The position numbers and the translations under genes were made by a program. DNA of 64,000 nt from Candidatus Babelota bacterium (GTDB lineage: Bacteria > Babelota > Babeliae > Babelales > JAUPTZ01). The stretch is taken from the NCBI GenBank assembly GCA_030917815.1, contig JAUPTZ010000010.1, forward strand, positions 78,605 through 142,604, in the 5' to 3' direction. Shown one piece after another: positions 1 through 64,000 of the stretch. The notes below the pieces were generated by a model. It was not told the origin of the DNA, did no database searches, and saw nothing but the letters and a program-made list of their open reading frames with translations. Position 1 is the first letter of the stretch. Each line of letters starts with the position of its first letter.

Positions 1-668
1 AGTTTGCAACCGACTATCTCCAGCAGCTTATGTGCCCACATCGCATCGAGCACCAAACAACAATCTGCCGTTGCAATGTTTGCCGTGCTATCACCGAACA
101 TCAATCAAGCACCGTAACGTGGATCGAGCCAACCAGTGATTATGTATTGGATGACATTGAACCAATTTTAACCATCATTCGTTTTCAACTTGATGATAAC
201 AAAAAGCATGCCTTTGTGCTTGCCAATGCTCACTTACTTTCAACTGCCTGCGCGAACCGTCTTTTAAAAGTTGTAGAAGAACCACCACGAGGCTACCTCT
301 TCATATTCCTCGCCAATGACTATGCCGCATTGCTACCAACTATCCAATCCCGCTGCACCATTCTCTATCAATCACCCCATCAAGTGCCAACATTAAGTGG
401 CTTGCTAACTTTTTTCACCGATCCTGAAAAACAACAAGACCCGGCCGGACTTGATACATTTTTACGCAGTGAACAACCCAGTCTTGCCGAAACGAAGTTA
501 CTCGTTCATCAACTGGTTACCGTAATAGACTATGATGCCTATCGCAATCCATCTGTTGCAAAACAGGTTCTTGATACGGCGCAACGCAATTTCCCCCAAG
601 CCGGTGGTGCTCAACACTATCTTCGCTGGTTATTCATGGCACTTCACGCAGCGCGGTTTAGTGATTAG
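1..668 (+). CDS. holB: DNA polymerase III subunit delta' (clamp loader), 5'-partial at window edge
   Basis: The frame is open from nt 3. Cys cluster CRCNVC, 'RLLKVVEEPP' and sensor-1-like 'TIQSRC' are typical of delta'. The Walker-A-proximal N-terminus is missing, so the gene starts upstream of the window. Confidence 0.75.
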   Translation, partial: FATDYLQQLMCPHRIEHQTTICRCNVCRAITEHQSSTVTWIEPTSDYVLDDIEPILTIIRFQLDDNKKHAFVLANAHLLSTACANRLLKVVEEPPRGYLFIFLANDYAALLPTIQSRCTILYQSPHQVPTLSGLLTFFTDPEKQQDPAGLDTFLRSEQPSLAETKLLVHQLVTVIDYDAYRNPSVAKQVLDTAQRNFPQAGGAQHYLRWLFMALHAARFSD

Positions 669-674
669 CAACAC

Positions 675-1364
675 ATGAGCATGTTAAGCTTTTTTTTAAA
701 TGGCTTAATCGTCCAACTACTCATGAGCATCGCCTCTTTACCTTTTTTACTCTGGTGGCATATTCCCTACCCGCTACTTAGTATTCTGGGAAACCTCATC
801 AATCCATGCTTCTTAACTGCGTTTCTTTTTCTAACCAGCGCCATCTTTTTTGCCACACTTTTAGGCATTCCACACACGCCACTCACCACGCTACTCATCA
901 CCATCACCAATATCTGGGATCATCTTCTTGATGCACCAATCCCTTCTGGCTGGATTGCACTACATTGGTGGTATCTGATACCGGCATACAGCATCGCCAT
1001 ACTTATCTTCTGCTCGCTTATCTACACAACCAAACATCGATACTCAAAAAAAATCATATGGCTTTTGATTGTAGTCAACGGCGCTACCGGCCTCTGGCAA
1101 CTTCATGCTCATAAGGAACCGGGCCTCACTATCTTGCGTAAGGGAGATCATGCACTGGTCTGCATCCCACTCGATAATGGCTCAATAGAAGTGGTTGATC
1201 ATGGTTATTTACGCAGCGCTCGCGACACCAAGGCAGCAGTCTACTACGACCTCATACCCCATGTTTTATTTACCTACGGCATGCCAACAAAAGTAGTAGT
1301 GCGAGGAGATGGGAAAAGAATCAGTACGGCCCAAGCAATTATTCAAAACTATCTTCGTTGTTAG
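675..1364 (+). CDS. short ComEC/Rec2-like polytopic membrane protein (229 aa)
   Basis: Multiple TM helices. 'SLPFLLWWHIPYPLLSILGNLINPCFL' resembles the ComEC competence-domain core (..S..aNll..P). It is much shorter than full-length ComEC. Confidence 0.4.
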   Translation: MSMLSFFLNGLIVQLLMSIASLPFLLWWHIPYPLLSILGNLINPCFLTAFLFLTSAIFFATLLGIPHTPLTTLLITITNIWDHLLDAPIPSGWIALHWWYLIPAYSIAILIFCSLIYTTKHRYSKKIIWLLIVVNGATGLWQLHAHKEPGLTILRKGDHALVCIPLDNGSIEVVDHGYLRSARDTKAAVYYDLIPHVLFTYGMPTKVVVRGDGKRISTAQAIIQNYLRC

Positions 1365-1396
1365 AGGAAGAAATGAGACAGCTAAGCGATCCCGGG

Positions 1397-2098
1397 CTAA
1401 GCGCCGAAATTACGTTCGATGGCATAAAACTGGTCAATGCATTCATTAACCTTAGCCCGCGTCATCTCCGGCCAGAGGCAATCAGGAAACATTAATTCGC
1501 TATACGCGGCCTGATACAGCAAGAAATTGCTCAACCGATGTACCTTGCCAGTACGAATAATAAGATCAGGTGGTGGCATATCACCAGTCCATAAATAAGA
1601 AGAGAATACCTGTGGTGTTACATCTTCAGCGGCCAGCACGCCGCTCGCAACATCACATGCAATGCGTGCCGTAGCAGCCACTATTTCTTGTTGCGCTCCA
1701 TAACAAAAGAGGATTTGTAATCGCACACCTGTTTGCTCGTTCGTCGCCTTTTCTAATGCTTCCACCGCACGAAGAACCGGAACTGGATAACACTCTCGCG
1801 CCCCAACAAACGTAGCTTGAATGCCATGCTGTATAAACAAATCTTTCTTTTCAGTACAGGCTTGTATGAGGGCCTTGAACACATGGTTTTTTAACGCCTC
1901 ATCACGCCGGCTAAAATTTTCAAGCGAGAATGCAAAAAGCGAAACGCACGAGACATCCCGATCTTTACACGCATTAATTGCTTCAAAAATAGCCCGTAAT
2001 GCCTGCTCATTATAGAGACCGTCGGCCGTATTCTGTTCAGCCCACCGACGATTACCGTCCATGATAAATGCAATATGACGTAACGGTGGTTTTGTCAT
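1397..2098 (-). CDS. uppS: undecaprenyl-diphosphate synthase (isoprenyl transferase)
   Basis: 'HIAFIMDGNRRWA' signature and 'IRTGKVHRLSNFLLYQAAYSEL' C-terminal motif. The ATG at 2098 is chosen over the longer ORF start. Confidence 0.9.
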   Translation of the reverse strand: MTKPPLRHIAFIMDGNRRWAEQNTADGLYNEQALRAIFEAINACKDRDVSCVSLFAFSLENFSRRDEALKNHVFKALIQACTEKKDLFIQHGIQATFVGARECYPVPVLRAVEALEKATNEQTGVRLQILFCYGAQQEIVAATARIACDVASGVLAAEDVTPQVFSSYLWTGDMPPPDLIIRTGKVHRLSNFLLYQAAYSELMFPDCLWPEMTRAKVNECIDQFYAIERNFGA

Positions 2099-2102
2099 GA
2101 AA

Positions 2103-2657
2103 TCAACACTGAGAGATAGTTTGCAAAGCAATACGCCGCCTTGCCCATGTATGCAGACGATTAAGAACCATTGAAACAACAAGCATACCAACGATAGAAA
2201 CTAACCGCTCAAAAGGCACCAAGGGCACCAAGAGACTCCACTTTACCGACGCCCCAAATAGGCAGACAATCAAGGCCCCCGTCATGTGCGCAGTTAAACT
2301 AGCGATAATTGAGCGAGTAATAACATGAGCTCGAGCGGCCGGTGATAACAACAAAAGAAGAGGCATGAGCATCCAGTATACCGAAAACCAGGCATCGCTT
2401 GTTAAGCCAACATGTGAAATAAATGTTATAGTGGACAGCACTGGCAGCACTGCAAGAAAAAGGCGAGGATACAGAGAACTATACCGCCAAGCGGCAACGG
2501 CCGCGATAGTTGGCAAACCACCAGTATTGTGGAGAAGAAATGAGTTGGATCCGGTTACACAGTATTTAAAGACGGCCCAAAGAACGACCCCTACGAGACC
2601 AAACCCAGCGAGTGATGACCAGAGGGGTGTAAGCCAAAGCGTGTACGAAAACAACAT
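2103..2657 (-). CDS. hypothetical integral membrane protein (184 aa, 5-6 TM)
   Basis: Long ORF 4 nt upstream of uppS on the same strand. Strongly hydrophobic, with no motif recognised. Confidence 0.5.
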   Translation of the reverse strand: MLFSYTLWLTPLWSSLAGFGLVGVVLWAVFKYCVTGSNSFLLHNTGGLPTIAAVAAWRYSSLYPRLFLAVLPVLSTITFISHVGLTSDAWFSVYWMLMPLLLLLSPAARAHVITRSIIASLTAHMTGALIVCLFGASVKWSLLVPLVPFERLVSIVGMLVVSMVLNRLHTWARRRIALQTISQC

Positions 2658-2737
2658 AAAAAACCTCGCATTTACGTAGGGATTATTGGTACAATTCTTT
2701 GCAAAAGGAAGAACAGTATATCAGATAGGATAGAGAT

Positions 2738-3463
2738 ATGAAAAGCACAAAACCCCATCTCGAGGGAATAATCTTTGACATGGACGGTACAATTATCGAT
2801 ACCGAACATCTCTGGGAGGCGGCAACATTATTATTACTTGCTCGCTACAATGTCAATGTACATGCAGCAACGCCGGAGCAAAACGCCGCTTTTGAAAAAC
2901 TAACCGGTATCGGCATGATCGGGGCAATGGAAATGATAAAAGATACGTTCAAAATAGCGCATGTTAGCGTAGAGCAACTGGCTAAAGAACAAATCGAAAT
3001 CGTGCGAGAACTGGTCAAACAAGAAATCCAGTTCATACATGGATTTGAAGACTTTCATCGTAAATTATCGACGGCTGGGATTGCAAGCAGTATTGCCACA
3101 AATGCCGATGCCGAAAGCCTCAAGGGTTTTTCAGAAAAAATGAATTTTATCTCCTACTTCGGCCAGAACATGTATTGTGTTGCCGACGTTGATAATAAAG
3201 CAAAGCCTGATCCAGCACTTTTCCTCCATGCGGCCGACAAAATTAAAGCTAACCCAGAAAAATGTATCGTTTTTGAAGATTCTCTTTGGGGATTCAAGGC
3301 GGCGGCTGCTGCTGGAATGAAGTGTATCGCCATAAAAAACAAGAAAAATGTCGGCTATTTTGCTGAACATACCCACGGTCATATCGAGTCGTATACCGCA
3401 GCAGAAGCAGAAGTCTTGCGCATTGTAGCCGCATATTTGCGCCAAAAAGAAGAAGAAAAGTAA
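2738..3463 (+). CDS. HAD-superfamily hydrolase, subfamily IA (beta-phosphoglucomutase-like)
   Basis: Motif I 'IIFDMDGTIIDTE' and motif IV 'VFEDSLWGFKAAAAAGM'. Confidence 0.85.
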   Translation: MKSTKPHLEGIIFDMDGTIIDTEHLWEAATLLLLARYNVNVHAATPEQNAAFEKLTGIGMIGAMEMIKDTFKIAHVSVEQLAKEQIEIVRELVKQEIQFIHGFEDFHRKLSTAGIASSIATNADAESLKGFSEKMNFISYFGQNMYCVADVDNKAKPDPALFLHAADKIKANPEKCIVFEDSLWGFKAAAAAGMKCIAIKNKKNVGYFAEHTHGHIESYTAAEAEVLRIVAAYLRQKEEEK

Positions 3464-3540
3464 AAACCATAGAATTAAGCCACCCCCCTCCCGTAGACTG
3501 AGGCTAGGTAACTGTACATGTTACAAGGGGGACTCAGGCT

Positions 3541-4812
3541 ATGATTTCAGGGATATTTCTGCTCATTTTTTTCAGCTGCATAACACCTTTTTTTGCCGAA
3601 GCAGCAACAAAATTTCCACGCAAAACCCTGTCTGCCGAGAATTTCAAACAGATTCTGGCTAGCGAGCGTGATCGTGATAATGACGGAGACGTGTCAAAAA
3701 ATCTTAGAACGATCGCCTTGGACACCTCAAAAGCCACCGATCCTTCGATGGAAAACATCGTAAAGCATGCCGAAGATCACCTTAAATATTTAGCCGAAAA
3801 ACAAAAGTTTTCCGGACGTGACGACGAAGAAAATCGAGTAGCGGCTGAGCGCCAACTGATGCTTTCCGGCATTTTTGATGCAGAAATGCGACAAGGAACC
3901 GGTGAAAACATCGGAGCTCAGCGCGCACGACAACTCCTTGGACCGGACAAAGAAGCACCATCAACCAATGAGTTTATTAGTCGGCATCGCGGTAAGCTTG
4001 GTACCGGCCTTTTGTACATGGGTCCAGACAGCTTTTTACAACAGCATGAGTCCAACAAGATTGCCGAAGCACTTGAAGGTGAAACACTTACGAGTATTAT
4101 GGCCGGCTTCAAAGATAGCGATCACAAAATAGATGGGCAAAATTCAATCGAAAAAATGTTTCGCTACTTTCGCCCACTGACAAAGGCCACTTACGGTATT
4201 ATGCCCTTTGCTCCTGACCTCATGAAAAACAAACGGATCAGAGGCATGCTCCCCGCCGAAGGTATGGCGAAATATAATTTCACACCGCAAGGCACTACCG
4301 ACAAAGCACTCGGCGGTGCAAACCTTGCTACCTTAACTGCCAGCCTTTTATACAATGCTGCAACCGAAAAGGATGCGGCACTTGATGCACGAGAAGCCTA
4401 TTATCTTTCCTACTTCAATCGTCGCCATGGTGTACCAACCGACATTACTGCCTACAAAAACAGTATTAAACGATTGGCTAAGACCCGCCTTGCAATCCAA
4501 ATGCTTGGCCAGTACGCAACCCCAATGCTTCTTGCGCTACTCCTTAACAAGCGCCCACCGAGCGCCAATGGGACAACTTTTTCACCTGCAATAGCGGTCG
4601 CAAACCTTGCAAGCATTACCGACACACTTCTTGGCATGTATCAACGGTACAAACAAAAAGAGATGATGAAGAGTATAAAGAGAATAGTTCCCTTAGTTGA
4701 ACAAGAGTTAGCACTCAATCCGCCAACCACACAAGAACAAGCGGCCGACAAAGCAAGCAGCGCCGCCGAACGTATGGCCAGTGAAATGATGAAACCTATG
4801 GACTTTAATTAA
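3541..4812 (+). CDS. exported hypothetical protein (423 aa)
   Basis: N-terminal 'MISGIFLLIFFSCITPFFAEAA' is signal-peptide-like. A GGGGGA RBS lies upstream. No recognisable domain. Confidence 0.6.
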   Translation: MISGIFLLIFFSCITPFFAEAATKFPRKTLSAENFKQILASERDRDNDGDVSKNLRTIALDTSKATDPSMENIVKHAEDHLKYLAEKQKFSGRDDEENRVAAERQLMLSGIFDAEMRQGTGENIGAQRARQLLGPDKEAPSTNEFISRHRGKLGTGLLYMGPDSFLQQHESNKIAEALEGETLTSIMAGFKDSDHKIDGQNSIEKMFRYFRPLTKATYGIMPFAPDLMKNKRIRGMLPAEGMAKYNFTPQGTTDKALGGANLATLTASLLYNAATEKDAALDAREAYYLSYFNRRHGVPTDITAYKNSIKRLAKTRLAIQMLGQYATPMLLALLLNKRPPSANGTTFSPAIAVANLASITDTLLGMYQRYKQKEMMKSIKRIVPLVEQELALNPPTTQEQAADKASSAAERMASEMMKPMDFN

Positions 4813-5510
4813 ACAACTCGGCAGGCAACCAGCGTTTCTAGCCGACTTGGCTTGAATCGAGCAATTACTCGCGCAAATTCATTAAGCGTGTGTCCCGTAG
4901 TATAGACATCATCTACGAGCAACACTTTCTTTCCCTGTATAGCTGTGGCCATACGGTCAAATGACCAATACCACGATCGCCCAAAAGCGCCAACCACATT
5001 TGCTTTACGTGCACGACCCTCAAGAAGCTTCTGGTGCTTAGTGGCACGCGTACGCACACAGGGCTGCACACAACGACCACCGGTTGGCAGGGCAATATAC
5101 TGCGCCATTACCGCTGCTTGATTATATCCGCGCATCAAATAGCGAGACCAATGAAGCGGTACCGGAATAATAAGATCATACGTTAATGACTTTTCGATGC
5201 AATAGGTAGCAGCAAGACGACCAAGCTGCTGTGCCGCACCGATGTCTCGGCGCTCTTTCGCACACACCAAATGAGCAACAACACCGCTATACCGACTCAG
5301 CGCACGCACCGTGCAACGCAGCGTTGCATTCAACGCTACCTGTATATCGGGCACACGTGGAACCAACGCATAACAACGATCGCACAAGACATGATCTAAG
5401 GGTATCAATGCCCTACATTGCGCACAAAAAGAAGGATACAAGAGTGATATGATTTTTTTAAAAATCGGTCGGCTAATGAGCAATCCACCATAATAAGTGG
5501 AGCACACCAT
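4809..5510 (-). CDS. comF: ComF-family phosphoribosyltransferase-like protein
   Basis: N-terminal double CxxC ('CAQCRAL..CDRCYAL') plus PRTase motif 'VLLVDDVYTTGHTL'. Confidence 0.8.
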   Translation of the reverse strand: MVCSTYYGGLLISRPIFKKIISLLYPSFCAQCRALIPLDHVLCDRCYALVPRVPDIQVALNATLRCTVRALSRYSGVVAHLVCAKERRDIGAAQQLGRLAATYCIEKSLTYDLIIPVPLHWSRYLMRGYNQAAVMAQYIALPTGGRCVQPCVRTRATKHQKLLEGRARKANVVGAFGRSWYWSFDRMATAIQGKKVLLVDDVYTTGHTLNEFARVIARFKPSRLETLVACRVV

Positions 5511-5958
5511 TAGTCATCAACGCAAGCAGTACTATCTCACCACTACTGAGCGTCACACCACCGGTTGCTGTTTTGTTATCGTACGCATACACACGCTGCG
5601 CAAGCACACTCATAAAAAGCCAGAGATGAAACACACAAAAACCAAATAGCAGGAATTTAATAGTCACACTCGGCAACCAGGCAAGCGCAACAACAACCCC
5701 GGCTAAACGATCAAGTACAATATCGGCTTCGCGTTCTTCGGTAACATCGCGACGTACAAACCAGGAAAGCCCAAACATTATAGCAAGCGTACTAGCCATG
5801 CACACAAGCCCAGCTGTTGGCGCCAAGGCATGAAGCCAGGAAAAAAGCCAAAGCAACGGAATACCAAGTAGCGATCCCCACACTCGTGCTGCAGGAACTA
5901 ATCCAACCAGCCCCAAAGATACTATCACATATGCAATATTACTTAGCTTTTGCTTCAT
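5473..5958 (-). CDS. divergent phosphatidylglycerophosphatase A-like membrane protein
   Basis: 'GLVGLVPAARVWGSLLGIP' matches the PgpA N-terminal motif and 'DIVLDRLAG' resembles IV(W)DE..G. The C-terminal motifs are degenerate. The ATG at 5958 has a GAGG RBS. Confidence 0.5.
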   Translation of the reverse strand: MKQKLSNIAYVIVSLGLVGLVPAARVWGSLLGIPLLWLFSWLHALAPTAGLVCMASTLAIMFGLSWFVRRDVTEEREADIVLDRLAGVVVALAWLPSVTIKFLLFGFCVFHLWLFMSVLAQRVYAYDNKTATGGVTLSSGEIVLLALMTNGVLHLLWWIAH

Positions 5959-6415
5959 ACAACGCCTCACCAGCTATTAACAAGAATCCAACCACAATTG
6001 CGGCATCTGCCACATTAAACGTCGGCCATGACCAACGCCCACAGTAGAGCTCTACAAAATCAATTACACCGCCGATGTACAATCGGTCAACAAAATTTCC
6101 AATAGCGCCACCAATAATAAGGCCAAACCCAATATCAGCAGTACGCGTTAGTGCATAAAAACGCCACGCAACAATTAACAGCGCAACGATCAGTGCAATA
6201 ATGCCGGTAAGCTCCCAAGAAATAACTCCAGAAGAAGAGGCAAACAAACTAAAACTAATACCGCTGTTAAACATCAACGAAAGCTTGCATCCGGGAAATA
6301 CCAGGATATCATTCATCGACAAATACTGTAGCGCATACACTTTGCTCAAACGATCAAGCACAAATGTACTGAATGCGGTTAACGCAAATAACCAATCGTA
6401 GTGTTGTATTCTCAT
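5939..6415 (-). CDS. lspA: lipoprotein signal peptidase (signal peptidase II)
   Basis: 'FNSGISFSLF', 'GGAIGNFVDRL' and 'FNVADAAIVVG' motifs. The ATG at 6415 is preceded by GGAGAG. Confidence 0.9.
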   Translation of the reverse strand: MRIQHYDWLFALTAFSTFVLDRLSKVYALQYLSMNDILVFPGCKLSLMFNSGISFSLFASSSGVISWELTGIIALIVALLIVAWRFYALTRTADIGFGLIIGGAIGNFVDRLYIGGVIDFVELYCGRWSWPTFNVADAAIVVGFLLIAGEALYEAKAK

Positions 6416-6431
6416 ACTCTCCTTCCTGCGT

Positions 6432-8729
6432 CTATTCCCGCAATTGCGCTCCATGAGCAGCAAGCGTTTCAAGTGATCGAATGCGCACCTGCTCAACTTC
6501 CTCTCGCGTCACCGTACGATCTTGATGCGATAATGTTATACGGAACGCAACCGAACGGCGGTCAGTCCATTCTTTTTTCTCAAAGAAGTCAATTAATCGT
6601 ACCTCTTCAATAAGGTCGCTACAGGCGTATAACAGCTTTTCGAGATCGGCAACCATACTGGTATGGGACACTATGACACTCACATCAACGGTTGAGTGTT
6701 GATACTTCCGCACAGGCCCTACCGTATAACGCGGCGCCGGATGATTTTGCAATAAAGAAGCATTAAGCATAAATCCGTATGCGGTACTTTCTGGAAGACC
6801 ACCCATCTTCTGTACCATCACCGGATCGATTGCACCAAGCACACCAATCACTTTGCCTTCATGCGAAATAAAGGCGGCCGGCGTTTTTGCCAACCAAGGG
6901 TATTCCGGCATCATCACCGCCGTATGCCACGTAATAGCAATGCCGGCCAAGCGGCACACTTCGGTTACTACGTGCTTCAAGCGATAAAAATCAAACGCCC
7001 CTCGCTTGTCATACCACACACCGGCAAGCTCTTTGCGTTCCGATCCATTTCCGGTCGGCCACACGGTTCCCCATTCAAAAAAGGCACATTTTTCCACATC
7101 GGCCATATTGTCCATAACATTACCCAGCAAATGAGGCACGAGCGAGGAAACCAAACGACGAGCTTCTTGTGAGACCGGATTTCTCAGCACTAAGCGCTCC
7201 GGCTCTTGCCAACCAATCATCGCCAAAATCTGTTCATTATAAAAAGCATAATTACGTTGCTCTTGCATCTCGGCACTGTAGGCTAAATGTTGCTTAATCA
7301 TCCGCTCACGCATAACCGGCTGCAGGTTCGATGCTTTTTGCACAACGGTAGGCATAATCGGCGTGATGTTATCAAAACCATACAGTCGAGCTACTTCTTC
7401 TACAATGTCATGGGGGCCAGAAATATCTTTGGTCGCTCGGTATGAGGGCACATTGACCTCAAATACCGTATCATCACCAACCACATGCGGCTGCGCCATG
7501 ATCTCAATTGAAGCCAACAGCTGCACGACCGTTGATGGTTCAAGTGCAACACCAATACGATCAACAATATAGCGATGGGAAACCGAGAGGATTAGCGGCT
7601 CTTTTGGTGTAGAAAACAGGACTATTGGTCCCGTCACAGGCGCCGTAATAACACCCCAAGCACGCCCTAACGCAATACATCGCTCAAGTACCGGTACCAT
7701 TTGCTCCGGATCTAACGTTTTCTCAAATCGCTGAGAGCTTTCGGTACGTATTTTATGGCGGGCTGAGCTCTTGCGTATCGTGGAAGCATGAAAACAGGCC
7801 GCTTCCAAAATAAGCGCCCGAGTCTCAGGCCGTATCGAATCATCCTTGCCACCCATAATACCGGCAAGCCCCACAATTTTCTCAGCATCTACTACTACAA
7901 GATCATTACCATCTAAATCAATCTTAGAACCATCCAAAAGTACGAGCTGTTCACCGGCCGATGCAAATTTAACATTGATCAAATGACCACTTAAACGATC
8001 GGCATCGTAGGCATGCATTGGGTGTCCCCAATCGGCCATAGCATAGTTAGTCATATCAACAACGGCGCTACGTGGTCGATAACCAATGTTAATTAAACGA
8101 CTCGTGGCCCGCACATCGCAAGCCGCTTGCGCAATCGAGGTGATCTGCACGCCAGCAATACCTGAGCAGGCTGCAGGCGCATCATTACGAAGCACAACTG
8201 AACTATCAGACTTCACCACTAGAAGTGACTCATACACTTGCGACGCATCACAAATTTTCTTACCAAATAAGGCTGCTACCTCACGAGCAAACCCTCGGTG
8301 ACCCCACATGTCTGGTCGATGGGTGAGTGACTTATTGTCTACATCCAAAATAATATCTTCGTTTTCCCAGTTAGATCGCCACTGGCCAGCAAGATCGGCA
8401 TCGGTTATCCGAAGCGCCGGCACAAGGCCCTCTTTGTCGAGACCAACCTCCTGAAGCGTTATCCAGCGATATCCGCTACCGGTAGCCACCACAAGATACG
8501 CAGCGAGCTTGTCGGAACAAAGCGAAAGATCACTGCGCGATGGAAGCCCCCGCGAAATAGCGGTCTGGGCACGCACCGCTTCAAATGCATCAATTGATAC
8601 TGAAAGCTTCTCAGTGTGCTCAATTTCGGCAACTTTAGCATTAAATCGCGTTACTAATGCCTCAACATCAACCAGGTGCCACGGCATACCAACGATATGA
8701 TCACACAACCATCGCAGCGAAATTTTCAT
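6432..8729 (-). CDS. pheT: phenylalanine--tRNA ligase beta subunit
   Basis: Typical start 'MKISLRWLCDHI', B3/4 and B5 region similarity, about 765 aa, AAGGA RBS. No pheS is adjacent. Confidence 0.9.
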   Translation of the reverse strand: MKISLRWLCDHIVGMPWHLVDVEALVTRFNAKVAEIEHTEKLSVSIDAFEAVRAQTAISRGLPSRSDLSLCSDKLAAYLVVATGSGYRWITLQEVGLDKEGLVPALRITDADLAGQWRSNWENEDIILDVDNKSLTHRPDMWGHRGFAREVAALFGKKICDASQVYESLLVVKSDSSVVLRNDAPAACSGIAGVQITSIAQAACDVRATSRLINIGYRPRSAVVDMTNYAMADWGHPMHAYDADRLSGHLINVKFASAGEQLVLLDGSKIDLDGNDLVVVDAEKIVGLAGIMGGKDDSIRPETRALILEAACFHASTIRKSSARHKIRTESSQRFEKTLDPEQMVPVLERCIALGRAWGVITAPVTGPIVLFSTPKEPLILSVSHRYIVDRIGVALEPSTVVQLLASIEIMAQPHVVGDDTVFEVNVPSYRATKDISGPHDIVEEVARLYGFDNITPIMPTVVQKASNLQPVMRERMIKQHLAYSAEMQEQRNYAFYNEQILAMIGWQEPERLVLRNPVSQEARRLVSSLVPHLLGNVMDNMADVEKCAFFEWGTVWPTGNGSERKELAGVWYDKRGAFDFYRLKHVVTEVCRLAGIAITWHTAVMMPEYPWLAKTPAAFISHEGKVIGVLGAIDPVMVQKMGGLPESTAYGFMLNASLLQNHPAPRYTVGPVRKYQHSTVDVSVIVSHTSMVADLEKLLYACSDLIEEVRLIDFFEKKEWTDRRSVAFRITLSHQDRTVTREEVEQVRIRSLETLAAHGAQLRE

Positions 8730-8887
8730 AAAACATCCTTTATAGAACCGGGAATAGCCCACAACGAGGGGCGATTGTACCATGTTTTTTACCGCAACAA
8801 TACTATTGTATTTACTCCAAAATCGATGGAGTGCAATACTTTTAGCTGGCTACTATGCGTACCGTTCACGGGGAAAAGGAATTTTAT

Positions 8888-10870
8888 ATGGTATTACTAC
8901 TTATACTCTGCCTATCACTTGCAGGAACATGCGCCGCATCGACTATGGAACATAAGGCTACCGCTCTTGAAAAAGCGGCCGCCTTCTTTACTCCAATAGT
9001 CAGAGATGAAGTTGCCGAAGAAGCGCAGCTTCAATTTTCCCGCCTCATGGCTCAAGTAAGTAGGCAATTTGATAAAACAAGCCCGTATCATACCGATGTA
9101 GCCTATGCCCAATTTTACTTCAACTACCTCTTCAATACCGGCAGCGAAGCAACCAGACAAAGCCTTTCCGCTATTGCCTACAAACTTGAGGTACTTCTCC
9201 GCAAAGAACTCTGGTCAACCGAAAAAAAAGCCCTCCTCATTCATGCCTTTCTACAAACCGCGTTTAGCCAATTAGAACACACGGTTCCCTCCAAAAAAGA
9301 ACAGGAAAACATTCAAAAACTCTACCGGCACCTTCTCACCTGCATCACCCCAACCATCATTGGTGTAAGTGAAAAAGTAAAGCGACTTCCTTACGGCAAA
9401 ATCGCCCTTGCTCTCGCCGCGGCTAAAGGAGCCCATTACGTACACAAAAACTGGCAGCCGATAAAAGATAACACCGCAAAATCATTTAAGATTTTAGGAC
9501 ACGTCAACGATAACCTTGCAGAAAACCAACGGGCAAAAGAGGCTTTTAAGGCCATCATCGCAAAAGATAAAAACGGTAAGCTTATCGATGATCATGATCC
9601 AGTGAGAAACAGACAGGTATTTCGCCTAGCCACTCTCATCAACCCGGACAACATTAAAGACCCTCGAAACTGGATCCCCGAACCGGAAGGATTTGGTGAT
9701 CGAGCGGTCCGCCTCGGGGAAGGCCTCCTTGAAACAGCACGACCACTTATGCCACAACTTATTGAAAATATGAGCGCTAGTGCCGATCAGCAACGAGCCT
9801 GGTTTGCCGCCCATGATATTCCAACAGACAACCCACAAAGCAGATTCGTCCGCGTGCAAATTGCATCGGACCCGAATGCTTTAGAATCTTATGAGATGCG
9901 GTATGCGGCCCAAACCTCATACTCAGGGGCCCTGCCATCAGCAAGTTCAATGATCACCCACAAGCTCTGGAAGGACCCAAGAACCGGCGCTGTCTATCCA
10001 ACCTACCTACCACCGCGAAATATGATGGAACAGAGCATTATGACCGCAAACAACATGGTCGACCTGATCAGGGAACCGGTCGTGACAAAGTTTCTTGGCA
10101 CCATGACGCATGAATTTGAACGCAATGCACGAGAAACAATGAATTGGCTCCGCTCAGAGGGGCTTCTCGATAAACATGCAACGCGGCCCACAGACCTTGC
10201 CGAGGGCGTAGAAGTAATCTGGGATGCTGACCGAAAAACCTTCTGCTACAAGAAGGGAGCCATTACCGTACCAACGCCACCCTCGATGATAGACAAAATA
10301 TTTGGTACAGTGTCTCTATTGACCAAAGAAGGCGGGGCCGGACAGCACCTACTTGAAAGCATTAGCAACAAACTTAATTCTAGTGCCAAAGCGCTCAATG
10401 AGTGGCTGCTAAGCCAAGGACTCATCGAAAGCCTTGAAAACCCAAGACTTAAGGAAGGCGTTCGCGTTATGACCGATGAAAATAAACATGAATACTACGT
10501 GAAGCATATGAATGCACAAATCACTGATAAGGATAAACTCTACCCACCAGTTTCAGCGGCCGAACATCTTTTTTATGCATTAGGAAGATTGAGCAAGCAA
10601 GAAAATATGCCACTTGCCGAGGTAATAGATGCACTTACAAAGACACTAGAAGGCGTCGCCCTGGACTTTAAGGAAAGCACACCGTTGCTATGGATGACAG
10701 ATGCGCAGAAAAAAATAGTAAAAAAACATCGTGAAGAACAAGCACAGCGACATGACGTAGGGCCAGCAGAGCCATCTCTATTGGGTCGCCTTAAAAACCG
10801 CTTGTCCAAGAAAAAAACTACCCCATCAGACCATGAATCGGTAACCAGTTCAACAGGATCAGTAGCATAA
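8888..10870 (+). CDS. exported hypothetical protein (about 660 aa)
   Basis: 'MVLLLILCLSLAGTCAAS' is signal-peptide-like, with an AAGGA RBS. The stop overlaps the next start (TAATG). Confidence 0.6.
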   Translation: MVLLLILCLSLAGTCAASTMEHKATALEKAAAFFTPIVRDEVAEEAQLQFSRLMAQVSRQFDKTSPYHTDVAYAQFYFNYLFNTGSEATRQSLSAIAYKLEVLLRKELWSTEKKALLIHAFLQTAFSQLEHTVPSKKEQENIQKLYRHLLTCITPTIIGVSEKVKRLPYGKIALALAAAKGAHYVHKNWQPIKDNTAKSFKILGHVNDNLAENQRAKEAFKAIIAKDKNGKLIDDHDPVRNRQVFRLATLINPDNIKDPRNWIPEPEGFGDRAVRLGEGLLETARPLMPQLIENMSASADQQRAWFAAHDIPTDNPQSRFVRVQIASDPNALESYEMRYAAQTSYSGALPSASSMITHKLWKDPRTGAVYPTYLPPRNMMEQSIMTANNMVDLIREPVVTKFLGTMTHEFERNARETMNWLRSEGLLDKHATRPTDLAEGVEVIWDADRKTFCYKKGAITVPTPPSMIDKIFGTVSLLTKEGGAGQHLLESISNKLNSSAKALNEWLLSQGLIESLENPRLKEGVRVMTDENKHEYYVKHMNAQITDKDKLYPPVSAAEHLFYALGRLSKQENMPLAEVIDALTKTLEGVALDFKESTPLLWMTDAQKKIVKKHREEQAQRHDVGPAEPSLLGRLKNRLSKKKTTPSDHESVTSSTGSVA

Positions 10871-12081
10871 TGATACATATATTTTTACTTATTACCCTCT
10901 GCTTCTCGCCCGCCCTCCTTTCTGACGGCGAACAATTCGTATCCCCGTCCCCGGAACAACCGGTCGACATGCTCGTACCAGCTAAAGCCTACACAACCGT
11001 CCCGTTTCGCTTCACTAAACTTATGAGTAACATTCGCTCTGCAGCGCCGTACTCTGCAGCGGCAAAAGCAAAGGCGATCGGTCTCTTTATAGACCTCTAT
11101 GAAGAATCGGACGATATCATTAAAGAAATTTTAGCCGATCTTACCGACAAGCTAGAACATCTCGTAGACGTACGATTCATATTCCCAAGCAACAAAGAAA
11201 AAATAATGCTACTGCTTCTCGATGAAACCCGTAGAAAGTTACAAGCTGCGCTCAAAAATCAACCAGCGATCAAGATACAGCTACTCAGGATACAACCAAG
11301 CAAGCTCACCACCGCAATTTACACCGCCATCTCACCAACTTTAGGTGATTTTTGGCGCAAAGTACGGGTAAGTATTGCACTTGGCACCGGAGCGCTAGCA
11401 ACATGGTACATCGTACAAAAAATACGGCAGTTGAATGCGAAAGCAGAAGCGCTGAGTACGGCAATTGGTAGTCCGGAACAAGCAGACTCTCCAGCAGCAG
11501 TTGGCTTAGCATTAGCAAAAGAAACAACAAAGACCCTTCAAACCATCAACCGCAAAGGGCCAATCCCAACTAAGCCAGAAGATACAAATATGCTGGATCG
11601 CTTAATGCTGGTGGTAGAAAATGCTTCCCATCCATATGACCCAGACAATAAAAAAGAAACCATCATTAATACCTTCCTTCATAAACTGCCAGATGTAGTA
11701 ACTGGTGGGCCACCAAGTGCAACACCTGGACCATTTAAAATCCTTATGAACATCCTCTACGGCATATATGAAGAAGGAAAAGAAGGTAAAACAGTTATTA
11801 AGGACAGCCTCAAGGCATTTGTCGCCATTGCGCCAGATCCATCTAAGCCAAAATCGGAAGGGCCAAGCGGCTTTGACGCCATGTGTAGAGCGCTCGCTTC
11901 AGATCCAAAACGGCTAGAGGAATTGCTCAAAACTTTTGGCTTGCTTGTCGAAAACCTAGACGAGCATCTCCGTGAAGCGCACGATATTGCAGATCGCGCT
12001 CACGATATTGTAAGCGCAGAATCAAGTTTCTTGAATATGCTCAAAGCGGTCGCTGAATTAGCAAATAAATTCAAGAGTTAG
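10870..12081 (+). CDS. exported hypothetical protein (403 aa)
   Basis: 'MIHIFLLITLCFSPALLSDG' is signal-peptide-like. Translationally coupled to the upstream ORF. Confidence 0.6.
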   Translation: MIHIFLLITLCFSPALLSDGEQFVSPSPEQPVDMLVPAKAYTTVPFRFTKLMSNIRSAAPYSAAAKAKAIGLFIDLYEESDDIIKEILADLTDKLEHLVDVRFIFPSNKEKIMLLLLDETRRKLQAALKNQPAIKIQLLRIQPSKLTTAIYTAISPTLGDFWRKVRVSIALGTGALATWYIVQKIRQLNAKAEALSTAIGSPEQADSPAAVGLALAKETTKTLQTINRKGPIPTKPEDTNMLDRLMLVVENASHPYDPDNKKETIINTFLHKLPDVVTGGPPSATPGPFKILMNILYGIYEEGKEGKTVIKDSLKAFVAIAPDPSKPKSEGPSGFDAMCRALASDPKRLEELLKTFGLLVENLDEHLREAHDIADRAHDIVSAESSFLNMLKAVAELANKFKS

Positions 12082-12099
12082 GGCGCCTACCACATATAA

Positions 12100-12540
12100 C
12101 TATTTTTTTGTAATCCCGCCATCTGGCTGCCTAATTTCTTGACTGGCAGGCACTTGCAACTCAGCAGTCCAGTCAGTTTGCTGAGGTACTCCTGTTTTTT
12201 TACATTGACTGCCAGTACAGCATAGATCTTCACAATCCGAACAATATTGGCTTATTTTAGCGCATCCCTCACAGGGATCAGTCAAACAAAGAGCACAGAA
12301 ACCACAAACATAACAAAAGCAGCAACAGGCACAACAGCAGCAACGATTATAGCTCTTCTTACATTTCCCCGTACCATTCCCAAAAACACGATCACAGGTT
12401 TCGGCCCCAACAAAATCGCACTTGCAGCAGTCACAAGAGGGTTCAAATACGGCACAACACAATACATCACATACCCTATCACAACCATAACTTGACCCAC
12501 TCACCGCGGTGGCAAGAAAAAATAAAAAGATGGCAATCAT
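12100..12540 (-). CDS. exported cysteine-rich protein (146 aa, 28 Cys)
   Basis: 'MIAIFLFFLATAVSGSS' is signal-like and a GAGG RBS lies 6 nt upstream. The mature part contains runs such as CCCCACCCFCYVCGFCALC. Confidence 0.55.
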   Translation of the reverse strand: MIAIFLFFLATAVSGSSYGCDRVCDVLCCAVFEPSCDCCKCDFVGAETCDRVFGNGTGKCKKSYNRCCCCACCCFCYVCGFCALCLTDPCEGCAKISQYCSDCEDLCCTGSQCKKTGVPQQTDWTAELQVPASQEIRQPDGGITKK

Positions 12541-12609
12541 TGATACCTCACTTGTATCTTACAAAGATCTCTACAGACTCACTCCTTCTTAACTTCCCCC
12601 GCTTCTTCC

Positions 12610-13185
12610 TTAAGACATTGCCCGCATATAGGTCCACGCTTCATCAAGCGCTCTCTTGTTGCGGCTCTCAGCAATCCAATATATAACAAACGCCCTCAGA
12701 GTTCCTTTAAGAACGGTATGGGCACCTTTTGTTATGGATAAAGAATCAATCTCATCGAAATAACACCGCCTAATCACTCCAATATCACTATCACTCAAGT
12801 CTCTTTTAAAACATTTGTTATGCAAGCACAGTCCAAGAATAAGACTTTTTATTTTTGATACCGACTCCTCTTTAAAAATAGCACCGGCTCGTGTCACCAT
12901 ACCCTCTACAAACGCTAGCAGAAAAAATCTGTCGGTGTTATCAAGATTATTTTTCCATATTTCCAACACGCGCTGAGCACATCCTTTATATAGGCACAGA
13001 TCAAATTGCGTATATTCATGTAAAAAAGTCTTAGAGCTCGATGTCTTGAAAATATCCTTAGGATTTCTCACACCTTCAGGCCACGCCTTAGAAACCACCA
13101 CACCGGATGATGCTCCCAAATGTACGCTACCCAGAACGCACATAATCGCTAACAATTTAAATAAGTTCACAGTTTTTCCTTTCAT
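12610..13185 (-). CDS. exported hypothetical protein (about 191 aa)
   Basis: 'MKGKTVNLFKLLAIMCVLGSVHLGASSG' is signal-like. It lies directly downstream of uvrB on the same strand. Confidence 0.5.
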   Translation of the reverse strand: MKGKTVNLFKLLAIMCVLGSVHLGASSGVVVSKAWPEGVRNPKDIFKTSSSKTFLHEYTQFDLCLYKGCAQRVLEIWKNNLDNTDRFFLLAFVEGMVTRAGAIFKEESVSKIKSLILGLCLHNKCFKRDLSDSDIGVIRRCYFDEIDSLSITKGAHTVLKGTLRAFVIYWIAESRNKRALDEAWTYMRAMS

Positions 13186-13196
13186 AAAATTCTGCA

Positions 13197-15182
13197 CTAC
13201 ATCAATTTTTTGAGTTCATCACGCAACTCAATAGCGGTCTCAAAATCCCCTTCAGCGGCCGCCGCCTGCATGCGGTCCTTAAGTTGTTGCACATGAGCTT
13301 CAAACTCAGGGGTACCCCGCTTTGGTATTTTGGGACCACGATCTTTTTTCTTCTTATTCCGATTAGAGGCGGCCGCAATATTTTCCTGAATAGCAGAAAG
13401 CGATTCGGAAACTTCACGCTGCACCGTATAAGGCACAATGCCATGCTCGGCATTATAAATCTCCTGCAATGCACGGCGGCGCCCGGTCTCATCCATCGCT
13501 GCCTGCATGGAACGGGTAATCTTATCGGCATACAATACAACAGTGCTATGAATGTTTCGAGCGGCTCGACCAATGGTCTGCATTAGTGAACGCTCGTCAC
13601 GTAAGAATCCTTCAATATCGGCATCCATAATAGCCACCAATGCTACTTCGGGAAGATCCAATCCTTCACGCAAAAGATTGATTCCCACGAGGCAATCAAA
13701 CACACCTTGCCGTAGTTTCAGCAAAATACCGGCCCGCTCCGGCGTTTTAATTTCGCTATGCAGGTAACACACTTTAATACCTCGCTGCTCCAAATAATCG
13801 GCCATTTCTTCGGCCATCTTTTTGGTAAGAACGGTCACCAATGTACGAAACCCTTGCGCGGTTGTCTGCGTAATACGCTCAACCACATTATCTAACTGCC
13901 CTTCCCGAGGCTGCAACACAATGGTCGGATCAAGAATACCGGTCGGTCGAACCACCTGCTCTACCACCGCATTACCGGCAGCAGCGGTGTGTTCAAGTTC
14001 ATACTTGCTTGGCGTTGCCGACACAAAAATAACATCGTTGAAAAATTGTTCGATTTCGGAAAACTGCAACGGACGGTTGTCAAAAGCTGACGGCAAGCGA
14101 AACCCATATTCGATCAACGCGGTTTTACGTGACTTATCACCGGTATACATCGCGCCCAGCTGCGGAATAGCAATATGTGATTCATCCAGGATAAGTAAAA
14201 AATCTTTATCAAAGAAATCAAACAAGCAGTATGGTTTTTCACCGGCGCCACGGCCTTCAAAATAACGAGAATAATTTTCAACCCCGGAACAATACCCGGT
14301 ATTGCGCAGCATTGTGATATCGTGCCCCACGCGGGTACGTAGTCGCTCTTTATACAACGGGTTTTCCTGCTCTTCAAGCGCAATCTTCAGATCTTTTTGA
14401 ATTTCTATAATCGCCGCTTCACGCTGCGCCGCCGTTGTTACAAAATGCTTTGCCGGAAAAATAATAAGATTATCAACCATGCGAAGCACACGATAATTAT
14501 GACGATCAATGAACTCGATACGCTCAATTACATCGCCATACAACTCGATACGGACATTGTCTTGCAGGTAAGGAAGCCATAATACAATCGCATTACCGAC
14601 AACCTGGAAGTTACCACTTGCCCGCTCCATATCGTTACGCTGATACTGAATATCAATGAGGCCAGCAATCAAATTATTCCGCGTATAAGCATCACCCACC
14701 TTCAGGCGCATCGTTAATGAACGGTAGTCGGCCGGATTTCCCAGCGAATAAATCGCCGATACCGAGGCCACCACAATAACATCGCGGCGGTTCACCAAAG
14801 AAGCGGTCGCTTCAACGCGCAGCCGTTCAATCTCACTATTAATTTTGGTCTCTTTAGGAATATAAATGTCTTGCGCCGGCAAGTATGACTCGGGCTGGTA
14901 GTAATCATAATAACTAACAAAGTAGCAAACCTTATTCTCGGGAAAAAAATGTGAGAATTCTTCGTAAAGCTGGGCCGCTAACGTTTTATTGGGCGACAAG
15001 ACCAACACTTGGCGATTTTGCGAGGCGATAATATTGGCAAGGGTAAATGTCTTACCCGACCCGGTCACTCCAAGCAATGTTGAAGTCCCCGGACGCTGTG
15101 CTTCAAGCTCAGCAATGGCTTCTGGCTGGCTACCGGCCGGCTTATACGGGGAAACAAGCTTAAATTTCGTATTTTCTGCCAT
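13197..15182 (-). CDS. uvrB: excinuclease ABC subunit B
   Basis: 'GVTGSGKTFT' Walker A, 'LDESHIAIPQL', helicase motifs and a C-terminal UVR motif 'AAEGDFETAIELRDELKKL'. Confidence 0.95.
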   Translation of the reverse strand: MAENTKFKLVSPYKPAGSQPEAIAELEAQRPGTSTLLGVTGSGKTFTLANIIASQNRQVLVLSPNKTLAAQLYEEFSHFFPENKVCYFVSYYDYYQPESYLPAQDIYIPKETKINSEIERLRVEATASLVNRRDVIVVASVSAIYSLGNPADYRSLTMRLKVGDAYTRNNLIAGLIDIQYQRNDMERASGNFQVVGNAIVLWLPYLQDNVRIELYGDVIERIEFIDRHNYRVLRMVDNLIIFPAKHFVTTAAQREAAIIEIQKDLKIALEEQENPLYKERLRTRVGHDITMLRNTGYCSGVENYSRYFEGRGAGEKPYCLFDFFDKDFLLILDESHIAIPQLGAMYTGDKSRKTALIEYGFRLPSAFDNRPLQFSEIEQFFNDVIFVSATPSKYELEHTAAAGNAVVEQVVRPTGILDPTIVLQPREGQLDNVVERITQTTAQGFRTLVTVLTKKMAEEMADYLEQRGIKVCYLHSEIKTPERAGILLKLRQGVFDCLVGINLLREGLDLPEVALVAIMDADIEGFLRDERSLMQTIGRAARNIHSTVVLYADKITRSMQAAMDETGRRRALQEIYNAEHGIVPYTVQREVSESLSAIQENIAAASNRNKKKKDRGPKIPKRGTPEFEAHVQQLKDRMQAAAAEGDFETAIELRDELKKLM

Positions 15183-15257
15183 CCTTGACCACCTATTTTG
15201 CTACCTGATACACTCCCACCAGAAATCCTTCTTAGTTTTATACCAAAAAGAGACAGA

Positions 15258-16094
15258 ATGAAACATAGCGCACAGAAGAAAAATCCGGTACTCCAGCCAA
15301 TTCCACTTTCCGCCATAATTATAAGCACTTTAGCAACGCTCGGCGTCGGGATTTTTACCGTGCCAACCATCCTCAAGACCCCTGCAGAAAAGCGGGTCCA
15401 TTACACTCGCTACCATTGCGAGTCGTGCGGGCTCTCGAATGTTTTTAATAACGCGCTTGATCATCCCATTTCTTTTAACAAAGACAATAGCGCTAATTTT
15501 AGACCGGTTATTCTCGCGATTCACCAAGGCCGCTACCGCCACAATATAGAAACAGAACGATTACTCTTAAGAGAAGTCACTCTAAATGACGTTCCGGTCC
15601 TCGATAAGTACTACAGAAAAATAGAAAATGAGGCCTCATCCACCTGGAAGCTTCACACAACCGAGGAGGAAACGCGCAAAGAGGTTCTCGAGATGATCGA
15701 AAATTATCGCACCGGGAAACGAGCCCATTGGGCCATTTGTGAAAAGAAAAGCGGCACCATCATGGGACTTGGCGGTTTTAACAGCTTTTCTCCGGTTGAC
15801 CATCGCGCAAATATCGGCTGGTGGCTTGATGCCAGCTTCTGGGGCCGAGGCTATGGCACCGAAATGGCGCGCGCCTGCATAGAATACGGTATAAAGTATC
15901 TCAGCTTAAATCGTCTTGACGCGATTGTTCGTGTTGATAATCTCGCCTCACGCAAAGTGCTAGAAAAGGCCGGCATGTCACCAACATCTCGATTTAGACA
16001 ATTCTGGCGCCTCAAAGATGAACTTCTCAGCTTCTACCAATACGTAGTGCTTAAAAAAGATGTTGCAGAGCAACTTAAAAAAAGTAAGGTATAA
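15258..16094 (+). CDS. membrane-anchored GNAT N-acetyltransferase (RimJ/RimL-like)
   Basis: N-terminal TM helix, 'CESC' motif, then a GNAT core 'WWLDASFWGRGYGTEMARACIEYG..NLASRKVLEKAGM'. Confidence 0.8.
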   Translation: MKHSAQKKNPVLQPIPLSAIIISTLATLGVGIFTVPTILKTPAEKRVHYTRYHCESCGLSNVFNNALDHPISFNKDNSANFRPVILAIHQGRYRHNIETERLLLREVTLNDVPVLDKYYRKIENEASSTWKLHTTEEETRKEVLEMIENYRTGKRAHWAICEKKSGTIMGLGGFNSFSPVDHRANIGWWLDASFWGRGYGTEMARACIEYGIKYLSLNRLDAIVRVDNLASRKVLEKAGMSPTSRFRQFWRLKDELLSFYQYVVLKKDVAEQLKKSKV

Positions 16095-16096
16095 CG

Positions 16097-16936
16097 ATGA
16101 ATAAACATTTTGCTACGGTCATTGTAGCAGCTAATTGCGCTATCATTATTAGCCTTCTTTGCCTTCGTGGCTGGCTTCCACCAGCACCGGAAAAAATCGA
16201 AGAAGTAGTTGAAGAGCGCAGAATAGAGGCAATACGCTGCAAAAACTGTGCCAATAACACCAACTTAGCCAACAGCACCGAACGGCTTGATGGAAAGCTT
16301 GACGGTAACGCGAGCCATGTTGCTCGTGTAATCACCGAGGTTCATCGCGCACCAGAAGGAAGCAACGTAATCTGGCTTGAGACAAAGAATCTTATACTGC
16401 GTGACGCCAGAGTCTCCGATGTCGATGATATGTATGCCTATGCCCATAAACCTGAAGTCGCCAATCGACATACATGGGCCACACATACCTCAAAATTTGA
16501 AACTATGGAATTCCTCAAGAGCTGGGTTGAGCGCTATAAGAAATCGTACATTACCCCATGGGCTATTGAAGAAAAAGCGACCGGCCGCATGATTGGTACC
16601 GCAGGCATAAGCCAGTACTATCCAGGAGAACCGAGAGATATTATTAGCTACACGCTGAGCGACTCGGTCTGGAACAAAGGGTATGATGTTGAAATTATAC
16701 AAGCACTCATAGAATTCAGTGTGGTGACGCTTGAATGTATTCGGGTGGCCGCCCTTGCGCGCTGCGACGATCCAGCAACACAAAGAGCGCTCGAAGAAGC
16801 CGGTCTCAGCAGAGAAGGAATCGAGCCTGATTATAAGTGCGTAAACGATCGATATATATCGTCGTATGCCTACGCATTTTTAACCCAAGAAGCCGATCCA
16901 AAAATCTTTGCCAACAGCGTGTTAGCGGTTAAATAA
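16097..16936 (+). CDS. membrane-anchored GNAT N-acetyltransferase, tandem paralog
   Basis: N-terminal TM helix, 'CKNC' motif, and a GNAT core 'WAIEEKATGRMIGTAGI..VWNKGYDVEIIQALIEF..ATQRALEEAGL'. Confidence 0.8.
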   Translation: MNKHFATVIVAANCAIIISLLCLRGWLPPAPEKIEEVVEERRIEAIRCKNCANNTNLANSTERLDGKLDGNASHVARVITEVHRAPEGSNVIWLETKNLILRDARVSDVDDMYAYAHKPEVANRHTWATHTSKFETMEFLKSWVERYKKSYITPWAIEEKATGRMIGTAGISQYYPGEPRDIISYTLSDSVWNKGYDVEIIQALIEFSVVTLECIRVAALARCDDPATQRALEEAGLSREGIEPDYKCVNDRYISSYAYAFLTQEADPKIFANSVLAVK

Positions 16937-17468
16937 GCTTCTCTTGCAGCGCAACCCGCTCAAAAAAAGCGGTCAACTGATCTTCTTCAGCTTTTGGGAA
17001 ACGATTCAATACATAGTCAGGTACCGTATTTTTATCGGCTGGGCGATCAATACCTAAACGTAAGCGCCAAAACTCTTCGCCGCATCGCGTGATGAGCGAG
17101 CGAAGGCCATTGTGACCGCGCGCACTGCCGCCAAGACGAACTTGATGCGTACCAAATTTCTTTTCCAGCTCATCATGCACTACAAGCACTTGTGATGATT
17201 TGATACCCTTTTTTGCCAATATTGGCCACACATCACCAGAACTATTCATAAATGTTTGCGGCTTAACCAGCAAAATCTCTTTATCCTGAAGGCGAATAGT
17301 CGCAATTTCAGTGTTGCCAACAGTACGCCATGAAGCGTGAAAAGTCTTAGCTAGATACTCAAGGAATAAAAAGCCGATGTTATGCCGGGTCATAGAAAAT
17401 TTGGGCCCGGGATTACCGAGCCCAATAATTACCGAAATGCCATCAACCACAAAAGGTGAGGTTGTCAT
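16929..17468 (-). CDS. pth: peptidyl-tRNA hydrolase
   Basis: 'IIGLGNPGPKFSMTRHNIGF' and 'GGSARGHNGLRS' motifs. Confidence 0.9.
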   Translation of the reverse strand: MTTSPFVVDGISVIIGLGNPGPKFSMTRHNIGFLFLEYLAKTFHASWRTVGNTEIATIRLQDKEILLVKPQTFMNSSGDVWPILAKKGIKSSQVLVVHDELEKKFGTHQVRLGGSARGHNGLRSLITRCGEEFWRLRLGIDRPADKNTVPDYVLNRFPKAEEDQLTAFFERVALQEKLI

Positions 17469-18046
17469 TAGGCTTGCACCTCTTGATTTGCCGCAGTTGC
17501 TTGCGCAAGCAAAGTTGCTTGTTCTGCATCATAGTTTGCATCAAGCTTAGCAAGAACTTGGTCGGTAACGTTGATGTCGGCGCTTGCAAACAACAAGTCT
17601 TCCATACTTTGAATACCTTTCCAGCCTTTAACTAAGGCTAATTCACGAGCAACATCAAGATTTGCTGCATCAAGTTCTTGTTGCGCAAATTTCGCGTTCT
17701 CTTCAAATTCTGCCGCCGCATCTTGTAACTCGCGTTGCATTTTTTCGCTCTTTTTTTTGAGCTTAGCATAGCGTTGTTGTTGCTCTGTTTTGCTCAACAA
17801 CGGTGCTTCCTTCTGAAACTTTCTTTCTTCTTGCTGTAACTCATTAACCGCCGACTGTTGCTTCATCTGCAAATCGCGAGCGCCTTGTTGAATCTCTTCT
17901 TGGAGCTTTTTGCCTTGCTTTGATTTTTGCAAAAGTTCTTGACGATTAATGGCAACATATTCATAGCTCGCTTTTGCAAGCACTGCAGCGGTTGGTAATA
18001 ATTGAGCTGCAAGGGCAAGCAGAACTATTTTCTTAGTGATATTCAT
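17468..18046 (-). CDS. OmpH/Skp-like periplasmic chaperone
   Basis: Signal peptide 'MNITKKIVLLALAAQLLPTAAVLA' followed by a K/E/Q-rich coiled coil of Skp-like size. The ATG at 18046 is chosen. Confidence 0.6.
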   Translation of the reverse strand: MNITKKIVLLALAAQLLPTAAVLAKASYEYVAINRQELLQKSKQGKKLQEEIQQGARDLQMKQQSAVNELQQEERKFQKEAPLLSKTEQQQRYAKLKKKSEKMQRELQDAAAEFEENAKFAQQELDAANLDVARELALVKGWKGIQSMEDLLFASADINVTDQVLAKLDANYDAEQATLLAQATAANQEVQA

Positions 18047-18129
18047 ACGAGTTCCTTTCAAAAGAAAGAGTGGAATGGCCGGCAGCCTAGCGAAAGATCG
18101 AGCTACATGCAATTATTCCGCACTTTTTC

Positions 18130-18158
18130 TTGCTGCATCAAGGGAGCACCGTTATAAT
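18130..18158 (+). promoter_or_regulatory. sigma70-like promoter for the permease gene
   Basis: TTGCTG, a 17-nt spacer, then TATAAT (18153-18158). A GAGGA RBS precedes the ATG at 18197. Confidence 0.5.
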
Positions 18159-18196
18159 TGCGCCAATAATTTTTACTTTTCTGAGGACACCATTAC

Positions 18197-19477
18197 ATGA
18201 GTACTCCAACACGACAACTGGGCTTTTGGCCGGTCTTTGCTTTAGTAACCGGCAGCCAGATCGGTTCCGGCGTTTTTATGCTTCCTTCTTTGCTGGCTCC
18301 CTACGGCCCCTATGCACTTGCCGGCTGGCTCTTTTCCGGTCTTGGCGCCATCGCATTGGCTCTCGTCTTTGCAAAGCTCTGTGAGGCCTACCCAGAAACC
18401 GGCGGCCCGCATGTATACGTCGAAAAATCGTTTGGGCGTACGGCCGCTTTTTTTACCGGATGGACCTACTGGATCGTATCGTGGGTAAGCACGACCATAG
18501 TATTTGCCGCCTGCGTTGGTTACTTACTACCGCTGCTTAATATATCTAATCCAATAGCTACTTTTTTACTACAGGCTCTGCTCCTTGTACTGGCCACTGC
18601 CCTCAATCTGCGATCGATAGAATCAATAGGAAAACTCGAATTTATCCTTACGCTTCTTAAAGTGGTGCCATTGCTGATCATTCCTGCCCTTATTATCTCC
18701 CGCTTCTCGATACACAACATCGTGCTCAGTCCTGCTATTGCAGCACTACCTACCGGCGATATCATTGGCCAAGTAACATTACTTACCCTCTGGTGCTTCA
18801 TTGGTGTTGAGTCGGCCACCACTTCGGCCGGCCTCGTTAAAAATCCGCACCGCACCATTCCCCTTGCTATCGTAAGCGGTACTGCAGCGGTCGCCGCACT
18901 CTACGTCTTTAACAGCCTCAGTGTTATGGGCGCCGTACCGGGCACCCAGTTAGCCGGCAGCATCACTCCCTATGCCGATGTTATACAATCTATATTTGGC
19001 GGCAGCTGGCACCTCGTTATTTCATTAATTTCGGCCCTTATCTGCCTGAGTACTATTGTTACCTGGGTTCTTACCAGCGGGCAAATTGCGTTGGGCCTTG
19101 CACAGCAAGGACTCTTCCCGGCCGCTTTCAAAAAAACAACGGCTACCGGGGCTCCCATCTGGGCACTCTTAGCCAGTTGCTGTGGCACCCTTCCCATCCT
19201 TGGCCTACTCAGCACACACTCACTGGCCCAACAAGTAAGCACCGTGATCGATTTCTCGGTCACCGCCTTCTTGTTTGTCTATGTAGCTTGTTGCGCCGCC
19301 TTCCTCCACTTCTTGTACCAAAAAAGAACTGCCTTTGGCCTTTCTTGGCTCGTCGGCATTGGAGCTACTTTTTTCTGTCTTTGGGTTATCACCCACACAC
19401 CGCTAAACACCATCCTAATCGCAACATTGTTCACGATCAGTGGTCTTCCACTCTACCTCTATCAAAAACAAGAATAA
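18197..19477 (+). CDS. APC-superfamily amino acid permease or antiporter
   Basis: About 12 TM helices. 'GSQIGSGVFMLPSLLAPYG' is typical of the basic amino acid/polyamine antiporter subfamily. Confidence 0.8.
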   Translation: MSTPTRQLGFWPVFALVTGSQIGSGVFMLPSLLAPYGPYALAGWLFSGLGAIALALVFAKLCEAYPETGGPHVYVEKSFGRTAAFFTGWTYWIVSWVSTTIVFAACVGYLLPLLNISNPIATFLLQALLLVLATALNLRSIESIGKLEFILTLLKVVPLLIIPALIISRFSIHNIVLSPAIAALPTGDIIGQVTLLTLWCFIGVESATTSAGLVKNPHRTIPLAIVSGTAAVAALYVFNSLSVMGAVPGTQLAGSITPYADVIQSIFGGSWHLVISLISALICLSTIVTWVLTSGQIALGLAQQGLFPAAFKKTTATGAPIWALLASCCGTLPILGLLSTHSLAQQVSTVIDFSVTAFLFVYVACCAAFLHFLYQKRTAFGLSWLVGIGATFFCLWVITHTPLNTILIATLFTISGLPLYLYQKQE

Positions 19478-19573
19478 GAGCGATTGTGCCGATTTCAACA
19501 AGACTTTCTTGCTTTTTGACCTCAACATTGTTTACAATCTGAATATGTAATACGACAGGGGAAATGGAGACCA

Positions 19574-20086
19574 ATGCGTATAAAACCAAAACGCCTACCC
19601 TACTTACGACAAGCATTACGAATTTGCGGCATCATACTTGCGGTGCCTCTTATTGCATGGCTTGCCGAGTTTGCCTATAACAATTACGTAGCGCCTTACC
19701 ATAAGGAAAGCACTGCGCAATATATGATTTTAAGTAATCATGGGCATGAAGGGTATGATTACACCAAACTCAATGCGCTGCTGCGTAAAATGCGCCGCAT
19801 TGAGATGCACTACAATCAAAGCCTTGATCTGAACAATGAGACCTTTCAGCGTCGCATTAATCAGACGCTTGAAGGACTTGATGAGGAAAATCGATCGTTT
19901 ATCACCTACTATTACAGTATTTTAGACCTGTACACACAGGCTAATATGCCGATAAAGCTTCGTCGACGATTGCACTATTACCGCACCATCATCCGTCACT
20001 CAATCGGCTTCTTGCGCCAACTGCAACAAGAGCTTGGCATGGTGGAACAAGAAGATATGCCACATCAGGGTATCGGTAAAATATAA
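19574..20086 (+). CDS. hypothetical protein with N-terminal membrane anchor (170 aa)
   Basis: 'LRICGIILAVPLIAWLAEFAY' TM helix. No recognised domain. Confidence 0.5.
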   Translation: MRIKPKRLPYLRQALRICGIILAVPLIAWLAEFAYNNYVAPYHKESTAQYMILSNHGHEGYDYTKLNALLRKMRRIEMHYNQSLDLNNETFQRRINQTLEGLDEENRSFITYYYSILDLYTQANMPIKLRRRLHYYRTIIRHSIGFLRQLQQELGMVEQEDMPHQGIGKI

Positions 20087-20110
20087 AAATCCCCCGCTTT
20101 ATGCGAGGGA
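20086..20110 (-). terminator. hairpin followed by a U-run on the minus strand only
   Basis: Stem 20090-20097 pairs with 20103-20110 (7 bp plus one C/A mismatch), loop TTTAT. The A-run at 20086-20089 becomes a U-tract only for a leftward transcript. Confidence 0.4.
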
Positions 20111-20133
20111 TCAAAGTCTAAATTTTACATAGT

Positions 20134-20200
20134 GAAGAAGCACCGCTTCATCCCTCTTTTGTGCATCGTTAGCTAGAGTGGAGACAAGCACCTCTTCTTC
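20134..20200. repeat. conserved-core hairpin element, copy 1
   Basis: Outer stem GAAGAAG / CTTCTTC encloses CCGCTTCATCCCTC, a 19-nt loop, then GAGTGGAGAC. Confidence 0.5.
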
Positions 20201-20326
20201 AAGAGACAGAATGAGTTTTTTGGAATCAAAACCGTTTTTAAGAACGGGATAATGATAACATAAACCACACACATGTCCACTGCGTATTTTCTCTCCCTAA
20301 TCAAAAAAATGGCGTCTGCGAAAAAA

Positions 20327-20376
20327 AGAGAGGCGCCGCTTCATCCCTCGATTACGAGTGGAGACGACGCCCTTCT
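20327..20376. repeat. conserved-core hairpin element, copy 2
   Basis: Outer stem AGAGAGGCG / CGCCCTTCT encloses an identical CCGCTTCATCCCTC, a 6-nt loop, then GAGTGGAGAC. Confidence 0.5.
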
Positions 20377-20416
20377 GACTTATATACACAGGTCGATATA
20401 CATAATTGTACATTAC

Positions 20417-20584
20417 TCATCGAGTGACAGGCTTTTGAGCTTTCATCGCGGGAAAAAATTCTTGTGGTTCTGCGCTCTTATGAACACATTTCAAAGAAAT
20501 GACGCTCGTAAAAACACTCAATAGTACAAAGCCCAACATCAGTTGCCACCTCTCTCGTGTTTTTTTAAAAATTTCATCAATCAT
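20417..20584 (-). CDS. possible small membrane protein (55 aa)
   Basis: The ATG at 20584 has an AGGA RBS 7 nt upstream. There is one TM segment, 'LMLGFVLLSVFTSVISL'. No homology recognised. Confidence 0.25.
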   Translation of the reverse strand: MIDEIFKKTRERWQLMLGFVLLSVFTSVISLKCVHKSAEPQEFFPAMKAQKPVTR

Positions 20585-20667
20585 TAACGTTCCTTTCAAT
20601 TTCGCACCTTAATTATCCCCAAAACTCAAAGTGAGAATATCAAAAAGTCCTTACATGTCCACAATAG

Positions 20668-21629
20668 TTACACTAGGATACTTGGGCTTGCTGGCCAAAA
20701 TTGGACCACAGTAACACCTGGCGCGCGGCAAAGTTTTTCAATTAATACGTCAGAATCACCAATTTGCCGCAACCATGATTCATTCACAATGAAAATTCGA
20801 TTACTCGGAAGTGTAATGACAGGCTGTTGCAGCATCAATCTTCGATCATCCCAATAATGATGAACCATCCTAACTGCTATTTCAGCCAAATCCCCATAGT
20901 CTCGCCCATATGAACAGGTCGCACCCATTGCCACACCTTCTTTGCAATTATTACCAAACAAAATTTTCTTATGTAGCCATGATAAATAAGCCAGCCTATT
21001 AACTGACATAGTCGAAAAACAACCCTCTAAGAGCATTACACTATCAATTGAGTCAACATTTTTTTCAAAGGCAACAACGGCATCATTTGCAGAATGAATC
21101 GGGACCATGGAAACTGAAAATCCTACCGCTCGAAGATAGTCAGCCGCAACATGCGCACGCTCATCAAGCAAACCAGAAAGACACTCTGGCCCATACGGAA
21201 GAAGAATATTACCAATGTACGGACGAAACAATGCAACTTTTTCTGGATACTCAATTGGCGAGTCCATCTCCATACTAACGCCAGACATAAAGCCACCAGG
21301 CTTCTCAAGTGATTGCACCAACCCAAGCTTTACGGGATCAATTACAGCAACGAAGGCTGTTTGATAACCTTCATCAAGCTCCTCATACATCTGCTTAGTC
21401 AACAATGAAAAATACTCGCCTATCGGCATCATAAAATCAAATTTTTCTGTGCCAACCCCATCATATTTAAGCGAAAATCTCGTTCATTAAACTGTGTTGA
21501 AATTAACCCTGGCTCATACACGCCTCGCAATGAAGGCACTTGGAGCCGTTTAAAAATGTCTAATGCTATAGCGCTGTGAACCTTATCGTCACCGCAAAAC
21601 ACAATCCCTACACGGCATTTTTTTTCCAC
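20668..21629 (-). pseudogene. ABC_sub_bind-type solute-binding protein paralog, split into 66-aa and 254-aa ORFs
   Basis: The two ORFs overlap as ATGA at 21429-21432. Together they align collinearly with the neighbouring paralog ('..KNLIL|MMPIGEYF' versus '..KCRILVVFGQVL'). Motifs 'VIDPVKLGLVQSLEKPGGFMSGVS', 'LLPYGP' and 'GATCSYGRDYGDLAE' are present. Confidence 0.6.
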
Positions 21630-21647
21630 ATAAACCCTTTTAAGTAA

Positions 21648-22631
21648 TCAACAACGCGGTTTGTCAATCCACCAATATACAATCTCAACATCATCAGACT
21701 CCCTAAGATCTTCAATAATTTCTTGCGGAACCCCCATCTGCAAAAGCAATGGTTCATTCACTATAAAATGTCTTTCATACTCAGACACTTTAAGCGGGAT
21801 TTTTCTAAAAGAAATTCCCTGCTCACAAAACATTTCAACAGCTTCATACAAATCATCAGCGAGAAGTCCGTAGTCCCCTCCATAGACACACGGCGCTCCA
21901 CATTCAAGAGCCTGCTTTCCATACCCTGAACAAAAAACAACTTTATTTCTCCAGCACAGCGAGATGGCTTCGGCCGCTCCAGCACCACACCCGCCCTCAA
22001 GTGTTATCACCATTCCGACATTTTTAAGATGAGCCGCAATAAGCTGAATAACCTCATATTGTGAAGCAACTTTATGAGCTTCAACCTCAAATCCATCATC
22101 CTCAAGATATTTTTTCAGTATCCTTGCTCGCTCAGCGGTACTATCTATTGGACCATGATCACAGTAGGGTAACAATATACGACGAATGCATTTCTTAAAA
22201 ACATGCACCTTTTTGGCAATCTCTTGGCTGCACGGGTGCTTCGCCGTAATAACCGCATGATTACCGGTGGGCCAACCAAACGAATCCACAAAACCACTCT
22301 CTATAGGATGAGCAACTCCCGAATAGATAGTCGGCATCAACTCACCAACTTCTCGATAAATTTCGAAAACAATACTACTCAATACCTGTCCAAATACAAC
22401 CAAAATACGGCATTTTTGCTCAACCATTTTTTCGAGCTGCGCAGCCACGACATCCTTACGAAAAGCAGCCTGAAACACTACCGGTTGGTATATAGATGGC
22501 TCACCATTGCCAAAGGAAAGCCGCCGAAACAGCTGAAGAGCAACCGCTTCATGAACCGGGTCATCGTGAGTCCTCAATATCGCCACACGACAGACCAGCC
22601 GCGGCTCCTTTTGTTGCATCTCATTCATCAT
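21648..22631 (-). CDS. ABC_sub_bind-type (COG2984-like) solute-binding protein paralog
   Basis: 'MPTIYSGVAHPIESGFVDS', 'ILLPYCD' and 'GAPCVYGGDYGLLADD'. No obvious signal peptide. The start is uncertain (ATG 22631 or TTG 22646). Confidence 0.7.
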   Translation of the reverse strand: MMNEMQQKEPRLVCRVAILRTHDDPVHEAVALQLFRRLSFGNGEPSIYQPVVFQAAFRKDVVAAQLEKMVEQKCRILVVFGQVLSSIVFEIYREVGELMPTIYSGVAHPIESGFVDSFGWPTGNHAVITAKHPCSQEIAKKVHVFKKCIRRILLPYCDHGPIDSTAERARILKKYLEDDGFEVEAHKVASQYEVIQLIAAHLKNVGMVITLEGGCGAGAAEAISLCWRNKVVFCSGYGKQALECGAPCVYGGDYGLLADDLYEAVEMFCEQGISFRKIPLKVSEYERHFIVNEPLLLQMGVPQEIIEDLRESDDVEIVYWWIDKPRC

Positions 22632-22642
22632 TAACGGCCCAA

Positions 22643-23722
22643 TCAATACTCGGTTTGATGCGTTCCAAAAATCGATTTGGCACGAAAAAGCGCTTCCTGC
22701 TTCTTGTCAAAGAAAATACCCTGCTCTTCTCGTTCATTGTCATTGATGTGAGCACCCGATTGCGGCGGAATGCATACCGTCTGCCAACCAAGGCCTCGCT
22801 CCGGTGTTGCTAAGAATTGTGCTACTAACGAAACCAATGGCGGCCCAAACGCGCCTCCAAAGACACCGCTTCCAATCGCCGCCCCTTCGTAGACCGAGTC
22901 AAGCTGCGATGCATAATGAGGCTTATGCACCTTCTTACACAGTGCGGTTAGTTCGGCCGAATAGAGTTCTGCGGTCGGTTCATGTAACGTAATGACCGCA
23001 TCACAACTCTTCAGTGTCGTACGTAGCCGAAAACTTTCCATGCTATCAAAGGTCCACCGGTGCGCGATCACCTCAATCCCATTGGCATAAAAAGCTTTCT
23101 TGAGCTCTGCCATTTGATATTTCATAACCTGAATCATATGATCGGTGCCATCGGTTATATTGTAGGGAACCAGCACCTTTTTTACCCCATCTTTTACCGC
23201 CATCAGATTATCGACATACGATTGCGGATCGGCCGGCCAGGAATACACCCCACCCAAGCTACTCCTATCGCAAGAACTTTGACCGGCTTGATGAAACAGC
23301 TCGGCCGGCGAGGTTGGCAAACAGAACAATTGCGGCAATCCCAAAACACCGATCGAACGGGCATACTCGATCATCTGACTTTCCCACCAGCCAGGGGTGA
23401 TAATAAACGTATGGCCCGGTTCTTTGACCGAGCCAGAAAGAATATCATGCGAGAATAAGGTATTGATAACCTGTTCTTTAGATCCATACGGCAGCGTGGT
23501 CGTAGTGATATAAAACTTAAGTTGTGGCATCGCCGATTCCAACGAACTTGCCAGCTGCTGACGTATCATCTCGGCCCAACGTAAATGCCCCTGTGAATAG
23601 ACAACATAAAAATTCATTATGTTGTCCGGCCCTCGACTGATTTGCCGCACCCCTAGAATGTTAGACCCCATCGAAAGACCGTGGAGAATAGCGGTCGTCA
23701 CCTTCTTAATAGCGCTGGCCAT
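22643..23722 (-). CDS. ABC_sub_bind-type solute-binding protein paralog (divergent)
   Basis: 'KVLVPYNITDG', 'EGAAIGSGVFGG' and overall collinearity with the paralogs. The ATG at 23722 has an AGGA RBS. Confidence 0.6.
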   Translation of the reverse strand: MASAIKKVTTAILHGLSMGSNILGVRQISRGPDNIMNFYVVYSQGHLRWAEMIRQQLASSLESAMPQLKFYITTTTLPYGSKEQVINTLFSHDILSGSVKEPGHTFIITPGWWESQMIEYARSIGVLGLPQLFCLPTSPAELFHQAGQSSCDRSSLGGVYSWPADPQSYVDNLMAVKDGVKKVLVPYNITDGTDHMIQVMKYQMAELKKAFYANGIEVIAHRWTFDSMESFRLRTTLKSCDAVITLHEPTAELYSAELTALCKKVHKPHYASQLDSVYEGAAIGSGVFGGAFGPPLVSLVAQFLATPERGLGWQTVCIPPQSGAHINDNEREEQGIFFDKKQEALFRAKSIFGTHQTEY

Positions 23723-24071
23723 AATTGTTTCCTTTTGGTTAAAAGTTGCAACAACTCCCAGGCTCGCCACTTAGACATTGCATGACTCAACCAGGGGGAG
23801 GTCGATTACTGTTATGTGTTTGGCACATTGTACATGTACGTCGCCATTGTTAAACAGGTTCGCGAGAAATGCAAGAGGAATTTTAGGGGCTTTTTCTAAG
23901 GCTTACTCAATATGAATAGTAGAATTGGCTGCAGAAGATAAGAATGAAGCTTTTTGCTGGCATAAATAGGCACAATAACACAGCAGCTCTTGGCATAATT
24001 CCCTTTACACGCCGCTATTTTTTCGTACAATGCGACAACATTTTGCGGGAGGCCAAGACTCAAGTCAGGTC

Positions 24072-24968
24072 TTACAGCGAAGCCAAAAACCCATGGACCC
24101 GCATCGCATAGTGTTGCGGATACGAGATATAGCAATAGGCATGCTTTGCCGGTGGGGTCAGCCACAACCAGGCCTCTGCGCGGCCATGCTGTTTCATTTT
24201 ACGAAACAACCGAATACTGTGTGACGGACTGGTTGTTGAATCGGTCGCGGCATGAATGAAGAGAATTGGAACCGAGATATGAGCGATATATTTTTCCGGA
24301 TTCATATCAAGAATCGGCCCGAGGATTTTTTGTAAAAACCAGGATGAAAACCGAATAAGTGGTCGAGGAATCAGAGAGAATTGACCGGCCGCTTCATTAA
24401 TGATTTCACTCAGCGTCGCATACGGTGAGTCTAAAATAAGTCCATCAATGCCAACCGATGTTTCGGCCGCCGCTTTTAACGCCGCTGCCGCTCCCATAGA
24501 AACACCCAAAACAACCAATGGCCTCAACGAAGCCAGCGGAATAACTTTACGGGCATAGGCAATAGCGGCCCGCACATCGTTACTTTCATAATACCCAATG
24601 GAAGAGAAGAAACCACCACTTTGGCCAAAGCCACGGAAATCAAACAGTAACGTATTGTATTCTTTAAACATGCCCAGATAGCGGGCCATCAATTCTTTTG
24701 AGTGACGATACCCATGGCACAAAATGAGAGTACCTTTAGCCTCCGGCCGTTTAATAAGCAACCCTGCCAAGGTCACTCCATCACTGGCCTGAAACGTAAC
24801 CTCTTTCCCACCATACACGCGACACACGTAGTCACGGATTTTAGCACGTCGCTCCTGATTGCCACTTGAGTGACCAAGTGTCAGACGAAGCATCATAAAA
24901 ATAATCACTAGAAAAACCAGAAGTCCGGCAACACCTGCAGCAAGTACCGCCGCTATTTTCTTCGTCAT
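24072..24968 (-). CDS. membrane-anchored alpha/beta hydrolase
   Basis: N-terminal TM helix, 'LILCHGY', and nucleophile elbow 'GVSMGAA'. Confidence 0.8.
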   Translation of the reverse strand: MTKKIAAVLAAGVAGLLVFLVIIFMMLRLTLGHSSGNQERRAKIRDYVCRVYGGKEVTFQASDGVTLAGLLIKRPEAKGTLILCHGYRHSKELMARYLGMFKEYNTLLFDFRGFGQSGGFFSSIGYYESNDVRAAIAYARKVIPLASLRPLVVLGVSMGAAAALKAAAETSVGIDGLILDSPYATLSEIINEAAGQFSLIPRPLIRFSSWFLQKILGPILDMNPEKYIAHISVPILFIHAATDSTTSPSHSIRLFRKMKQHGRAEAWLWLTPPAKHAYCYISYPQHYAMRVHGFLASL

Positions 24969-25022
24969 ACTCTCCCCAACCCCTTGCAGTAAAACACCTC
25001 GGGCATTGTGACGCGAAGCGTT

Positions 25023-25349
25023 TTAGCGACCAGCTAAAAAATGCCAATGCATATGAAAGACTACTTGCCCCGCACTTGCACCGGTATTTATCTGAAGATT
25101 AAACCCTTTATCGACCTGATTACCATAAGTTGCTGCAAGTTGACGCACAAGTTGCATCATTCCAACAACAATAGAATTGTGGAGATCGGTAAGGTCATTG
25201 ATGTTGATGATATGTTCACGAGGAATAATAAGAAGATGGATTGGTGCTTGCGGAGATCGGTCATGAAATGCGACCGCGAATTCGTTTTGAGCAACGATGG
25301 TAGTGGGGATTTCGCCAGCGGCGATTTTACAAAAGACACAATCAATCAT
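25023..25349 (-). CDS. HIT-family (HinT-like) nucleotide hydrolase, 108 aa
   Basis: 'CVFCKI..GE', 'HLLIIPREH' and histidine triad 'VFHMHWHFL'. The longer 210-aa ORF reads through the tRNA gene and is rejected. Confidence 0.9.
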   Translation of the reverse strand: MIDCVFCKIAAGEIPTTIVAQNEFAVAFHDRSPQAPIHLLIIPREHIININDLTDLHNSIVVGMMQLVRQLAATYGNQVDKGFNLQINTGASAGQVVFHMHWHFLAGR

Positions 25350-25502
25350 TGCAATATCCTCGTGCGTTTTATCTACCTGGATTGCCACGTCGCCGTGCTC
25401 CTCGCAATGACGCTTGCGCTGCTTTACTCGCCTAGCACTTTGGCGGCGCAGCCAGCCGTAGCATCTTCTCGCCAAGCCTCGCGGCGACGAGAAGGCGAAG
25501 GC
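25350..25502 (-). other. G+C-rich hairpin module between tRNA-Leu and the HIT gene
   Basis: Minus-sense hairpin 1 at 25465-25494: CUUCUC..GCC / GGC GAGAAG. Hairpin 2 at 25381-25408: AUUGC-GAGGAG-CACG[GCGA]CGUG-GCAAU, with a GNRA loop only in the minus sense. Confidence 0.3.
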
Positions 25503-25589
25503 TGGTGCCGAAGGTCGGACTCGAACCGACACAGTATCACTACCGCGGGATTTTGAGTCCCGTGCGTCTACCAATTTCGCCACTTCGGC
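25503..25589 (-). tRNA. tRNA-Leu (anticodon CAA), type II, CCA encoded
   Basis: Folded by hand. Acceptor GCCGAAG/CUUCGGC, 3-bp D stem, anticodon stem CGGGA/UCCCG with loop CUCAAAA. Long variable arm, T arm GUCGG-UUCGAGU-CCGAC, then ACCA. Confidence 0.9.
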
Positions 25590-25787
25590 ATGAAATAACA
25601 AGATGGGGCCGAATTTAACACAACTTTTTCTCAATGTCACGGTCATTTTGTACATCTCTATATGAAATGATGGTTGTTTTATAAAAAAGCCCCTTGACTA
25701 ACTCGTTTATTGTGTCACTATTTACAGTCATGATCATAGAATAGCGGTACCGGTGCCACCTCCACTTACCATACGAAAGCGACCCTC

Positions 25788-26837
25788 ATGGGACAATTGA
25801 CCGATCTACTGCAGCTTGCACCAGAGCAAGAACCAACTCAGCCGACGATTGATTCGATGCCTCACGTCATCGTGGGACTCCGTGGCCTGGTAACTTCGCA
25901 CCGCTCTCGTCCTTTTAATATTGCAATTCTTACTCGTTCTCGAGTCGCCGGCATTCGCCAGGTTATTCATGGTTTAACCGAACATGTTAACCTTCATGCC
26001 CCAACCGAATTTTCATTTACCTGGTTTGACGGACAGAACGACGAGAAAAAAGTCATGGAACATGCTATGCATATCACGAACCGTTACACGATGCCGTATG
26101 ACGCTATTGTAACTATTGGAAGGATGGCTACTCAAGTTGCTTCTCGCGCTGCACTTCTCCTCAATATCCGCATTCCTATTGTATTTACGAGCATTACCCA
26201 TCCTTCCCATTTAGGCATCATGTATGCCGGGTCACAGGGCCGCCAAAATATTACCGGCATTTCGACTAATGATCCTGAATATACGTCACCGGTTAACCTA
26301 CTCCAGGGGCTCAAGAAGACGGTTCAAAATGTATTGCTGCCGTACGATCCTTATGCGGTCGGCATTCATCAGCGGATTAGCGAGATGGCCCGATTATTTT
26401 TAAGCCGCAATATACAAGTCCAAATGTTACCGGTACAAAAAACCGAGCTGGTAACGAGCCAAATCTCCTCCTTCATTCATCATATCGATACGATCGTTAC
26501 GTTGCGCAACGAAATTATCGTCAATAACATGCCGGCAATCGTCACCATGTGCAACGATTTCGGCGTCACTATTTTTAGTTCAGATCTCGCCTCGGTTGAG
26601 CAAGGAGCCGCTATCGGATTCAGCCCCAAAGACCATATCCAGGGCATGGAAGCCGGCAACTATTTGATAACCATTTTCAAAGAAAACATTCGCCCCGAAG
26701 AATTACCGGTCAAAGATGTAGCAAACATTTATTTTGTTGGTATTAACGAGTCAACCATTGGTCGGCAGGGAGTCACCATCTCTCCTGAAGAGCTCGCAAG
26801 CATCCCCAATAAAGTTCTCTATAAAAAGGAAGATTAG
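25788..26837 (+). CDS. ABC_sub_bind-type solute-binding protein paralog
   Basis: 'IPIVFTSITHPSHLGI', 'NITGIST', 'LLPYDP' and 'QGAAIGFSPKDHIQGMEAGNYL..PEELPV' follow the family pattern closely. No signal peptide. Confidence 0.75.
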   Translation: MGQLTDLLQLAPEQEPTQPTIDSMPHVIVGLRGLVTSHRSRPFNIAILTRSRVAGIRQVIHGLTEHVNLHAPTEFSFTWFDGQNDEKKVMEHAMHITNRYTMPYDAIVTIGRMATQVASRAALLLNIRIPIVFTSITHPSHLGIMYAGSQGRQNITGISTNDPEYTSPVNLLQGLKKTVQNVLLPYDPYAVGIHQRISEMARLFLSRNIQVQMLPVQKTELVTSQISSFIHHIDTIVTLRNEIIVNNMPAIVTMCNDFGVTIFSSDLASVEQGAAIGFSPKDHIQGMEAGNYLITIFKENIRPEELPVKDVANIYFVGINESTIGRQGVTISPEELASIPNKVLYKKED

Positions 26838-27901
26838 TGAGTCAATTAAGCCGCGGAGTACGCATTGGTATTACGGTAGCCTTTGGCACCTCACTCACGC
26901 TCGTCGTGCTGTGCCATACCTCGTTACTCAATTACTGTATACAGCAAAGAGAACGCTGGCTTGCCGCACCAGTCGCACATCGCATATCGTTTCATCTCGC
27001 AGCCGATGTACCGGCACTTCAAGAACTCATGACTGCGGCAGTCGACTTTTGCAAAGCGCAAGGCGTTAATTTAGAGGTAAAAAAGTTTTATCACCATCAA
27101 GATCTTTCACTCCTCAAAGGACAGATTGAAGAGAGTATCGCGTGGGAAAGCAAAGCAATTATCACGATCGGCAACGTGTCAGCACAAAATGCACACACTC
27201 TCTTAACCAAACGGGACTGCCCAATCCCACACATCTTTACCTGCGTCTCAGACCCGGTTGCATTGGGCATTAGTCAGGAAAAAGATCGAACCGGCACCCA
27301 CAGCACCGGCATTGCTGAAGATGCAAGCGGCGCATCGGAAACCTGCATACGATCCCTTTTACATATTCGACCTGACGCGAAAAGAGTACTGATATTTCAT
27401 AGTACCACCTCGCCTATGCTAAAGAATATCGCCACCGACATGATTAAAAACTTGGCAACACAAAAAATTGAGGCTGGCGGCATAGCCATCACTAAACTTG
27501 ATGAAATTTCCAAATTTTCCCAGGCCTATATCACCCGCGATATTGACATTGTAGTACTACTACGGGACAGCCTTGTTGTAAGCGGCCTACAAACAATTGT
27601 AAAAATATGTCGCATGCATGGTGTTACATGTATCACTTCCGATTCTTACTCGGTGCGCAATGGAGCGGCAGCAGCATGCTGCGTTGAGGAAGCAGAAATT
27701 GGACTACTCGTTGCCGAGCTCATACTCAAAATTGTTGATCAAGGCATAGCGCCAGAAGCATTGCCTGTTACCTACTTCAACACGGCCGACCTCTGCCGCA
27801 TCTGCATTAATCCCTACGAAATGGGAAAACAGGGCCTTCACAATCGTGGCATCTATAACCTCATGAAAAGCCCCATAAAGTTAGAATTCATTCATCAATA
27901 A
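26837..27901 (+). CDS. ABC_sub_bind-type solute-binding protein paralog with N-terminal anchor
   Basis: GTG start overlaps the upstream stop (TAGTG). 'IPHIFTCVSDPVALGI', 'HSTGIAED', 'NGAAAACCVEEAEIGLLVAELILKI..PEALPV'. Hydrophobic N-terminus. Confidence 0.65.
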   Translation: MSQLSRGVRIGITVAFGTSLTLVVLCHTSLLNYCIQQRERWLAAPVAHRISFHLAADVPALQELMTAAVDFCKAQGVNLEVKKFYHHQDLSLLKGQIEESIAWESKAIITIGNVSAQNAHTLLTKRDCPIPHIFTCVSDPVALGISQEKDRTGTHSTGIAEDASGASETCIRSLLHIRPDAKRVLIFHSTTSPMLKNIATDMIKNLATQKIEAGGIAITKLDEISKFSQAYITRDIDIVVLLRDSLVVSGLQTIVKICRMHGVTCITSDSYSVRNGAAAACCVEEAEIGLLVAELILKIVDQGIAPEALPVTYFNTADLCRICINPYEMGKQGLHNRGIYNLMKSPIKLEFIHQ

Positions 27902-27975
27902 AAATTGAGGGCGCATATGCTTTTACATATACACCCTCTCCTCACTACCCTCAAGACTTCTTCCACAGAGGAATA

Positions 27976-28110
27976 CTACTTGTTGGTTTTATGCGCCGCC
28001 ATTTGCGACAATACTTCTAGCTCTTCCGGCGGTCGGTTGTCCCACTGCGCCCAAACAATCGAACAGCCCAAGCAACTTATCGCTAAGAAGCTCATTAATA
28101 ACTTTTTCAT
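27976..28110 (-). CDS. possible small exported or lipoprotein-like peptide (44 aa), below the ORF-track cutoff
   Basis: My own translation: MKKLLMSFLAISCLGCSIVWAQWDNRPPEELEVLSQMAAHKTNK. An AGGAA RBS lies 6 nt upstream. It competes with the featureless + strand ORF 27905-28129. Confidence 0.3.
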   Translation of the reverse strand: MKKLLMSFLAISCLGCSIVWAQWDNRPPEELEVLSQMAAHKTNK

Positions 28111-28461
28111 AAAGTTTCCTTTCCCATAAACGACTACCTCTTCCTTAAGAGTTTTTTCTCATTACTACTCCCTCGAAAGCTCTCGTAGATCGCCTAAGAA
28201 ATACTGTATGAGAAATAAGAAGAAGATCAAGTAGTTAAATACGGCCATATTACTTGGTGTACAAAGAATGAGCTGTTTTTCCTCTCAAAATCACTATAAC
28301 AGTGGAAATATGTACATAAAAACGACTCTTGTCATCAGCCCATCAGCGTATCGCTCGTGCCACATGGTCTATAATGGCAGTATCATATAAAAAACCGCAC
28401 GTTAAGGCACTTTACAAGAACCATTGTACAAATAGTATGATCTATTAACCGGGCAATCGCC

Positions 28462-29679
28462 TTATACCAACCCACTCGCGCCCAATGAATATGAAAATAT
28501 CTGATACAACACAGATAAAAAGTAGGCGATAACCCCACCAACCATTACCATCAACGTCGGTTGCAGCAGTGCAACGTACAGGGCCATCCGCTGTTTTTGC
28601 TCATTAACCAGCAGCGCGGCCGCATTCTGGCACACGGCGGCCAACGATTGCGCATTAGTTACCGTAGCTAAGGTAGCTACAAAAAAAGCCGGGATGCAGA
28701 TACGTGGCGCCGCCTGCATCACATCGGCCAATGAATGCCCCTCTCGTAACTGAGCAACACATTTCCGTAACACCGCCTGCCAACAGGCGTTGCGGAAAAG
28801 CGATTCCATCGCACTCAACGCATCAACTAAGCAAACACCGGCTCGCAGTACTATCGAAAGCACGGTAAAAAATAATATACCCTGTGCATACGCAATAAGC
28901 CGACCTACCAGCGGCAGAGCCAAAATCATACGATCTCGCCATGCCACCAGCTGCATGGAGTACCCTGCCAGCTTCCATACCCCATAGAGGCCCCCGCTCA
29001 ATCCAACAGCACCATATACGCCGTAGGCATACAGCCATGATAGAATGGCCATGCTATCACTAGCACCCTGCTGAGCACCTATATGGAGCGCCCAACCAAG
29101 TAAGGACAGCGCACCAACGGCCGTAATAAGCGGTATCAATGCGGCACGCCCAATATCGGAGCGGTACGTAGTTTCATATTCAAATGCAGAAGCGATATAA
29201 AGCAGCACATCACCAACATTTCCAATACCACCGGTAGCGGCCAGCACCAGCGGCACCACCGGCGGCCAACGGCGTCCGGCCTCCCTAAACGCATCACTCG
29301 GTGCCAGTCCACGAGACATCGCCGCCACTACATCCCCAACAGCGCGGCGTACCTGATAATCGGCAGCGGTCATCCTAACAACACGCAACGCACCATAAAG
29401 AGGAAGCCCCGCACCCATCAATGCATGCATCGTCCGACAGAAGAAAGCCACCTGCATAAGACGTAACTGCTCACGCGATTGTAGATGAACCCACCAGTAC
29501 CACCAGCATGGAGGATAGACCACCATCCAGTAAGAGAAACGTATAGTGATTGGTAATAGCCGGACAGAAACAAGGCGTGCGGCAACCATCGTACGGTCGG
29601 TCGCCCACAGAGCGCCGCAGCGAACCTGTAGCCGAGTATCAAGGCCCTGCCAATAAAAAAGAAGAGATATCGTTTGCAT
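28462..29679 (-). CDS. type II secretion / type IV pilus platform protein (GspF/PilC family)
   Basis: Two T2SSF-like repeats ('..MHALMGAGLPLYGALRVV..', '..LSIVLRAGVCLVDALSAM..') and three TM segments. Visibly more G+C-rich than the flanks. No pilB, pilT or pilin gene is adjacent. Confidence 0.75.
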   Translation of the reverse strand: MQTISLLFYWQGLDTRLQVRCGALWATDRTMVAARLVSVRLLPITIRFSYWMVVYPPCWWYWWVHLQSREQLRLMQVAFFCRTMHALMGAGLPLYGALRVVRMTAADYQVRRAVGDVVAAMSRGLAPSDAFREAGRRWPPVVPLVLAATGGIGNVGDVLLYIASAFEYETTYRSDIGRAALIPLITAVGALSLLGWALHIGAQQGASDSMAILSWLYAYGVYGAVGLSGGLYGVWKLAGYSMQLVAWRDRMILALPLVGRLIAYAQGILFFTVLSIVLRAGVCLVDALSAMESLFRNACWQAVLRKCVAQLREGHSLADVMQAAPRICIPAFFVATLATVTNAQSLAAVCQNAAALLVNEQKQRMALYVALLQPTLMVMVGGVIAYFLSVLYQIFSYSLGASGLV

Positions 29680-29709
29680 TGTGCACCCACGCATAAGCGT
29701 GTTGAAGCA

Positions 29710-30012
29710 CTAGCCTATCGTTTGCTGCCGCGTACCCGCTTCATCGCCGATACCAAGTAATCGGTATATATCGACCACCGAAAGCGAACCTTCAATGGCG
29801 ACCGTTTTACGACGTGAAGTTGCACCGCCAATAATAGTTAGAAAAGACTTTGGAATGCCAAGCTTCTGTGAAAATAAGGCGATGAGTTCATCATTCGCCT
29901 TATTTTTTTCCGGTGCACTTTTGAGGTAGCACTTAAGCACTTGTTGCTTCTGGTCCCATTGCAGCAGCTGTTTACCAGACTGCGGAACAACTTTTACCGT
30001 AATGCGCACCAT
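29710..30012 (-). CDS. DUF167 (YggU-like) family protein
   Basis: 'ITVKVVPQSGK..LKCYLKSAPEKNKANDELIALFSQKLGIPKSFLTIIGGATSRRKTVAI' follows the family pattern. Confidence 0.8.
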   Translation of the reverse strand: MVRITVKVVPQSGKQLLQWDQKQQVLKCYLKSAPEKNKANDELIALFSQKLGIPKSFLTIIGGATSRRKTVAIEGSLSVVDIYRLLGIGDEAGTRQQTIG

Positions 30013-30036
30013 GCCTTTATACCCCTACATTATTCC

Positions 30037-30504
30037 TTACTCAATCACTCCAACCACATATCTGTTGTAAGCTTTGACAATGTCTACCCCGATAAACAGG
30101 TACATCACCTGACTTGCGTACCTTGCACTAACCCACCTCTCAACATCGCAAGAAGGCGCAGTTGCACCAAGTCGCAATAATTCCTTAGCAACATCGGCAG
30201 GAGCATACAGAATCCCATATTGTAACGGGAGTATTTTATCACTCGAACCCTCTTCGGTATAGGCTTCCTGCAAGGCTGCGGCAAGTGGCGCACTCGACAA
30301 CAGATATTTACGCGGGCAACTTGATAAAGAACTCAATTCGCAAAGAATCGGCTTCACTGACGCCCAAGACTTACCGGCCTTCAGCGTAGCCAAAAGCCGC
30401 TGTCCCCATGCTGCCGATGGTGCCATATAGGCCGAAGAGGCTACAACATTAAAAGCCATCATACTCAAACTCATAACGCATAGTAGATATAGTTTTTTAT
30501 TCAT
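30037..30504 (-). CDS. exported protein with ankyrin-like repeat
   Basis: Signal-like 'MNKKLYLLCVMSLSMMAFNVVASSA'. 'PLQYGILYAPADVAKELLRLGA' resembles an ANK repeat. GGGGGA RBS. Confidence 0.45.
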   Translation of the reverse strand: MNKKLYLLCVMSLSMMAFNVVASSAYMAPSAAWGQRLLATLKAGKSWASVKPILCELSSLSSCPRKYLLSSAPLAAALQEAYTEEGSSDKILPLQYGILYAPADVAKELLRLGATAPSCDVERWVSARYASQVMYLFIGVDIVKAYNRYVVGVIE

Positions 30505-30586
30505 AGTTCCCCCAAACAAGTCACTGCTCTCCCACATAAGCAGAAGAGCAGGATATCAAAAATTTTAGTTGTTCTTAATTATCTCT

Positions 30587-31206
30587 TTATCGAAAAAGAG
30601 ACTCCCCAGTAGCGGCCCGCCGCATAAGATCCACTGTCGTAAAGCCATGAAGATCTGTCGTTTTATGCGCGTCAACACCCTTTTTCACCATTCCATCGGC
30701 TAGAATCTCCAAAATAACCGTAAGGCTGACCGGAATTTTATCCAGAATATTCTCTTGATCTGAGCCCTCGGGCGAAGTAAATGGCAGCGCAGAAAAAGAA
30801 GATTTAAGCTTGCGGCAATGAAGCCCGGCCTTAATACAGGCCAAGTGGAGTGGCGTTCTTATCGAACGTCCGGCAGCTCCGCAGGGATTAGCCCCAAAAT
30901 CATTAACCAGAGCCGTAACAACTTCATACGCCTCTGCAGCTGCGGCCACATGTAAAAATGTTGTAGACGCCCCAGCCGGAAGAGTCATAGAATACTCGTC
31001 GACATTAAAAGAAAACGCTTCCTGAAGTTCGTAACGGGCTAGGCAGACTTTCCGCTCAGCAAGGTCCGCACCGCATCTTCGTCATTATCTTTTGCCGCAA
31101 TAAAAAGTGCCATCACCTCAGGGTCTTGCGTCGCAGCCGATCCCATCACCACGCCGCTACATAATCCAAGCACTATCAGTACACTCATCATCACTTTTTT
31201 ATACAT
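30587..31206 (-). pseudogene. exported ankyrin-repeat protein interrupted by a frame change near 31039
   Basis: The upstream ORF carries a signal peptide plus 'ALFIAAKDNDEDAVRTLLSGKSA*'. It continues in another frame as '..LARYELQEAFSFNVDEYSMTLPAGASTTFLHVAAAAEAYEVVTALVNDFGANP..TPLHLACIKAG'. Confidence 0.5.
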
Positions 31207-31302
31207 ACTTTTACCCCCATTAAATACCTGGCACCAGAAACGATGCCAGAAATGCGAGGGTAACACAGCTCATTAAAAAATCAATGAACGCTTCTGCGCC
31301 GA

Positions 31303-32067
31303 CTAAATCATCGCTGCCGGGACCGCAAAAACCCCATTTTCCATCGCGTAATAACGATTGCCGGTATAAATCACTAAACCGGGCGCTATCTGATAGTCGG
31401 CCTCATAGTAGCGGGTAAATATCTCAATCTTGCGGGCATTGGAAACCGATACATGGACCGCACTCTTTATTTCAATGGGGTACAACACCTTCCCGCGCTG
31501 GAGGACCACATCAACCTCGGCAGAGCCATGAGCGGTTCGCCAGTAAAAAATATGGGTATCATCCGGTAATTGCTGGGCCAATCGATTTACCACAAACGTC
31601 TCAAATAATGCGCCCCATGAACGATGTTCAACAATAGCGACCGGATTTGAAATAGCAAACATCTGACAAGCAAGTCCCACATCAACGAGATAGCCCTTGC
31701 TCTTATCGTTCACTATCTCATCTTCGCGATTAAAGCACTTAAGATGGCGCCAGATACCGGCCAGCTCCACAGCCCCCAACATATGCAATACGATATACGG
31801 CTGCATATGCATACGATGCGACAAATGCTCACAGCTTAACTCTTGCCCAGTTAGCTCGCTCATAACGGTCAATAACAACGTAGCGTCGTCGGTAGTTGGC
31901 TCGTCGAATACCACACTTATACATTTCATGACGGCGGTAATTGCCGCATCTCGGGTATTTTTACCATCCCATACCGTATGCTCAAGAGAAACAGGAAACT
32001 CTATAACCTGCTCTTCGGTTGAAAGCGTTTGAGACAAATACCGCTCTAAAAAGGTCGCATTCTTCAT
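31303..32067 (-). CDS. DUF4143-domain protein lacking the usual N-terminal AAA ATPase module
   Basis: 'KGYLVDVGLACQMF', 'GALFETFVVNRL' and 'FYWRTAHGSAEVDVVLQRGKVLYPIEIKS' match the C-terminal two-thirds of COG1373-type proteins. There is no P-loop. Confidence 0.65.
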   Translation of the reverse strand: MKNATFLERYLSQTLSTEEQVIEFPVSLEHTVWDGKNTRDAAITAVMKCISVVFDEPTTDDATLLLTVMSELTGQELSCEHLSHRMHMQPYIVLHMLGAVELAGIWRHLKCFNREDEIVNDKSKGYLVDVGLACQMFAISNPVAIVEHRSWGALFETFVVNRLAQQLPDDTHIFYWRTAHGSAEVDVVLQRGKVLYPIEIKSAVHVSVSNARKIEIFTRYYEADYQIAPGLVIYTGNRYYAMENGVFAVPAAMI

Positions 32068-32687
32068 AACGCATGTTTTTTCCGTGCACGTATCGCCGCA
32101 AACGCTTGCGGTTCAGGTACTTTCGCCATGAAATCCAAAATCATCTCCGCACAGGCTTTCGGCTCTGTGGTACCGGTATCCACCGTAAAGTCGTAACTAT
32201 AGAGATGATTATGCACCTCATAAAATTGAGCACGGGCTACCCCTCGGTGACGGTCGGGCCGCTGCGCTTCACGGGCTTCAAGGATCTCAAGCGCACATTC
32301 AATTTTAATAAAATAGGCACGGGCATCGGCAAACGTATCGGCATAGGCATGGAGAAAATCCCGCCGCTCCCCATGAAATAATATCTCATCAATAACGATA
32401 TCACTCCCATGCTCAATAAGGACACCGGTCATCGGCACGACGGAACCGATTAATCGCTGCGCGTATTCGCCAACCTCAATATGATCGAGCAACCCATTAC
32501 GCATTATGTAGCGGTACCCGTACTGAGTCATTGGACCTGAGCCAACCGCCTGTTTTGGCAGCATGTCATAGAACCAATCAATACCGGTATGCAACAGAGG
32601 CGTTGGATATAACTCCTGCAATGCGTTGGCAATCGATGTTTTACCAGAACTTGAAGTACCATTCAAAAAAACAATCAACGGCTTCAT
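32064..32687 (-). CDS. chloramphenicol-phosphotransferase-like P-loop kinase
   Basis: 'VFLNGTSSSGKTSI', 'GIDWFYDMLP', 'IVIDEILFHG' and 'IKIECALEILEAREAQRPDRHRGVARAQ' parallel the Streptomyces CPT family. ATGA overlaps occur at both ends. Confidence 0.8.
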   Translation of the reverse strand: MKPLIVFLNGTSSSGKTSIANALQELYPTPLLHTGIDWFYDMLPKQAVGSGPMTQYGYRYIMRNGLLDHIEVGEYAQRLIGSVVPMTGVLIEHGSDIVIDEILFHGERRDFLHAYADTFADARAYFIKIECALEILEAREAQRPDRHRGVARAQFYEVHNHLYSYDFTVDTGTTEPKACAEMILDFMAKVPEPQAFAAIRARKKHAL

Positions 32688-34449
32688 GCACGCCCCCTGG
32701 TTTCATCAGTGCCAATCATATTACCTACCTGCAGCTGCCACATTTTTGCATAGTGACCCTTTTTCTTTTGTATGAGCTCTTCATGCGAGCCCTCCTCAAC
32801 AATTTTGCCATCAACAAAAACGAGCAAGCGATCCATCTGCTGCAACGTTGAAAGACGATGTGCTATGGCAATAGTGGTACGCCCTTCCATTAACGCATAC
32901 AGACTTTGTGAAATGGCATGCTCTGTAATAGAGTCAAGAGCCGAGGTCGCTTCATCAAGAATAAGAATTGGTGCTTTTTTAAGCAGCGCGCGAGCAATAG
33001 CAATCCGCTGCCGCTGACCACCACTAATATTAGTACCTCGCTCGCCAAGCACGGTGTCTTCTTTGTGCGGTAGTTCCTCAATAAATTGCTCCGCATGAGT
33101 TTGGGCGATCACACGAGTTAGATCTGCTTGCGACGCATGCGGATTTGCATAGAGCAAATTTTCTTTAACACTACGAGCAAAAAGCAAAGTTTCTTGCGGA
33201 ATAAGCGCAATATTGTGCCGTAAAGACTCTTGCGTTACCTGAGAAATATCTTGTCCATCAATAGAAATAGAGCCTCCACACACATCATAAAATCGCATGA
33301 TTAAATGAATAAACGTTGTCTTGCCACTCCCCGAGTCACCAACTAAGCCAATCTTCTCACCCGGCTTAATATGCACACTAAGCCCAGAAAATACCGTTGC
33401 GTGCCCCTTATACTTGAATTGTACTTTATCAAAAACAATGTCCCCTGATGACACCTTGAGCTCACATGCTGATGCAACATCCATAATCTGATGCGGCGTA
33501 CTCATAATCGAATAGGCCTCACGAGCAATACCATAGTCTTTGTACATTTTTGCGATGTGCGACGAAAGCCACCAGATGGTATTGAACATGTTAAAACAGG
33601 TAGCGAGAATAAAGGTGACATTTCCCGGCGTCATCGCATGGCCCTGCCACGCCGTAACCAACACATAGGATATGCCGGCAATAAGCCCAATACAGGCAAG
33701 CGAGAGCAATGCATTAGCACGGAATAAAAACCACTGTAATCGCTGGGTCGCCACAATCTCTTTCTTGTGATTACGCTCCATCAAGGTTAATTCGGTTTTT
33801 TGCTGCCCAAACATTTTAACCGTAAAAATGTTTTGCAAAACATTTACGGTCGCTCCAACAACGTTATTAAGCGCCGCCGCATATTTTTCAGCATATGAAA
33901 TGCCATGTATCGATAAATAAACGCTTAGCCCTATAGCACACAAAAACCAACTAGCCACCAAAGCAGCACAGGCAAGGTTAGTACGTGAAAGCATAATGAT
34001 AGAGAAGATAAACGACCATATAACCGGCGTTGTCCAGTGGGCCCACGCTTCATACAGTCGATCAAAGCTCTTAGTAAGCTGGTTAATTTTATCGGTCACA
34101 CTGCCAGAAAGATTTTTTGGTAATAATCATATGAATGGTCCATGGCATACCCAAGCGCCGCTTGACGCATATCACACTGAGCATAAGGGCTTATATAGCC
34201 ATGGGTCACAATATCGGTTATGCGGGCAACCGCATCTTTTGCACATAAAAGACCAATAAGGGTAAAAAAGAGAGTCCAGATATAGGAACTTGCCGTTGCC
34301 TCAGGACCGGTTTCGAGTGCGTCAATAATAAGCTTCAGTACGTACGGTAAAAATGCTTCCGCAAGGCCCCACACAATATTTAAGAGCTCAACACCCACCA
34401 AATACCAGCGATAGCGAAGCAAAAAGCGCAGAAAAAACCGTACTACCAT
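32684..34449 (-). pseudogene. ABC exporter (fused permease-ATPase, MsbA-like) split by a 1-nt frame change in a T6 run (A6 on the coding strand)
   Basis: The 117-aa ORF covers the TM N-terminus. The 471-aa ORF has Walker A 'GDSGSGKTT', signature 'ISGGQRQR' and Walker B 'ILILDEAT'. Reading '..YDYYQK' then 'NLSGSVTDKINQL' across 34113-34118 restores the canonical motif. Confidence 0.8.
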
Positions 34450-34630
34450 TCCATCTCCCCCGACTCTTTTAAAATCATGTGCCCGACTATACTAAAGGAC
34501 CAATTCGCAACACTAGTATCAAGGAAATATGCATTTTTTAGCTAGTAGATACCGATATATTGCCCCTGCTTTTCAAGATCTGCTACCGTATTTTATCTCA
34601 TTGATTTCCATGACAAAAAAAGGATTCTAT

Positions 34631-35152
34631 ATGTTTGCACTACTCCTACTTGGCACTCTCTGCAGTATCCTCGCAAATATGACTATGTACGCTGGGGGGA
34701 AAGCAAAAAATAGCGATGATGAAACCATCACTTTCATTTCACTCGGTACCGATCAAGGAATCTATAAAGCAATGATTACCGACTGCAACCAAGAAATACC
34801 GGTAACCAAACTCTCGTTTGCCGGGGAAACAACGCTCGATGGCGTAAAAAAAGAATTTGATAATTCAATCAGCAAAATCAGTTTAAGCGAGCTTGAAAGC
34901 ATTGTAATGCTCGATCCACTCTACATCAGTAAACGCTATCCACAGGCAGAGTTTTGCGCCGTAGCAATCACAACCACCTCCGGCATATCGGAAGAAATGC
35001 TCATGCCGCGAAACCTCCTAATTTGTGCACAAGATCGTGAATCAAATATCAGAAAATCGTGGCCGCTACGCAAGATAAGCGCTATCCACTTAAAACATGG
35101 GCTTGAAGACAACACATCACCAAATCGTGTGCACTATCGCATTCAATCATAA
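34631..35152 (+). CDS. exported hypothetical protein
   Basis: The ATG at 34631 has an AAGGA RBS. 'MFALLLLGTLCSILANMTMYAGG' is signal-like. The longer ORF start at 34529 has no support. Confidence 0.5.
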   Translation: MFALLLLGTLCSILANMTMYAGGKAKNSDDETITFISLGTDQGIYKAMITDCNQEIPVTKLSFAGETTLDGVKKEFDNSISKISLSELESIVMLDPLYISKRYPQAEFCAVAITTTSGISEEMLMPRNLLICAQDRESNIRKSWPLRKISAIHLKHGLEDNTSPNRVHYRIQS

Positions 35153-35917
35153 CGCGCGATCATCGGCTAACCCGGCACCTTTAATCATATTTTCCAACGA
35201 TTTTTGTGGCCGTTTCTTAGAAGATATACCACCGAATAGTGCTTCCTTATTAACCCAGGCAACACCTGACGCCAATGCAACAACCCCAACCGCAGCCGCC
35301 GTCTTCAAACCAACATTCCATGAAGATTGCGGCAACGAATCATGTACCAAATTTGAGACAGAGCGGACACGATGCATCAACGGATCAATGTGCGTAATAA
35401 TACCGACAACACACCCGGTCGCAATACCACACATCAAAGCGGTACTCAAACTGATATCAAGCGGCGTTACCAAATTCAACAACATAAGACCACCAAAAAC
35501 CGCAACGGCTGCGCCGGCAGATATTGCAATTTTCTTTACCGACTCTTCACTATGTATTCTCTTCTGATAGGAGAGCCGTGCATTAGTAAGTTGTCTAACC
35601 AACTCTTGCGCCAGGGCAAGACAACGACTCTCTTGCTCACCAAGCTTGCCTTCTTGCTTCTTCTTAGCAAACAATCGCTCAATATGCGACTCAAGCTTCG
35701 CAACGGTTTTCTCCACGTCGGTCAATGAAAGCTCGCTAAGATCAACCTCTTTATGATTCATCAACGCATTCAACCATTCACTTTGTTGGTCGGCAGCATG
35801 GAATGTCTCCACCAATTCTTTTTTGAACTGCACAAACGCATAGTCTTGAGCCGGAGCCTCACCATACAAAGGAAAAAAAGAAAGACTCAGCAACACTACA
35901 TAGACAATTTTTTGCAT
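35147..35917 (-). CDS. exported protein with C-terminal glycine-zipper-like TM segments (256 aa)
   Basis: Signal-like 'MQKIVYVVLLSLSFFPLYGEA'. C-terminal 'ISAGAAVAVFGGLMLL..MCGIATGCVVGII..AAAVGVVALASGVA'. Confidence 0.6.
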   Translation of the reverse strand: MQKIVYVVLLSLSFFPLYGEAPAQDYAFVQFKKELVETFHAADQQSEWLNALMNHKEVDLSELSLTDVEKTVAKLESHIERLFAKKKQEGKLGEQESRCLALAQELVRQLTNARLSYQKRIHSEESVKKIAISAGAAVAVFGGLMLLNLVTPLDISLSTALMCGIATGCVVGIITHIDPLMHRVRSVSNLVHDSLPQSSWNVGLKTAAAVGVVALASGVAWVNKEALFGGISSKKRPQKSLENMIKGAGLADDRAL

Positions 35918-36004
35918 ACCATTCTCCGGTAATACGTTAATCAGAGAATCGCAGCGTACGCATTCGTGTAATGACTGTCAATCGGATGGTTGCAGCACTA
36001 TAAA

Positions 36005-37261
36005 CTATAGATAGACTCGTCCTAGCAAATTCGCCACTTCGTCACGAGAGAAGAGACGATCTGGCCTTGCCGCTTTCAGTTCGATCTCAAGCTGTGCTTT
36101 TACCGCGCCCCGACGGGCTCTATCTGTACGAAGCTCCGAGACCATTTCACCATGCCTGAAAGCCTCGTTACGCGCTTCTGCCAGCTTGACTCGATCAGCT
36201 CCCGCTTCGCGATTAAGATCTCGCAATATCCGTTGCTCTTCACCAAGCCTCCTGGCAAGAGCATCGTTTTCCTCTTTCGATCTCTTAGCTTGCTCAATCG
36301 CGCTATCTCGCTCAAGCTCCAAAGCAGCAATGTGCCTTGCCGCATCACTCCTATCGTACTCACGAGCACCCAACACAACACGGTGTGCTTCCTGTAAAGC
36401 GGCAAGCTCGGCCTTGCAGGCCCGAAGCTCCTCGCCCATTCCACGCAAATGCTGAGTCAAGGCCCCAATATCATTCCTGCCTTGTTGTGTAAGTTGCTCA
36501 GATTGCACTTTCAATGCCGCAAGCTCGGCCGCTAGCACGTCTCGTTGCCGACCAAGAACCACCTCATTATCCAAGCCTTCTCTTGCAGTTCGCGTAAGAT
36601 CGGCCACCAATGCAGCTCGCTCAACCTGCAAAGCATTAATATCTCGTAACCGATTGCCCGACTCGGTCGCCGTTGCCGCAAGAGCCCTACGCGCTTCATC
36701 CAACTGCGTATTAGCAGCCCTCAACGTCTGGTCAAGCCTATTAATCTCCGCGTTTGCCCCATCACCGTCCAACTGCGCACGTTGCCTCAACGCAGCAAGC
36801 TCGGCCGCTAATGCATCTCGCTCAGTTTGCAACGCATCGTATTGCTGCTGCGCCAGGAGAGCGCCCCCCGCTTGAGCACGCTTCAATTGATCAATCTCTT
36901 CTTGTGCCGACACCATTTGCGCTTTAGCCGCAGCTAGTTCTACAGCAAAGTCGTCTAGCGCTTGCTTTGATAACGCCACAGATTCATCCTTATCTCTTTG
37001 CGTCTGATCGGCTTTCCTTTCTGCCTCTGTCAAGCGACCAGCTATCTCGCTATAACCGAATTGAGTATTTTGGTGCGTCAGCGAAAGAGCCTCAAGCTCT
37101 TGCCGAGTACTATCGTGTGCTCTTAGCGCAGCGGCCAATTCTTGATCTTTTTTCGCTAAGCTGGCAGTTAAAGGATTTTCAGCCTCTTTCTTTGAATCTT
37201 GGTCCCCCGCCCCTGACAATGCAAATCGCACCACTCCAGCGGTAATCACGGCACCGGTCAC
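36005..37261 (-). CDS. Ala/Leu/Glu/Arg-rich coiled-coil protein (418 aa)
   Basis: Long heptad-like sequence with a recurring 'AELAAL' motif. G+C-rich. The GTG start overlaps the upstream stop (GTGA), and the start is uncertain. Confidence 0.55.
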   Translation of the reverse strand: MTGAVITAGVVRFALSGAGDQDSKKEAENPLTASLAKKDQELAAALRAHDSTRQELEALSLTHQNTQFGYSEIAGRLTEAERKADQTQRDKDESVALSKQALDDFAVELAAAKAQMVSAQEEIDQLKRAQAGGALLAQQQYDALQTERDALAAELAALRQRAQLDGDGANAEINRLDQTLRAANTQLDEARRALAATATESGNRLRDINALQVERAALVADLTRTAREGLDNEVVLGRQRDVLAAELAALKVQSEQLTQQGRNDIGALTQHLRGMGEELRACKAELAALQEAHRVVLGAREYDRSDAARHIAALELERDSAIEQAKRSKEENDALARRLGEEQRILRDLNREAGADRVKLAEARNEAFRHGEMVSELRTDRARRGAVKAQLEIELKAARPDRLFSRDEVANLLGRVYL

Positions 37262-37632
37262 CCCGACCGCAAAACGCTTTGCCTTACGAAGATTTTCAAT
37301 CGCTTTTGAAGCACATCACTCGATCGCGCAACATTAGCGGCAGCACGAGAACACGCCGCCTCATCCTCCGGATACTGCGCAGTCCCTTCGGCCGCCTTAA
37401 GCATACGTGTTTGTTGTTTTTCAGCAGCAAGAAGAGCCTTTTTTGCCCTTGAATAGGACACAGCGGCCACTACCACAAGCGCCGCCGCGGTGGTCCCACC
37501 AATCACATCACCAGTACTTGGCGTAAAGGAGAGAAGACCCTCCGATGAGACAGCAAAAATCGAAACCAGAAACACATACAACCTAGATACTTTTTTCACC
37601 GTACCATCCCCATCACAGAAGCAAGAATTCAA
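37258..37632 (-). CDS. small membrane protein (about 113-124 aa)
   Basis: Two hydrophobic segments ('LYVFLVSIFAVSS', 'GGTTAAALVVVAAVSY'). Start is TTG at 37632 or GTG at 37599. It may be the frame-shifted N-terminus of the next ORF. Confidence 0.4.
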   Translation of the reverse strand: MNSCFCDGDGTVKKVSRLYVFLVSIFAVSSEGLLSFTPSTGDVIGGTTAAALVVVAAVSYSRAKKALLAAEKQQTRMLKAAEGTAQYPEDEAACSRAAANVARSSDVLQKRLKIFVRQSVLRSG

Positions 37633-37677
37633 TTTGTACTAGAGATAATGACACAAATATAGGCGGGGCGTCAATTT

Positions 37678-39327
37678 TCAAGCCGCAAAAGGCTTTTTCC
37701 CACCAATAAATTTATCTTTCAATCCCCCCAGCCAGGCAAACGAATTGGGCGAAAACTTCTTAATAAGTAATGCTCCGGCGATAATAACCCCAATTGCTAT
37801 CAGCAGCATGATTTTTTTATTAGGAGCGGCAATACGTGGCTTATGAGCAACCTCTTCCTGCGGATACATATCATCGGCCTCACCCTCCATTAGGCTGCTA
37901 TCTTCCATTGCATCGGCAACGTGGCGAGACTGCTCGGTCCCAAGACCAGGCACTAACGTGTCAAGATCGGCTTTTTCTATAGCAGAGGATTGTTTAAGAA
38001 GCTCCTGCTCAGACGCCGACATTTTTGCAATATCGGCCTGAAGGCGTTGTAAGGCCTCAACACCAGCCATGTCACGAACTACGATATCATAATCGTTCGT
38101 GAGGTAACTGATTTGATCGGCAATACCAATATATTTATCAATCGCCTCTTTATCATCCGGGGTTAATTGCCCATGCGATTTTTCAAACTTCTCCTGAACA
38201 ACCTCGGAGCAACGCATAGCAACACTCATCGGCTCCAGTGCGGCATCTCCCTCAAAAGAAATACCATCCTTTTTAAGCAACTCACCAGCCTGCTTAATCT
38301 GGACATCCAAAGCCTCTTTCAACTTCTTAACCAGCGGCTCACGCTTCAAATCTTGTTTCATTTCTTCCATAGAAAAACTCACCAAAAGAAGTTTGAATTT
38401 TGCTCCCAGCTCCTTATCGCTACCAACAATAACATGTGCCCATTGTGCTAAAGGTACCGCAAGCTGCTCGGCCGTTAAGCGAGATTTTTCTTGCACATAG
38501 GTATTGTATGTCTTAAGAAAATCACCAATTTTTTTGGCAATCGTCAGCGAAGGATCAATCGTGACGCCAATAAGACCTTGAAACACTTTAAACATTACTT
38601 CATTCTCAAGGCCATCAACGTTCGAGCCATATTTTTTCTGTATATGATCTTTAAATTTAGCAATAAAACGGGCTAGCCCACCATTCTGATCAAGTCGCTC
38701 TTTTTCGATATCTTGATGCACCGCAATTGCTTCCTGAAGCTGCTTATGCAAAGTAGCTTTTTGGGCAGCTTTTTGAGCAAAAAGTGCGCATGAGAAAAGA
38801 CGATGTTGTGAGACGGTTGGAATCCCGGGACATGAAAGACGATCGCTGTATTTTTGCGCGCTCTCAATAATTTTTTTGCCATACGTCGCAGCGTCTTCAA
38901 CCGATGCCGGCACTTCAATATCATCGGCCGATTCGGTCTCCGAGTCATCATCATAAGACTCGGTATCACCATCAAGCGAGACCGAAGCAAATCGTGCCTC
39001 ATCGGTGTGCATCGCGGGTGAAGCTACATATTTTCGACTGCTTTCAACTTGCACCATTGCAAGGCTTAGATAAGCTTTAAGGGTTTGCCCTACCGGAGTT
39101 GCCGTAAGCCCAAGCTTCTGTATATTCGCCCACTCAATTTTTAATAATTTTTCTTTATGCTCGGCCGAAAGCATCATATTGTTCATGATCGCATTCACTC
39201 GATTTTCCGCACGAACCTCATGAGATTCTCGTGCTTCCTGTCTTAATGGAGCTCTTGTGAAAGCACTGCCGGCGATAGCACAGAAACTGGCTACCAACAT
39301 AATAGAGTTCATTTTTTGCCACTTCAT
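37678..39327 (-). CDS. exported hypothetical protein with C-terminal TM anchor (549 aa)
   Basis: Signal-like 'MKWQKMNSIMLVASFCAIAGSAFT'. C-terminal 'IMLLIAIGVIIAGALLI'. Confidence 0.6.
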   Translation of the reverse strand: MKWQKMNSIMLVASFCAIAGSAFTRAPLRQEARESHEVRAENRVNAIMNNMMLSAEHKEKLLKIEWANIQKLGLTATPVGQTLKAYLSLAMVQVESSRKYVASPAMHTDEARFASVSLDGDTESYDDDSETESADDIEVPASVEDAATYGKKIIESAQKYSDRLSCPGIPTVSQHRLFSCALFAQKAAQKATLHKQLQEAIAVHQDIEKERLDQNGGLARFIAKFKDHIQKKYGSNVDGLENEVMFKVFQGLIGVTIDPSLTIAKKIGDFLKTYNTYVQEKSRLTAEQLAVPLAQWAHVIVGSDKELGAKFKLLLVSFSMEEMKQDLKREPLVKKLKEALDVQIKQAGELLKKDGISFEGDAALEPMSVAMRCSEVVQEKFEKSHGQLTPDDKEAIDKYIGIADQISYLTNDYDIVVRDMAGVEALQRLQADIAKMSASEQELLKQSSAIEKADLDTLVPGLGTEQSRHVADAMEDSSLMEGEADDMYPQEEVAHKPRIAAPNKKIMLLIAIGVIIAGALLIKKFSPNSFAWLGGLKDKFIGGKKPFAA

Positions 39328-39337
39328 ACATCACCTC

Positions 39338-40798
39338 TTACAACGTTATTCCTATACCACACCACAAATGTAGCGAGTCCAGTACGGTCGGGGTGTGAGC
39401 AAACTCATAGGCAAAACCCAAACGCACGGTACATGTTGCTATATCATGGATAAATGAGCTGTTATAATCAACAAACAAGGTATGCGATGCAACTTGTGGC
39501 ATGGCGCCACTATCAACATCAAATTCAATATCTTGCACGATCGCAGGGCTCGTTGAAATTGCTACATCGAGCGCACTAAAACTATCTGAAATCTTTGGCC
39601 CAGAGAGCCAAAGCGGTAAATCACCAGAATCAAGACCTTGTGGCGATGGCACCGCAAATGTACGCGTTAAAGGCTCGGCGAATGTCACCTGCTCAGCAAC
39701 CCGCCACCAATACATATATCCAACGTTTATGCGGTGCCGCGAAATGCTCATCTCAAGCGCATTAATACTTTGTCCGGTTGCTCCTGGCGTTACTAACGAC
39801 TCACGAAGAAAGAAGTTTCCACCGTTAGCAGCTTTCATCACCACGTTTGCAATATCGGGCCGCAACGCGGTATCCATATAGACCAAGTAACGTGAAAACG
39901 GCTGCCCTTTTAAATCAAATAAACGGGGTTGATGACACGGCAAATGGTACCGATAGCCAAGATGCCCAATGTAAGAAAATAAACAGTTCTTATTCAACTG
40001 ATAAACCGGGGCTACTGTTTTGATACTGCCACCGATCCCAACCGACCCTTGTGAACCAATCAGCGGTTCAAACAAATATTGCCCAGTTGGCCGACCACCA
40101 ACCGGCACTACAATTTCCAGAGCGATTTGCTGCATACTATTTAATGGTCCATCAATATCAAGGCCTAGCTGACATACCATATCATCTAATCCGGTAATAG
40201 ATTGTGGTTCTCCACTCCATTTACCGGCGCGCCAGTTATCCCAGTCAAGCGCCCTTTCAACCGAGCCAAACGCCGATGTCGGGCTCACCTGTGTCGCAGA
40301 ATTTTTAAATTCAGCAACATTCAACGTATGCGTAACATTAACGATAGGCAGCACCACTGCAGCCCACAAACCATCCAAAATATCATCCAAAATATATTGC
40401 GCCCGCAAACAAACACCAATCGCCAACCGTTTTGGTGCAACACTTAGCGTTGATTTATAAAGCGTATCGGTAGCGCTCTGAATATGGAACCAATCAGGAT
40501 TAATATCCCCTTCTTCACCCTCATCAATGATCACCTTGGTACGATCATTACCCAGAAAAAATGGCGCGCTTTTTGTATGATTAAATGACTCTTGATACAA
40601 GAGACTGTGCCCAAAAAGCATCACGCGCTTATGTTCGCGATCATGAGTTGCCAGCAGAGAAAAACCATCGGTGTAGAGCGCCGAAGAACTCATGGAGCGA
40701 GGTATAAATATTGTGCGGGGCTGCTCGCTACGCGCAAGGCACAGGAAGCTACTGCTGACAAACAAAAGCACTAAACATCGGCGCTGAAAGCTCATCAT
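39338..40798 (-). CDS. putative outer-membrane beta-barrel protein (486 aa)
   Basis: Signal-like 'MMSFQRRCLVLLFVSSSFLCLARSE'. Alternating hydrophobic/polar stretches rich in Gly, Tyr and Trp, and an aromatic-rich C-terminus '..GFAYEFA..LHLWCGIGITL'. The fold call is by eye only. Confidence 0.45.
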   Translation of the reverse strand: MMSFQRRCLVLLFVSSSFLCLARSEQPRTIFIPRSMSSSALYTDGFSLLATHDREHKRVMLFGHSLLYQESFNHTKSAPFFLGNDRTKVIIDEGEEGDINPDWFHIQSATDTLYKSTLSVAPKRLAIGVCLRAQYILDDILDGLWAAVVLPIVNVTHTLNVAEFKNSATQVSPTSAFGSVERALDWDNWRAGKWSGEPQSITGLDDMVCQLGLDIDGPLNSMQQIALEIVVPVGGRPTGQYLFEPLIGSQGSVGIGGSIKTVAPVYQLNKNCLFSYIGHLGYRYHLPCHQPRLFDLKGQPFSRYLVYMDTALRPDIANVVMKAANGGNFFLRESLVTPGATGQSINALEMSISRHRINVGYMYWWRVAEQVTFAEPLTRTFAVPSPQGLDSGDLPLWLSGPKISDSFSALDVAISTSPAIVQDIEFDVDSGAMPQVASHTLFVDYNSSFIHDIATCTVRLGFAYEFAHTPTVLDSLHLWCGIGITL

Positions 40799-43473
40799 GC
40801 CATCACCGCGACGCCGGAGCCTGTTATGTGCTCGACCGGGATATTAGGTGTCACCATTCTCGCATTACCGGTCACCATTTTGGCCGGGATAGGAGCTTCT
40901 TTGGTGGCTGATGAGCCCAAATCATATGCAGCATCCATTGCCTTTGCACGACCCTCTCGCGTGAGCGATTGTTCAGCCTTTATAGCCAATAAATAGGTCT
41001 CATCTTCGGCCGGCAGTATAATTTTTGAAGGATCGGTTATTTTTCCATTGAGGGCATCTTCAAGATCTTTTTGCGCCATCTTAATCTTTAATAACAACTG
41101 TCGGTCCACTTCGCTCACTTCGACGATAAGATCTCGTAATGCTTTCTCAATCTTAGAGCCGGCAACTGCTCGCAGCACTTTAACCCATGCTTTATCAAAC
41201 AAAGTACGAATCGCTTTCTGCATACTGCTAATCTTACTATTGGCATACTCGGTCATCCAGTGAGTGTAGACCGTTAATGCCTTAAAACTAAGCAGTAGCT
41301 TGCCGTAACTGCGATCGCTTTCCTGATAAGCAACAAGCATTGATTTTTGAATTTGGCGTGTAAGATCGCCGGTGGTACCCAATGCATTAATGGTTTCATC
41401 AATTGCACCATCCAAATCATTCTTAATGGTAAGCTTATCGGTAATCTGCTGCGAATGCCGTGCAAATACTTTCCCAAAATTAGCAAGCTGTTCGCCAACG
41501 CTACCAAGCGGTGTTGATGATTTAGGTGCCGCCATCTCGGTTGCTTTAATATCACTTCGTAAAACACCATCTTCATCAAAAAGATCAACCGACTCGGTTG
41601 CCACTGTAGCGCCTTGTGCTTTTTTTACGGCCTCTTCTTGGCGCTGATTAACTTCAATCGCCAATAACCGACAATAGATGCAGAGCCACAATAATTTATA
41701 GAGACTTTGATAAACACCTTCAGAACATATTACCTTTGTAGTTGCGCTCTTGGACCCACCGGCTAAAGAAAACGATGCATTAAAAGTAAACGCTTTATGC
41801 GGTGCCCAAACCGCAATCTGATCCATAATAATCTTATAAGAAGCCGCAACTTCAGATCGTGTGCCACTCTTAATACCGAGCAATCCCAGATATCCTCTCA
41901 CAACACCAATCTCTTTAGTAAGCGCCCCAACAACTGTTTTTTTATTTCGTTGCGGCAAGATACCCCACGAAACACCATTTATATAAGAGCAATAGCCTGC
42001 TATTTTTTTATACAGCACAATACCATCAGACACACGGAAACCACTCACCGCTTTCTGTATATTTGGCGCAAGCGAAGCATAATCAAAGAAATCAATATCA
42101 CCAGACAAGATACCCAAGCGGGCCTCAAATGAGCGCCGGCGTTCACGTTCAAACGGCGTTGAGGAGACCGATGGCATAGCACCCTTTGTATCAAATTCAC
42201 CGCCAGGAACTCCCAATGGAATATGCTTACACAACATTTGCCCACGATATTCGCGAGACATAATCGACTGCATATCGGTAAGATCAAGTATTTCGGCTTT
42301 CCCCCGGAAAAATCGCTCTGCAAGTCGATACACAATACCAACTAATATGCTGTACACATGAGAATCATACAGCCAAACCGACAAGGCCTGACTGCCACTA
42401 GGATACTCAAAAACCTTATCAGGAATTCGTACCGACTCAAGACGAGCCTGGAAAAGAAGAAGTGCACTTCCTATTTTGGTTAATTTTTTCTGCACAAATT
42501 CTAGCGCAAGCTGATGAGCTTTGTAACGGGCAGCAACCAACTCTTGGAGCCAGTCGGTTTCATTAAAACTACTTCCCGTCATCTTATCGGTCGGTATCGC
42601 CATCCCCAAATATTCGGCTTTTTCGAGTTCGAAAAGCTGCGCTTCGGTTAATTTATGCTCGCGCGCATACAAAGCAATACGTAGCTCACGAGCTACCTGA
42701 TACTGTATGTCATATTCATTACGATACGCTATTACCATCTCTGCAAAAAATCGATGCAGCGCGTTAAGGTCAGAGAGATCCACCCCATTAACATTTCGTG
42801 CATTAAGCTCATCAAAGGAACGATACCCTAAAACGCTCAATAGCAATACCCCATACGGTGATTTTATGTCGGTTATCTTAAGCATTATTTTAACAAAATC
42901 TTCTCTGGTAACGCTTAAATCAAACTGCATAACCCATCGAACAAAAGATTCACTTGGATCTTTATTTATTTTCTTATCACGCACCGCTTTTTGTACCGCA
43001 CTCAATAGCAAAGTGGTAAATACCTCTTCTTTGCCCTTCGTTTTTTTCAAGGCGGTCCATGCCGCGAGAGATGCTCGACGCACCTGCCTAAAAGCCTCCA
43101 TATGATCGGCATCCATAAACACATAAGCAAGCTCGGCCGCAAGAAGCGAATCTTTTACTTTCCACTTATCTAATGAGCCGCTGCAAAGTGTTTTTAACGG
43201 ATCTTCCCATTCGGCCAATACCGGCATCGATGGCTCACTCTCACTAACCTCTACCGCTTTTTCAGTAGATAACTCTTCAGCCGATTCTTGAGCCTCCTCG
43301 GTCGTATCAAGTTCAACAGGAGAAGGCTTTTTAGACGAACTCAAAATTAAATCAGCAAGACTTGAAGAGCTTGGTGAGTCACTCTCTAAACCATACATGG
43401 CAAGGGCATTCGAAGAAAGCAATGATGTACTACTACAGGCAAAAATTGCCAGAGCCAGAAGCTGATATCTCAT
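40795..43473 (-). CDS. exported hypothetical protein (892 aa)
   Basis: Signal-like 'MRYQLLALAIFACSSTSLLSSNALA', followed by an acidic Ser/Glu-rich linker and a large helical body. There is a 4-nt overlap with the downstream ORF. Confidence 0.6.
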   Translation of the reverse strand: MRYQLLALAIFACSSTSLLSSNALAMYGLESDSPSSSSLADLILSSSKKPSPVELDTTEEAQESAEELSTEKAVEVSESEPSMPVLAEWEDPLKTLCSGSLDKWKVKDSLLAAELAYVFMDADHMEAFRQVRRASLAAWTALKKTKGKEEVFTTLLLSAVQKAVRDKKINKDPSESFVRWVMQFDLSVTREDFVKIMLKITDIKSPYGVLLLSVLGYRSFDELNARNVNGVDLSDLNALHRFFAEMVIAYRNEYDIQYQVARELRIALYAREHKLTEAQLFELEKAEYLGMAIPTDKMTGSSFNETDWLQELVAARYKAHQLALEFVQKKLTKIGSALLLFQARLESVRIPDKVFEYPSGSQALSVWLYDSHVYSILVGIVYRLAERFFRGKAEILDLTDMQSIMSREYRGQMLCKHIPLGVPGGEFDTKGAMPSVSSTPFERERRRSFEARLGILSGDIDFFDYASLAPNIQKAVSGFRVSDGIVLYKKIAGYCSYINGVSWGILPQRNKKTVVGALTKEIGVVRGYLGLLGIKSGTRSEVAASYKIIMDQIAVWAPHKAFTFNASFSLAGGSKSATTKVICSEGVYQSLYKLLWLCIYCRLLAIEVNQRQEEAVKKAQGATVATESVDLFDEDGVLRSDIKATEMAAPKSSTPLGSVGEQLANFGKVFARHSQQITDKLTIKNDLDGAIDETINALGTTGDLTRQIQKSMLVAYQESDRSYGKLLLSFKALTVYTHWMTEYANSKISSMQKAIRTLFDKAWVKVLRAVAGSKIEKALRDLIVEVSEVDRQLLLKIKMAQKDLEDALNGKITDPSKIILPAEDETYLLAIKAEQSLTREGRAKAMDAAYDLGSSATKEAPIPAKMVTGNARMVTPNIPVEHITGSGVAVMA

Positions 43474-43491
43474 ATCAATGACACCTTTTGT

Positions 43492-45090
43492 TTATGCCCA
43501 AGACTCGATCATTCCTGGGGCATACTTGTTAACCAGCACACGAACAATTGGCAGGGTTGCGGCAATACCAGGAAATATACGACTGACTGCACGTAGTCGC
43601 ATCTCAAGCTTCGCACGCAACGGAGTAATTTCTTTGATACGAGAGAGATGCTTGCTCAGGCCCACGGCAACCGATCCAAAAATAGAATTACCCTGCATGT
43701 ATTCTTGCGTACGTAGCATAGTTGATTCACGAAGTAGCGCATTAATACCCACGCGAGTTACACTAGAAGTTAAGTTCTTTTCATCAATAGCGCGCAGCCG
43801 AGCAGTAATTTCATCCAGTGATTCACGAGCCTCATTGAGTGAATACTCTAAATCGGTACGGCCTTGGTCTCTGCTATATGATTCGTGACGCTGATTGGTA
43901 ACAGCAACATAAGCTGCGATCAGATCATTAATATTGCCTTTAACCTTACGCGCTTCGCTCTCATCGCCCAAAGCTTCTTGCCAGTCGATTTTACGTTGCG
44001 CAATCAATTCGGTTTTATCAACAACCTTACCATCTTCTTTCCAAATCGATTTCATTTGCCGATGACATTTTTCAATTCGCCTTTTATACCGATCAGCATC
44101 ATCGAGCGCTTTGATCACCGCATCATCTTTACGCTGCACCATCTCTGCTATGCGTTTATCAAGAATAGCACTACCGCTCAAGCTTCCACTGCTGTTGTCA
44201 CCTTCAAGTACGATAGACTTTTCACCGGCTGCAGTCCCTTGAGCTGCAGTGATACGCTCTTGAAAAATGTTAATTTCTTCCTCTTTCTGCTTTTTAAAAT
44301 CGTTTGCAGAAATTAACCACAGGCCATCAAGCATGCGCCCAAAATCCTTATAGAGATCAATCACTAAATCATAGTAATTTGCCAGGTTATCTCGAGCTTC
44401 ACGAAGATTTTTTTCATTCTCGGCCACAGGGGCCTTAGCTCTATTCTTTACAAACTTATCTAATGAAATTTTGACGTTATCCTTACTCTTACTACCTTCG
44501 CCATTTGCGTCTGGTTCCATTGCTTGCAAGATGGTAATCGTATTTTTTGCCTCATCATAACCATACTGCAACACTTCAATAGGACTCCGCATACGCTCAG
44601 GCATCGTTCGTATTGCCAAAAGAACTTGCCGCTCGCCATCCAATGCAGCACGAACGCGGGCCCAATACGCAAGTTTTTTAAGCGCATCAGCGTCCCCATT
44701 TTTCATAGCACTCAATACCTGCTCCGCCTCTTCAAGCTTCTTTTCAAGAGCGGCTAGATTTCGTTGAATTTCCTCTATTTTTTCTTTCTTAAAGGCTTGC
44801 ATGACCGCTGCAAGATCATCCACCGTTCTAATCTCGCCAGCAGGCACAGCCGGCGCATCTGGTGCTTTAAACAGAGCAGCATCTTTTATCGGATCATGCT
44901 TGTTTGTCTCCATAATACTTGCCGTTACCTCAGCAACATTTCCGCCAGCAGGAGTCTTCGCCGTTGTCGTTGCACTTGAAATCATCGGTTTAACACCCAA
45001 AACAATGGCACCGCTTCCCGAAGGAGTTGCCACCGCATATCCACTCAATAAGCAACTACTTATGCAGGCAATAACTACTCTTTTTTTCAT
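43492..45090 (-). CDS. exported hypothetical coiled-coil protein (532 aa)
   Basis: Signal-like 'MKKRVVIACISSCLLSGYAVA'. Confidence 0.6.
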   Translation of the reverse strand: MKKRVVIACISSCLLSGYAVATPSGSGAIVLGVKPMISSATTTAKTPAGGNVAEVTASIMETNKHDPIKDAALFKAPDAPAVPAGEIRTVDDLAAVMQAFKKEKIEEIQRNLAALEKKLEEAEQVLSAMKNGDADALKKLAYWARVRAALDGERQVLLAIRTMPERMRSPIEVLQYGYDEAKNTITILQAMEPDANGEGSKSKDNVKISLDKFVKNRAKAPVAENEKNLREARDNLANYYDLVIDLYKDFGRMLDGLWLISANDFKKQKEEEINIFQERITAAQGTAAGEKSIVLEGDNSSGSLSGSAILDKRIAEMVQRKDDAVIKALDDADRYKRRIEKCHRQMKSIWKEDGKVVDKTELIAQRKIDWQEALGDESEARKVKGNINDLIAAYVAVTNQRHESYSRDQGRTDLEYSLNEARESLDEITARLRAIDEKNLTSSVTRVGINALLRESTMLRTQEYMQGNSIFGSVAVGLSKHLSRIKEITPLRAKLEMRLRAVSRIFPGIAATLPIVRVLVNKYAPGMIESWA

Positions 45091-45100
45091 ATGCTTTTCC

Positions 45101-46879
45101 TTATGAGGCCTTAACCATCTCAGCTAAATCGCTTGGAATGGTACATCCAGCAAATTTTCCACCTTTTTTCTTGAGGTTATCCAACGCTTCGCGATAAAGA
45201 TTTCCTACACGAGCAGCCGCTTTTTTGTGGCTTTCAAGCGTTCCTTTAATCAAAGTTTTTATGGCATTAGAACATTCTTTGCTATCTTTAAAATACGGAC
45301 CCGCAACCGCATAAAAATCAACGGTCGGCCGCTCAAGAAGTAGACCTAGAGGTAACTTTAAGAAACTCGCCTCAGGATTGTCTAAATAGGCCTGTGCAAA
45401 TTGCTGGCGACGCTCTTTTTCTCTTACCGTCGCCGTTATTTCAGCATTCATCTCGTTGTTACCACGCATTACTTCAAGATATTCCCATAATGCTTGAAAA
45501 AATATTACCGCCACAATTTTAGCGGCATCGGTTGCATCGGTCTCATTGGTACAGTAATAGACGTAGTGATCAGCATGTACCACTTTCGGCAAATCGCCTG
45601 CATACCCAAGTGGCCTACCGGGACCAACCAACGATCTAAAGCTGTCGGTTAACAAGTGAGCATCAACACCAACCGGATTGGTTGAATCTAAATCGTAACG
45701 ACCAAACTCTTTCTGTGCATGCCGCAATACAATATCTTCAATAATGCCCCTCACCACCTCAAATGTTACGCGGCGCTCTGTTTGCTCCGCCTCAGGCAAA
45801 CGGTGCATTTGCATAGCATATAGTTGCGAAATCATTGCTACGCGAACAATGAATGGCTTATCTACCATATCTTGCGTTTCTATTTTGTCCCAATTAATTT
45901 GTTTTTGATTCAAGAAATCGGACAAGGTTTTTGCCTCTTCTGCCGAACGACACTCAAGACCGCTTATTGCAACACCAAGCCCACGCTGAACGCTACCATC
46001 AGGACCAAATTCAATACCATCACCGGTCATAACAAGCTTCCACATACGATCAAGCTTGCGGTGTAAAAACATTTCATCATGCGAAGGATTCAGCGCAGCA
46101 GGAATACACTTACGAGACACATCTCTCAGCAATTGACCAAGCGATGGCATGCAATCTTCAATCGCCGCAGAGATTCCACCAGCAGCGCGACTGTCACGAC
46201 GCCATGCCTTGAACAAACGAAGGGTCAGCACACCAATATCGGCAACATAAGAAAAGCCACGAACGAATCGATCACTGCTTTCTTTTTTATCCAAAAACTT
46301 TTTGCCATAATGCTCACCAGCATGTTTCAGCAAAAGAAAAAGCTTGATTGCATACACCAAGCCCGGAGTTACTTTAAAACTAAAAAGTCGCTCCAGCGGA
46401 TGCCTCTTTTTTCCAGCCTCATCATCTTCACCAAAGAAATCGACCGCACCTTCTCCGTCACCAGAACCGAGCATGTCATCATTAAAAAAGCCGACTAACC
46501 GTTCCTGTGCAATTTTCATAAACATCGTACGCGCTTGCGCTGCAGCCGGAGAAAGCGACCCGTTATCATTCCAGTCAAGATAGACTCGTTGCGGCGCTGG
46601 TAGCGCTAAAAATGGCGAACCAGAACCGGCGCCGCCAAGATCAAACATCACGCCAAACCCTGAGAAGAACGGTAGAGAAAGGCGACCGGTGGTATAAAAA
46701 TCAAGCTCTTTAAGACTCGTCATAAAGCCACTGGTAGACATTTTAATAGGCGATGCTTGGCCACCAGAATTAAGAAATGCTTCAAGTAGTTGCGCCATAG
46801 GCTCAGTGGCCGGTGTAAGCGAGGTAGTAATAGCAAAAAAGCCTAAATAGAAAAACAATCGTAAACGTGTCATAAGCAT
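45101..46879 (-). CDS. exported hypothetical protein (592 aa)
   Basis: Signal-like 'MLMTRLRLFFYLGFFAITTSLTPA'. Confidence 0.6.
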   Translation of the reverse strand: MLMTRLRLFFYLGFFAITTSLTPATEPMAQLLEAFLNSGGQASPIKMSTSGFMTSLKELDFYTTGRLSLPFFSGFGVMFDLGGAGSGSPFLALPAPQRVYLDWNDNGSLSPAAAQARTMFMKIAQERLVGFFNDDMLGSGDGEGAVDFFGEDDEAGKKRHPLERLFSFKVTPGLVYAIKLFLLLKHAGEHYGKKFLDKKESSDRFVRGFSYVADIGVLTLRLFKAWRRDSRAAGGISAAIEDCMPSLGQLLRDVSRKCIPAALNPSHDEMFLHRKLDRMWKLVMTGDGIEFGPDGSVQRGLGVAISGLECRSAEEAKTLSDFLNQKQINWDKIETQDMVDKPFIVRVAMISQLYAMQMHRLPEAEQTERRVTFEVVRGIIEDIVLRHAQKEFGRYDLDSTNPVGVDAHLLTDSFRSLVGPGRPLGYAGDLPKVVHADHYVYYCTNETDATDAAKIVAVIFFQALWEYLEVMRGNNEMNAEITATVREKERRQQFAQAYLDNPEASFLKLPLGLLLERPTVDFYAVAGPYFKDSKECSNAIKTLIKGTLESHKKAAARVGNLYREALDNLKKKGGKFAGCTIPSDLAEMVKAS

Positions 46880-46967
46880 TCCCGTGTTAATGCGATCAAA
46901 GGGATCTTCTAAACGGGGTCATGCTAGCAACAGTGAAAAAGTCGATGCAACAGTTCTGCAATATGAA

Positions 46968-49289
46968 TTATTCTACCATTGGACTTTGCGTCCCAGAGAG
47001 AGCGTCGTCAGCCGTCGTCTGCACCTGAATAACAAATTGATCTGGTGGAAACTCGGTTGCCATTACCGGCTGTATCACTTCAATTTCCACTTCGACCTGC
47101 TGGGGCTGCAGGACAATCGGTTCAAATTCTTTAGTTTGTCGCTCTGGAATGGCAATATCAGTCGAAGCTTCACTTAATAATTGAAGCGCCATCTCAAGAG
47201 AACGCAACACTTCAGTATGATCAGGTTCTTGCTGACAATCACGAACCAAACACAACAAATCAACCAGCTGCTGGTGCACATGCCGTACATTATGAGCCGA
47301 GTTATGCAACTGATTATAGTCGGCAAGTAACTTGTCACCAAACGTAGCCATTTGTGAAAGAAGATGTGCATGTGTAGCGGCTCGACGCGTATCATCGGCA
47401 TGCAACCTACGGGCCTTTTCAAGCGTTGCTTGAAGCTTAGCCATCTCGCCATAAGCGGCACGACGCTCATTCAATTCTTTTTGATGAAGCTGCAACATCT
47501 CCATAAGCATCGCAACCTTACGTTGAGATTTTTCGGTCAATTTAATCACCTGTTCTTTAAACGAATCAACGGTAACGTTCAAGCCTTCGTTTTGGCCGCT
47601 CAAATCGGCCACCGCTTTTTGCAACGTTTCGATTTGCGAGCGATAGGTACCACACTCCTGCTGCGCCTGCTCAAGCTGGTTAGCATACACCGACACTTGC
47701 TCAAGAACCTGAAGATTAACCTCTTTAGCGCTCTTAACTTCAAGTTCTAATTCGATACTTTCTTTTTGCTTCTCTTCAAACAATTCCCCCAACACACGAC
47801 ACTTGTCCTGCAAGGTATTCAGCTGATCAGTCAACACAGTTACCACTTCGGTGCTAGTACGACGAAGCTGTGCAATCTCTTGATTTACCTGCGCCAAGGA
47901 AATCTCAAGCTCTGCCTGCTTGCGTGCTTTTGACTCAACAGCAGCACGTAGTTCTTTCTCGGTTACCGCTTTATCGGTCAACTGCTCTGCTAACGTTATT
48001 AAGCGCGACTGTGAGCGAGTAGTTAATATTTTCATGTGCTCAGAAATTTGCGCCAGCTGAATCTCAAGCTCAGCTTTATCACGCTCCTTATTTTCAAGAA
48101 CTTCAATCAATGATCCGCGCTCTTGTGCATGCGCCTCGTCTTTTGCTCCAAGCGCTTGTGTATAGGCTTGCTCCTGAGCACCAATTTGGATAAGCATCTC
48201 ATCACGCTCTTTTTTCATCTTTATTAATTGACCTTCCATCGAGACAATTTGCTCAGACTTTTCGAGTACCGATTCCTGGGCAGCACCTTCTTGATTCAAC
48301 TTTGTTTCAAGTTCTGCGATGCGCGATTCAAGATTAACCACCTTCTCTTTTTCGGTAACAATTGTGATATCACGCTTACCCGGTGCGACATCAATGCTAA
48401 TCTTATGTACCAGATTCTCAATTACATCAGCTGCAAGAAAAATCGAAGGATTTGGACTATTTTGCATATGATTGTTGATCTCATAAAGAGCCATCAATCG
48501 AAGCTGTGATTGTACTTTTGCAGGGAAATGGTACTCATTAACCATATCAAGAATAAGATCATCTGCTTGGCGCTGTGCATCAACAACAGCAGCAACCGCA
48601 TTTCGTTTTGTTACAACCGCATTATATGCTTCATCAAAGAAGAACTCTGCTTCGGCAACTTTTTGAGTCAACCAAGCCTGCTGTTCATTGAATAGGGCAA
48701 TGAAGTTCTGCCGCTCAACACGGATAACCTCACCCTCCATAACCACGGTACGAATAAATCCGGCATCTTTTTCAAAATCTTTTGCAATTTCCCTACGCCA
48801 TTCTTTCGTAATAGGTGTACGGCCAGCTTTTTTATCTTCTTTAGCCTCTTCTTCTAACGCTACCTTAAGCGCAGCCGCCTTACGCTCTGCATCGGTAATA
48901 ATCAATCGAGCTTTCTCTTCGGCTTGCTTCGACGCTTCGGCCGCCTCTTCCCGAGCCTTCTGCTCAAGAAGCACCTGCTGTTTAGCATCACGGGCCAACA
49001 TCTCTTCACGGCGACGCTCAAAGCGCGATTGATGCCGTCTCACTTTTGCTTCAAGCTCTTCTTCGGTGCGCTTAGCGAGACGTTTTTCGTGCTCCGCTTT
49101 TCGCTTTGCCTCTTCCACAAGCATATCAATATCGCGATATTGGCCGGTTAAACGATCAAGGTCGGGTGCCGCCTTTTTCTCCACAACCGGCTGCACAACT
49201 TTAACCGCTGCCTTACGTGGTGCACGACGTGCACAGAGTTCATAAGAAGGAAGACACAAAACAGTACATAAAAGGAGTAAAAGAATCAT
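46968..49289 (-). CDS. exported long coiled-coil protein (773 aa)
   Basis: Signal-like 'MILLLLLCTVLCLPSYELCA', then a K/E/A/R-rich region and about 450 aa of heptad-like sequence. Confidence 0.6.
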   Translation of the reverse strand: MILLLLLCTVLCLPSYELCARRAPRKAAVKVVQPVVEKKAAPDLDRLTGQYRDIDMLVEEAKRKAEHEKRLAKRTEEELEAKVRRHQSRFERRREEMLARDAKQQVLLEQKAREEAAEASKQAEEKARLIITDAERKAAALKVALEEEAKEDKKAGRTPITKEWRREIAKDFEKDAGFIRTVVMEGEVIRVERQNFIALFNEQQAWLTQKVAEAEFFFDEAYNAVVTKRNAVAAVVDAQRQADDLILDMVNEYHFPAKVQSQLRLMALYEINNHMQNSPNPSIFLAADVIENLVHKISIDVAPGKRDITIVTEKEKVVNLESRIAELETKLNQEGAAQESVLEKSEQIVSMEGQLIKMKKERDEMLIQIGAQEQAYTQALGAKDEAHAQERGSLIEVLENKERDKAELEIQLAQISEHMKILTTRSQSRLITLAEQLTDKAVTEKELRAAVESKARKQAELEISLAQVNQEIAQLRRTSTEVVTVLTDQLNTLQDKCRVLGELFEEKQKESIELELEVKSAKEVNLQVLEQVSVYANQLEQAQQECGTYRSQIETLQKAVADLSGQNEGLNVTVDSFKEQVIKLTEKSQRKVAMLMEMLQLHQKELNERRAAYGEMAKLQATLEKARRLHADDTRRAATHAHLLSQMATFGDKLLADYNQLHNSAHNVRHVHQQLVDLLCLVRDCQQEPDHTEVLRSLEMALQLLSEASTDIAIPERQTKEFEPIVLQPQQVEVEIEVIQPVMATEFPPDQFVIQVQTTADDALSGTQSPMVE

Positions 49290-49390
49290 GAGCCATCCCT
49301 TTTAACACAATAACCTATCGAAAAATTCACATTAATGGCTTTTAGGGTAGCGTGCCATACCAGCAAATTGCAATCGTACGGCTTTTCTTC

Positions 49391-49419
49391 TTACACAATC
49401 GCATTAATCAGGCTACAAT
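49391..49419 (+). promoter_or_regulatory. sigma70-like promoter placing the transcription start at or next to the feoB ATG
   Basis: TTACAC, a 17-nt spacer, then TACAAT (49414-49419). Only 8 nt (agcattct, no Shine-Dalgarno) precede the ATG at 49428. Confidence 0.4.
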
Positions 49420-49427
49420 AGCATTCT

Positions 49428-51197
49428 ATGAATGCAAAAATCTTAAAAACTGTCGTTTTAGTTGGCAATCCCAATGTAGGTAAAAGCTCGTTATTCTATC
49501 GCCTAACCGGAACCCATGTGGTTACCGGCAATTTTCCTGGCACCACCCTCTCCGTAACCCGAGGCACACTGATCACTCACCACCATCGAACCGAATATGC
49601 CTATGAAATTATAGACCTACCAGGCATGTATTCGCTCACCGAGCAAACCACTACCGTTATTAAAGGTGCCCTTTTTGTCCTTTCCCAAGCCGATATTATC
49701 ATTAACGTAATCGACAGTACTCAGCTCAAGCGCAATCTTTACCTCCACTGCCAGCTAGCCGCGCTCAATAAACCAATGATCGTTGCCCTCAACCTCTACG
49801 ATGAAGCCGGCTATAATGGCATTCATATAAATACTGACTCACTTGCCTTACGGCTCAACTGCCCGGTTATCCCCACGGTCAGTATCTCAGGAAACGGGGT
49901 AATGGCGCTCATTAAAACACTCACCGGACTACCTCTAACCATTGATAAGCCGGCCACTACTACGCCCGACCGCCCAAGCTGGCAAGACATTACTCAGCAT
50001 ATCGCCGCAGTACAAACGGTTACCTGGCGACGAAAAACGCTCCTTGAACACATCACTACCTTAAGCGTGCACCCTTTATGGGGCTCGATCCTTGCTTTCA
50101 TGGTTTTTGGGGGCACTCTTACCTTACTCTTCATGCTAAGCGCTTCAATGGAAGCAACTATCTTATCGGTCTTTAATTTTTTCTTGGAATGGCCGCTCCG
50201 CGCCCTACACGCTATTCTCGAAAATCATCGATTTCTTCAAACCTTCCTCATCGGCGACATTTCCGGCTCACCTATCGATTTTGAAAATGCCATGGGAATT
50301 CTGACTACCGGATTCTATATCCCTCTCGGTCAAGTTGCCCCTCCGGTTATTGCTTTTTACGCAACTATGGGATTATTGGAAGATAGCGGTTATTTGCCAC
50401 GCATCGCCTATGTGGCCGATACACTCATGCATCGTTACGCGCTCCATGGCGCGGCTATCATTCCGATGCTTATGGGAGCTGGCTGCAATGTCACCGGCAT
50501 TATCGGCACTCGAATCCTTGAGAATCGGCAACAACGAATTATCGCCGCAACACTCATTGCCATCGCCATTCCGTGTGCTTCTCAAACCGGATTCATTGTT
50601 GCCATGGCAGGCAGGATGGGCGGCATGCTCATCGCTTGCCTCATCCTCTCACTGGTTACTCTTTGGCATCTGATCGGTCTTTTTCTTGGCATACAGCGGC
50701 GGAATAATTATCAGGAGCTCATTATGGAAATGCCACCGTTGCGACTCCCTCGCATTCGTCCCTCATTGCGCAAATTGCTGCATCGGGTAAAAAACTTCCT
50801 CTCAGATGCGATTCCCATTACTATTATCGGTATCGCCATTGTATTGCTTCTTACCCACACCGGTCTCCTTACCATCATCGCGCAAACATTATTCTCTTGG
50901 ACAAGAACGATTTGGGGATTGCCGCAAGAAGTGGTCCCCGCTCTCTGTATGGGACTTTTTCGCAAAGAAATTGCCTTAACTTTTTTACGAGCCATACCGT
51001 CATTAACACGATCTCAGGCCTTTACCGCAACACTAATTCTTACCCTCTGGTTTCCCTGCGTTTCAGTATATGCAATTTTATACAAAGAGTTTGGACTTAA
51101 AACAGTCTGCCTTATGACACTCCTCATGGGACTCGTGTCTGGTATGGCTGGTGTTATAGCACATATGGTATTCACCACATTTTGGTACACCACATGA
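49428..51197 (+). CDS. feoB: ferrous iron transporter FeoB
   Basis: G1 'GNPNVGKSS', G2 'PGTT', G3 'DLPG', G4 'NLYD', followed by a polytopic membrane domain. Confidence 0.9.
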   Translation: MNAKILKTVVLVGNPNVGKSSLFYRLTGTHVVTGNFPGTTLSVTRGTLITHHHRTEYAYEIIDLPGMYSLTEQTTTVIKGALFVLSQADIIINVIDSTQLKRNLYLHCQLAALNKPMIVALNLYDEAGYNGIHINTDSLALRLNCPVIPTVSISGNGVMALIKTLTGLPLTIDKPATTTPDRPSWQDITQHIAAVQTVTWRRKTLLEHITTLSVHPLWGSILAFMVFGGTLTLLFMLSASMEATILSVFNFFLEWPLRALHAILENHRFLQTFLIGDISGSPIDFENAMGILTTGFYIPLGQVAPPVIAFYATMGLLEDSGYLPRIAYVADTLMHRYALHGAAIIPMLMGAGCNVTGIIGTRILENRQQRIIAATLIAIAIPCASQTGFIVAMAGRMGGMLIACLILSLVTLWHLIGLFLGIQRRNNYQELIMEMPPLRLPRIRPSLRKLLHRVKNFLSDAIPITIIGIAIVLLLTHTGLLTIIAQTLFSWTRTIWGLPQEVVPALCMGLFRKEIALTFLRAIPSLTRSQAFTATLILTLWFPCVSVYAILYKEFGLKTVCLMTLLMGLVSGMAGVIAHMVFTTFWYTT

Positions 51198-51601
51198 TTG
51201 GCATAGACCTCGTTTACATCCCCCGCTTCACGCGGTGGCTTTCCTACTCAGACAATCAACTACTGACCATTTTTTCTTGTCGCGAGCTTGAGGAGTGCAG
51301 AAGACGTACCCCAAAAGAGGCCGAATTTCTTGCTTCACGATTCGCGGTAAAAGAGGCATTTTACAAAGCACTCAGTACAACCTGCGCAACGATCACACAC
51401 ATTCAGCCGTTTGGGCTACGCACTATTGCTCGATTTGTAGAAATAACACCGGATGCCCGATGGGGATGTCCTCTATTGCTCTTCAGTGCACAAGAGTTTT
51501 ACACGGCGACCGGCATTCGGCTCCCTACGCTAACGGCACAGATCAGCCTATCTCATGATCATGACTACGCTATCGCTCAAGTCGTGATAACGTTAGTCTA
51601 A
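51194..51601 (+). CDS. acpS: holo-[acyl-carrier-protein] synthase
   Basis: 'MIGIDLV', 'RFAVKEAFYKAL' and 'SLSHDHDYAIAQVVI'. The ATG overlaps the feoB stop (ATGA). Confidence 0.85.
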   Translation: MIGIDLVYIPRFTRWLSYSDNQLLTIFSCRELEECRRRTPKEAEFLASRFAVKEAFYKALSTTCATITHIQPFGLRTIARFVEITPDARWGCPLLLFSAQEFYTATGIRLPTLTAQISLSHDHDYAIAQVVITLV

Positions 51602-52209
51602 CTACCCGATTTGGCAGCGGCCGTAGTTTTATCTGTATTCGTCGCCTTATCAGTACTTGCGCCGGCTAACCCGGAAAAATCGACCGGTGCAAGTAATATA
51701 GCCAAATCTGCCGCATCAGCGTCTGCGGCCATACTCGCATTCATGAACGTGTCCATATCGCTAACTTTTTTTTTCAAGAACGACTCCACTGCCTGCCGCG
51801 ATGTTAAATCGGCAAGACGATCATTTAATAAGGTGAGATCGGCTGTTGCTTTGTCAAAATCGGCTTTAGCCGACGCATATTGTGTATCCAGTGTGCTACT
51901 TTGATCATCACCAAGTGTTTTTCCAACAGCGCCAACATTTTTTGCATCACTTCTTTGCTTATCAAGGCTATCAAGCTTTGCCTGAAATGCTGCAACATCG
52001 GTCTTTTTGCTGGCAACTTTGCCGGTCAAATCAACTATTTTTTGGCCAAGTGTTGCTATGTCATCATCAAGTGGCGTTAATTTTGACGATGAAGGCGCAT
52101 CACCTGCTGCACTTGTTGTGCTCGATGAATCAGAAGAAGAAGTGCTTGCATCAATGGCGCTGCCGCCAAATACCATTACGCACAGAAAGACGAGACCGAA
52201 GAAGTTCAT
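51598..52209 (-). CDS. exported Ser/Thr/Asp-rich coiled-coil protein
   Basis: The ATG at 52209 has an AGGA RBS. Signal-like 'MNFFGLVFLCVMVFGGSAIDA', then a low-complexity 'STSSSDSSSTTSAAGD' stretch. Confidence 0.55.
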   Translation of the reverse strand: MNFFGLVFLCVMVFGGSAIDASTSSSDSSSTTSAAGDAPSSSKLTPLDDDIATLGQKIVDLTGKVASKKTDVAAFQAKLDSLDKQRSDAKNVGAVGKTLGDDQSSTLDTQYASAKADFDKATADLTLLNDRLADLTSRQAVESFLKKKVSDMDTFMNASMAADADAADLAILLAPVDFSGLAGASTDKATNTDKTTAAAKSGS

Positions 52210-52339
52210 ACACAAATCCTTTAAACCACAAAAGATAATCACCATACTTTAAAAAAAGTACCGCTATCATTGTCAATGAATGTCTTTACCTAGAAAGAAT
52301 TTAGCTGCATAATACCGGCCTCATTAGGAGGAGAGAACT

Positions 52340-52849
52340 ATGAAAATTTCAGAAGTCCAGGCGAATCTCTATACGCTTGCAGTCGATGCAATGAAACGAG
52401 CATACAATCCCTACTCACACTATAGCGTAGGCGCGGCCCTACAGACAACTGATGGCATTATCTCGGCCGGATGCAACGTAGAAAACGTCTCCTATCGCCT
52501 CACACTCTGCGCTGAAGCAAACGCCATTGGGGCACTTATTGGGAGCAATGGTCATGCAACACTACAACATATTTTGATCGTTGCCAGTGGATCGGGGTTC
52601 CCCTCTCCGTGCGGCGCCTGTCGACAAATCATTGCCGAGTTCTCTCATCCAGAAACCGAGGTACATTTGGCGCGTGCAAAAGAAAATAATGCCGGATTTG
52701 ATGTCAGAACGTATCGCATCAGTGCACTGCTACCGCTTAGTTTTAGCCAATATATGATGACCGAGCAACCAAGCACAGAGCAGCCAAGCGTCGCTGAGCA
52801 ACCGGTTGAAACGTTACAGAAAAGCTCAATACCGCACACCTCTGCTTAA
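52340..52849 (+). CDS. cdd: cytidine deaminase with a Pro/Glu/Gln-rich C-terminal extension
   Basis: 'CAEANAI' and 'PCGACRQIIAEF' zinc motifs. The tail is 'TEQPSTEQPSVAEQPVE'. Confidence 0.85.
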   Translation: MKISEVQANLYTLAVDAMKRAYNPYSHYSVGAALQTTDGIISAGCNVENVSYRLTLCAEANAIGALIGSNGHATLQHILIVASGSGFPSPCGACRQIIAEFSHPETEVHLARAKENNAGFDVRTYRISALLPLSFSQYMMTEQPSTEQPSVAEQPVETLQKSSIPHTSA

Positions 52850-52861
52850 AAGAGTTTGGGC

Positions 52862-53662
52862 ATGAATGATCTCATTCGCCTTTATGCGCGTCATTGGAAT
52901 ATCCGCAACCTCACCCTGCAGACTCAATCAGGGCCCAATTACATCGCCAAAGGCTTTCAAGGCGAAAAACATATTGTGCTGAAAACAAGTGCAAACGCTC
53001 GCTCTTTAGCACAAGAAGCGAGAGCACTCAGGGCATTTGAAGGTTATGGTACGGTGCAACTCCTTGCACAAGAAGCACATGCACTACTCTTACAATGCGC
53101 AGACCCCGGGCAATCGCTATGTTCCCTGTTTCCAGAGAAAGATCATGCATCAATTCTCATTACAGCTGCCTGCATGAAGCAACTTCATACAGCACCACTC
53201 GACCCTCATTTCAAAACCCTCGCCGATCGAGTTGCTATCCTCGCTCACGAATGGGCGGTACCAGAACATCTTCTAAAGAAAGCAAGAATGCTTACCAAAG
53301 AATTGCTCGATACCACGCCACCAGCAGTAATGCTCCATGGGGACTTACACCACAGCAACATAGTACGAAATAATGATGCATGGCTCGTCATTGATCCCAA
53401 AGGTTTAATCGGTGACCCGACATATGAAGCGGCCGCGTTTATAGTAAATCCCAAGCCGCAGCTCATTAGAGAGCCGATGATAGAAAAAATCTTGGTTGAT
53501 CGAATAGAGCTCTTCGCACAAAAACTACACTGCGAAAAAGCACGTATTGCCTCGTGGGCTTATGTTCACACAATACTTGCGTGGATTTGGGCGCTGGAAG
53601 ATGGACAGAATTACACATACTGGAAAGAGGTTGCCCCAAGATTAAATTTCTTAATCAGATAG
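52862..53662 (+). CDS. aminoglycoside/streptomycin 6-kinase-like phosphotransferase (APH(6) family)
   Basis: 'MLHGDLHHSNIVRNNDAWLVIDPKGLIGDPTYEAA' is the family catalytic/Brenner region. Confidence 0.7.
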   Translation: MNDLIRLYARHWNIRNLTLQTQSGPNYIAKGFQGEKHIVLKTSANARSLAQEARALRAFEGYGTVQLLAQEAHALLLQCADPGQSLCSLFPEKDHASILITAACMKQLHTAPLDPHFKTLADRVAILAHEWAVPEHLLKKARMLTKELLDTTPPAVMLHGDLHHSNIVRNNDAWLVIDPKGLIGDPTYEAAAFIVNPKPQLIREPMIEKILVDRIELFAQKLHCEKARIASWAYVHTILAWIWALEDGQNYTYWKEVAPRLNFLIR

Positions 53663-53690
53663 CGGTTTGTCTTCAGTAGTAAAATTCAAC

Positions 53691-53941
53691 GGCTACGCAC
53701 TCGGGGCGAACCTCAGTCGCTTCCCGCCACCGCTCCTGCGGAGCTAAGGCGCGGCGCGACGTAGCCTCGGCAAAGTCGGCAAACATACGTTTTTGGCGTT
53801 CGTAGCGCCAAAAGCCGTAACTCGCTTGGTGAGGTGCCCCGACTCTCCTTCGCCGGAAAACCACTGAGACTATCTGCCGAAGTGAGTCAGCTTCACGCAG
53901 GAAAGCGAGAGAGGGGTGTTTGAGCGACCGCGTGAATCGCT
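53691..53941 (-). ncRNA. candidate structured RNA of unknown class (G+C-rich)
   Basis: It fills the gap between convergent genes. Hand-found helices: 53691-53697/53760-53766; hairpins 53732-53744, 53791-53813 and 53923-53941; an interrupted 12-bp helix 53837-53853/53905-53916. Wobble pairs are valid only in the minus sense. Confidence 0.3.
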
Positions 53942-53995
53942 GGCCACGATAGGCAGCGCAGTTGCACGAGTGAAAAGATTACTTTGCTTTAAGTA

Positions 53996-55624
53996 TTAAA
54001 AAATCTCGTCCACCAACGTATCGAGCTTCTGCACCGCAATCCCGGCCATCATATCTGAGTAGAACGTCTCATCATATTCACGAGTTCTCACAACCACCGG
54101 CATTGGTACCGCATGCCCCATGACCAGTACCTGCTTCTTCGTATCAAGCGTTGCAAGAATCGCTCGCAATCCATTGCCATTGCTCACCCCGGTCAACACC
54201 GCTTGGATATCTTTATCATCGGAAAGCAGTGCAACAATCTTGGTACCAACCTGTGAAATAATTTCCTGATCGATACCAGATGGACGCTGATCAACAATCA
54301 ACAGCGATACATAATACTTACGCATTTCACGGGCAATCACGCCAAAAATGGTTTGTTTGGCCGCTTGCGGATTGAGGAACTTATGAGCCTCCTCAATCGT
54401 AATCATAAGTTTTTTTGGTTCATCGGCTGCGTGCTGCGTTGATAAAAATTTCTCTGTTTTAGCCACATAAATATCATGAAGGCGTCGCGTAATAATGTTA
54501 GAAATCAGCAAGTAGCACAGAAGCGAGGTATGATTACCAAACTCAAGCACCACATGAATTCCTCGATCAAGATACTCAAATAAAGTTTCAATAACCGAAT
54601 GCCCCATCGTTTCTTTACGAAGAAAAGGAAATTTCTCCAACCGCTTCAGCTTACGATACAACGCGGCCACCGATTCGGCATGAGCACCAATCTCTTCAGC
54701 AAATTCTTTTGCGTTAGCCCCCTTATCCAACAACACCGACAGCCATTGTTTTTTGTATTTATTGGCAATCAAATAAGCGGCTTCAAGCGCGGTTGGATGC
54801 AGATTGAGCTCATCTTGCAATGGCATCACATCTTCAACACGAATGTCATCGAAACTTAAAAACACTTCCACATCGGGCGCACAGCCTCGACGACGGGTCG
54901 ATTCAGGATCAAGAGAAAAAATAGCCACTTTATCGGGGAATAACGTTTTTAAACCTTTTACAAAAACAATGCCCTCGCCCTCTTTACGGGCTTGCATCCC
55001 ATATTCAGAATGCATATCAAATACGAGATTTACGGCGGCCTGACTCTTCACCAGTCCTGCTAAGATTAAACGGGTTATAAACGTCTTACCGGTCCCAGTT
55101 TTTCCAAAAATACCATTCGAACGCTCCGCAAAGAGATTCAGATCAAGGCAGATTGGCGTATCCATATCAAGCGGCTTACCTATACTAAAATATTTACGAT
55201 GCGATACCTCAGAACCAAAAATGTGAGCAACATCGGTCGCGCTGGCTTCATATACATCGGCAAAATGAGACGGTATCGTTTTTACCGGCATACGAGCGTG
55301 CGTAGCATGATCAAGCATTAACATAGGTCGCAGCATCACCGTTGCATAAATGTCTCGCTTGCTCAACATCGCATGCAAAAGAATTTCCTGTTTCGACGGT
55401 GGGAAAAGAAGAATGTCTTGATTGGTAACCTGCAACTGAATGTCGGTAATAAGAGAAAAGAAACTATACATAGCGCCACGAACACAGGCGAACTTACCTG
55501 TCTTAATCGATTCAAGCGGATAATCGGCCGCTAAGCGCATGGTCAATCCTTCGGTCAACGAGCCACCCACGATGGTACCAAGCTGTCGAACATTTGTTTC
55601 AAATTTCTTTTTCGGGAGCATCAT
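53996..55624 (-). CDS. HerA-like (DUF87) ATPase
   Basis: N-terminal barrel-like region, Walker A 'GIFGKTGTGKTF', Walker B 'LMITIEEAHKFL', and 'LLIVDQRPSGI'. Confidence 0.75.
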   Translation of the reverse strand: MMLPKKKFETNVRQLGTIVGGSLTEGLTMRLAADYPLESIKTGKFACVRGAMYSFFSLITDIQLQVTNQDILLFPPSKQEILLHAMLSKRDIYATVMLRPMLMLDHATHARMPVKTIPSHFADVYEASATDVAHIFGSEVSHRKYFSIGKPLDMDTPICLDLNLFAERSNGIFGKTGTGKTFITRLILAGLVKSQAAVNLVFDMHSEYGMQARKEGEGIVFVKGLKTLFPDKVAIFSLDPESTRRRGCAPDVEVFLSFDDIRVEDVMPLQDELNLHPTALEAAYLIANKYKKQWLSVLLDKGANAKEFAEEIGAHAESVAALYRKLKRLEKFPFLRKETMGHSVIETLFEYLDRGIHVVLEFGNHTSLLCYLLISNIITRRLHDIYVAKTEKFLSTQHAADEPKKLMITIEEAHKFLNPQAAKQTIFGVIAREMRKYYVSLLIVDQRPSGIDQEIISQVGTKIVALLSDDKDIQAVLTGVSNGNGLRAILATLDTKKQVLVMGHAVPMPVVVRTREYDETFYSDMMAGIAVQKLDTLVDEIF

Positions 55625-55846
55625 AACTATCTTGCCTTCGCTTCATACCAATCGCGTTTTAACCATCTGTGCCAACATACTACAAAGATAACGCTTAAAG
55701 TAAAAGTACTTTTACAGCTCCATCAATACAATACCGCCCATCTTCATTAAATTCTTCTCTCGCACCTCAATAAAAGCCTAATCTACTGGTTGTATAGTGC
55801 TCGATATTGCACGTACATTCATAGGCACAAGTCACCAAGGATTTTT

Positions 55847-57316
55847 ATGTACCAACTCATTCTCTACGTACTCTGTAGCTGCATTTTTATCCCAAATAAC
55901 ACACTCTTGGCCGCTGACTCAGAGTTTGACGTGGAAGAAACCACATCAGACTATGATCTAGAAAACATAAAGCTTCTCCCATTCAGCATCGGCCACTTCA
56001 AACAAGAAATACCTCTAGAAACCCAAAACAAAAAGGTTATTATTTCTTCGTATAAAGAATCTTCTGCAGTCAATGCAACTCCCTGCATTCATACCTATAT
56101 ATACCCTGACCAGATAAACGAAGATGATGCCAAAGCGCACAGCAGAAATCGCTGCAGAAGCGGCCGAGCTGATGGCGCCTCACATAATTGGATCGAACCG
56201 AATAAGCGGATCGAGCATACTTTCTATTCCTACTGGGTGCCCATTAGAATAACTGCGACCTTAACCGTCTTTCTCCCCCCTGAATACTCTTCTTCTATTC
56301 GCCCAGAGCTAAAAACAGTACGCTCGTCATTTCTTGGCACCTGGTGCACTACACCACCTAGAAAACCAGAGTCTGTTCAGACACTATTGAGACACATAAC
56401 TATCCCGGAACATCTGCTCGAAGAAGGTATTTACGCAATTATATGCTATGCGCTATTTGAAAGGAGTATATATATTCCTTATTCTAAAGACCTTTTCCAG
56501 CCCGATCTTATTCTAATGCCGGCACTGAGCGCAGAACTGTGTGCCGTGCTCTTCACGAACATAATCCCCAAAGCGGAATTAGAGACCTTATATGCCGATC
56601 AAGTGGAGAATATGGCCTATCTGATATATCAACACGCGGAACGAAATATTATTAACTTGAGGCTAGCATCAACGCTGCTATCACACATAGAAGGTGCACA
56701 TTCTTTAGACACAGCCGCCATTGGATTTAAAGACATTCGAAAAAAAGATGTAATCAAAACTTTTGAGAAAATAAAGATATTAATCGGAGAAGCTTTCAAC
56801 GAAGCTGACACAAAAATAATACCCGGCCTGTCTCCCTCGGTAGAAATATATAGTGCTGCACTAAGCATGCATCCTGGCATAAAAGAAATCCTAGAGACTC
56901 ATGCAAAAAGAGATCACTTACTCTACGAGCTATACATACTTACGCGAAATACCATTCTCTGTAAGAGCCAGGCCTGCTCAATAGATCGTGCGCTTGCCAT
57001 CTTAGACTTTTTAGCAAAGACCAAGACATCTGAAGAGAGAATAACACTATGGCTTCAAAAACGCGCCAATGATTTATGTGCGCGCATTCAAGGCTGCGGT
57101 GCATCAGTACCCACTCCAGCAGGCACTTCAACAGATGATTCCAGGGAACGTGATAGCCACTCTACCTTAGAGGTTTTGGATATTGATGAAGGAATGCAAT
57201 TTAGCCTAGCCTCATTGGATGATGGCACAATCAGAAGGCGATCGGCCCATCATCTCTCTCGTCACGGAAAATTTTCACCAATGATGCACAATAATCCACT
57301 ACTACCTAGACCCTAG
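55847..57316 (+). CDS. exported hypothetical protein (489 aa)
   Basis: ATG at 55847. 'MYQLILYVLCSCIFIPNNTLLAADS' is signal-like. Confidence 0.55.
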   Translation: MYQLILYVLCSCIFIPNNTLLAADSEFDVEETTSDYDLENIKLLPFSIGHFKQEIPLETQNKKVIISSYKESSAVNATPCIHTYIYPDQINEDDAKAHSRNRCRSGRADGASHNWIEPNKRIEHTFYSYWVPIRITATLTVFLPPEYSSSIRPELKTVRSSFLGTWCTTPPRKPESVQTLLRHITIPEHLLEEGIYAIICYALFERSIYIPYSKDLFQPDLILMPALSAELCAVLFTNIIPKAELETLYADQVENMAYLIYQHAERNIINLRLASTLLSHIEGAHSLDTAAIGFKDIRKKDVIKTFEKIKILIGEAFNEADTKIIPGLSPSVEIYSAALSMHPGIKEILETHAKRDHLLYELYILTRNTILCKSQACSIDRALAILDFLAKTKTSEERITLWLQKRANDLCARIQGCGASVPTPAGTSTDDSRERDSHSTLEVLDIDEGMQFSLASLDDGTIRRRSAHHLSRHGKFSPMMHNNPLLPRP

Positions 57317-58691
57317 AAAGCCCTCGCAAATCAACAATTGTGGCCGAAATATTATAGGGACTTCCTTTTAAGTGTGCTTTTGCGGCAAGGTACTTAGCAA
57401 TAGTAGCGTATGACTTTCCCTCGGTAATTTTTTCTTCTACAAATAACGCAACCTCGTCTCGTGACATCACGCTCCATAAGCCGGGTGATGCTATCACCGC
57501 AACGCGCCCCTTATTGCCCACTTTAATAACAAGAATATGAGCTCTGTCACCCTCACCAGAATCGTGAATAGTCGCATAAAACTCCTGCGTTGTTTTATCA
57601 TATAAAAGCAAAGCTGCTGAGCCGCAAAAGTCCATATGCTCATCTACATATCCCTGAACAGCATCTTTTAACGAAGCCTTACCCATCAGCTCCATCAATT
57701 CTTTGCTAAATTTTTGCGCTTTCTCTGCGATCAACGCTGCATCAGAATAAAAACCGCTTTTCTCATAATCACTATATATCACAAACAGCGCCCCCCGCTC
57801 GTCGTTGATAACGTCGCAATAGTCGGTCAAATCTGACCGACTACCCTGCAGGCACGCTACACCGGCAACACTTCCACACTCTGTTTCTTTTCGTTGCACG
57901 CTAAACATTTCTGGACGTGAAATTCCAATAAAACTGCGCTTAAGTGCCTTAAACATCATAGTTGTTTCTATAAATGGCAGCGCTTTGTCCAACTCATCAG
58001 AATTATTCATTAAAAGATAGTCGAGAAAAGCCTCTTTCTCACACTCAAACTCGGCGGAAGGCACAATAGCATTGGGATCGGCTTGAGCACCAAGAACTCG
58101 CCATCCATCACCGTCGTTCAGCAAGACATCTCCCTTATCTGAAACACCAATCGATTTCGTCTTGTCATCTTTCACCGCTGCCATAATAGTTGGTAAATCA
58201 ACTATTGACTGCAGCACCCGCGTAAGAATTTCCGCACCCGATTGCGACGTCTTTTTTACTATTTTCACCGGCGCATGAGTCACCGATGGAGAACTCACCA
58301 CTACAACTGGTACGCTAACGGGAACCACTTCATCATTCTCATCCTCAGCAGCCCTCTGAATAAGTGCCATATAATTCTTAATACAGTCATCTCGCGTTAA
58401 CCAAGCACCTAATAAGCCAATTAGCGTCATGCCAGCAGCTACGCCATCGGCTATTCTGGCAATCTTCCTTCGTTTTACATAACGCTCGATCACTTCTCGC
58501 GATGCTTGAGGCACAATCCATTTATCGCAATAAAAAATAATTCCGGTAGATGCAGCTACACCAACCGCACCAATAATGGCGAGTGTCGCATACGCAAGAT
58601 TTCTATCCCATGCCGGACGTACTTCACCAGCCTGCAACAAAATGCCTACCGCTAAGACCACCAGAAGGAGTCTTTTTTGTATCATAAACAT
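57306..58691 (-). CDS. membrane-anchored PP2C-like domain protein with degenerate metal-binding motifs
   Basis: N-terminal signal peptide or TM plus two more TM helices. The C-terminal '..GSRSD..INDERGALFVIYSDYEKSG..', 'VAVIASPGLWSVMSRDEV' and 'YNISATIVDL' parallel PP2C motifs, with DGxGG, SDG and DN replaced. Confidence 0.5.
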   Translation of the reverse strand: MFMIQKRLLLVVLAVGILLQAGEVRPAWDRNLAYATLAIIGAVGVAASTGIIFYCDKWIVPQASREVIERYVKRRKIARIADGVAAGMTLIGLLGAWLTRDDCIKNYMALIQRAAEDENDEVVPVSVPVVVVSSPSVTHAPVKIVKKTSQSGAEILTRVLQSIVDLPTIMAAVKDDKTKSIGVSDKGDVLLNDGDGWRVLGAQADPNAIVPSAEFECEKEAFLDYLLMNNSDELDKALPFIETTMMFKALKRSFIGISRPEMFSVQRKETECGSVAGVACLQGSRSDLTDYCDVINDERGALFVIYSDYEKSGFYSDAALIAEKAQKFSKELMELMGKASLKDAVQGYVDEHMDFCGSAALLLYDKTTQEFYATIHDSGEGDRAHILVIKVGNKGRVAVIASPGLWSVMSRDEVALFVEEKITEGKSYATIAKYLAAKAHLKGSPYNISATIVDLRGLSRV

Positions 58692-58785
58692 GTTCTCTTT
58701 TGCCGTTGATTTATACTTTCCATCCTAACAAAAGCACGCTATCTGCACGCAATGATACCAAGAAACCTGCCCGATAAGACGGTAG

Positions 58786-60309
58786 TCACCGCGATAGCGT
58801 ACGGAATGAAAGCGCTTCTTGAATATGAGCAACCTCAATCAGCTCACTCTCAACAAGGTCAGCAATAGTACGAGCAATTTTTAGAACCTTATGATATCCC
58901 CGCATACTCAGGCCAAGTCGATCAAAATTAACCGCCACCAGCGCGTGGGCAGCTGACGACAATCGACAAAATTCTACCACCTGTTTTCCCTGCAGTTGCC
59001 CATTAAGACAGCGTTGCCCTCGCGCAAACTGACGTTCTCGTGCTTTCATTGCAACGCAGGCCATTTCAACAGAATTAGGCCCTTCATGCTTTTTTTCAAT
59101 AATAACCTCTTCATACTGCACCGCTCGAACTGGCACATGCAGATCAATACGATCGAGCAAGGGACCAGAAAGTTTTCCAATGTACGACTGCACCTGCTGC
59201 GTACTGCAACGACAACGATCCTTATTCCCAAAGTAACCACAAGGGCACGGATTCATTGCTGCGATTAGTAAAAAAGAGGCCGGGAATGCAACCGCCCCTT
59301 GAGCACGCGAGATACGCACTTGCCCACTCTCCATTGGCTGACGTAGTACCTCGATTGTTGCCCGAGAAAACTCGGTAAGCTCATCTAAAAAGAGAATGCC
59401 GTGGTGAGCCAAACTTACTTCGCCGGGCCGCGGCACGCTACCACCACCGATCAACCCGGCCTGCGAGACCGTATGGTGAGGTGCACGTACCGGACGTCGT
59501 GTTATCAGGGAACGAGAATCAAGCATACCTGCCACCGAGTAGACTTTTGTAATGCCAATGACTTCTTCAAATGAAAGTGGTGGAAGCAGTGTACGAAAAC
59601 GCTGCGCCAACATGGTTTTTCCTGAGCCCGGTGGTCCTATCATAATCACATTATGATGTCCCGCTGCCGCAAGAAGTAATGCTCTTTTTGCAATCCACTG
59701 ACCAGCTACATCGGCAATGTCTTCCTGGGGTTCCTGCGCACAGGCCATCGAAAATTGTGCTTCAAATTGAGGCGGAGTCGCAACCAATAACTGTATACCA
59801 CGCACATGAGCAAGTAACTCAGTGACACTACTCACACCAATAACTTCAATTCCTTCCACCAATGCAGCTTCAGCAGCATTTTTTGACGGCACAATCAGCC
59901 GCCTCTTTCCTTGCGCGCGAATGTAATCGGCAATAGCAAGAACACCACAAACCGGGCGAATAGAACCATCAAGTGCAAGCTCACCTAAAAAAACAGTCTC
60001 TTCATAATAGATTTTGTTTGCCGGAATTTCCCCAGCGGCGAGCAATATCACCATCGAAATGGGCACATCAAAAAGCACATCCTGTTTTTTTATATTTGCT
60101 GGCGCTAAATTTACCGTAATAGAACGAACCGGAAATCCGTTGCCACTATTCTTAAGTGCCGCACGAATCCGTTCCTTACTTTCATTAATCGCTTTATCGG
60201 CCAATCCTACAATAGTAAACGATGCGAGACCCGCACTAAGATCGGCTTCAATTTCAATCAATTGAGCATCAACTCCAATGGTCGTAGCGCTATAGACGCG
60301 TGCATGCAT
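58786..60309 (-). CDS. comM: Mg-chelatase-like AAA+ protein YifB/ComM
   Basis: N-terminal Lon-protease-like region 'GVDAQLIEIEADLS..FTIVGLADKAINESKERIRAAL', Walker A 'GPPGSGKTMLA', and 'GILFLDELTEF'. Confidence 0.9.
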   Translation of the reverse strand: MHARVYSATTIGVDAQLIEIEADLSAGLASFTIVGLADKAINESKERIRAALKNSGNGFPVRSITVNLAPANIKKQDVLFDVPISMVILLAAGEIPANKIYYEETVFLGELALDGSIRPVCGVLAIADYIRAQGKRRLIVPSKNAAEAALVEGIEVIGVSSVTELLAHVRGIQLLVATPPQFEAQFSMACAQEPQEDIADVAGQWIAKRALLLAAAGHHNVIMIGPPGSGKTMLAQRFRTLLPPLSFEEVIGITKVYSVAGMLDSRSLITRRPVRAPHHTVSQAGLIGGGSVPRPGEVSLAHHGILFLDELTEFSRATIEVLRQPMESGQVRISRAQGAVAFPASFLLIAAMNPCPCGYFGNKDRCRCSTQQVQSYIGKLSGPLLDRIDLHVPVRAVQYEEVIIEKKHEGPNSVEMACVAMKARERQFARGQRCLNGQLQGKQVVEFCRLSSAAHALVAVNFDRLGLSMRGYHKVLKIARTIADLVESELIEVAHIQEALSFRTLSR

Positions 60310-60474
60310 AGCAAACCTTTCATCATACATTTTGTCAGGAGAGAGCCTCTAAACTTTAGCATGCAAAAAATAAAAAACAACGCTGCAGAGATAAATTATT
60401 AACATTATCGTTGCTATTTGAATCTCAGAACAATTAGAATCATACATGATGCACATGAGCTGCATCCTCTCCCG

Positions 60475-60490
60475 CTGACACATCTGTCAG
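60475..60490. promoter_or_regulatory. perfect 6-4-6 palindrome upstream of the small-secreted-protein cluster
   Basis: CTGACA-CATC-TGTCAG, about 45 nt upstream of the ATG at 60535. Confidence 0.25.
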
Positions 60491-60534
60491 ATCATTATTG
60501 TATTTACTGGTAACACTCTCTATAGGAGACATGT

Positions 60535-61146
60535 ATGAAATACATACACCTCATCGCAGCGCTTTGCGTTGCATCACCTGCATTAGGAGCACTTTCTTCA
60601 ACTACTGATGCGCATACAATTGCACAAACAATACATACGCATATGCACCATAATGTTGATCCACATTATTACACGCTACAAAAGAGCCTTAAGGCTGTTG
60701 CTAAAGACATTGCGGATGAGGCAAAGAAAAGCATGCGTGATGCTCAAAAAAAAGCACAGGCAGACTGTTCACTCGAGAAAAAAAGGCTGCAAGAGCTTTG
60801 TAATGAGCTAAAAAAAGCTCTTTTCAGCGATTATTTATCAATGCGCACGACACAAGAGAAGGCAGACCGCGAAGCCGGCGCCCTTCTGCACGTAGCGCAT
60901 AACAAAGCCCATCACCCGGCCCCAACCCTTGCCGCCCTGCTCAGCAATAGCTCCGACTACTTAGAGGTCCTTCTTGCTCAGGCAATACACATGGGAAACA
61001 AGGAAGCAACCACCAACCTAACGCAAGACAAGGAGTGGTTTACAAATCTTAAAAAAAGCAGTGCTAAAGCCGGCATTTCTTTAGACGAAAAGTTAATCAC
61101 TCCATCAAAAAAGGAGCCAAAGGCGATTCGGCATAAAAAAGCGTAA
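60535..61146 (+). CDS. exported hypothetical protein (203 aa)
   Basis: AGGAG RBS. 'MKYIHLIAALCVASPALGALSS' is signal-like. Confidence 0.55.
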   Translation: MKYIHLIAALCVASPALGALSSTTDAHTIAQTIHTHMHHNVDPHYYTLQKSLKAVAKDIADEAKKSMRDAQKKAQADCSLEKKRLQELCNELKKALFSDYLSMRTTQEKADREAGALLHVAHNKAHHPAPTLAALLSNSSDYLEVLLAQAIHMGNKEATTNLTQDKEWFTNLKKSSAKAGISLDEKLITPSKKEPKAIRHKKA

Positions 61147-61316
61147 TAAATAGTTCTGGAGCGGGCTTTGGGAAACCTTAGCCCGCCACTAAGTTATACA
61201 AATAGAATAAACCATTGCGCCCGGAAAGAGGACAGGATTATACTCGACAATAGCAAAAGTACCCTTGAACACAGGGTTTTTGTTGAGAAATCATGTACCA
61301 TAAAAGGAGCTCGCTC

Positions 61317-61775
61317 ATGAAACAACTTATTTTTTTATGTTTAGGCCTGTCACTAGCTGCATCGATCGGCCTACAAGCTGATGCTTACGATGACGCCGTA
61401 ACTGCGGTAAACAGCGCAATAAACAAGACCTCGGGACTAACACCAATGGTCGGACCCATCTCATACCCCATGGTAGCCCTATGGAAACAGTACTGTCTTG
61501 GAATATTGGCCGCATTTAACACCCTAAACAACCTGAAAACAAACTCAAGCAAGTCATATATAAAATCCCACTTTACCAGAAAAGCACCGAGCGGCCCTTT
61601 TCAATATCCAGATTTAACCAGTAAAGTCGTATACGGCATTATGAGCAACTCTGGTCCTTGTGGATCATGTGCCCTTACTAATGGTTGGGCTAATACGTAT
61701 TGGCAAAACTCGGCCATAAACGATTTTCTAACAACGTATCGGCTCATGCTCAATACCATAACCGCCACATATTAA
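61317..61775 (+). CDS. exported hypothetical protein (152 aa)
   Basis: An AAGGAG RBS lies 7 nt before the ATG at 61317. 'MKQLIFLCLGLSLAASIGLQADA' is signal-like. Confidence 0.55.
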   Translation: MKQLIFLCLGLSLAASIGLQADAYDDAVTAVNSAINKTSGLTPMVGPISYPMVALWKQYCLGILAAFNTLNNLKTNSSKSYIKSHFTRKAPSGPFQYPDLTSKVVYGIMSNSGPCGSCALTNGWANTYWQNSAINDFLTTYRLMLNTITATY

Positions 61776-61806
61776 TAGCAAAGAAAAACTCAGGAATGTA
61801 AGTCCC

Positions 61807-62253
61807 ATGAAAAACAGATTATTTATTGTTTTTTTGGCAACATTAGCAATCGCCAAGTCAACCTATGCAGCAACCACCGAAACTCCCAACGCAAGCACCG
61901 ATGTATCTACCGAAACATTGAGTGCTTCTTCAGGCAGCTCAAGTGATAACTCATCAGATGCCGTTGTGCCAGACAACAGTGGCACCGATGAACCATCTTC
62001 CGGTGATGATAGCTCATTAGCCCAGCAGACAGCCGATGCTCTAGCGGCACAGAAAGCAACTTCGCCTACAGATGCACCAATAGTAACCACCACCCCAACA
62101 GAAGTTGCTGCCAACGTATCGGAGACACCAGTAAGCCCTACCCAGAGCGGGAGCGATATCATCCCGTATGGGGCCGACAGTACATCTTCAGATGCCAATA
62201 GCTCACTTGATATGCAGCTTGCCGATGCTATGGCGAACTCATCAAAAAATTAA
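61807..62253 (+). CDS. exported Ser/Asp/Thr-rich low-complexity protein (148 aa)
   Basis: 'MKNRLFIVFLATLAIAKSTYA' is signal-like. The rest is acidic low complexity. Confidence 0.5.
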   Translation: MKNRLFIVFLATLAIAKSTYAATTETPNASTDVSTETLSASSGSSSDNSSDAVVPDNSGTDEPSSGDDSSLAQQTADALAAQKATSPTDAPIVTTTPTEVAANVSETPVSPTQSGSDIIPYGADSTSSDANSSLDMQLADAMANSSKN

Positions 62254-62283
62254 CATTGCCCACGAATACCAAGGAGAGTCCTT

Positions 62284-62724
62284 ATGAACCGTAAAATTCT
62301 ACTATTAACTGCGCTGCTTTCCGCATCACACATGGTGCTTGCCGAAGATCCAGCAACCATAACAACAAGCATTCCAGAAACAGACGAAGCTCCGGTGAGC
62401 GATGAGATAATAACAAGCATTCTAGAAACAGACGAAGCTCCGGTGAGCGATGAGATCCTAACCGACATGATGGAAAGCACCGATTCCTCATCGTTCGGTG
62501 ATGACCAAGGGTTAGATGATTTAAGTCAAGAAAAAATTGAGCAGCTTCTCGCCGAATTAGAACGAGAAAATCCAGGATTTATGGACCAACTAACGGCAGA
62601 AGCTAAGACTACAGAAGAATCAACCCCAGAGCAGTCAGTGGTAGAACAACCCACCGTTGACGAAGCTGATGAAGAAGAAGAGGACGAGACCGAAGAAGAA
62701 GGCGATTCAGTAATCAAAGAATAA
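62284..62724 (+). CDS. exported highly acidic protein with an internal 16-aa tandem repeat (146 aa)
   Basis: AAGGAG RBS. 'MNRKILLLTALLSASHMVLA' is signal-like. D/E-rich tail 'DEADEEEEDETEEEGD'. Confidence 0.5.
   Translation: MNRKILLLTALLSASHMVLAEDPATITTSIPETDEAPVSDEIITSILETDEAPVSDEILTDMMESTDSSSFGDDQGLDDLSQEKIEQLLAELERENPGFMDQLTAEAKTTEESTPEQSVVEQPTVDEADEEEEDETEEEGDSVIKE
62365..62460 (+). repeat. 2 x 48-bp tandem duplication inside the acidic protein gene
   Basis: Units 62365-62412 and 62413-62460 differ at only a few positions (TSIPETDEAPVSDEII / TSILETDEAPVSDEIL). Confidence 0.85.
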
Positions 62725-62754
62725 TAAGTAGAACGTAGTACACAAGGAGTTTTT

Positions 62755-63078
62755 ATGAAAAAAATGCTTTATTTTATCGGTATACTTTCGTTAGTAGCCA
62801 TGTCACCAATACATGCAGAAGGAGCCGATGAAGGCAGAACGCCACCAGTCGCAAGCGCCGATGATCAAAAGATTATAGACGACCAACTGACACCGCTTGC
62901 CAAGCAAATGGGCGACATTCTCAAAGCCACTCCCCTCACTTCAAAAGGTGGGAAATGGGCGCTCATGAAAATGCTGCAAGATCAAGGTGTTTTAAAAAAA
63001 TTCGGTGGCAAACATGGCGGAGCACACGGTGGTCACGGTCCTCATGGCGACAGCAGTGATACCGGCCACACAAGCTAA
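62755..63078 (+). CDS. exported protein with a His/Gly-rich C-terminal tail (107 aa)
   Basis: AAGGAG RBS. 'MKKMLYFIGILSLVAMSPIHA' is signal-like. The tail is 'GGKHGGAHGGHGPHGDSSDTGHTS'. Confidence 0.55.
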   Translation: MKKMLYFIGILSLVAMSPIHAEGADEGRTPPVASADDQKIIDDQLTPLAKQMGDILKATPLTSKGGKWALMKMLQDQGVLKKFGGKHGGAHGGHGPHGDSSDTGHTS

Positions 63079-63101
63079 AAAAATCGTCTTATTACCTTTA
63101 C

Positions 63102-63140
63102 AAAAGAAGGCCGGTGTTTTTATGACACCGGCCTTCTTTT
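63102..63140 (+). terminator. rho-independent terminator (A-run / 12-bp GC-rich stem / T-run)
   Basis: GAAGGCCGGTGT (63106-63117), a 7-nt loop, ACACCGGCCTTC (63125-63136), then TTTT. The flanking AAAA makes it potentially bidirectional. Confidence 0.8.
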
Positions 63141-63218
63141 GTTGCCTATGGCGATTCATTGACCTTTTTAGTGGTTTTGAGAAAGACTACCAAAAATCAT
63201 CGGCAACCAAGAGGTACA

Positions 63219-64000
63219 ATGAACACGCACACCATATTCACTCTTCTTCTTACTGCACTAACATTCTCCACATTAACTGCCGCTACTGATGATGTCGTAA
63301 TTACCGCACAAAAAGCAGGTTATACCGCTTTTCATGAGGCGGTAGTAGCAGCCGGCGTATACGAGCATGCTAAAAAAGATCCGGGCGAAAAAGGCTCACT
63401 TGCGCCATTTACTGTTTTCGTTCCGACCAACGAGGCATTTGATGGGATAAAAGATGTTGATGCAAAAAAGAAAAAAAAGCTTATTACCTTCCATGTAGTC
63501 CCGGGAAAAAAAATTGCAAAACCGGCTGACGACATGAAGAGCGGCGTCGGCACTGTTGGTGAACAACTTCTTTTTGCTGCTAATGATACGGTTTTTCTCG
63601 ACGACTCCGAAACAAAGGCGAAAATAACCAAAGGACCGATTGAAGCCCGAAATGGTGTGCTTTACGTAATTGATAAAGTACTCCTACCGGCCGGTGAAGG
63701 TACCCCCAAATCTGAAGAACCTAAGAAAGAAGAAGTTAAAAAAGAAGAAAAACATAAAGCCGAAGAGCCAAAGAAGGCAGAACCTGCACCGGTGGCACCG
63801 CTCATTGTTGCACCGGTACATACGGCAGATACTATGCCTATAACTGAGCGCACCGCCCAGGCTCTTACCGCAAGCGTCACACAACTTACTCAATCCATTC
63901 AGCTCTTAATTCATGTGATTCAACAAGCGCAAGCGGCTGAGCCGGTCTCCCAGCAAACTGCACCAATAAGCCCAATCCCTGCCGCAGTCCCTGCAGCCGG
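63219..64000 (+). CDS. exported fasciclin (FAS1) domain protein, 3'-partial (absent from the ORF track because it runs off the window)
   Basis: My own translation: a GAGG RBS, then 'MNTHTIFTLLLTALTFSTLTAA..'. 'FTVFVPTNEAFDGI', 'LITFHVVPGK' and 'NGVLYVIDKVLLP' follow, then a K/E/P-rich linker. No stop occurs before nt 64000. Confidence 0.8.
   Translation, partial: MNTHTIFTLLLTALTFSTLTAATDDVVITAQKAGYTAFHEAVVAAGVYEHAKKDPGEKGSLAPFTVFVPTNEAFDGIKDVDAKKKKKLITFHVVPGKKIAKPADDMKSGVGTVGEQLLFAANDTVFLDDSETKAKITKGPIEARNGVLYVIDKVLLPAGEGTPKSEEPKKEEVKKEEKHKAEEPKKAEPAPVAPLIVAPVHTADTMPITERTAQALTASVTQLTQSIQLLIHVIQQAQAAEPVSQQTAPISPIPAAVPAA

Follow-up and report, generated by a model that had tools for sequence, protein, structure and literature searches.

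A conserved gene module around a predicted outer-membrane beta-barrel in a Babeliales bacterium: a candidate lineage-specific cell-envelope machine

The Fap operon, with its barrel FapF (5o65/5o67/5o68), provides a precedent for Sec-exported proteins that are co-encoded with a dedicated outer-membrane barrel, and coiled-coil elements are implicated on its periplasmic side (PMC5557850). FapF shares the 12-stranded, polypeptide-translocating architecture with the type Va autotransporters EstA (3kvn) and EspP (3slj), in which passenger and barrel form a single polypeptide. Another pairing is found in Thermotoga, where the coiled-coil rod Omp-alpha is encoded beside the porin Omp-beta. Homologues of Lpp, Pal, OmpA and OmpM, the four known tether systems, were reportedly not found in ten Dependentiae genomes (bioRxiv 10.1101/2021.05.31.446380). 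The COG4313/PF13557 channels (Pput2725, 4rl8; SphA) are proteins of 270-320 aa, reported as widespread in gamma-proteobacteria, which take up hydrophobic molecules and carry an occluding N-terminus (PMC4493636).

The locus described here lies in a window of 64,000 nucleotides, the whole stretch of DNA that was analyzed, whose source is assigned from homologue names and genome titles to Candidatus Dependentiae/Babeliales (Babelota). The window contains ordinary chromosomal genes, pheT, uvrB and feoB among them, and its GC content is uniform. Nine minus-strand ORFs, g1 to g9, follow each other at distances of 88, 10, 18, -4, 10, 45, -4 and 87 nt; the ORF listing exactly matched the number, strand and spacing given in the initial annotation. 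Co-transcription fits the spacing and the synteny, the two lines of evidence on which it rests, and consensus scans for promoters and terminators gave no more than shuffled sequence. The ORFs g1-g6 and g9 are real genes, with protein homologues in other assemblies at 26-72% identity. None of the nine proteins had a match above the curated threshold in Pfam or NCBIfam, and PADLOC and PHROGs yielded nothing meaningful; together with the profile searches, this agrees with the earlier observation that enzymes, ATPases and known secretion-system domains are not recognizable. Lipoboxes, OmpA_C, SLH and other peptidoglycan-binding domains were likewise absent. The six families of g1-g6 are mutually unrelated, and therefore the cluster is not a paralogue array.

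Seven of the nine proteins begin with a hydrophobic segment. Signal peptides occur on approximately 44% of the CDSs of a Dependentiae isolate, with enrichment among ORFans (Deeg 2019, PMC6561590). Given that background (P ~0.04 for 7/9, binomial, our own arithmetic), the cluster is only mildly enriched. All seven segments had been described as signal-peptide-like, which holds except for g1, whose N-terminus is not a classical signal peptide.

The best conserved protein of the cluster is g5 (39338-40798, 486 aa), composed of a signal peptide, a conserved N-terminal stretch (about 35 residues) and a beta-barrel with long conserved loops. AlphaFold2 models were obtained for g5 and g2, the latter unreliable. 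The g5 model, built with 19 sequences, is all-beta (pLDDT 74.9, pTM 0.74). The Foldseek search against the PDB placed FapF on top (E 1e-10, target-normalised TM-score 0.67-0.76), followed by the COG4313 channel 4rl8 (E 7.5e-9), the autotransporter barrels EstA and EspP (E 4e-7 to 2e-5) and the 14-stranded FadL, CymA and OmpG (E ~1e-5); TodX-type channels were matched too. As 69 PDB chains fell below E 1e-3, this likeness among small barrels is partly generic. All matches were outer-membrane barrels, which bears out the earlier reading of the 486-aa protein, and g5 is accordingly modeled as an outer-membrane beta-barrel protein.

Like FapF, g5 is co-encoded with several Sec-exported partners. 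However, no sequence similarity to FapF was detectable, and g5 lacks the N-terminal periplasmic coiled-coil domain and linker of FapF while being approximately 180 residues longer, with large conserved loops. The cluster has no homologues of FapA-E, no C39 peptidase and no amyloid repeats; its partners are instead large and alpha-helical, and two or three carry membrane anchors. In comparison with the single-chain autotransporters, the cluster showed neither a passenger nor a linker helix nor an autotransporter Pfam domain.

At the sequence level, g5 itself had no Pfam match, PF13557 included (none at E<=1), and its profile found nothing among PDB sequences. The sole link for the family is PF13557 (Phenol_MetA_deg), matched by 3 of 63 distant members with a best E of 4e-6. 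The family is unannotated and amounts to 2,240 clusters. In this analysis, it was seen in Dependentiae. The label "orphan" was thus too broad for g5, a member of a family remotely tied to COG4313/FapF-type channels, whereas it stands for g1, g2, g3, g4 and g6, for which no relatives were found in known families. Distant members form tandem arrays, and no g1-g4 or g6 gene was seen beside 14 distant barrel paralogues (L013, L014, L021, L022 and L023); arrays without partner genes fit a generic channel role.

These observations raise the alternative that g5 is a COG4313-like uptake channel for hydrophobic or amphipathic host molecules (lipids, sphingoid bases), whose accessory periplasmic helical proteins, along with inner-membrane-anchored g6 and g9, would pass the substrate to the inner membrane. 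The family size and the tandem arrays are as expected of nutrient channels, 4rl8 was among the best structural matches with FadL and TodX-type channels also on the list, and the PF13557 link points the same way. The import of hydrophobic molecules by COG4313 relatives (PMC4493636) and the heavy host dependence of Dependentiae (PMC6561590) also speak for it, and the conserved segment before the first strand of g5 recalls the occluding N-terminus of COG4313 proteins (PMC4493636). However, mature g5 has about 460 aa, well above the COG4313 range, and COG4313 proteins were reported as widespread in gamma-proteobacteria (PMC4493636), whereas the g5 family was seen in Dependentiae. No lipid-binding or MCE/Lol/Mla-type domain was detected, and the fast evolution of g4 and g6 poorly suits a conserved substrate relay. 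To our knowledge, genes for COG4313 proteins do not sit in operons with large helical envelope proteins, and neither the known COG4313 nor the known FadL systems need five large co-encoded helical proteins. We consider uptake rather unlikely. The distribution of conservation within g5 is informative as well: identity was 0.62 in non-strand segments versus 0.58 in strands, and reached 0.76-0.81 in loops 232-253 and 294-330. In our reading, loops as well conserved as strands are easier to reconcile with partner binding or gating than with an exposed general porin.

The genes flanking the barrel evolve fastest. Upstream, g4 (40795-43473, 892 aa) encodes a signal peptide, a Ser/Glu-rich disordered stretch (about residues 26-90) and a large helical body; its homologues share 18-38% identity, the lowest conservation in the core, and it had no PDB or Pfam relative. 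The g4 stop and the g5 start overlap by 4 nt, an arrangement repeated in the gene calls of L005 and L025. Directly downstream, g6 (37678-39327, 549 aa) has a signal peptide, an acidic linker, a helical body, a conserved C-terminal TM helix (502-527) and a short basic tail, a predicted type-I inner-membrane anchor topology with a periplasmic body. The g6 homologues share 18-42% identity, and neither Pfam nor the PDB gave a consistent match. All g5-subfamily barrels with available flank have g4 upstream and g6 downstream. Identities to L009, L008 and L005 were 72, 56 and 55% for g5; 67, 51 and 42% for g2; 58, 53 and 44% for g1; 50, 41 and 31% for g3; 42, 32 and 27% for g6; and 38, 28 and 26% for g4. 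Fast evolution of both barrel-flanking proteins is as expected for exposed or host-facing parts.

Further upstream, g2 (45101-46879, 592 aa) encodes a classical signal peptide followed by a mixed alpha/beta protein rich in invariant motifs (DLGGAGxGSP, RDSRAAGGIS, DGSVQRGLG and QKQINWDKIETQ) among 10 compared sequences of 40-97% identity. The AlphaFold2 model was poor (pLDDT 51.7), Foldseek returned nothing below E=1 for it, and the g2 profile had no match among PDB sequences. The neighboring g3 (43492-45090, 532 aa) comprises a signal peptide, an Ala/Thr/Pro-rich linker and a partly coiled-coil helical body, with homologues at 29-51% identity. Its C-terminal 45 residues are strongly conserved (KHLSxFKEMxPVRAEFEMRLRAV…PG…LP…APGxIxxWA), and its PDB matches were at chance level (SNAP-25, E 0.17). 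The two are a single protein in at least two lineages: in L017, residues 10-583 of the fused protein correspond to the g2 profile and 621-1103 to the g3 profile, the g3 part having no signal peptide of its own, and a 1052-aa protein of L025 is arranged in the same way. In L010 and L011, the g3 frame continues without a stop through a Gly/Ala linker up to the contig start, which implies the same fusion. This in-frame fusion indicates that g2 and g3 work together.

The order g1-g6 is unchanged in every related locus with enough flank, and six to eight cluster genes stay together across related genomes. The full order was found in L005/L018, L008, L009 and L017; L012 and L026 keep it with g1 cut by the contig end, and L025 keeps it with g2 and g3 fused. 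The divergent L006 (36% identity in g5, 58% in FeoB) also retains the order, although g2 matches in part and g3 weakly. The gaps from g2 to g6 are mostly <=36 nt, the exception being 73 nt ahead of g5 in L006. The distribution of the module is limited to one sub-clade, with approximately 20 g5-subfamily, 13 g1 and 9 g2 sequence clusters. We propose g2-g3-g4-g5-g6 as the tight core, with g1 on the 5' side and g9 and the convergent g10 on the 3' side.

Part of the conserved order reflects regional collinearity, since the flanking feoB, ABC exporter, CPT, DUF4143 and T2SSF genes are collinear too; gene order shared by close relatives therefore says little about coupling. The locus could then be a porin-like protein amid unrelated exported ORFans or effectors, its order kept by regional collinearity in a young clade. 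The collinear housekeeping flanks, the frequency of signal peptides in the isolate and among its ORFans (PMC6561590), the promoter and terminator scans and the separability of g1 would all suit such a collection. It is nevertheless improbable in our estimation: the order survives to the divergence of L006, the g2-g3 fusion occurs in two clades, the g4/g5 start-stop overlap recurs, and g4 and g6 accompany every g5-subfamily barrel having flank, whereas the 14 distant paralogues lack them. The same order, flanking and fusion uphold the initial view that the genes are not a random collection. A real conserved module around an outer-membrane barrel is thus, in our judgment, very likely, and we lean, less firmly, toward its proteins forming one physical or functional assembly.

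The first gene, g1 (46968-49289, 773 aa), encodes an N-terminal membrane anchor, a Lys/Glu-rich coiled coil, a conserved helical domain at about residues 155-310 (ITKEWRRE...FFFDE...VDAQRQADD...LRLMALYEINNH) and a long coiled coil. Its coiled-coil signs are 372 residues in Pro/Gly-free runs, a 3.5-residue periodicity and weak SMC matches. In 12 of 12 complete N-termini of g1 and its orthologues, the hydrophobic segment is preceded by no K/R and followed by an invariant ARR and more R/K. By the positive-inside rule, this reversed charge pattern suggests that g1 is probably N-out/C-in with a cytoplasmic body. The description of the cluster as encoding only exported proteins is therefore doubtful, also because g8 has no signal peptide. 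Orthologues of g1 (34-58% identity) come first in the cluster in L005, L006, L008, L009, L017, L025 and L026. Nonetheless, g1 may be a separate unit, since the g1-g2 gap is 88-118 nt across five loci, two ORFs are inserted between g1 and g2 in L026, and the g1 central domain alone adjoins feoB in L024, where the barrel is absent.

The topology of g1 bears on the possibility of a scaffold, with the barrel as outer-membrane anchor and inner-membrane-anchored g1, g3, g4 and g6 bridging the periplasm and holding the outer membrane, as a substitute for the Lpp, Pal, OmpA and OmpM tethers. The lack of a Dependentiae counterpart of these four systems (bioRxiv 10.1101/2021.05.31.446380) leaves room for such a replacement. 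The combination of a barrel, coiled coils and inner-membrane anchors on g6, g9 and g1 resembles known tethers, and the Thermotoga Omp-alpha/Omp-beta pairing is comparable. However, OmpA_C, SLH, LysM and SPOR peptidoglycan-binding domains occur in no member and the lipobox is missing, a tether would be needed phylum-wide whereas the cluster is confined to its sub-clade, and the g1 charge pattern directs the body to the cytoplasm rather than the periplasm. A tethering role has, in our view, a low probability.

We tentatively favor secretion or display as the function, while rating it below an even chance. We read the region as an envelope gene module of a Babeliales bacterium that is specific to its clade and inherited vertically. 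From their classical signal peptides, g2, g3, g4, g5, g6 and g9 would be exported by Sec. The modeled fold would make g5 a small outer-membrane barrel of the FapF/COG4313 type, whose conserved loops and N-terminal segment may gate the lumen or bind partners. The sequences further suggest that g6, through its C-terminal helix, and g9, through its Gly-rich helices, are anchored in the inner membrane, and that g1 is held by its N-terminal anchor with the coiled coil probably cytoplasmic. The g2-g3 pair and g4 would be soluble partners docking on the barrel, which may work for the products of its own operon, much as FapF does for the Fap proteins and autotransporter barrels do for their passengers. 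In the least supported step, the barrel might thread or display the fast-evolving g4, possibly also g2-g3, at the surface for contact with the protist host. The matches to FapF, EstA and EspP, all polypeptide-translocating 12-stranded barrels, count for display, whereas the absence from the cluster of FapA-E-like, C39 peptidase, POTRA and passenger-type domains, and of an ATPase or other energy source, counts against it, and we know of no precedent for 500-900-aa alpha-helical proteins moved through a FapF-like barrel. The envelope-spanning or surface assembly suggested initially is putative, and the cluster, from an uncultivated bacterium associated with protists, is a good candidate, though unproven, for a cell-envelope machine specific to its lineage.

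The 3' end is more variable, and the nine-gene unit originally delimited does not hold: g1-g6 are kept, whereas g7 and g8 are restricted to one lineage. Most lineages have g9, although L009 and L012 lack it, and also g10, a tenth gene on the opposite strand that had been overlooked. The small g7 (37258-37632, 124 aa, TTG start) has two hydrophobic segments; a GTG start at 37599, giving 113 aa and the N-terminus MKKVSRLYVF, is more likely, and four Logan assemblies of the same organism have the 113-aa call. Inserted between g6 and g9, g8 (36005-37261, 418 aa) is an Ala/Arg/Glu/Leu-rich coiled coil without a signal peptide, whose GTG start overlaps the g7 stop by 4 nt. Independent Logan assemblies of this organism call g7 and g8 identically, and no homologue of either was found outside the source organism or in related loci; both would be recent lineage-specific additions. 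The GC content of g8 (0.53) reflects its first and second codon positions, with GC3 (0.465) within the host range. Its Pfam matches were sub-threshold and of coiled-coil type (HIP1_clath_bdg, 26.1 bits versus a cutoff of 28.8). In L006, the 3' slot is occupied by a 1569-aa protein that also lacks a signal peptide and contains numerous eukaryote-like IQ calmodulin-binding motifs.

Such a slot could suggest effector delivery across both membranes, with cytoplasm-facing g1, g6 and g9 in the inner membrane, g2-g4 in the periplasm and the outer-membrane barrel g5 exporting signal-peptide-less cargo (g8 here, the IQ-motif repeat protein in L006), possibly energized by the neighboring ABC exporter. 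The lineage-variable slot and the probable N-out/C-in topology of g1 would accord with this, as would the position of the ABC exporter just downstream of the cluster in the window, L006 and L025. Nevertheless, the exporter is not at this position in L005 and L008, no ATPase or other energy source lies inside the cluster, and the searches revealed no secretion-system homologue. Folded cargo is unlikely to pass through a small 12-strand-type barrel, and the sub-threshold g8 match to a eukaryotic domain is typical of coiled coils. We regard this delivery route as very doubtful.

The last minus-strand gene, g9 (35147-35917, 256 aa), has a signal peptide, a helical domain and Gly/Ala-rich hydrophobic segments (129-178 and 202-222), and is probably a small inner-membrane protein, a conserved accessory to the core. 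Its orthologues (about 50% identity) follow g6 in L005/L018, L008, L017 and L025; L009 and L012, which lack it at this position, are the closest relatives. The convergent gene g10 (34529-35152, plus strand, 207-aa ORF, called as 173 aa from 34631) shares 6 nt with the end of g9 and encodes a predicted small exported protein without a Pfam match. Genes similar to g10 (37-59% identity) lie convergently at the corresponding place in L005, L008, L017, L025 and L006, and an unrelated gene takes this place in L009, where g9 is missing as well.

The nine open reading frames (ORFs) of the cluster all lie on the minus strand, and our ORF listing reproduced each of them exactly. From the 5' side they are g1 (46968-49289, 773 aa), g2 (45101-46879, 592 aa), g3 (43492-45090, 532 aa), g4 (40795-43473, 892 aa), g5 (39338-40798, 486 aa), g6 (37678-39327, 549 aa), g7 (37258-37632, 124 aa), g8 (36005-37261, 418 aa) and g9 (35147-35917, 256 aa). 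The spacings from g1 to g9 were 88, 10, 18, -4, 10, 45, -4 and 87 nt, as in the initial annotation, which had described a nine-gene, operon-like cluster encoding only exported orphan proteins. A hydrophobicity scan detected N-terminal hydrophobic segments on seven of the nine proteins, together with a C-terminal transmembrane helix in g6 (residues 502-527), two hydrophobic segments in g7, and Gly/Ala-rich hydrophobic segments at 129-178 and 202-222 in g9. None of the nine proteins passed a curated Pfam or NCBIfam threshold, and none had a meaningful match in PADLOC or PHROGs. As the coordinates, the spacings, the hydrophobic segments and the absence of curated-family matches all hold, the observation itself is confirmed.

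The nine-gene extent, however, overlooked a tenth gene, the plus-strand g10 (34529-35152), which encodes a small exported protein, converges with g9 and overlaps the g9 end by 6 nt. This gene matches no Pfam family and is conserved in five other lineages, being 37-59% identical at the same position in the related loci L005, L006, L008, L017 and L025. The start of g7 was also reconsidered. In independent assemblies, it is a GTG at 37599 giving 113 aa (MKKVSRLYVF...) instead of the 124 aa read from TTG; the GTG start would provide a basic N-terminus and looks more canonical, and it would change the g6-g7 gap from 45 to 78 nt.

Signal peptides are predicted on 44% of the coding sequences in a cultured member of the phylum (PMC6561590), and against this background seven of nine corresponds to a binomial P of approximately 0.04 by our own arithmetic. 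The enrichment in the cluster is thus less striking than its appearance. In g2-g6 and g9 the signal peptides are of the classical kind: the N-terminus is basic, and the residues behind the hydrophobic core are neutral or acidic. The g1 protein has the opposite arrangement in all 12 complete N-termini (the window g1 and 11 orthologues): no Lys or Arg precedes the hydrophobic segment, and an acidic residue, two variable positions, an invariant Ala-Arg-Arg and more basic residues directly follow it. Under the positive-inside rule, a reversed charge pattern predicts an N-out/C-in orientation, which would place the long coiled coil in the cytoplasm. We therefore consider g1 to be probably an N-out/C-in protein with a cytoplasmic coiled coil, as in EzrA-type anchors. 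Because of this predicted topology, and because g8 has no signal peptide, the description of the products as exclusively exported is probably wrong.

Neighbourhoods of g5 homologues were taken from genomes, metagenomes and exact look-ups, and were scanned by BLAST and per-family profiles. The order g1-g2-g3-g4-g5-g6 was maintained in L005/L018, L008, L009, L017 and L025, and in L012 and L026, where the contig end cuts g1. The divergent L006 maintained the same order with weaker matches (g5 36% and FeoB 58% identical), and the partial contigs L010, L011, L016 and L019 were consistent with it over their extent. Every barrel of the g5 subfamily that has flanking sequence is preceded by g4 and followed by g6. 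Within g2-g6 the genes are tightly packed, most gaps measuring at most 36 nt, and both L005 and L025 repeat the 4-nt overlap of g4 and g5. In five loci, 88-118 nt separate g1 from g2; between g6 and g9 there are 55-99 nt wherever no other gene intervenes. The comparison shows a real and conserved module around a barrel that is, by predicted fold, of the outer-membrane type.

Conservation is less regular at the two ends. In the window, L005, L008, L017 and L025, g9 follows g6, but it does not in the closest relatives, L009 and L012; in L009 it is missing, and the gene at the g10 position is unrelated to g10. No related locus examined has a counterpart of g7 or g8, and these two genes are therefore lineage-specific. 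At the other end, g1 is separable from the rest of the cluster. Two small ORFs lie between g1 and g2 in L026, and a 1057-aa protein of L024 (P0193, 10001-13174) carries, of all g1, just the conserved central domain (profile positions 99-282, E 2e-22). Its gene is divergent to feoB, like the window g1, but stands without the barrel cluster, and the g1-feoB pairing may be older than the cluster. No further copy of any cluster family was found within the window.

The flanks of the module are collinear as well, with feoB divergent upstream and the ABC exporter, CPT, DUF4143 and T2SSF genes downstream, so the synteny is partly general. The module is limited to a single sub-clade, and these genomes commonly encode exported ORFans. 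We regard the reading that the genes form no functional unit at all as unlikely. The strongest sign of functional coupling is a fusion of g2 and g3. In L017, one 1103-aa protein aligns with the g2 profile at residues 10-583 and with the g3 profile at residues 621-1103, and the g3 portion lacks a separate signal peptide; L025 encodes g2 and g3 in the same arrangement as a 1052-aa protein; and in L010 and L011 the g3 frame continues without a stop, by way of a Gly/Ala linker, as far as the contig start. Since these cases agree, the fusion is not an assembly accident.

The barrel g5 was modelled with AlphaFold2 from 19 sequences, and the model is all-beta, with a pLDDT of 74.9 and a pTM of 0.74. 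DSSP assigned 19 strand elements, a number that includes hairpin extensions and is not a count of barrel strands. In the Foldseek search against the PDB, FapF came first (E 1e-10, target-normalised TM-score 0.67-0.76, sequence identity 9-11%) and the COG4313 channel 4rl8 next (E 7.5e-9, target-normalised TM-score 0.61-0.68). The autotransporter barrels EstA and EspP followed, and the 14-stranded FadL, CymA and OmpG appeared at approximately 1e-5. Among the 50 matches listed, the sole entry of the Omp85 family was a Bacteroides BAM chain (rank 30, E 2.4e-5). Two-partner secretion (type Vb) combines a 16-stranded Omp85-type TpsB carrying POTRA domains with a TpsA carrying a TPS domain, whereas Pfam and NCBIfam searches of the nine proteins gave no POTRA, Bac_surface_Ag, ShlB or TPS-domain match.

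The similarity to COG4313 raises the alternative that g5 is an uptake channel of this kind and that its neighbours are helper proteins. COG4313 channels are 12-stranded beta-barrels whose N-terminal segment tucks into the lumen and blocks it. Mature COG4313 proteins have 270-320 residues (PMC4493636) versus approximately 460 in mature g5, which is longer by about 140-190 residues. The g5 sequence did not match the COG4313 family profile PF13557, nor any other Pfam family, at E<=1. Among 63 sampled distant members of the wider barrel family, three matched PF13557 (best E 4e-6) and none matched NCBIfam, and two barrel profiles (A1 and A7) found no match among PDB sequences, 4rl8 included. The tie of g5 to COG4313 and FapF is thus remote, clear in the predicted fold and marginal in sequence. 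Within the g5 subfamily, identity is 0.62 in non-strand segments versus 0.58 in strands, and it reaches 0.81 in loop 232-253 and 0.76 in loop 294-330. Loop conservation this high is unexpected for an exposed general porin and suggests gating or partner contacts. An uptake channel with helpers is possible, though less likely than the reading favoured below. If g5 is a channel with bystander neighbours, the gain would be only a better annotation of a poorly known phylum.

The wider barrel family is extensive. An exhaustive profile search recovered 2,240 clusters at 50% identity with E<=1e-3, 624 of them at E<=1e-30. With this barrel comes a very large family of outer-membrane proteins that is nameless in curated databases. 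Distant members have 590-690 aa (about 490-690 aa in arrays) and occur in tandem, without g1-g4 or g6 nearby: six copies in L013 (3426-15043), four in L023 (3248-10888) and two in L021 (6913-11278). Divergent from the L013 array lies a BacA/UppP gene (Pfam E 2e-19), whose N-terminus resembles those encoded by the neighbours of the L021 and L023 arrays. Within an already known superfamily, g5 represents a highly divergent branch.

The partner proteins are of a different kind. The g1, g2, g3, g4 and g6 families showed no mutual relationship, and paralogy among the six families, g5 included, was rejected, as the best all-against-all hhalign probability was 12.7% and involved signal peptides only. 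Hence, the module joins six mutually unrelated families, two of which, g2 and g3, are linked by fusion. The g1 protein combines abundant coiled coil with a conserved central domain, g2 contains many invariant motifs, and g3, g4 and g6 have low-complexity linkers behind their signal peptides. The AlphaFold2 model of g2 (10 sequences) was poor (pLDDT 51.7) and had no Foldseek match below E=1, making a fold assignment impossible. Profile searches of PDB sequences with g2, g3, g4, g5, g6 and the wide barrel family gave nothing significant, and the scattered lone Pfam matches of single g4 and g6 members (Talin rod, COG5_C, Cullin, DUF948) were inconsistent.

Several weak similarities of the cluster proteins were discarded. 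The resemblance of g3 to SNAP-25 (E 0.17) is at chance level, and no SNARE mimicry is claimed; that of g6 to ScoC (E 0.024) is equally at chance level. For the nine proteins, Pfam, NCBIfam, PADLOC and PHROGs gave only sub-threshold matches of the kind expected from coiled coils or chance (SMC, HIP1_clath_bdg, Nup49, OXA-62, and a PA1041-anchor model scoring 15.9 bits where the cutoff is 250), and all were rejected as composition artefacts. The five partner families, without sequence or structural relatives, are useful targets for structure determination.

The function of the assembly is the most speculative layer of the analysis. We infer that the proteins form one assembly, held to the inner membrane by g6, g9 and g1. 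We tentatively favour the view that the operon's own partner proteins are secreted through the barrel or displayed on it, because its nearest relatives by structure transport polypeptides, the Fap operon is a precedent for Sec-exported partners co-encoded with their barrel, and the genes flanking the barrel evolve fast. Identity to L009/L008/L005 was 72/56/55% for g5, 67/51/42% for g2, 58/53/44% for g1, 50/41/31% for g3, 42/32/27% for g6 and 38/28/26% for g4, so that the fastest-changing genes are the two adjoining the barrel, g4 and g6.

FapF has a plugged, 12-stranded barrel fold. This barrel protein carries an N-terminal periplasmic trimeric coiled-coil domain and a linker, whereas in g5 only about 35 residues without coiled-coil signal separate the signal peptide from the first strand. 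This segment is conserved (P33 invariant, R34 and S37 nearly so; pLDDT 55-74). The Fap operon further encodes FapA-E, among them a C39-type protease (FapD) and two subunits with amyloid repeats (FapB and FapC); none of the nine proteins here matches any Pfam or NCBIfam family, and the partners are large and helical. Pairing a barrel with operon partners is a known principle, and the partner proteins are new families.

The Dependentiae (Babelota), which occur widely inside protists as parasites or symbionts, have almost no experimental cell biology. All four known systems for holding the outer membrane, Lpp, Pal, OmpA and OmpM, are reported missing in Dependentiae (bioRxiv 10.1101/2021.05.31.446380), and one alternative reading of the cluster is a scaffold or tether that substitutes for them. 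Known tethers contain a peptidoglycan-binding module (OmpA_C, SLH) or are Lpp-type lipoproteins; none of the nine proteins carries such a domain, and the g1 orthologues have no consistent lipobox. A tether of this type is improbable.

A further possibility concerns the cluster 3' end. In L006, the gene after g6 (13658-18367, plus strand) encodes a 1569-aa protein without a signal peptide but full of IQ motifs of the eukaryotic calmodulin-binding type (Pfam PF00612, summed E 1e-97), and it occupies the slot of the window's g7 and g8. From these sequences, the 3' end looks like a variable, possibly effector-carrying position. Together with the g1 topology and g8, the IQ-motif protein prompted the idea of a double-membrane apparatus delivering variable cargo as effectors. 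However, the cluster lacks an ATPase or known secretion component: signature components of T1SS-T9SS and of defence systems (secretin, ATPase, MFP, TolC, VirB, Gld/Spr and others) were found in none of the nine proteins with Pfam, NCBIfam and PADLOC, and the T2SSF gene (28462-29694) lies outside the cluster. We judge effector delivery very unlikely.

A broader proposal would treat g1-g6, g9 and g10 as a previously undescribed envelope-spanning machine of one Babeliales clade. The g1 coiled coil would face the cytoplasm, g6 and g9 would be inner-membrane anchors, g2-g3 and g4 would be periplasmic orphans, and g5 would be a divergent FapF/COG4313-like barrel. Such a machine might either replace the missing Dependentiae tethers or deliver lineage-variable, eukaryote-like cargo (g8; the L006 IQ-motif protein) to the protist host. 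This proposal is doubtful. Our search of the literature on Dependentiae envelope systems and porin families found no description of such a cluster or barrel family. The conserved module, which joins a barrel to helical proteins with predicted inner-membrane anchors, gives a concrete starting point for asking how the envelope of these cells is built or how they contact their hosts. As a lead the finding is sound and can be tested, in a phylum about which little is known, and any function given to it is putative.

The window is ordinary chromosome. Its genes include pheT, uvrB, an amino-acid permease, a ComM-like ATPase, feoB and a T2SSF/PilC gene; g5 homologues come from entries named Candidatus Dependentiae and Candidatus Babeliales, and the exact cluster proteins were found only in Logan assemblies of runs SRR24011136 to SRR24011150. 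The GC content is even at approximately 0.46, with a single rise at 36-38 kb that is due to g8 being rich in Ala, Arg and Glu, while its third-position GC is normal, within the host range. A foreign origin of g7/g8 was therefore rejected, there being no case for recent transfer. A mobile or phage origin of the cluster was rejected as well, given its housekeeping flanks and the lack of PHROG and defence matches. The promoter and terminator scan gave counts equal to the shuffled expectation, and neither the g1-g2 nor the g8-g9 spacer showed an unusual RNA fold (z about -1). The sole Rfam match in the window was one tRNA outside the cluster (25506-25589, minus strand), which falls within the mechanical ORFs 25023-25655 (minus) and 25041-25556 (plus); these are probably not genes because the tRNA lies inside them.

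Other genes of the window were also recorded. A chloramphenicol-phosphotransferase-like CPT gene (32064-32687, minus) and an APH(6)/hydroxyurea-kinase-like gene (52856-53662, plus) are present in this host-dependent bacterium, and the CPT-DUF4143 pair is also kept downstream of the cluster in L005 and L008. A HerA-like DUF87 ATPase (53996-55624, minus), a T2SSF/PilC-type platform protein (28462-29694, minus) and two tandem ABC_sub_bind paralogues (25788-27901, plus) have no apparent link to the cluster; the T2SSF/PilC-type gene and the ABC_sub_bind pair are collinear with L008. An MsbA-type ABC exporter (ABC_membrane and ABC_tran; 32684-34449, minus), located downstream of the cluster in L006 and L025 too, is split into 117-aa and 471-aa ORFs by a frameshift near 34100, where the window has an A6 run versus A7 in L027, a Logan contig of the same organism. 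L027 is otherwise identical to the window over 7,278 bp and encodes the exporter as an intact 588-aa ORF. The split is due either to an assembly error in the homopolymer or to phase variation, and the gene is not a true pseudogene.
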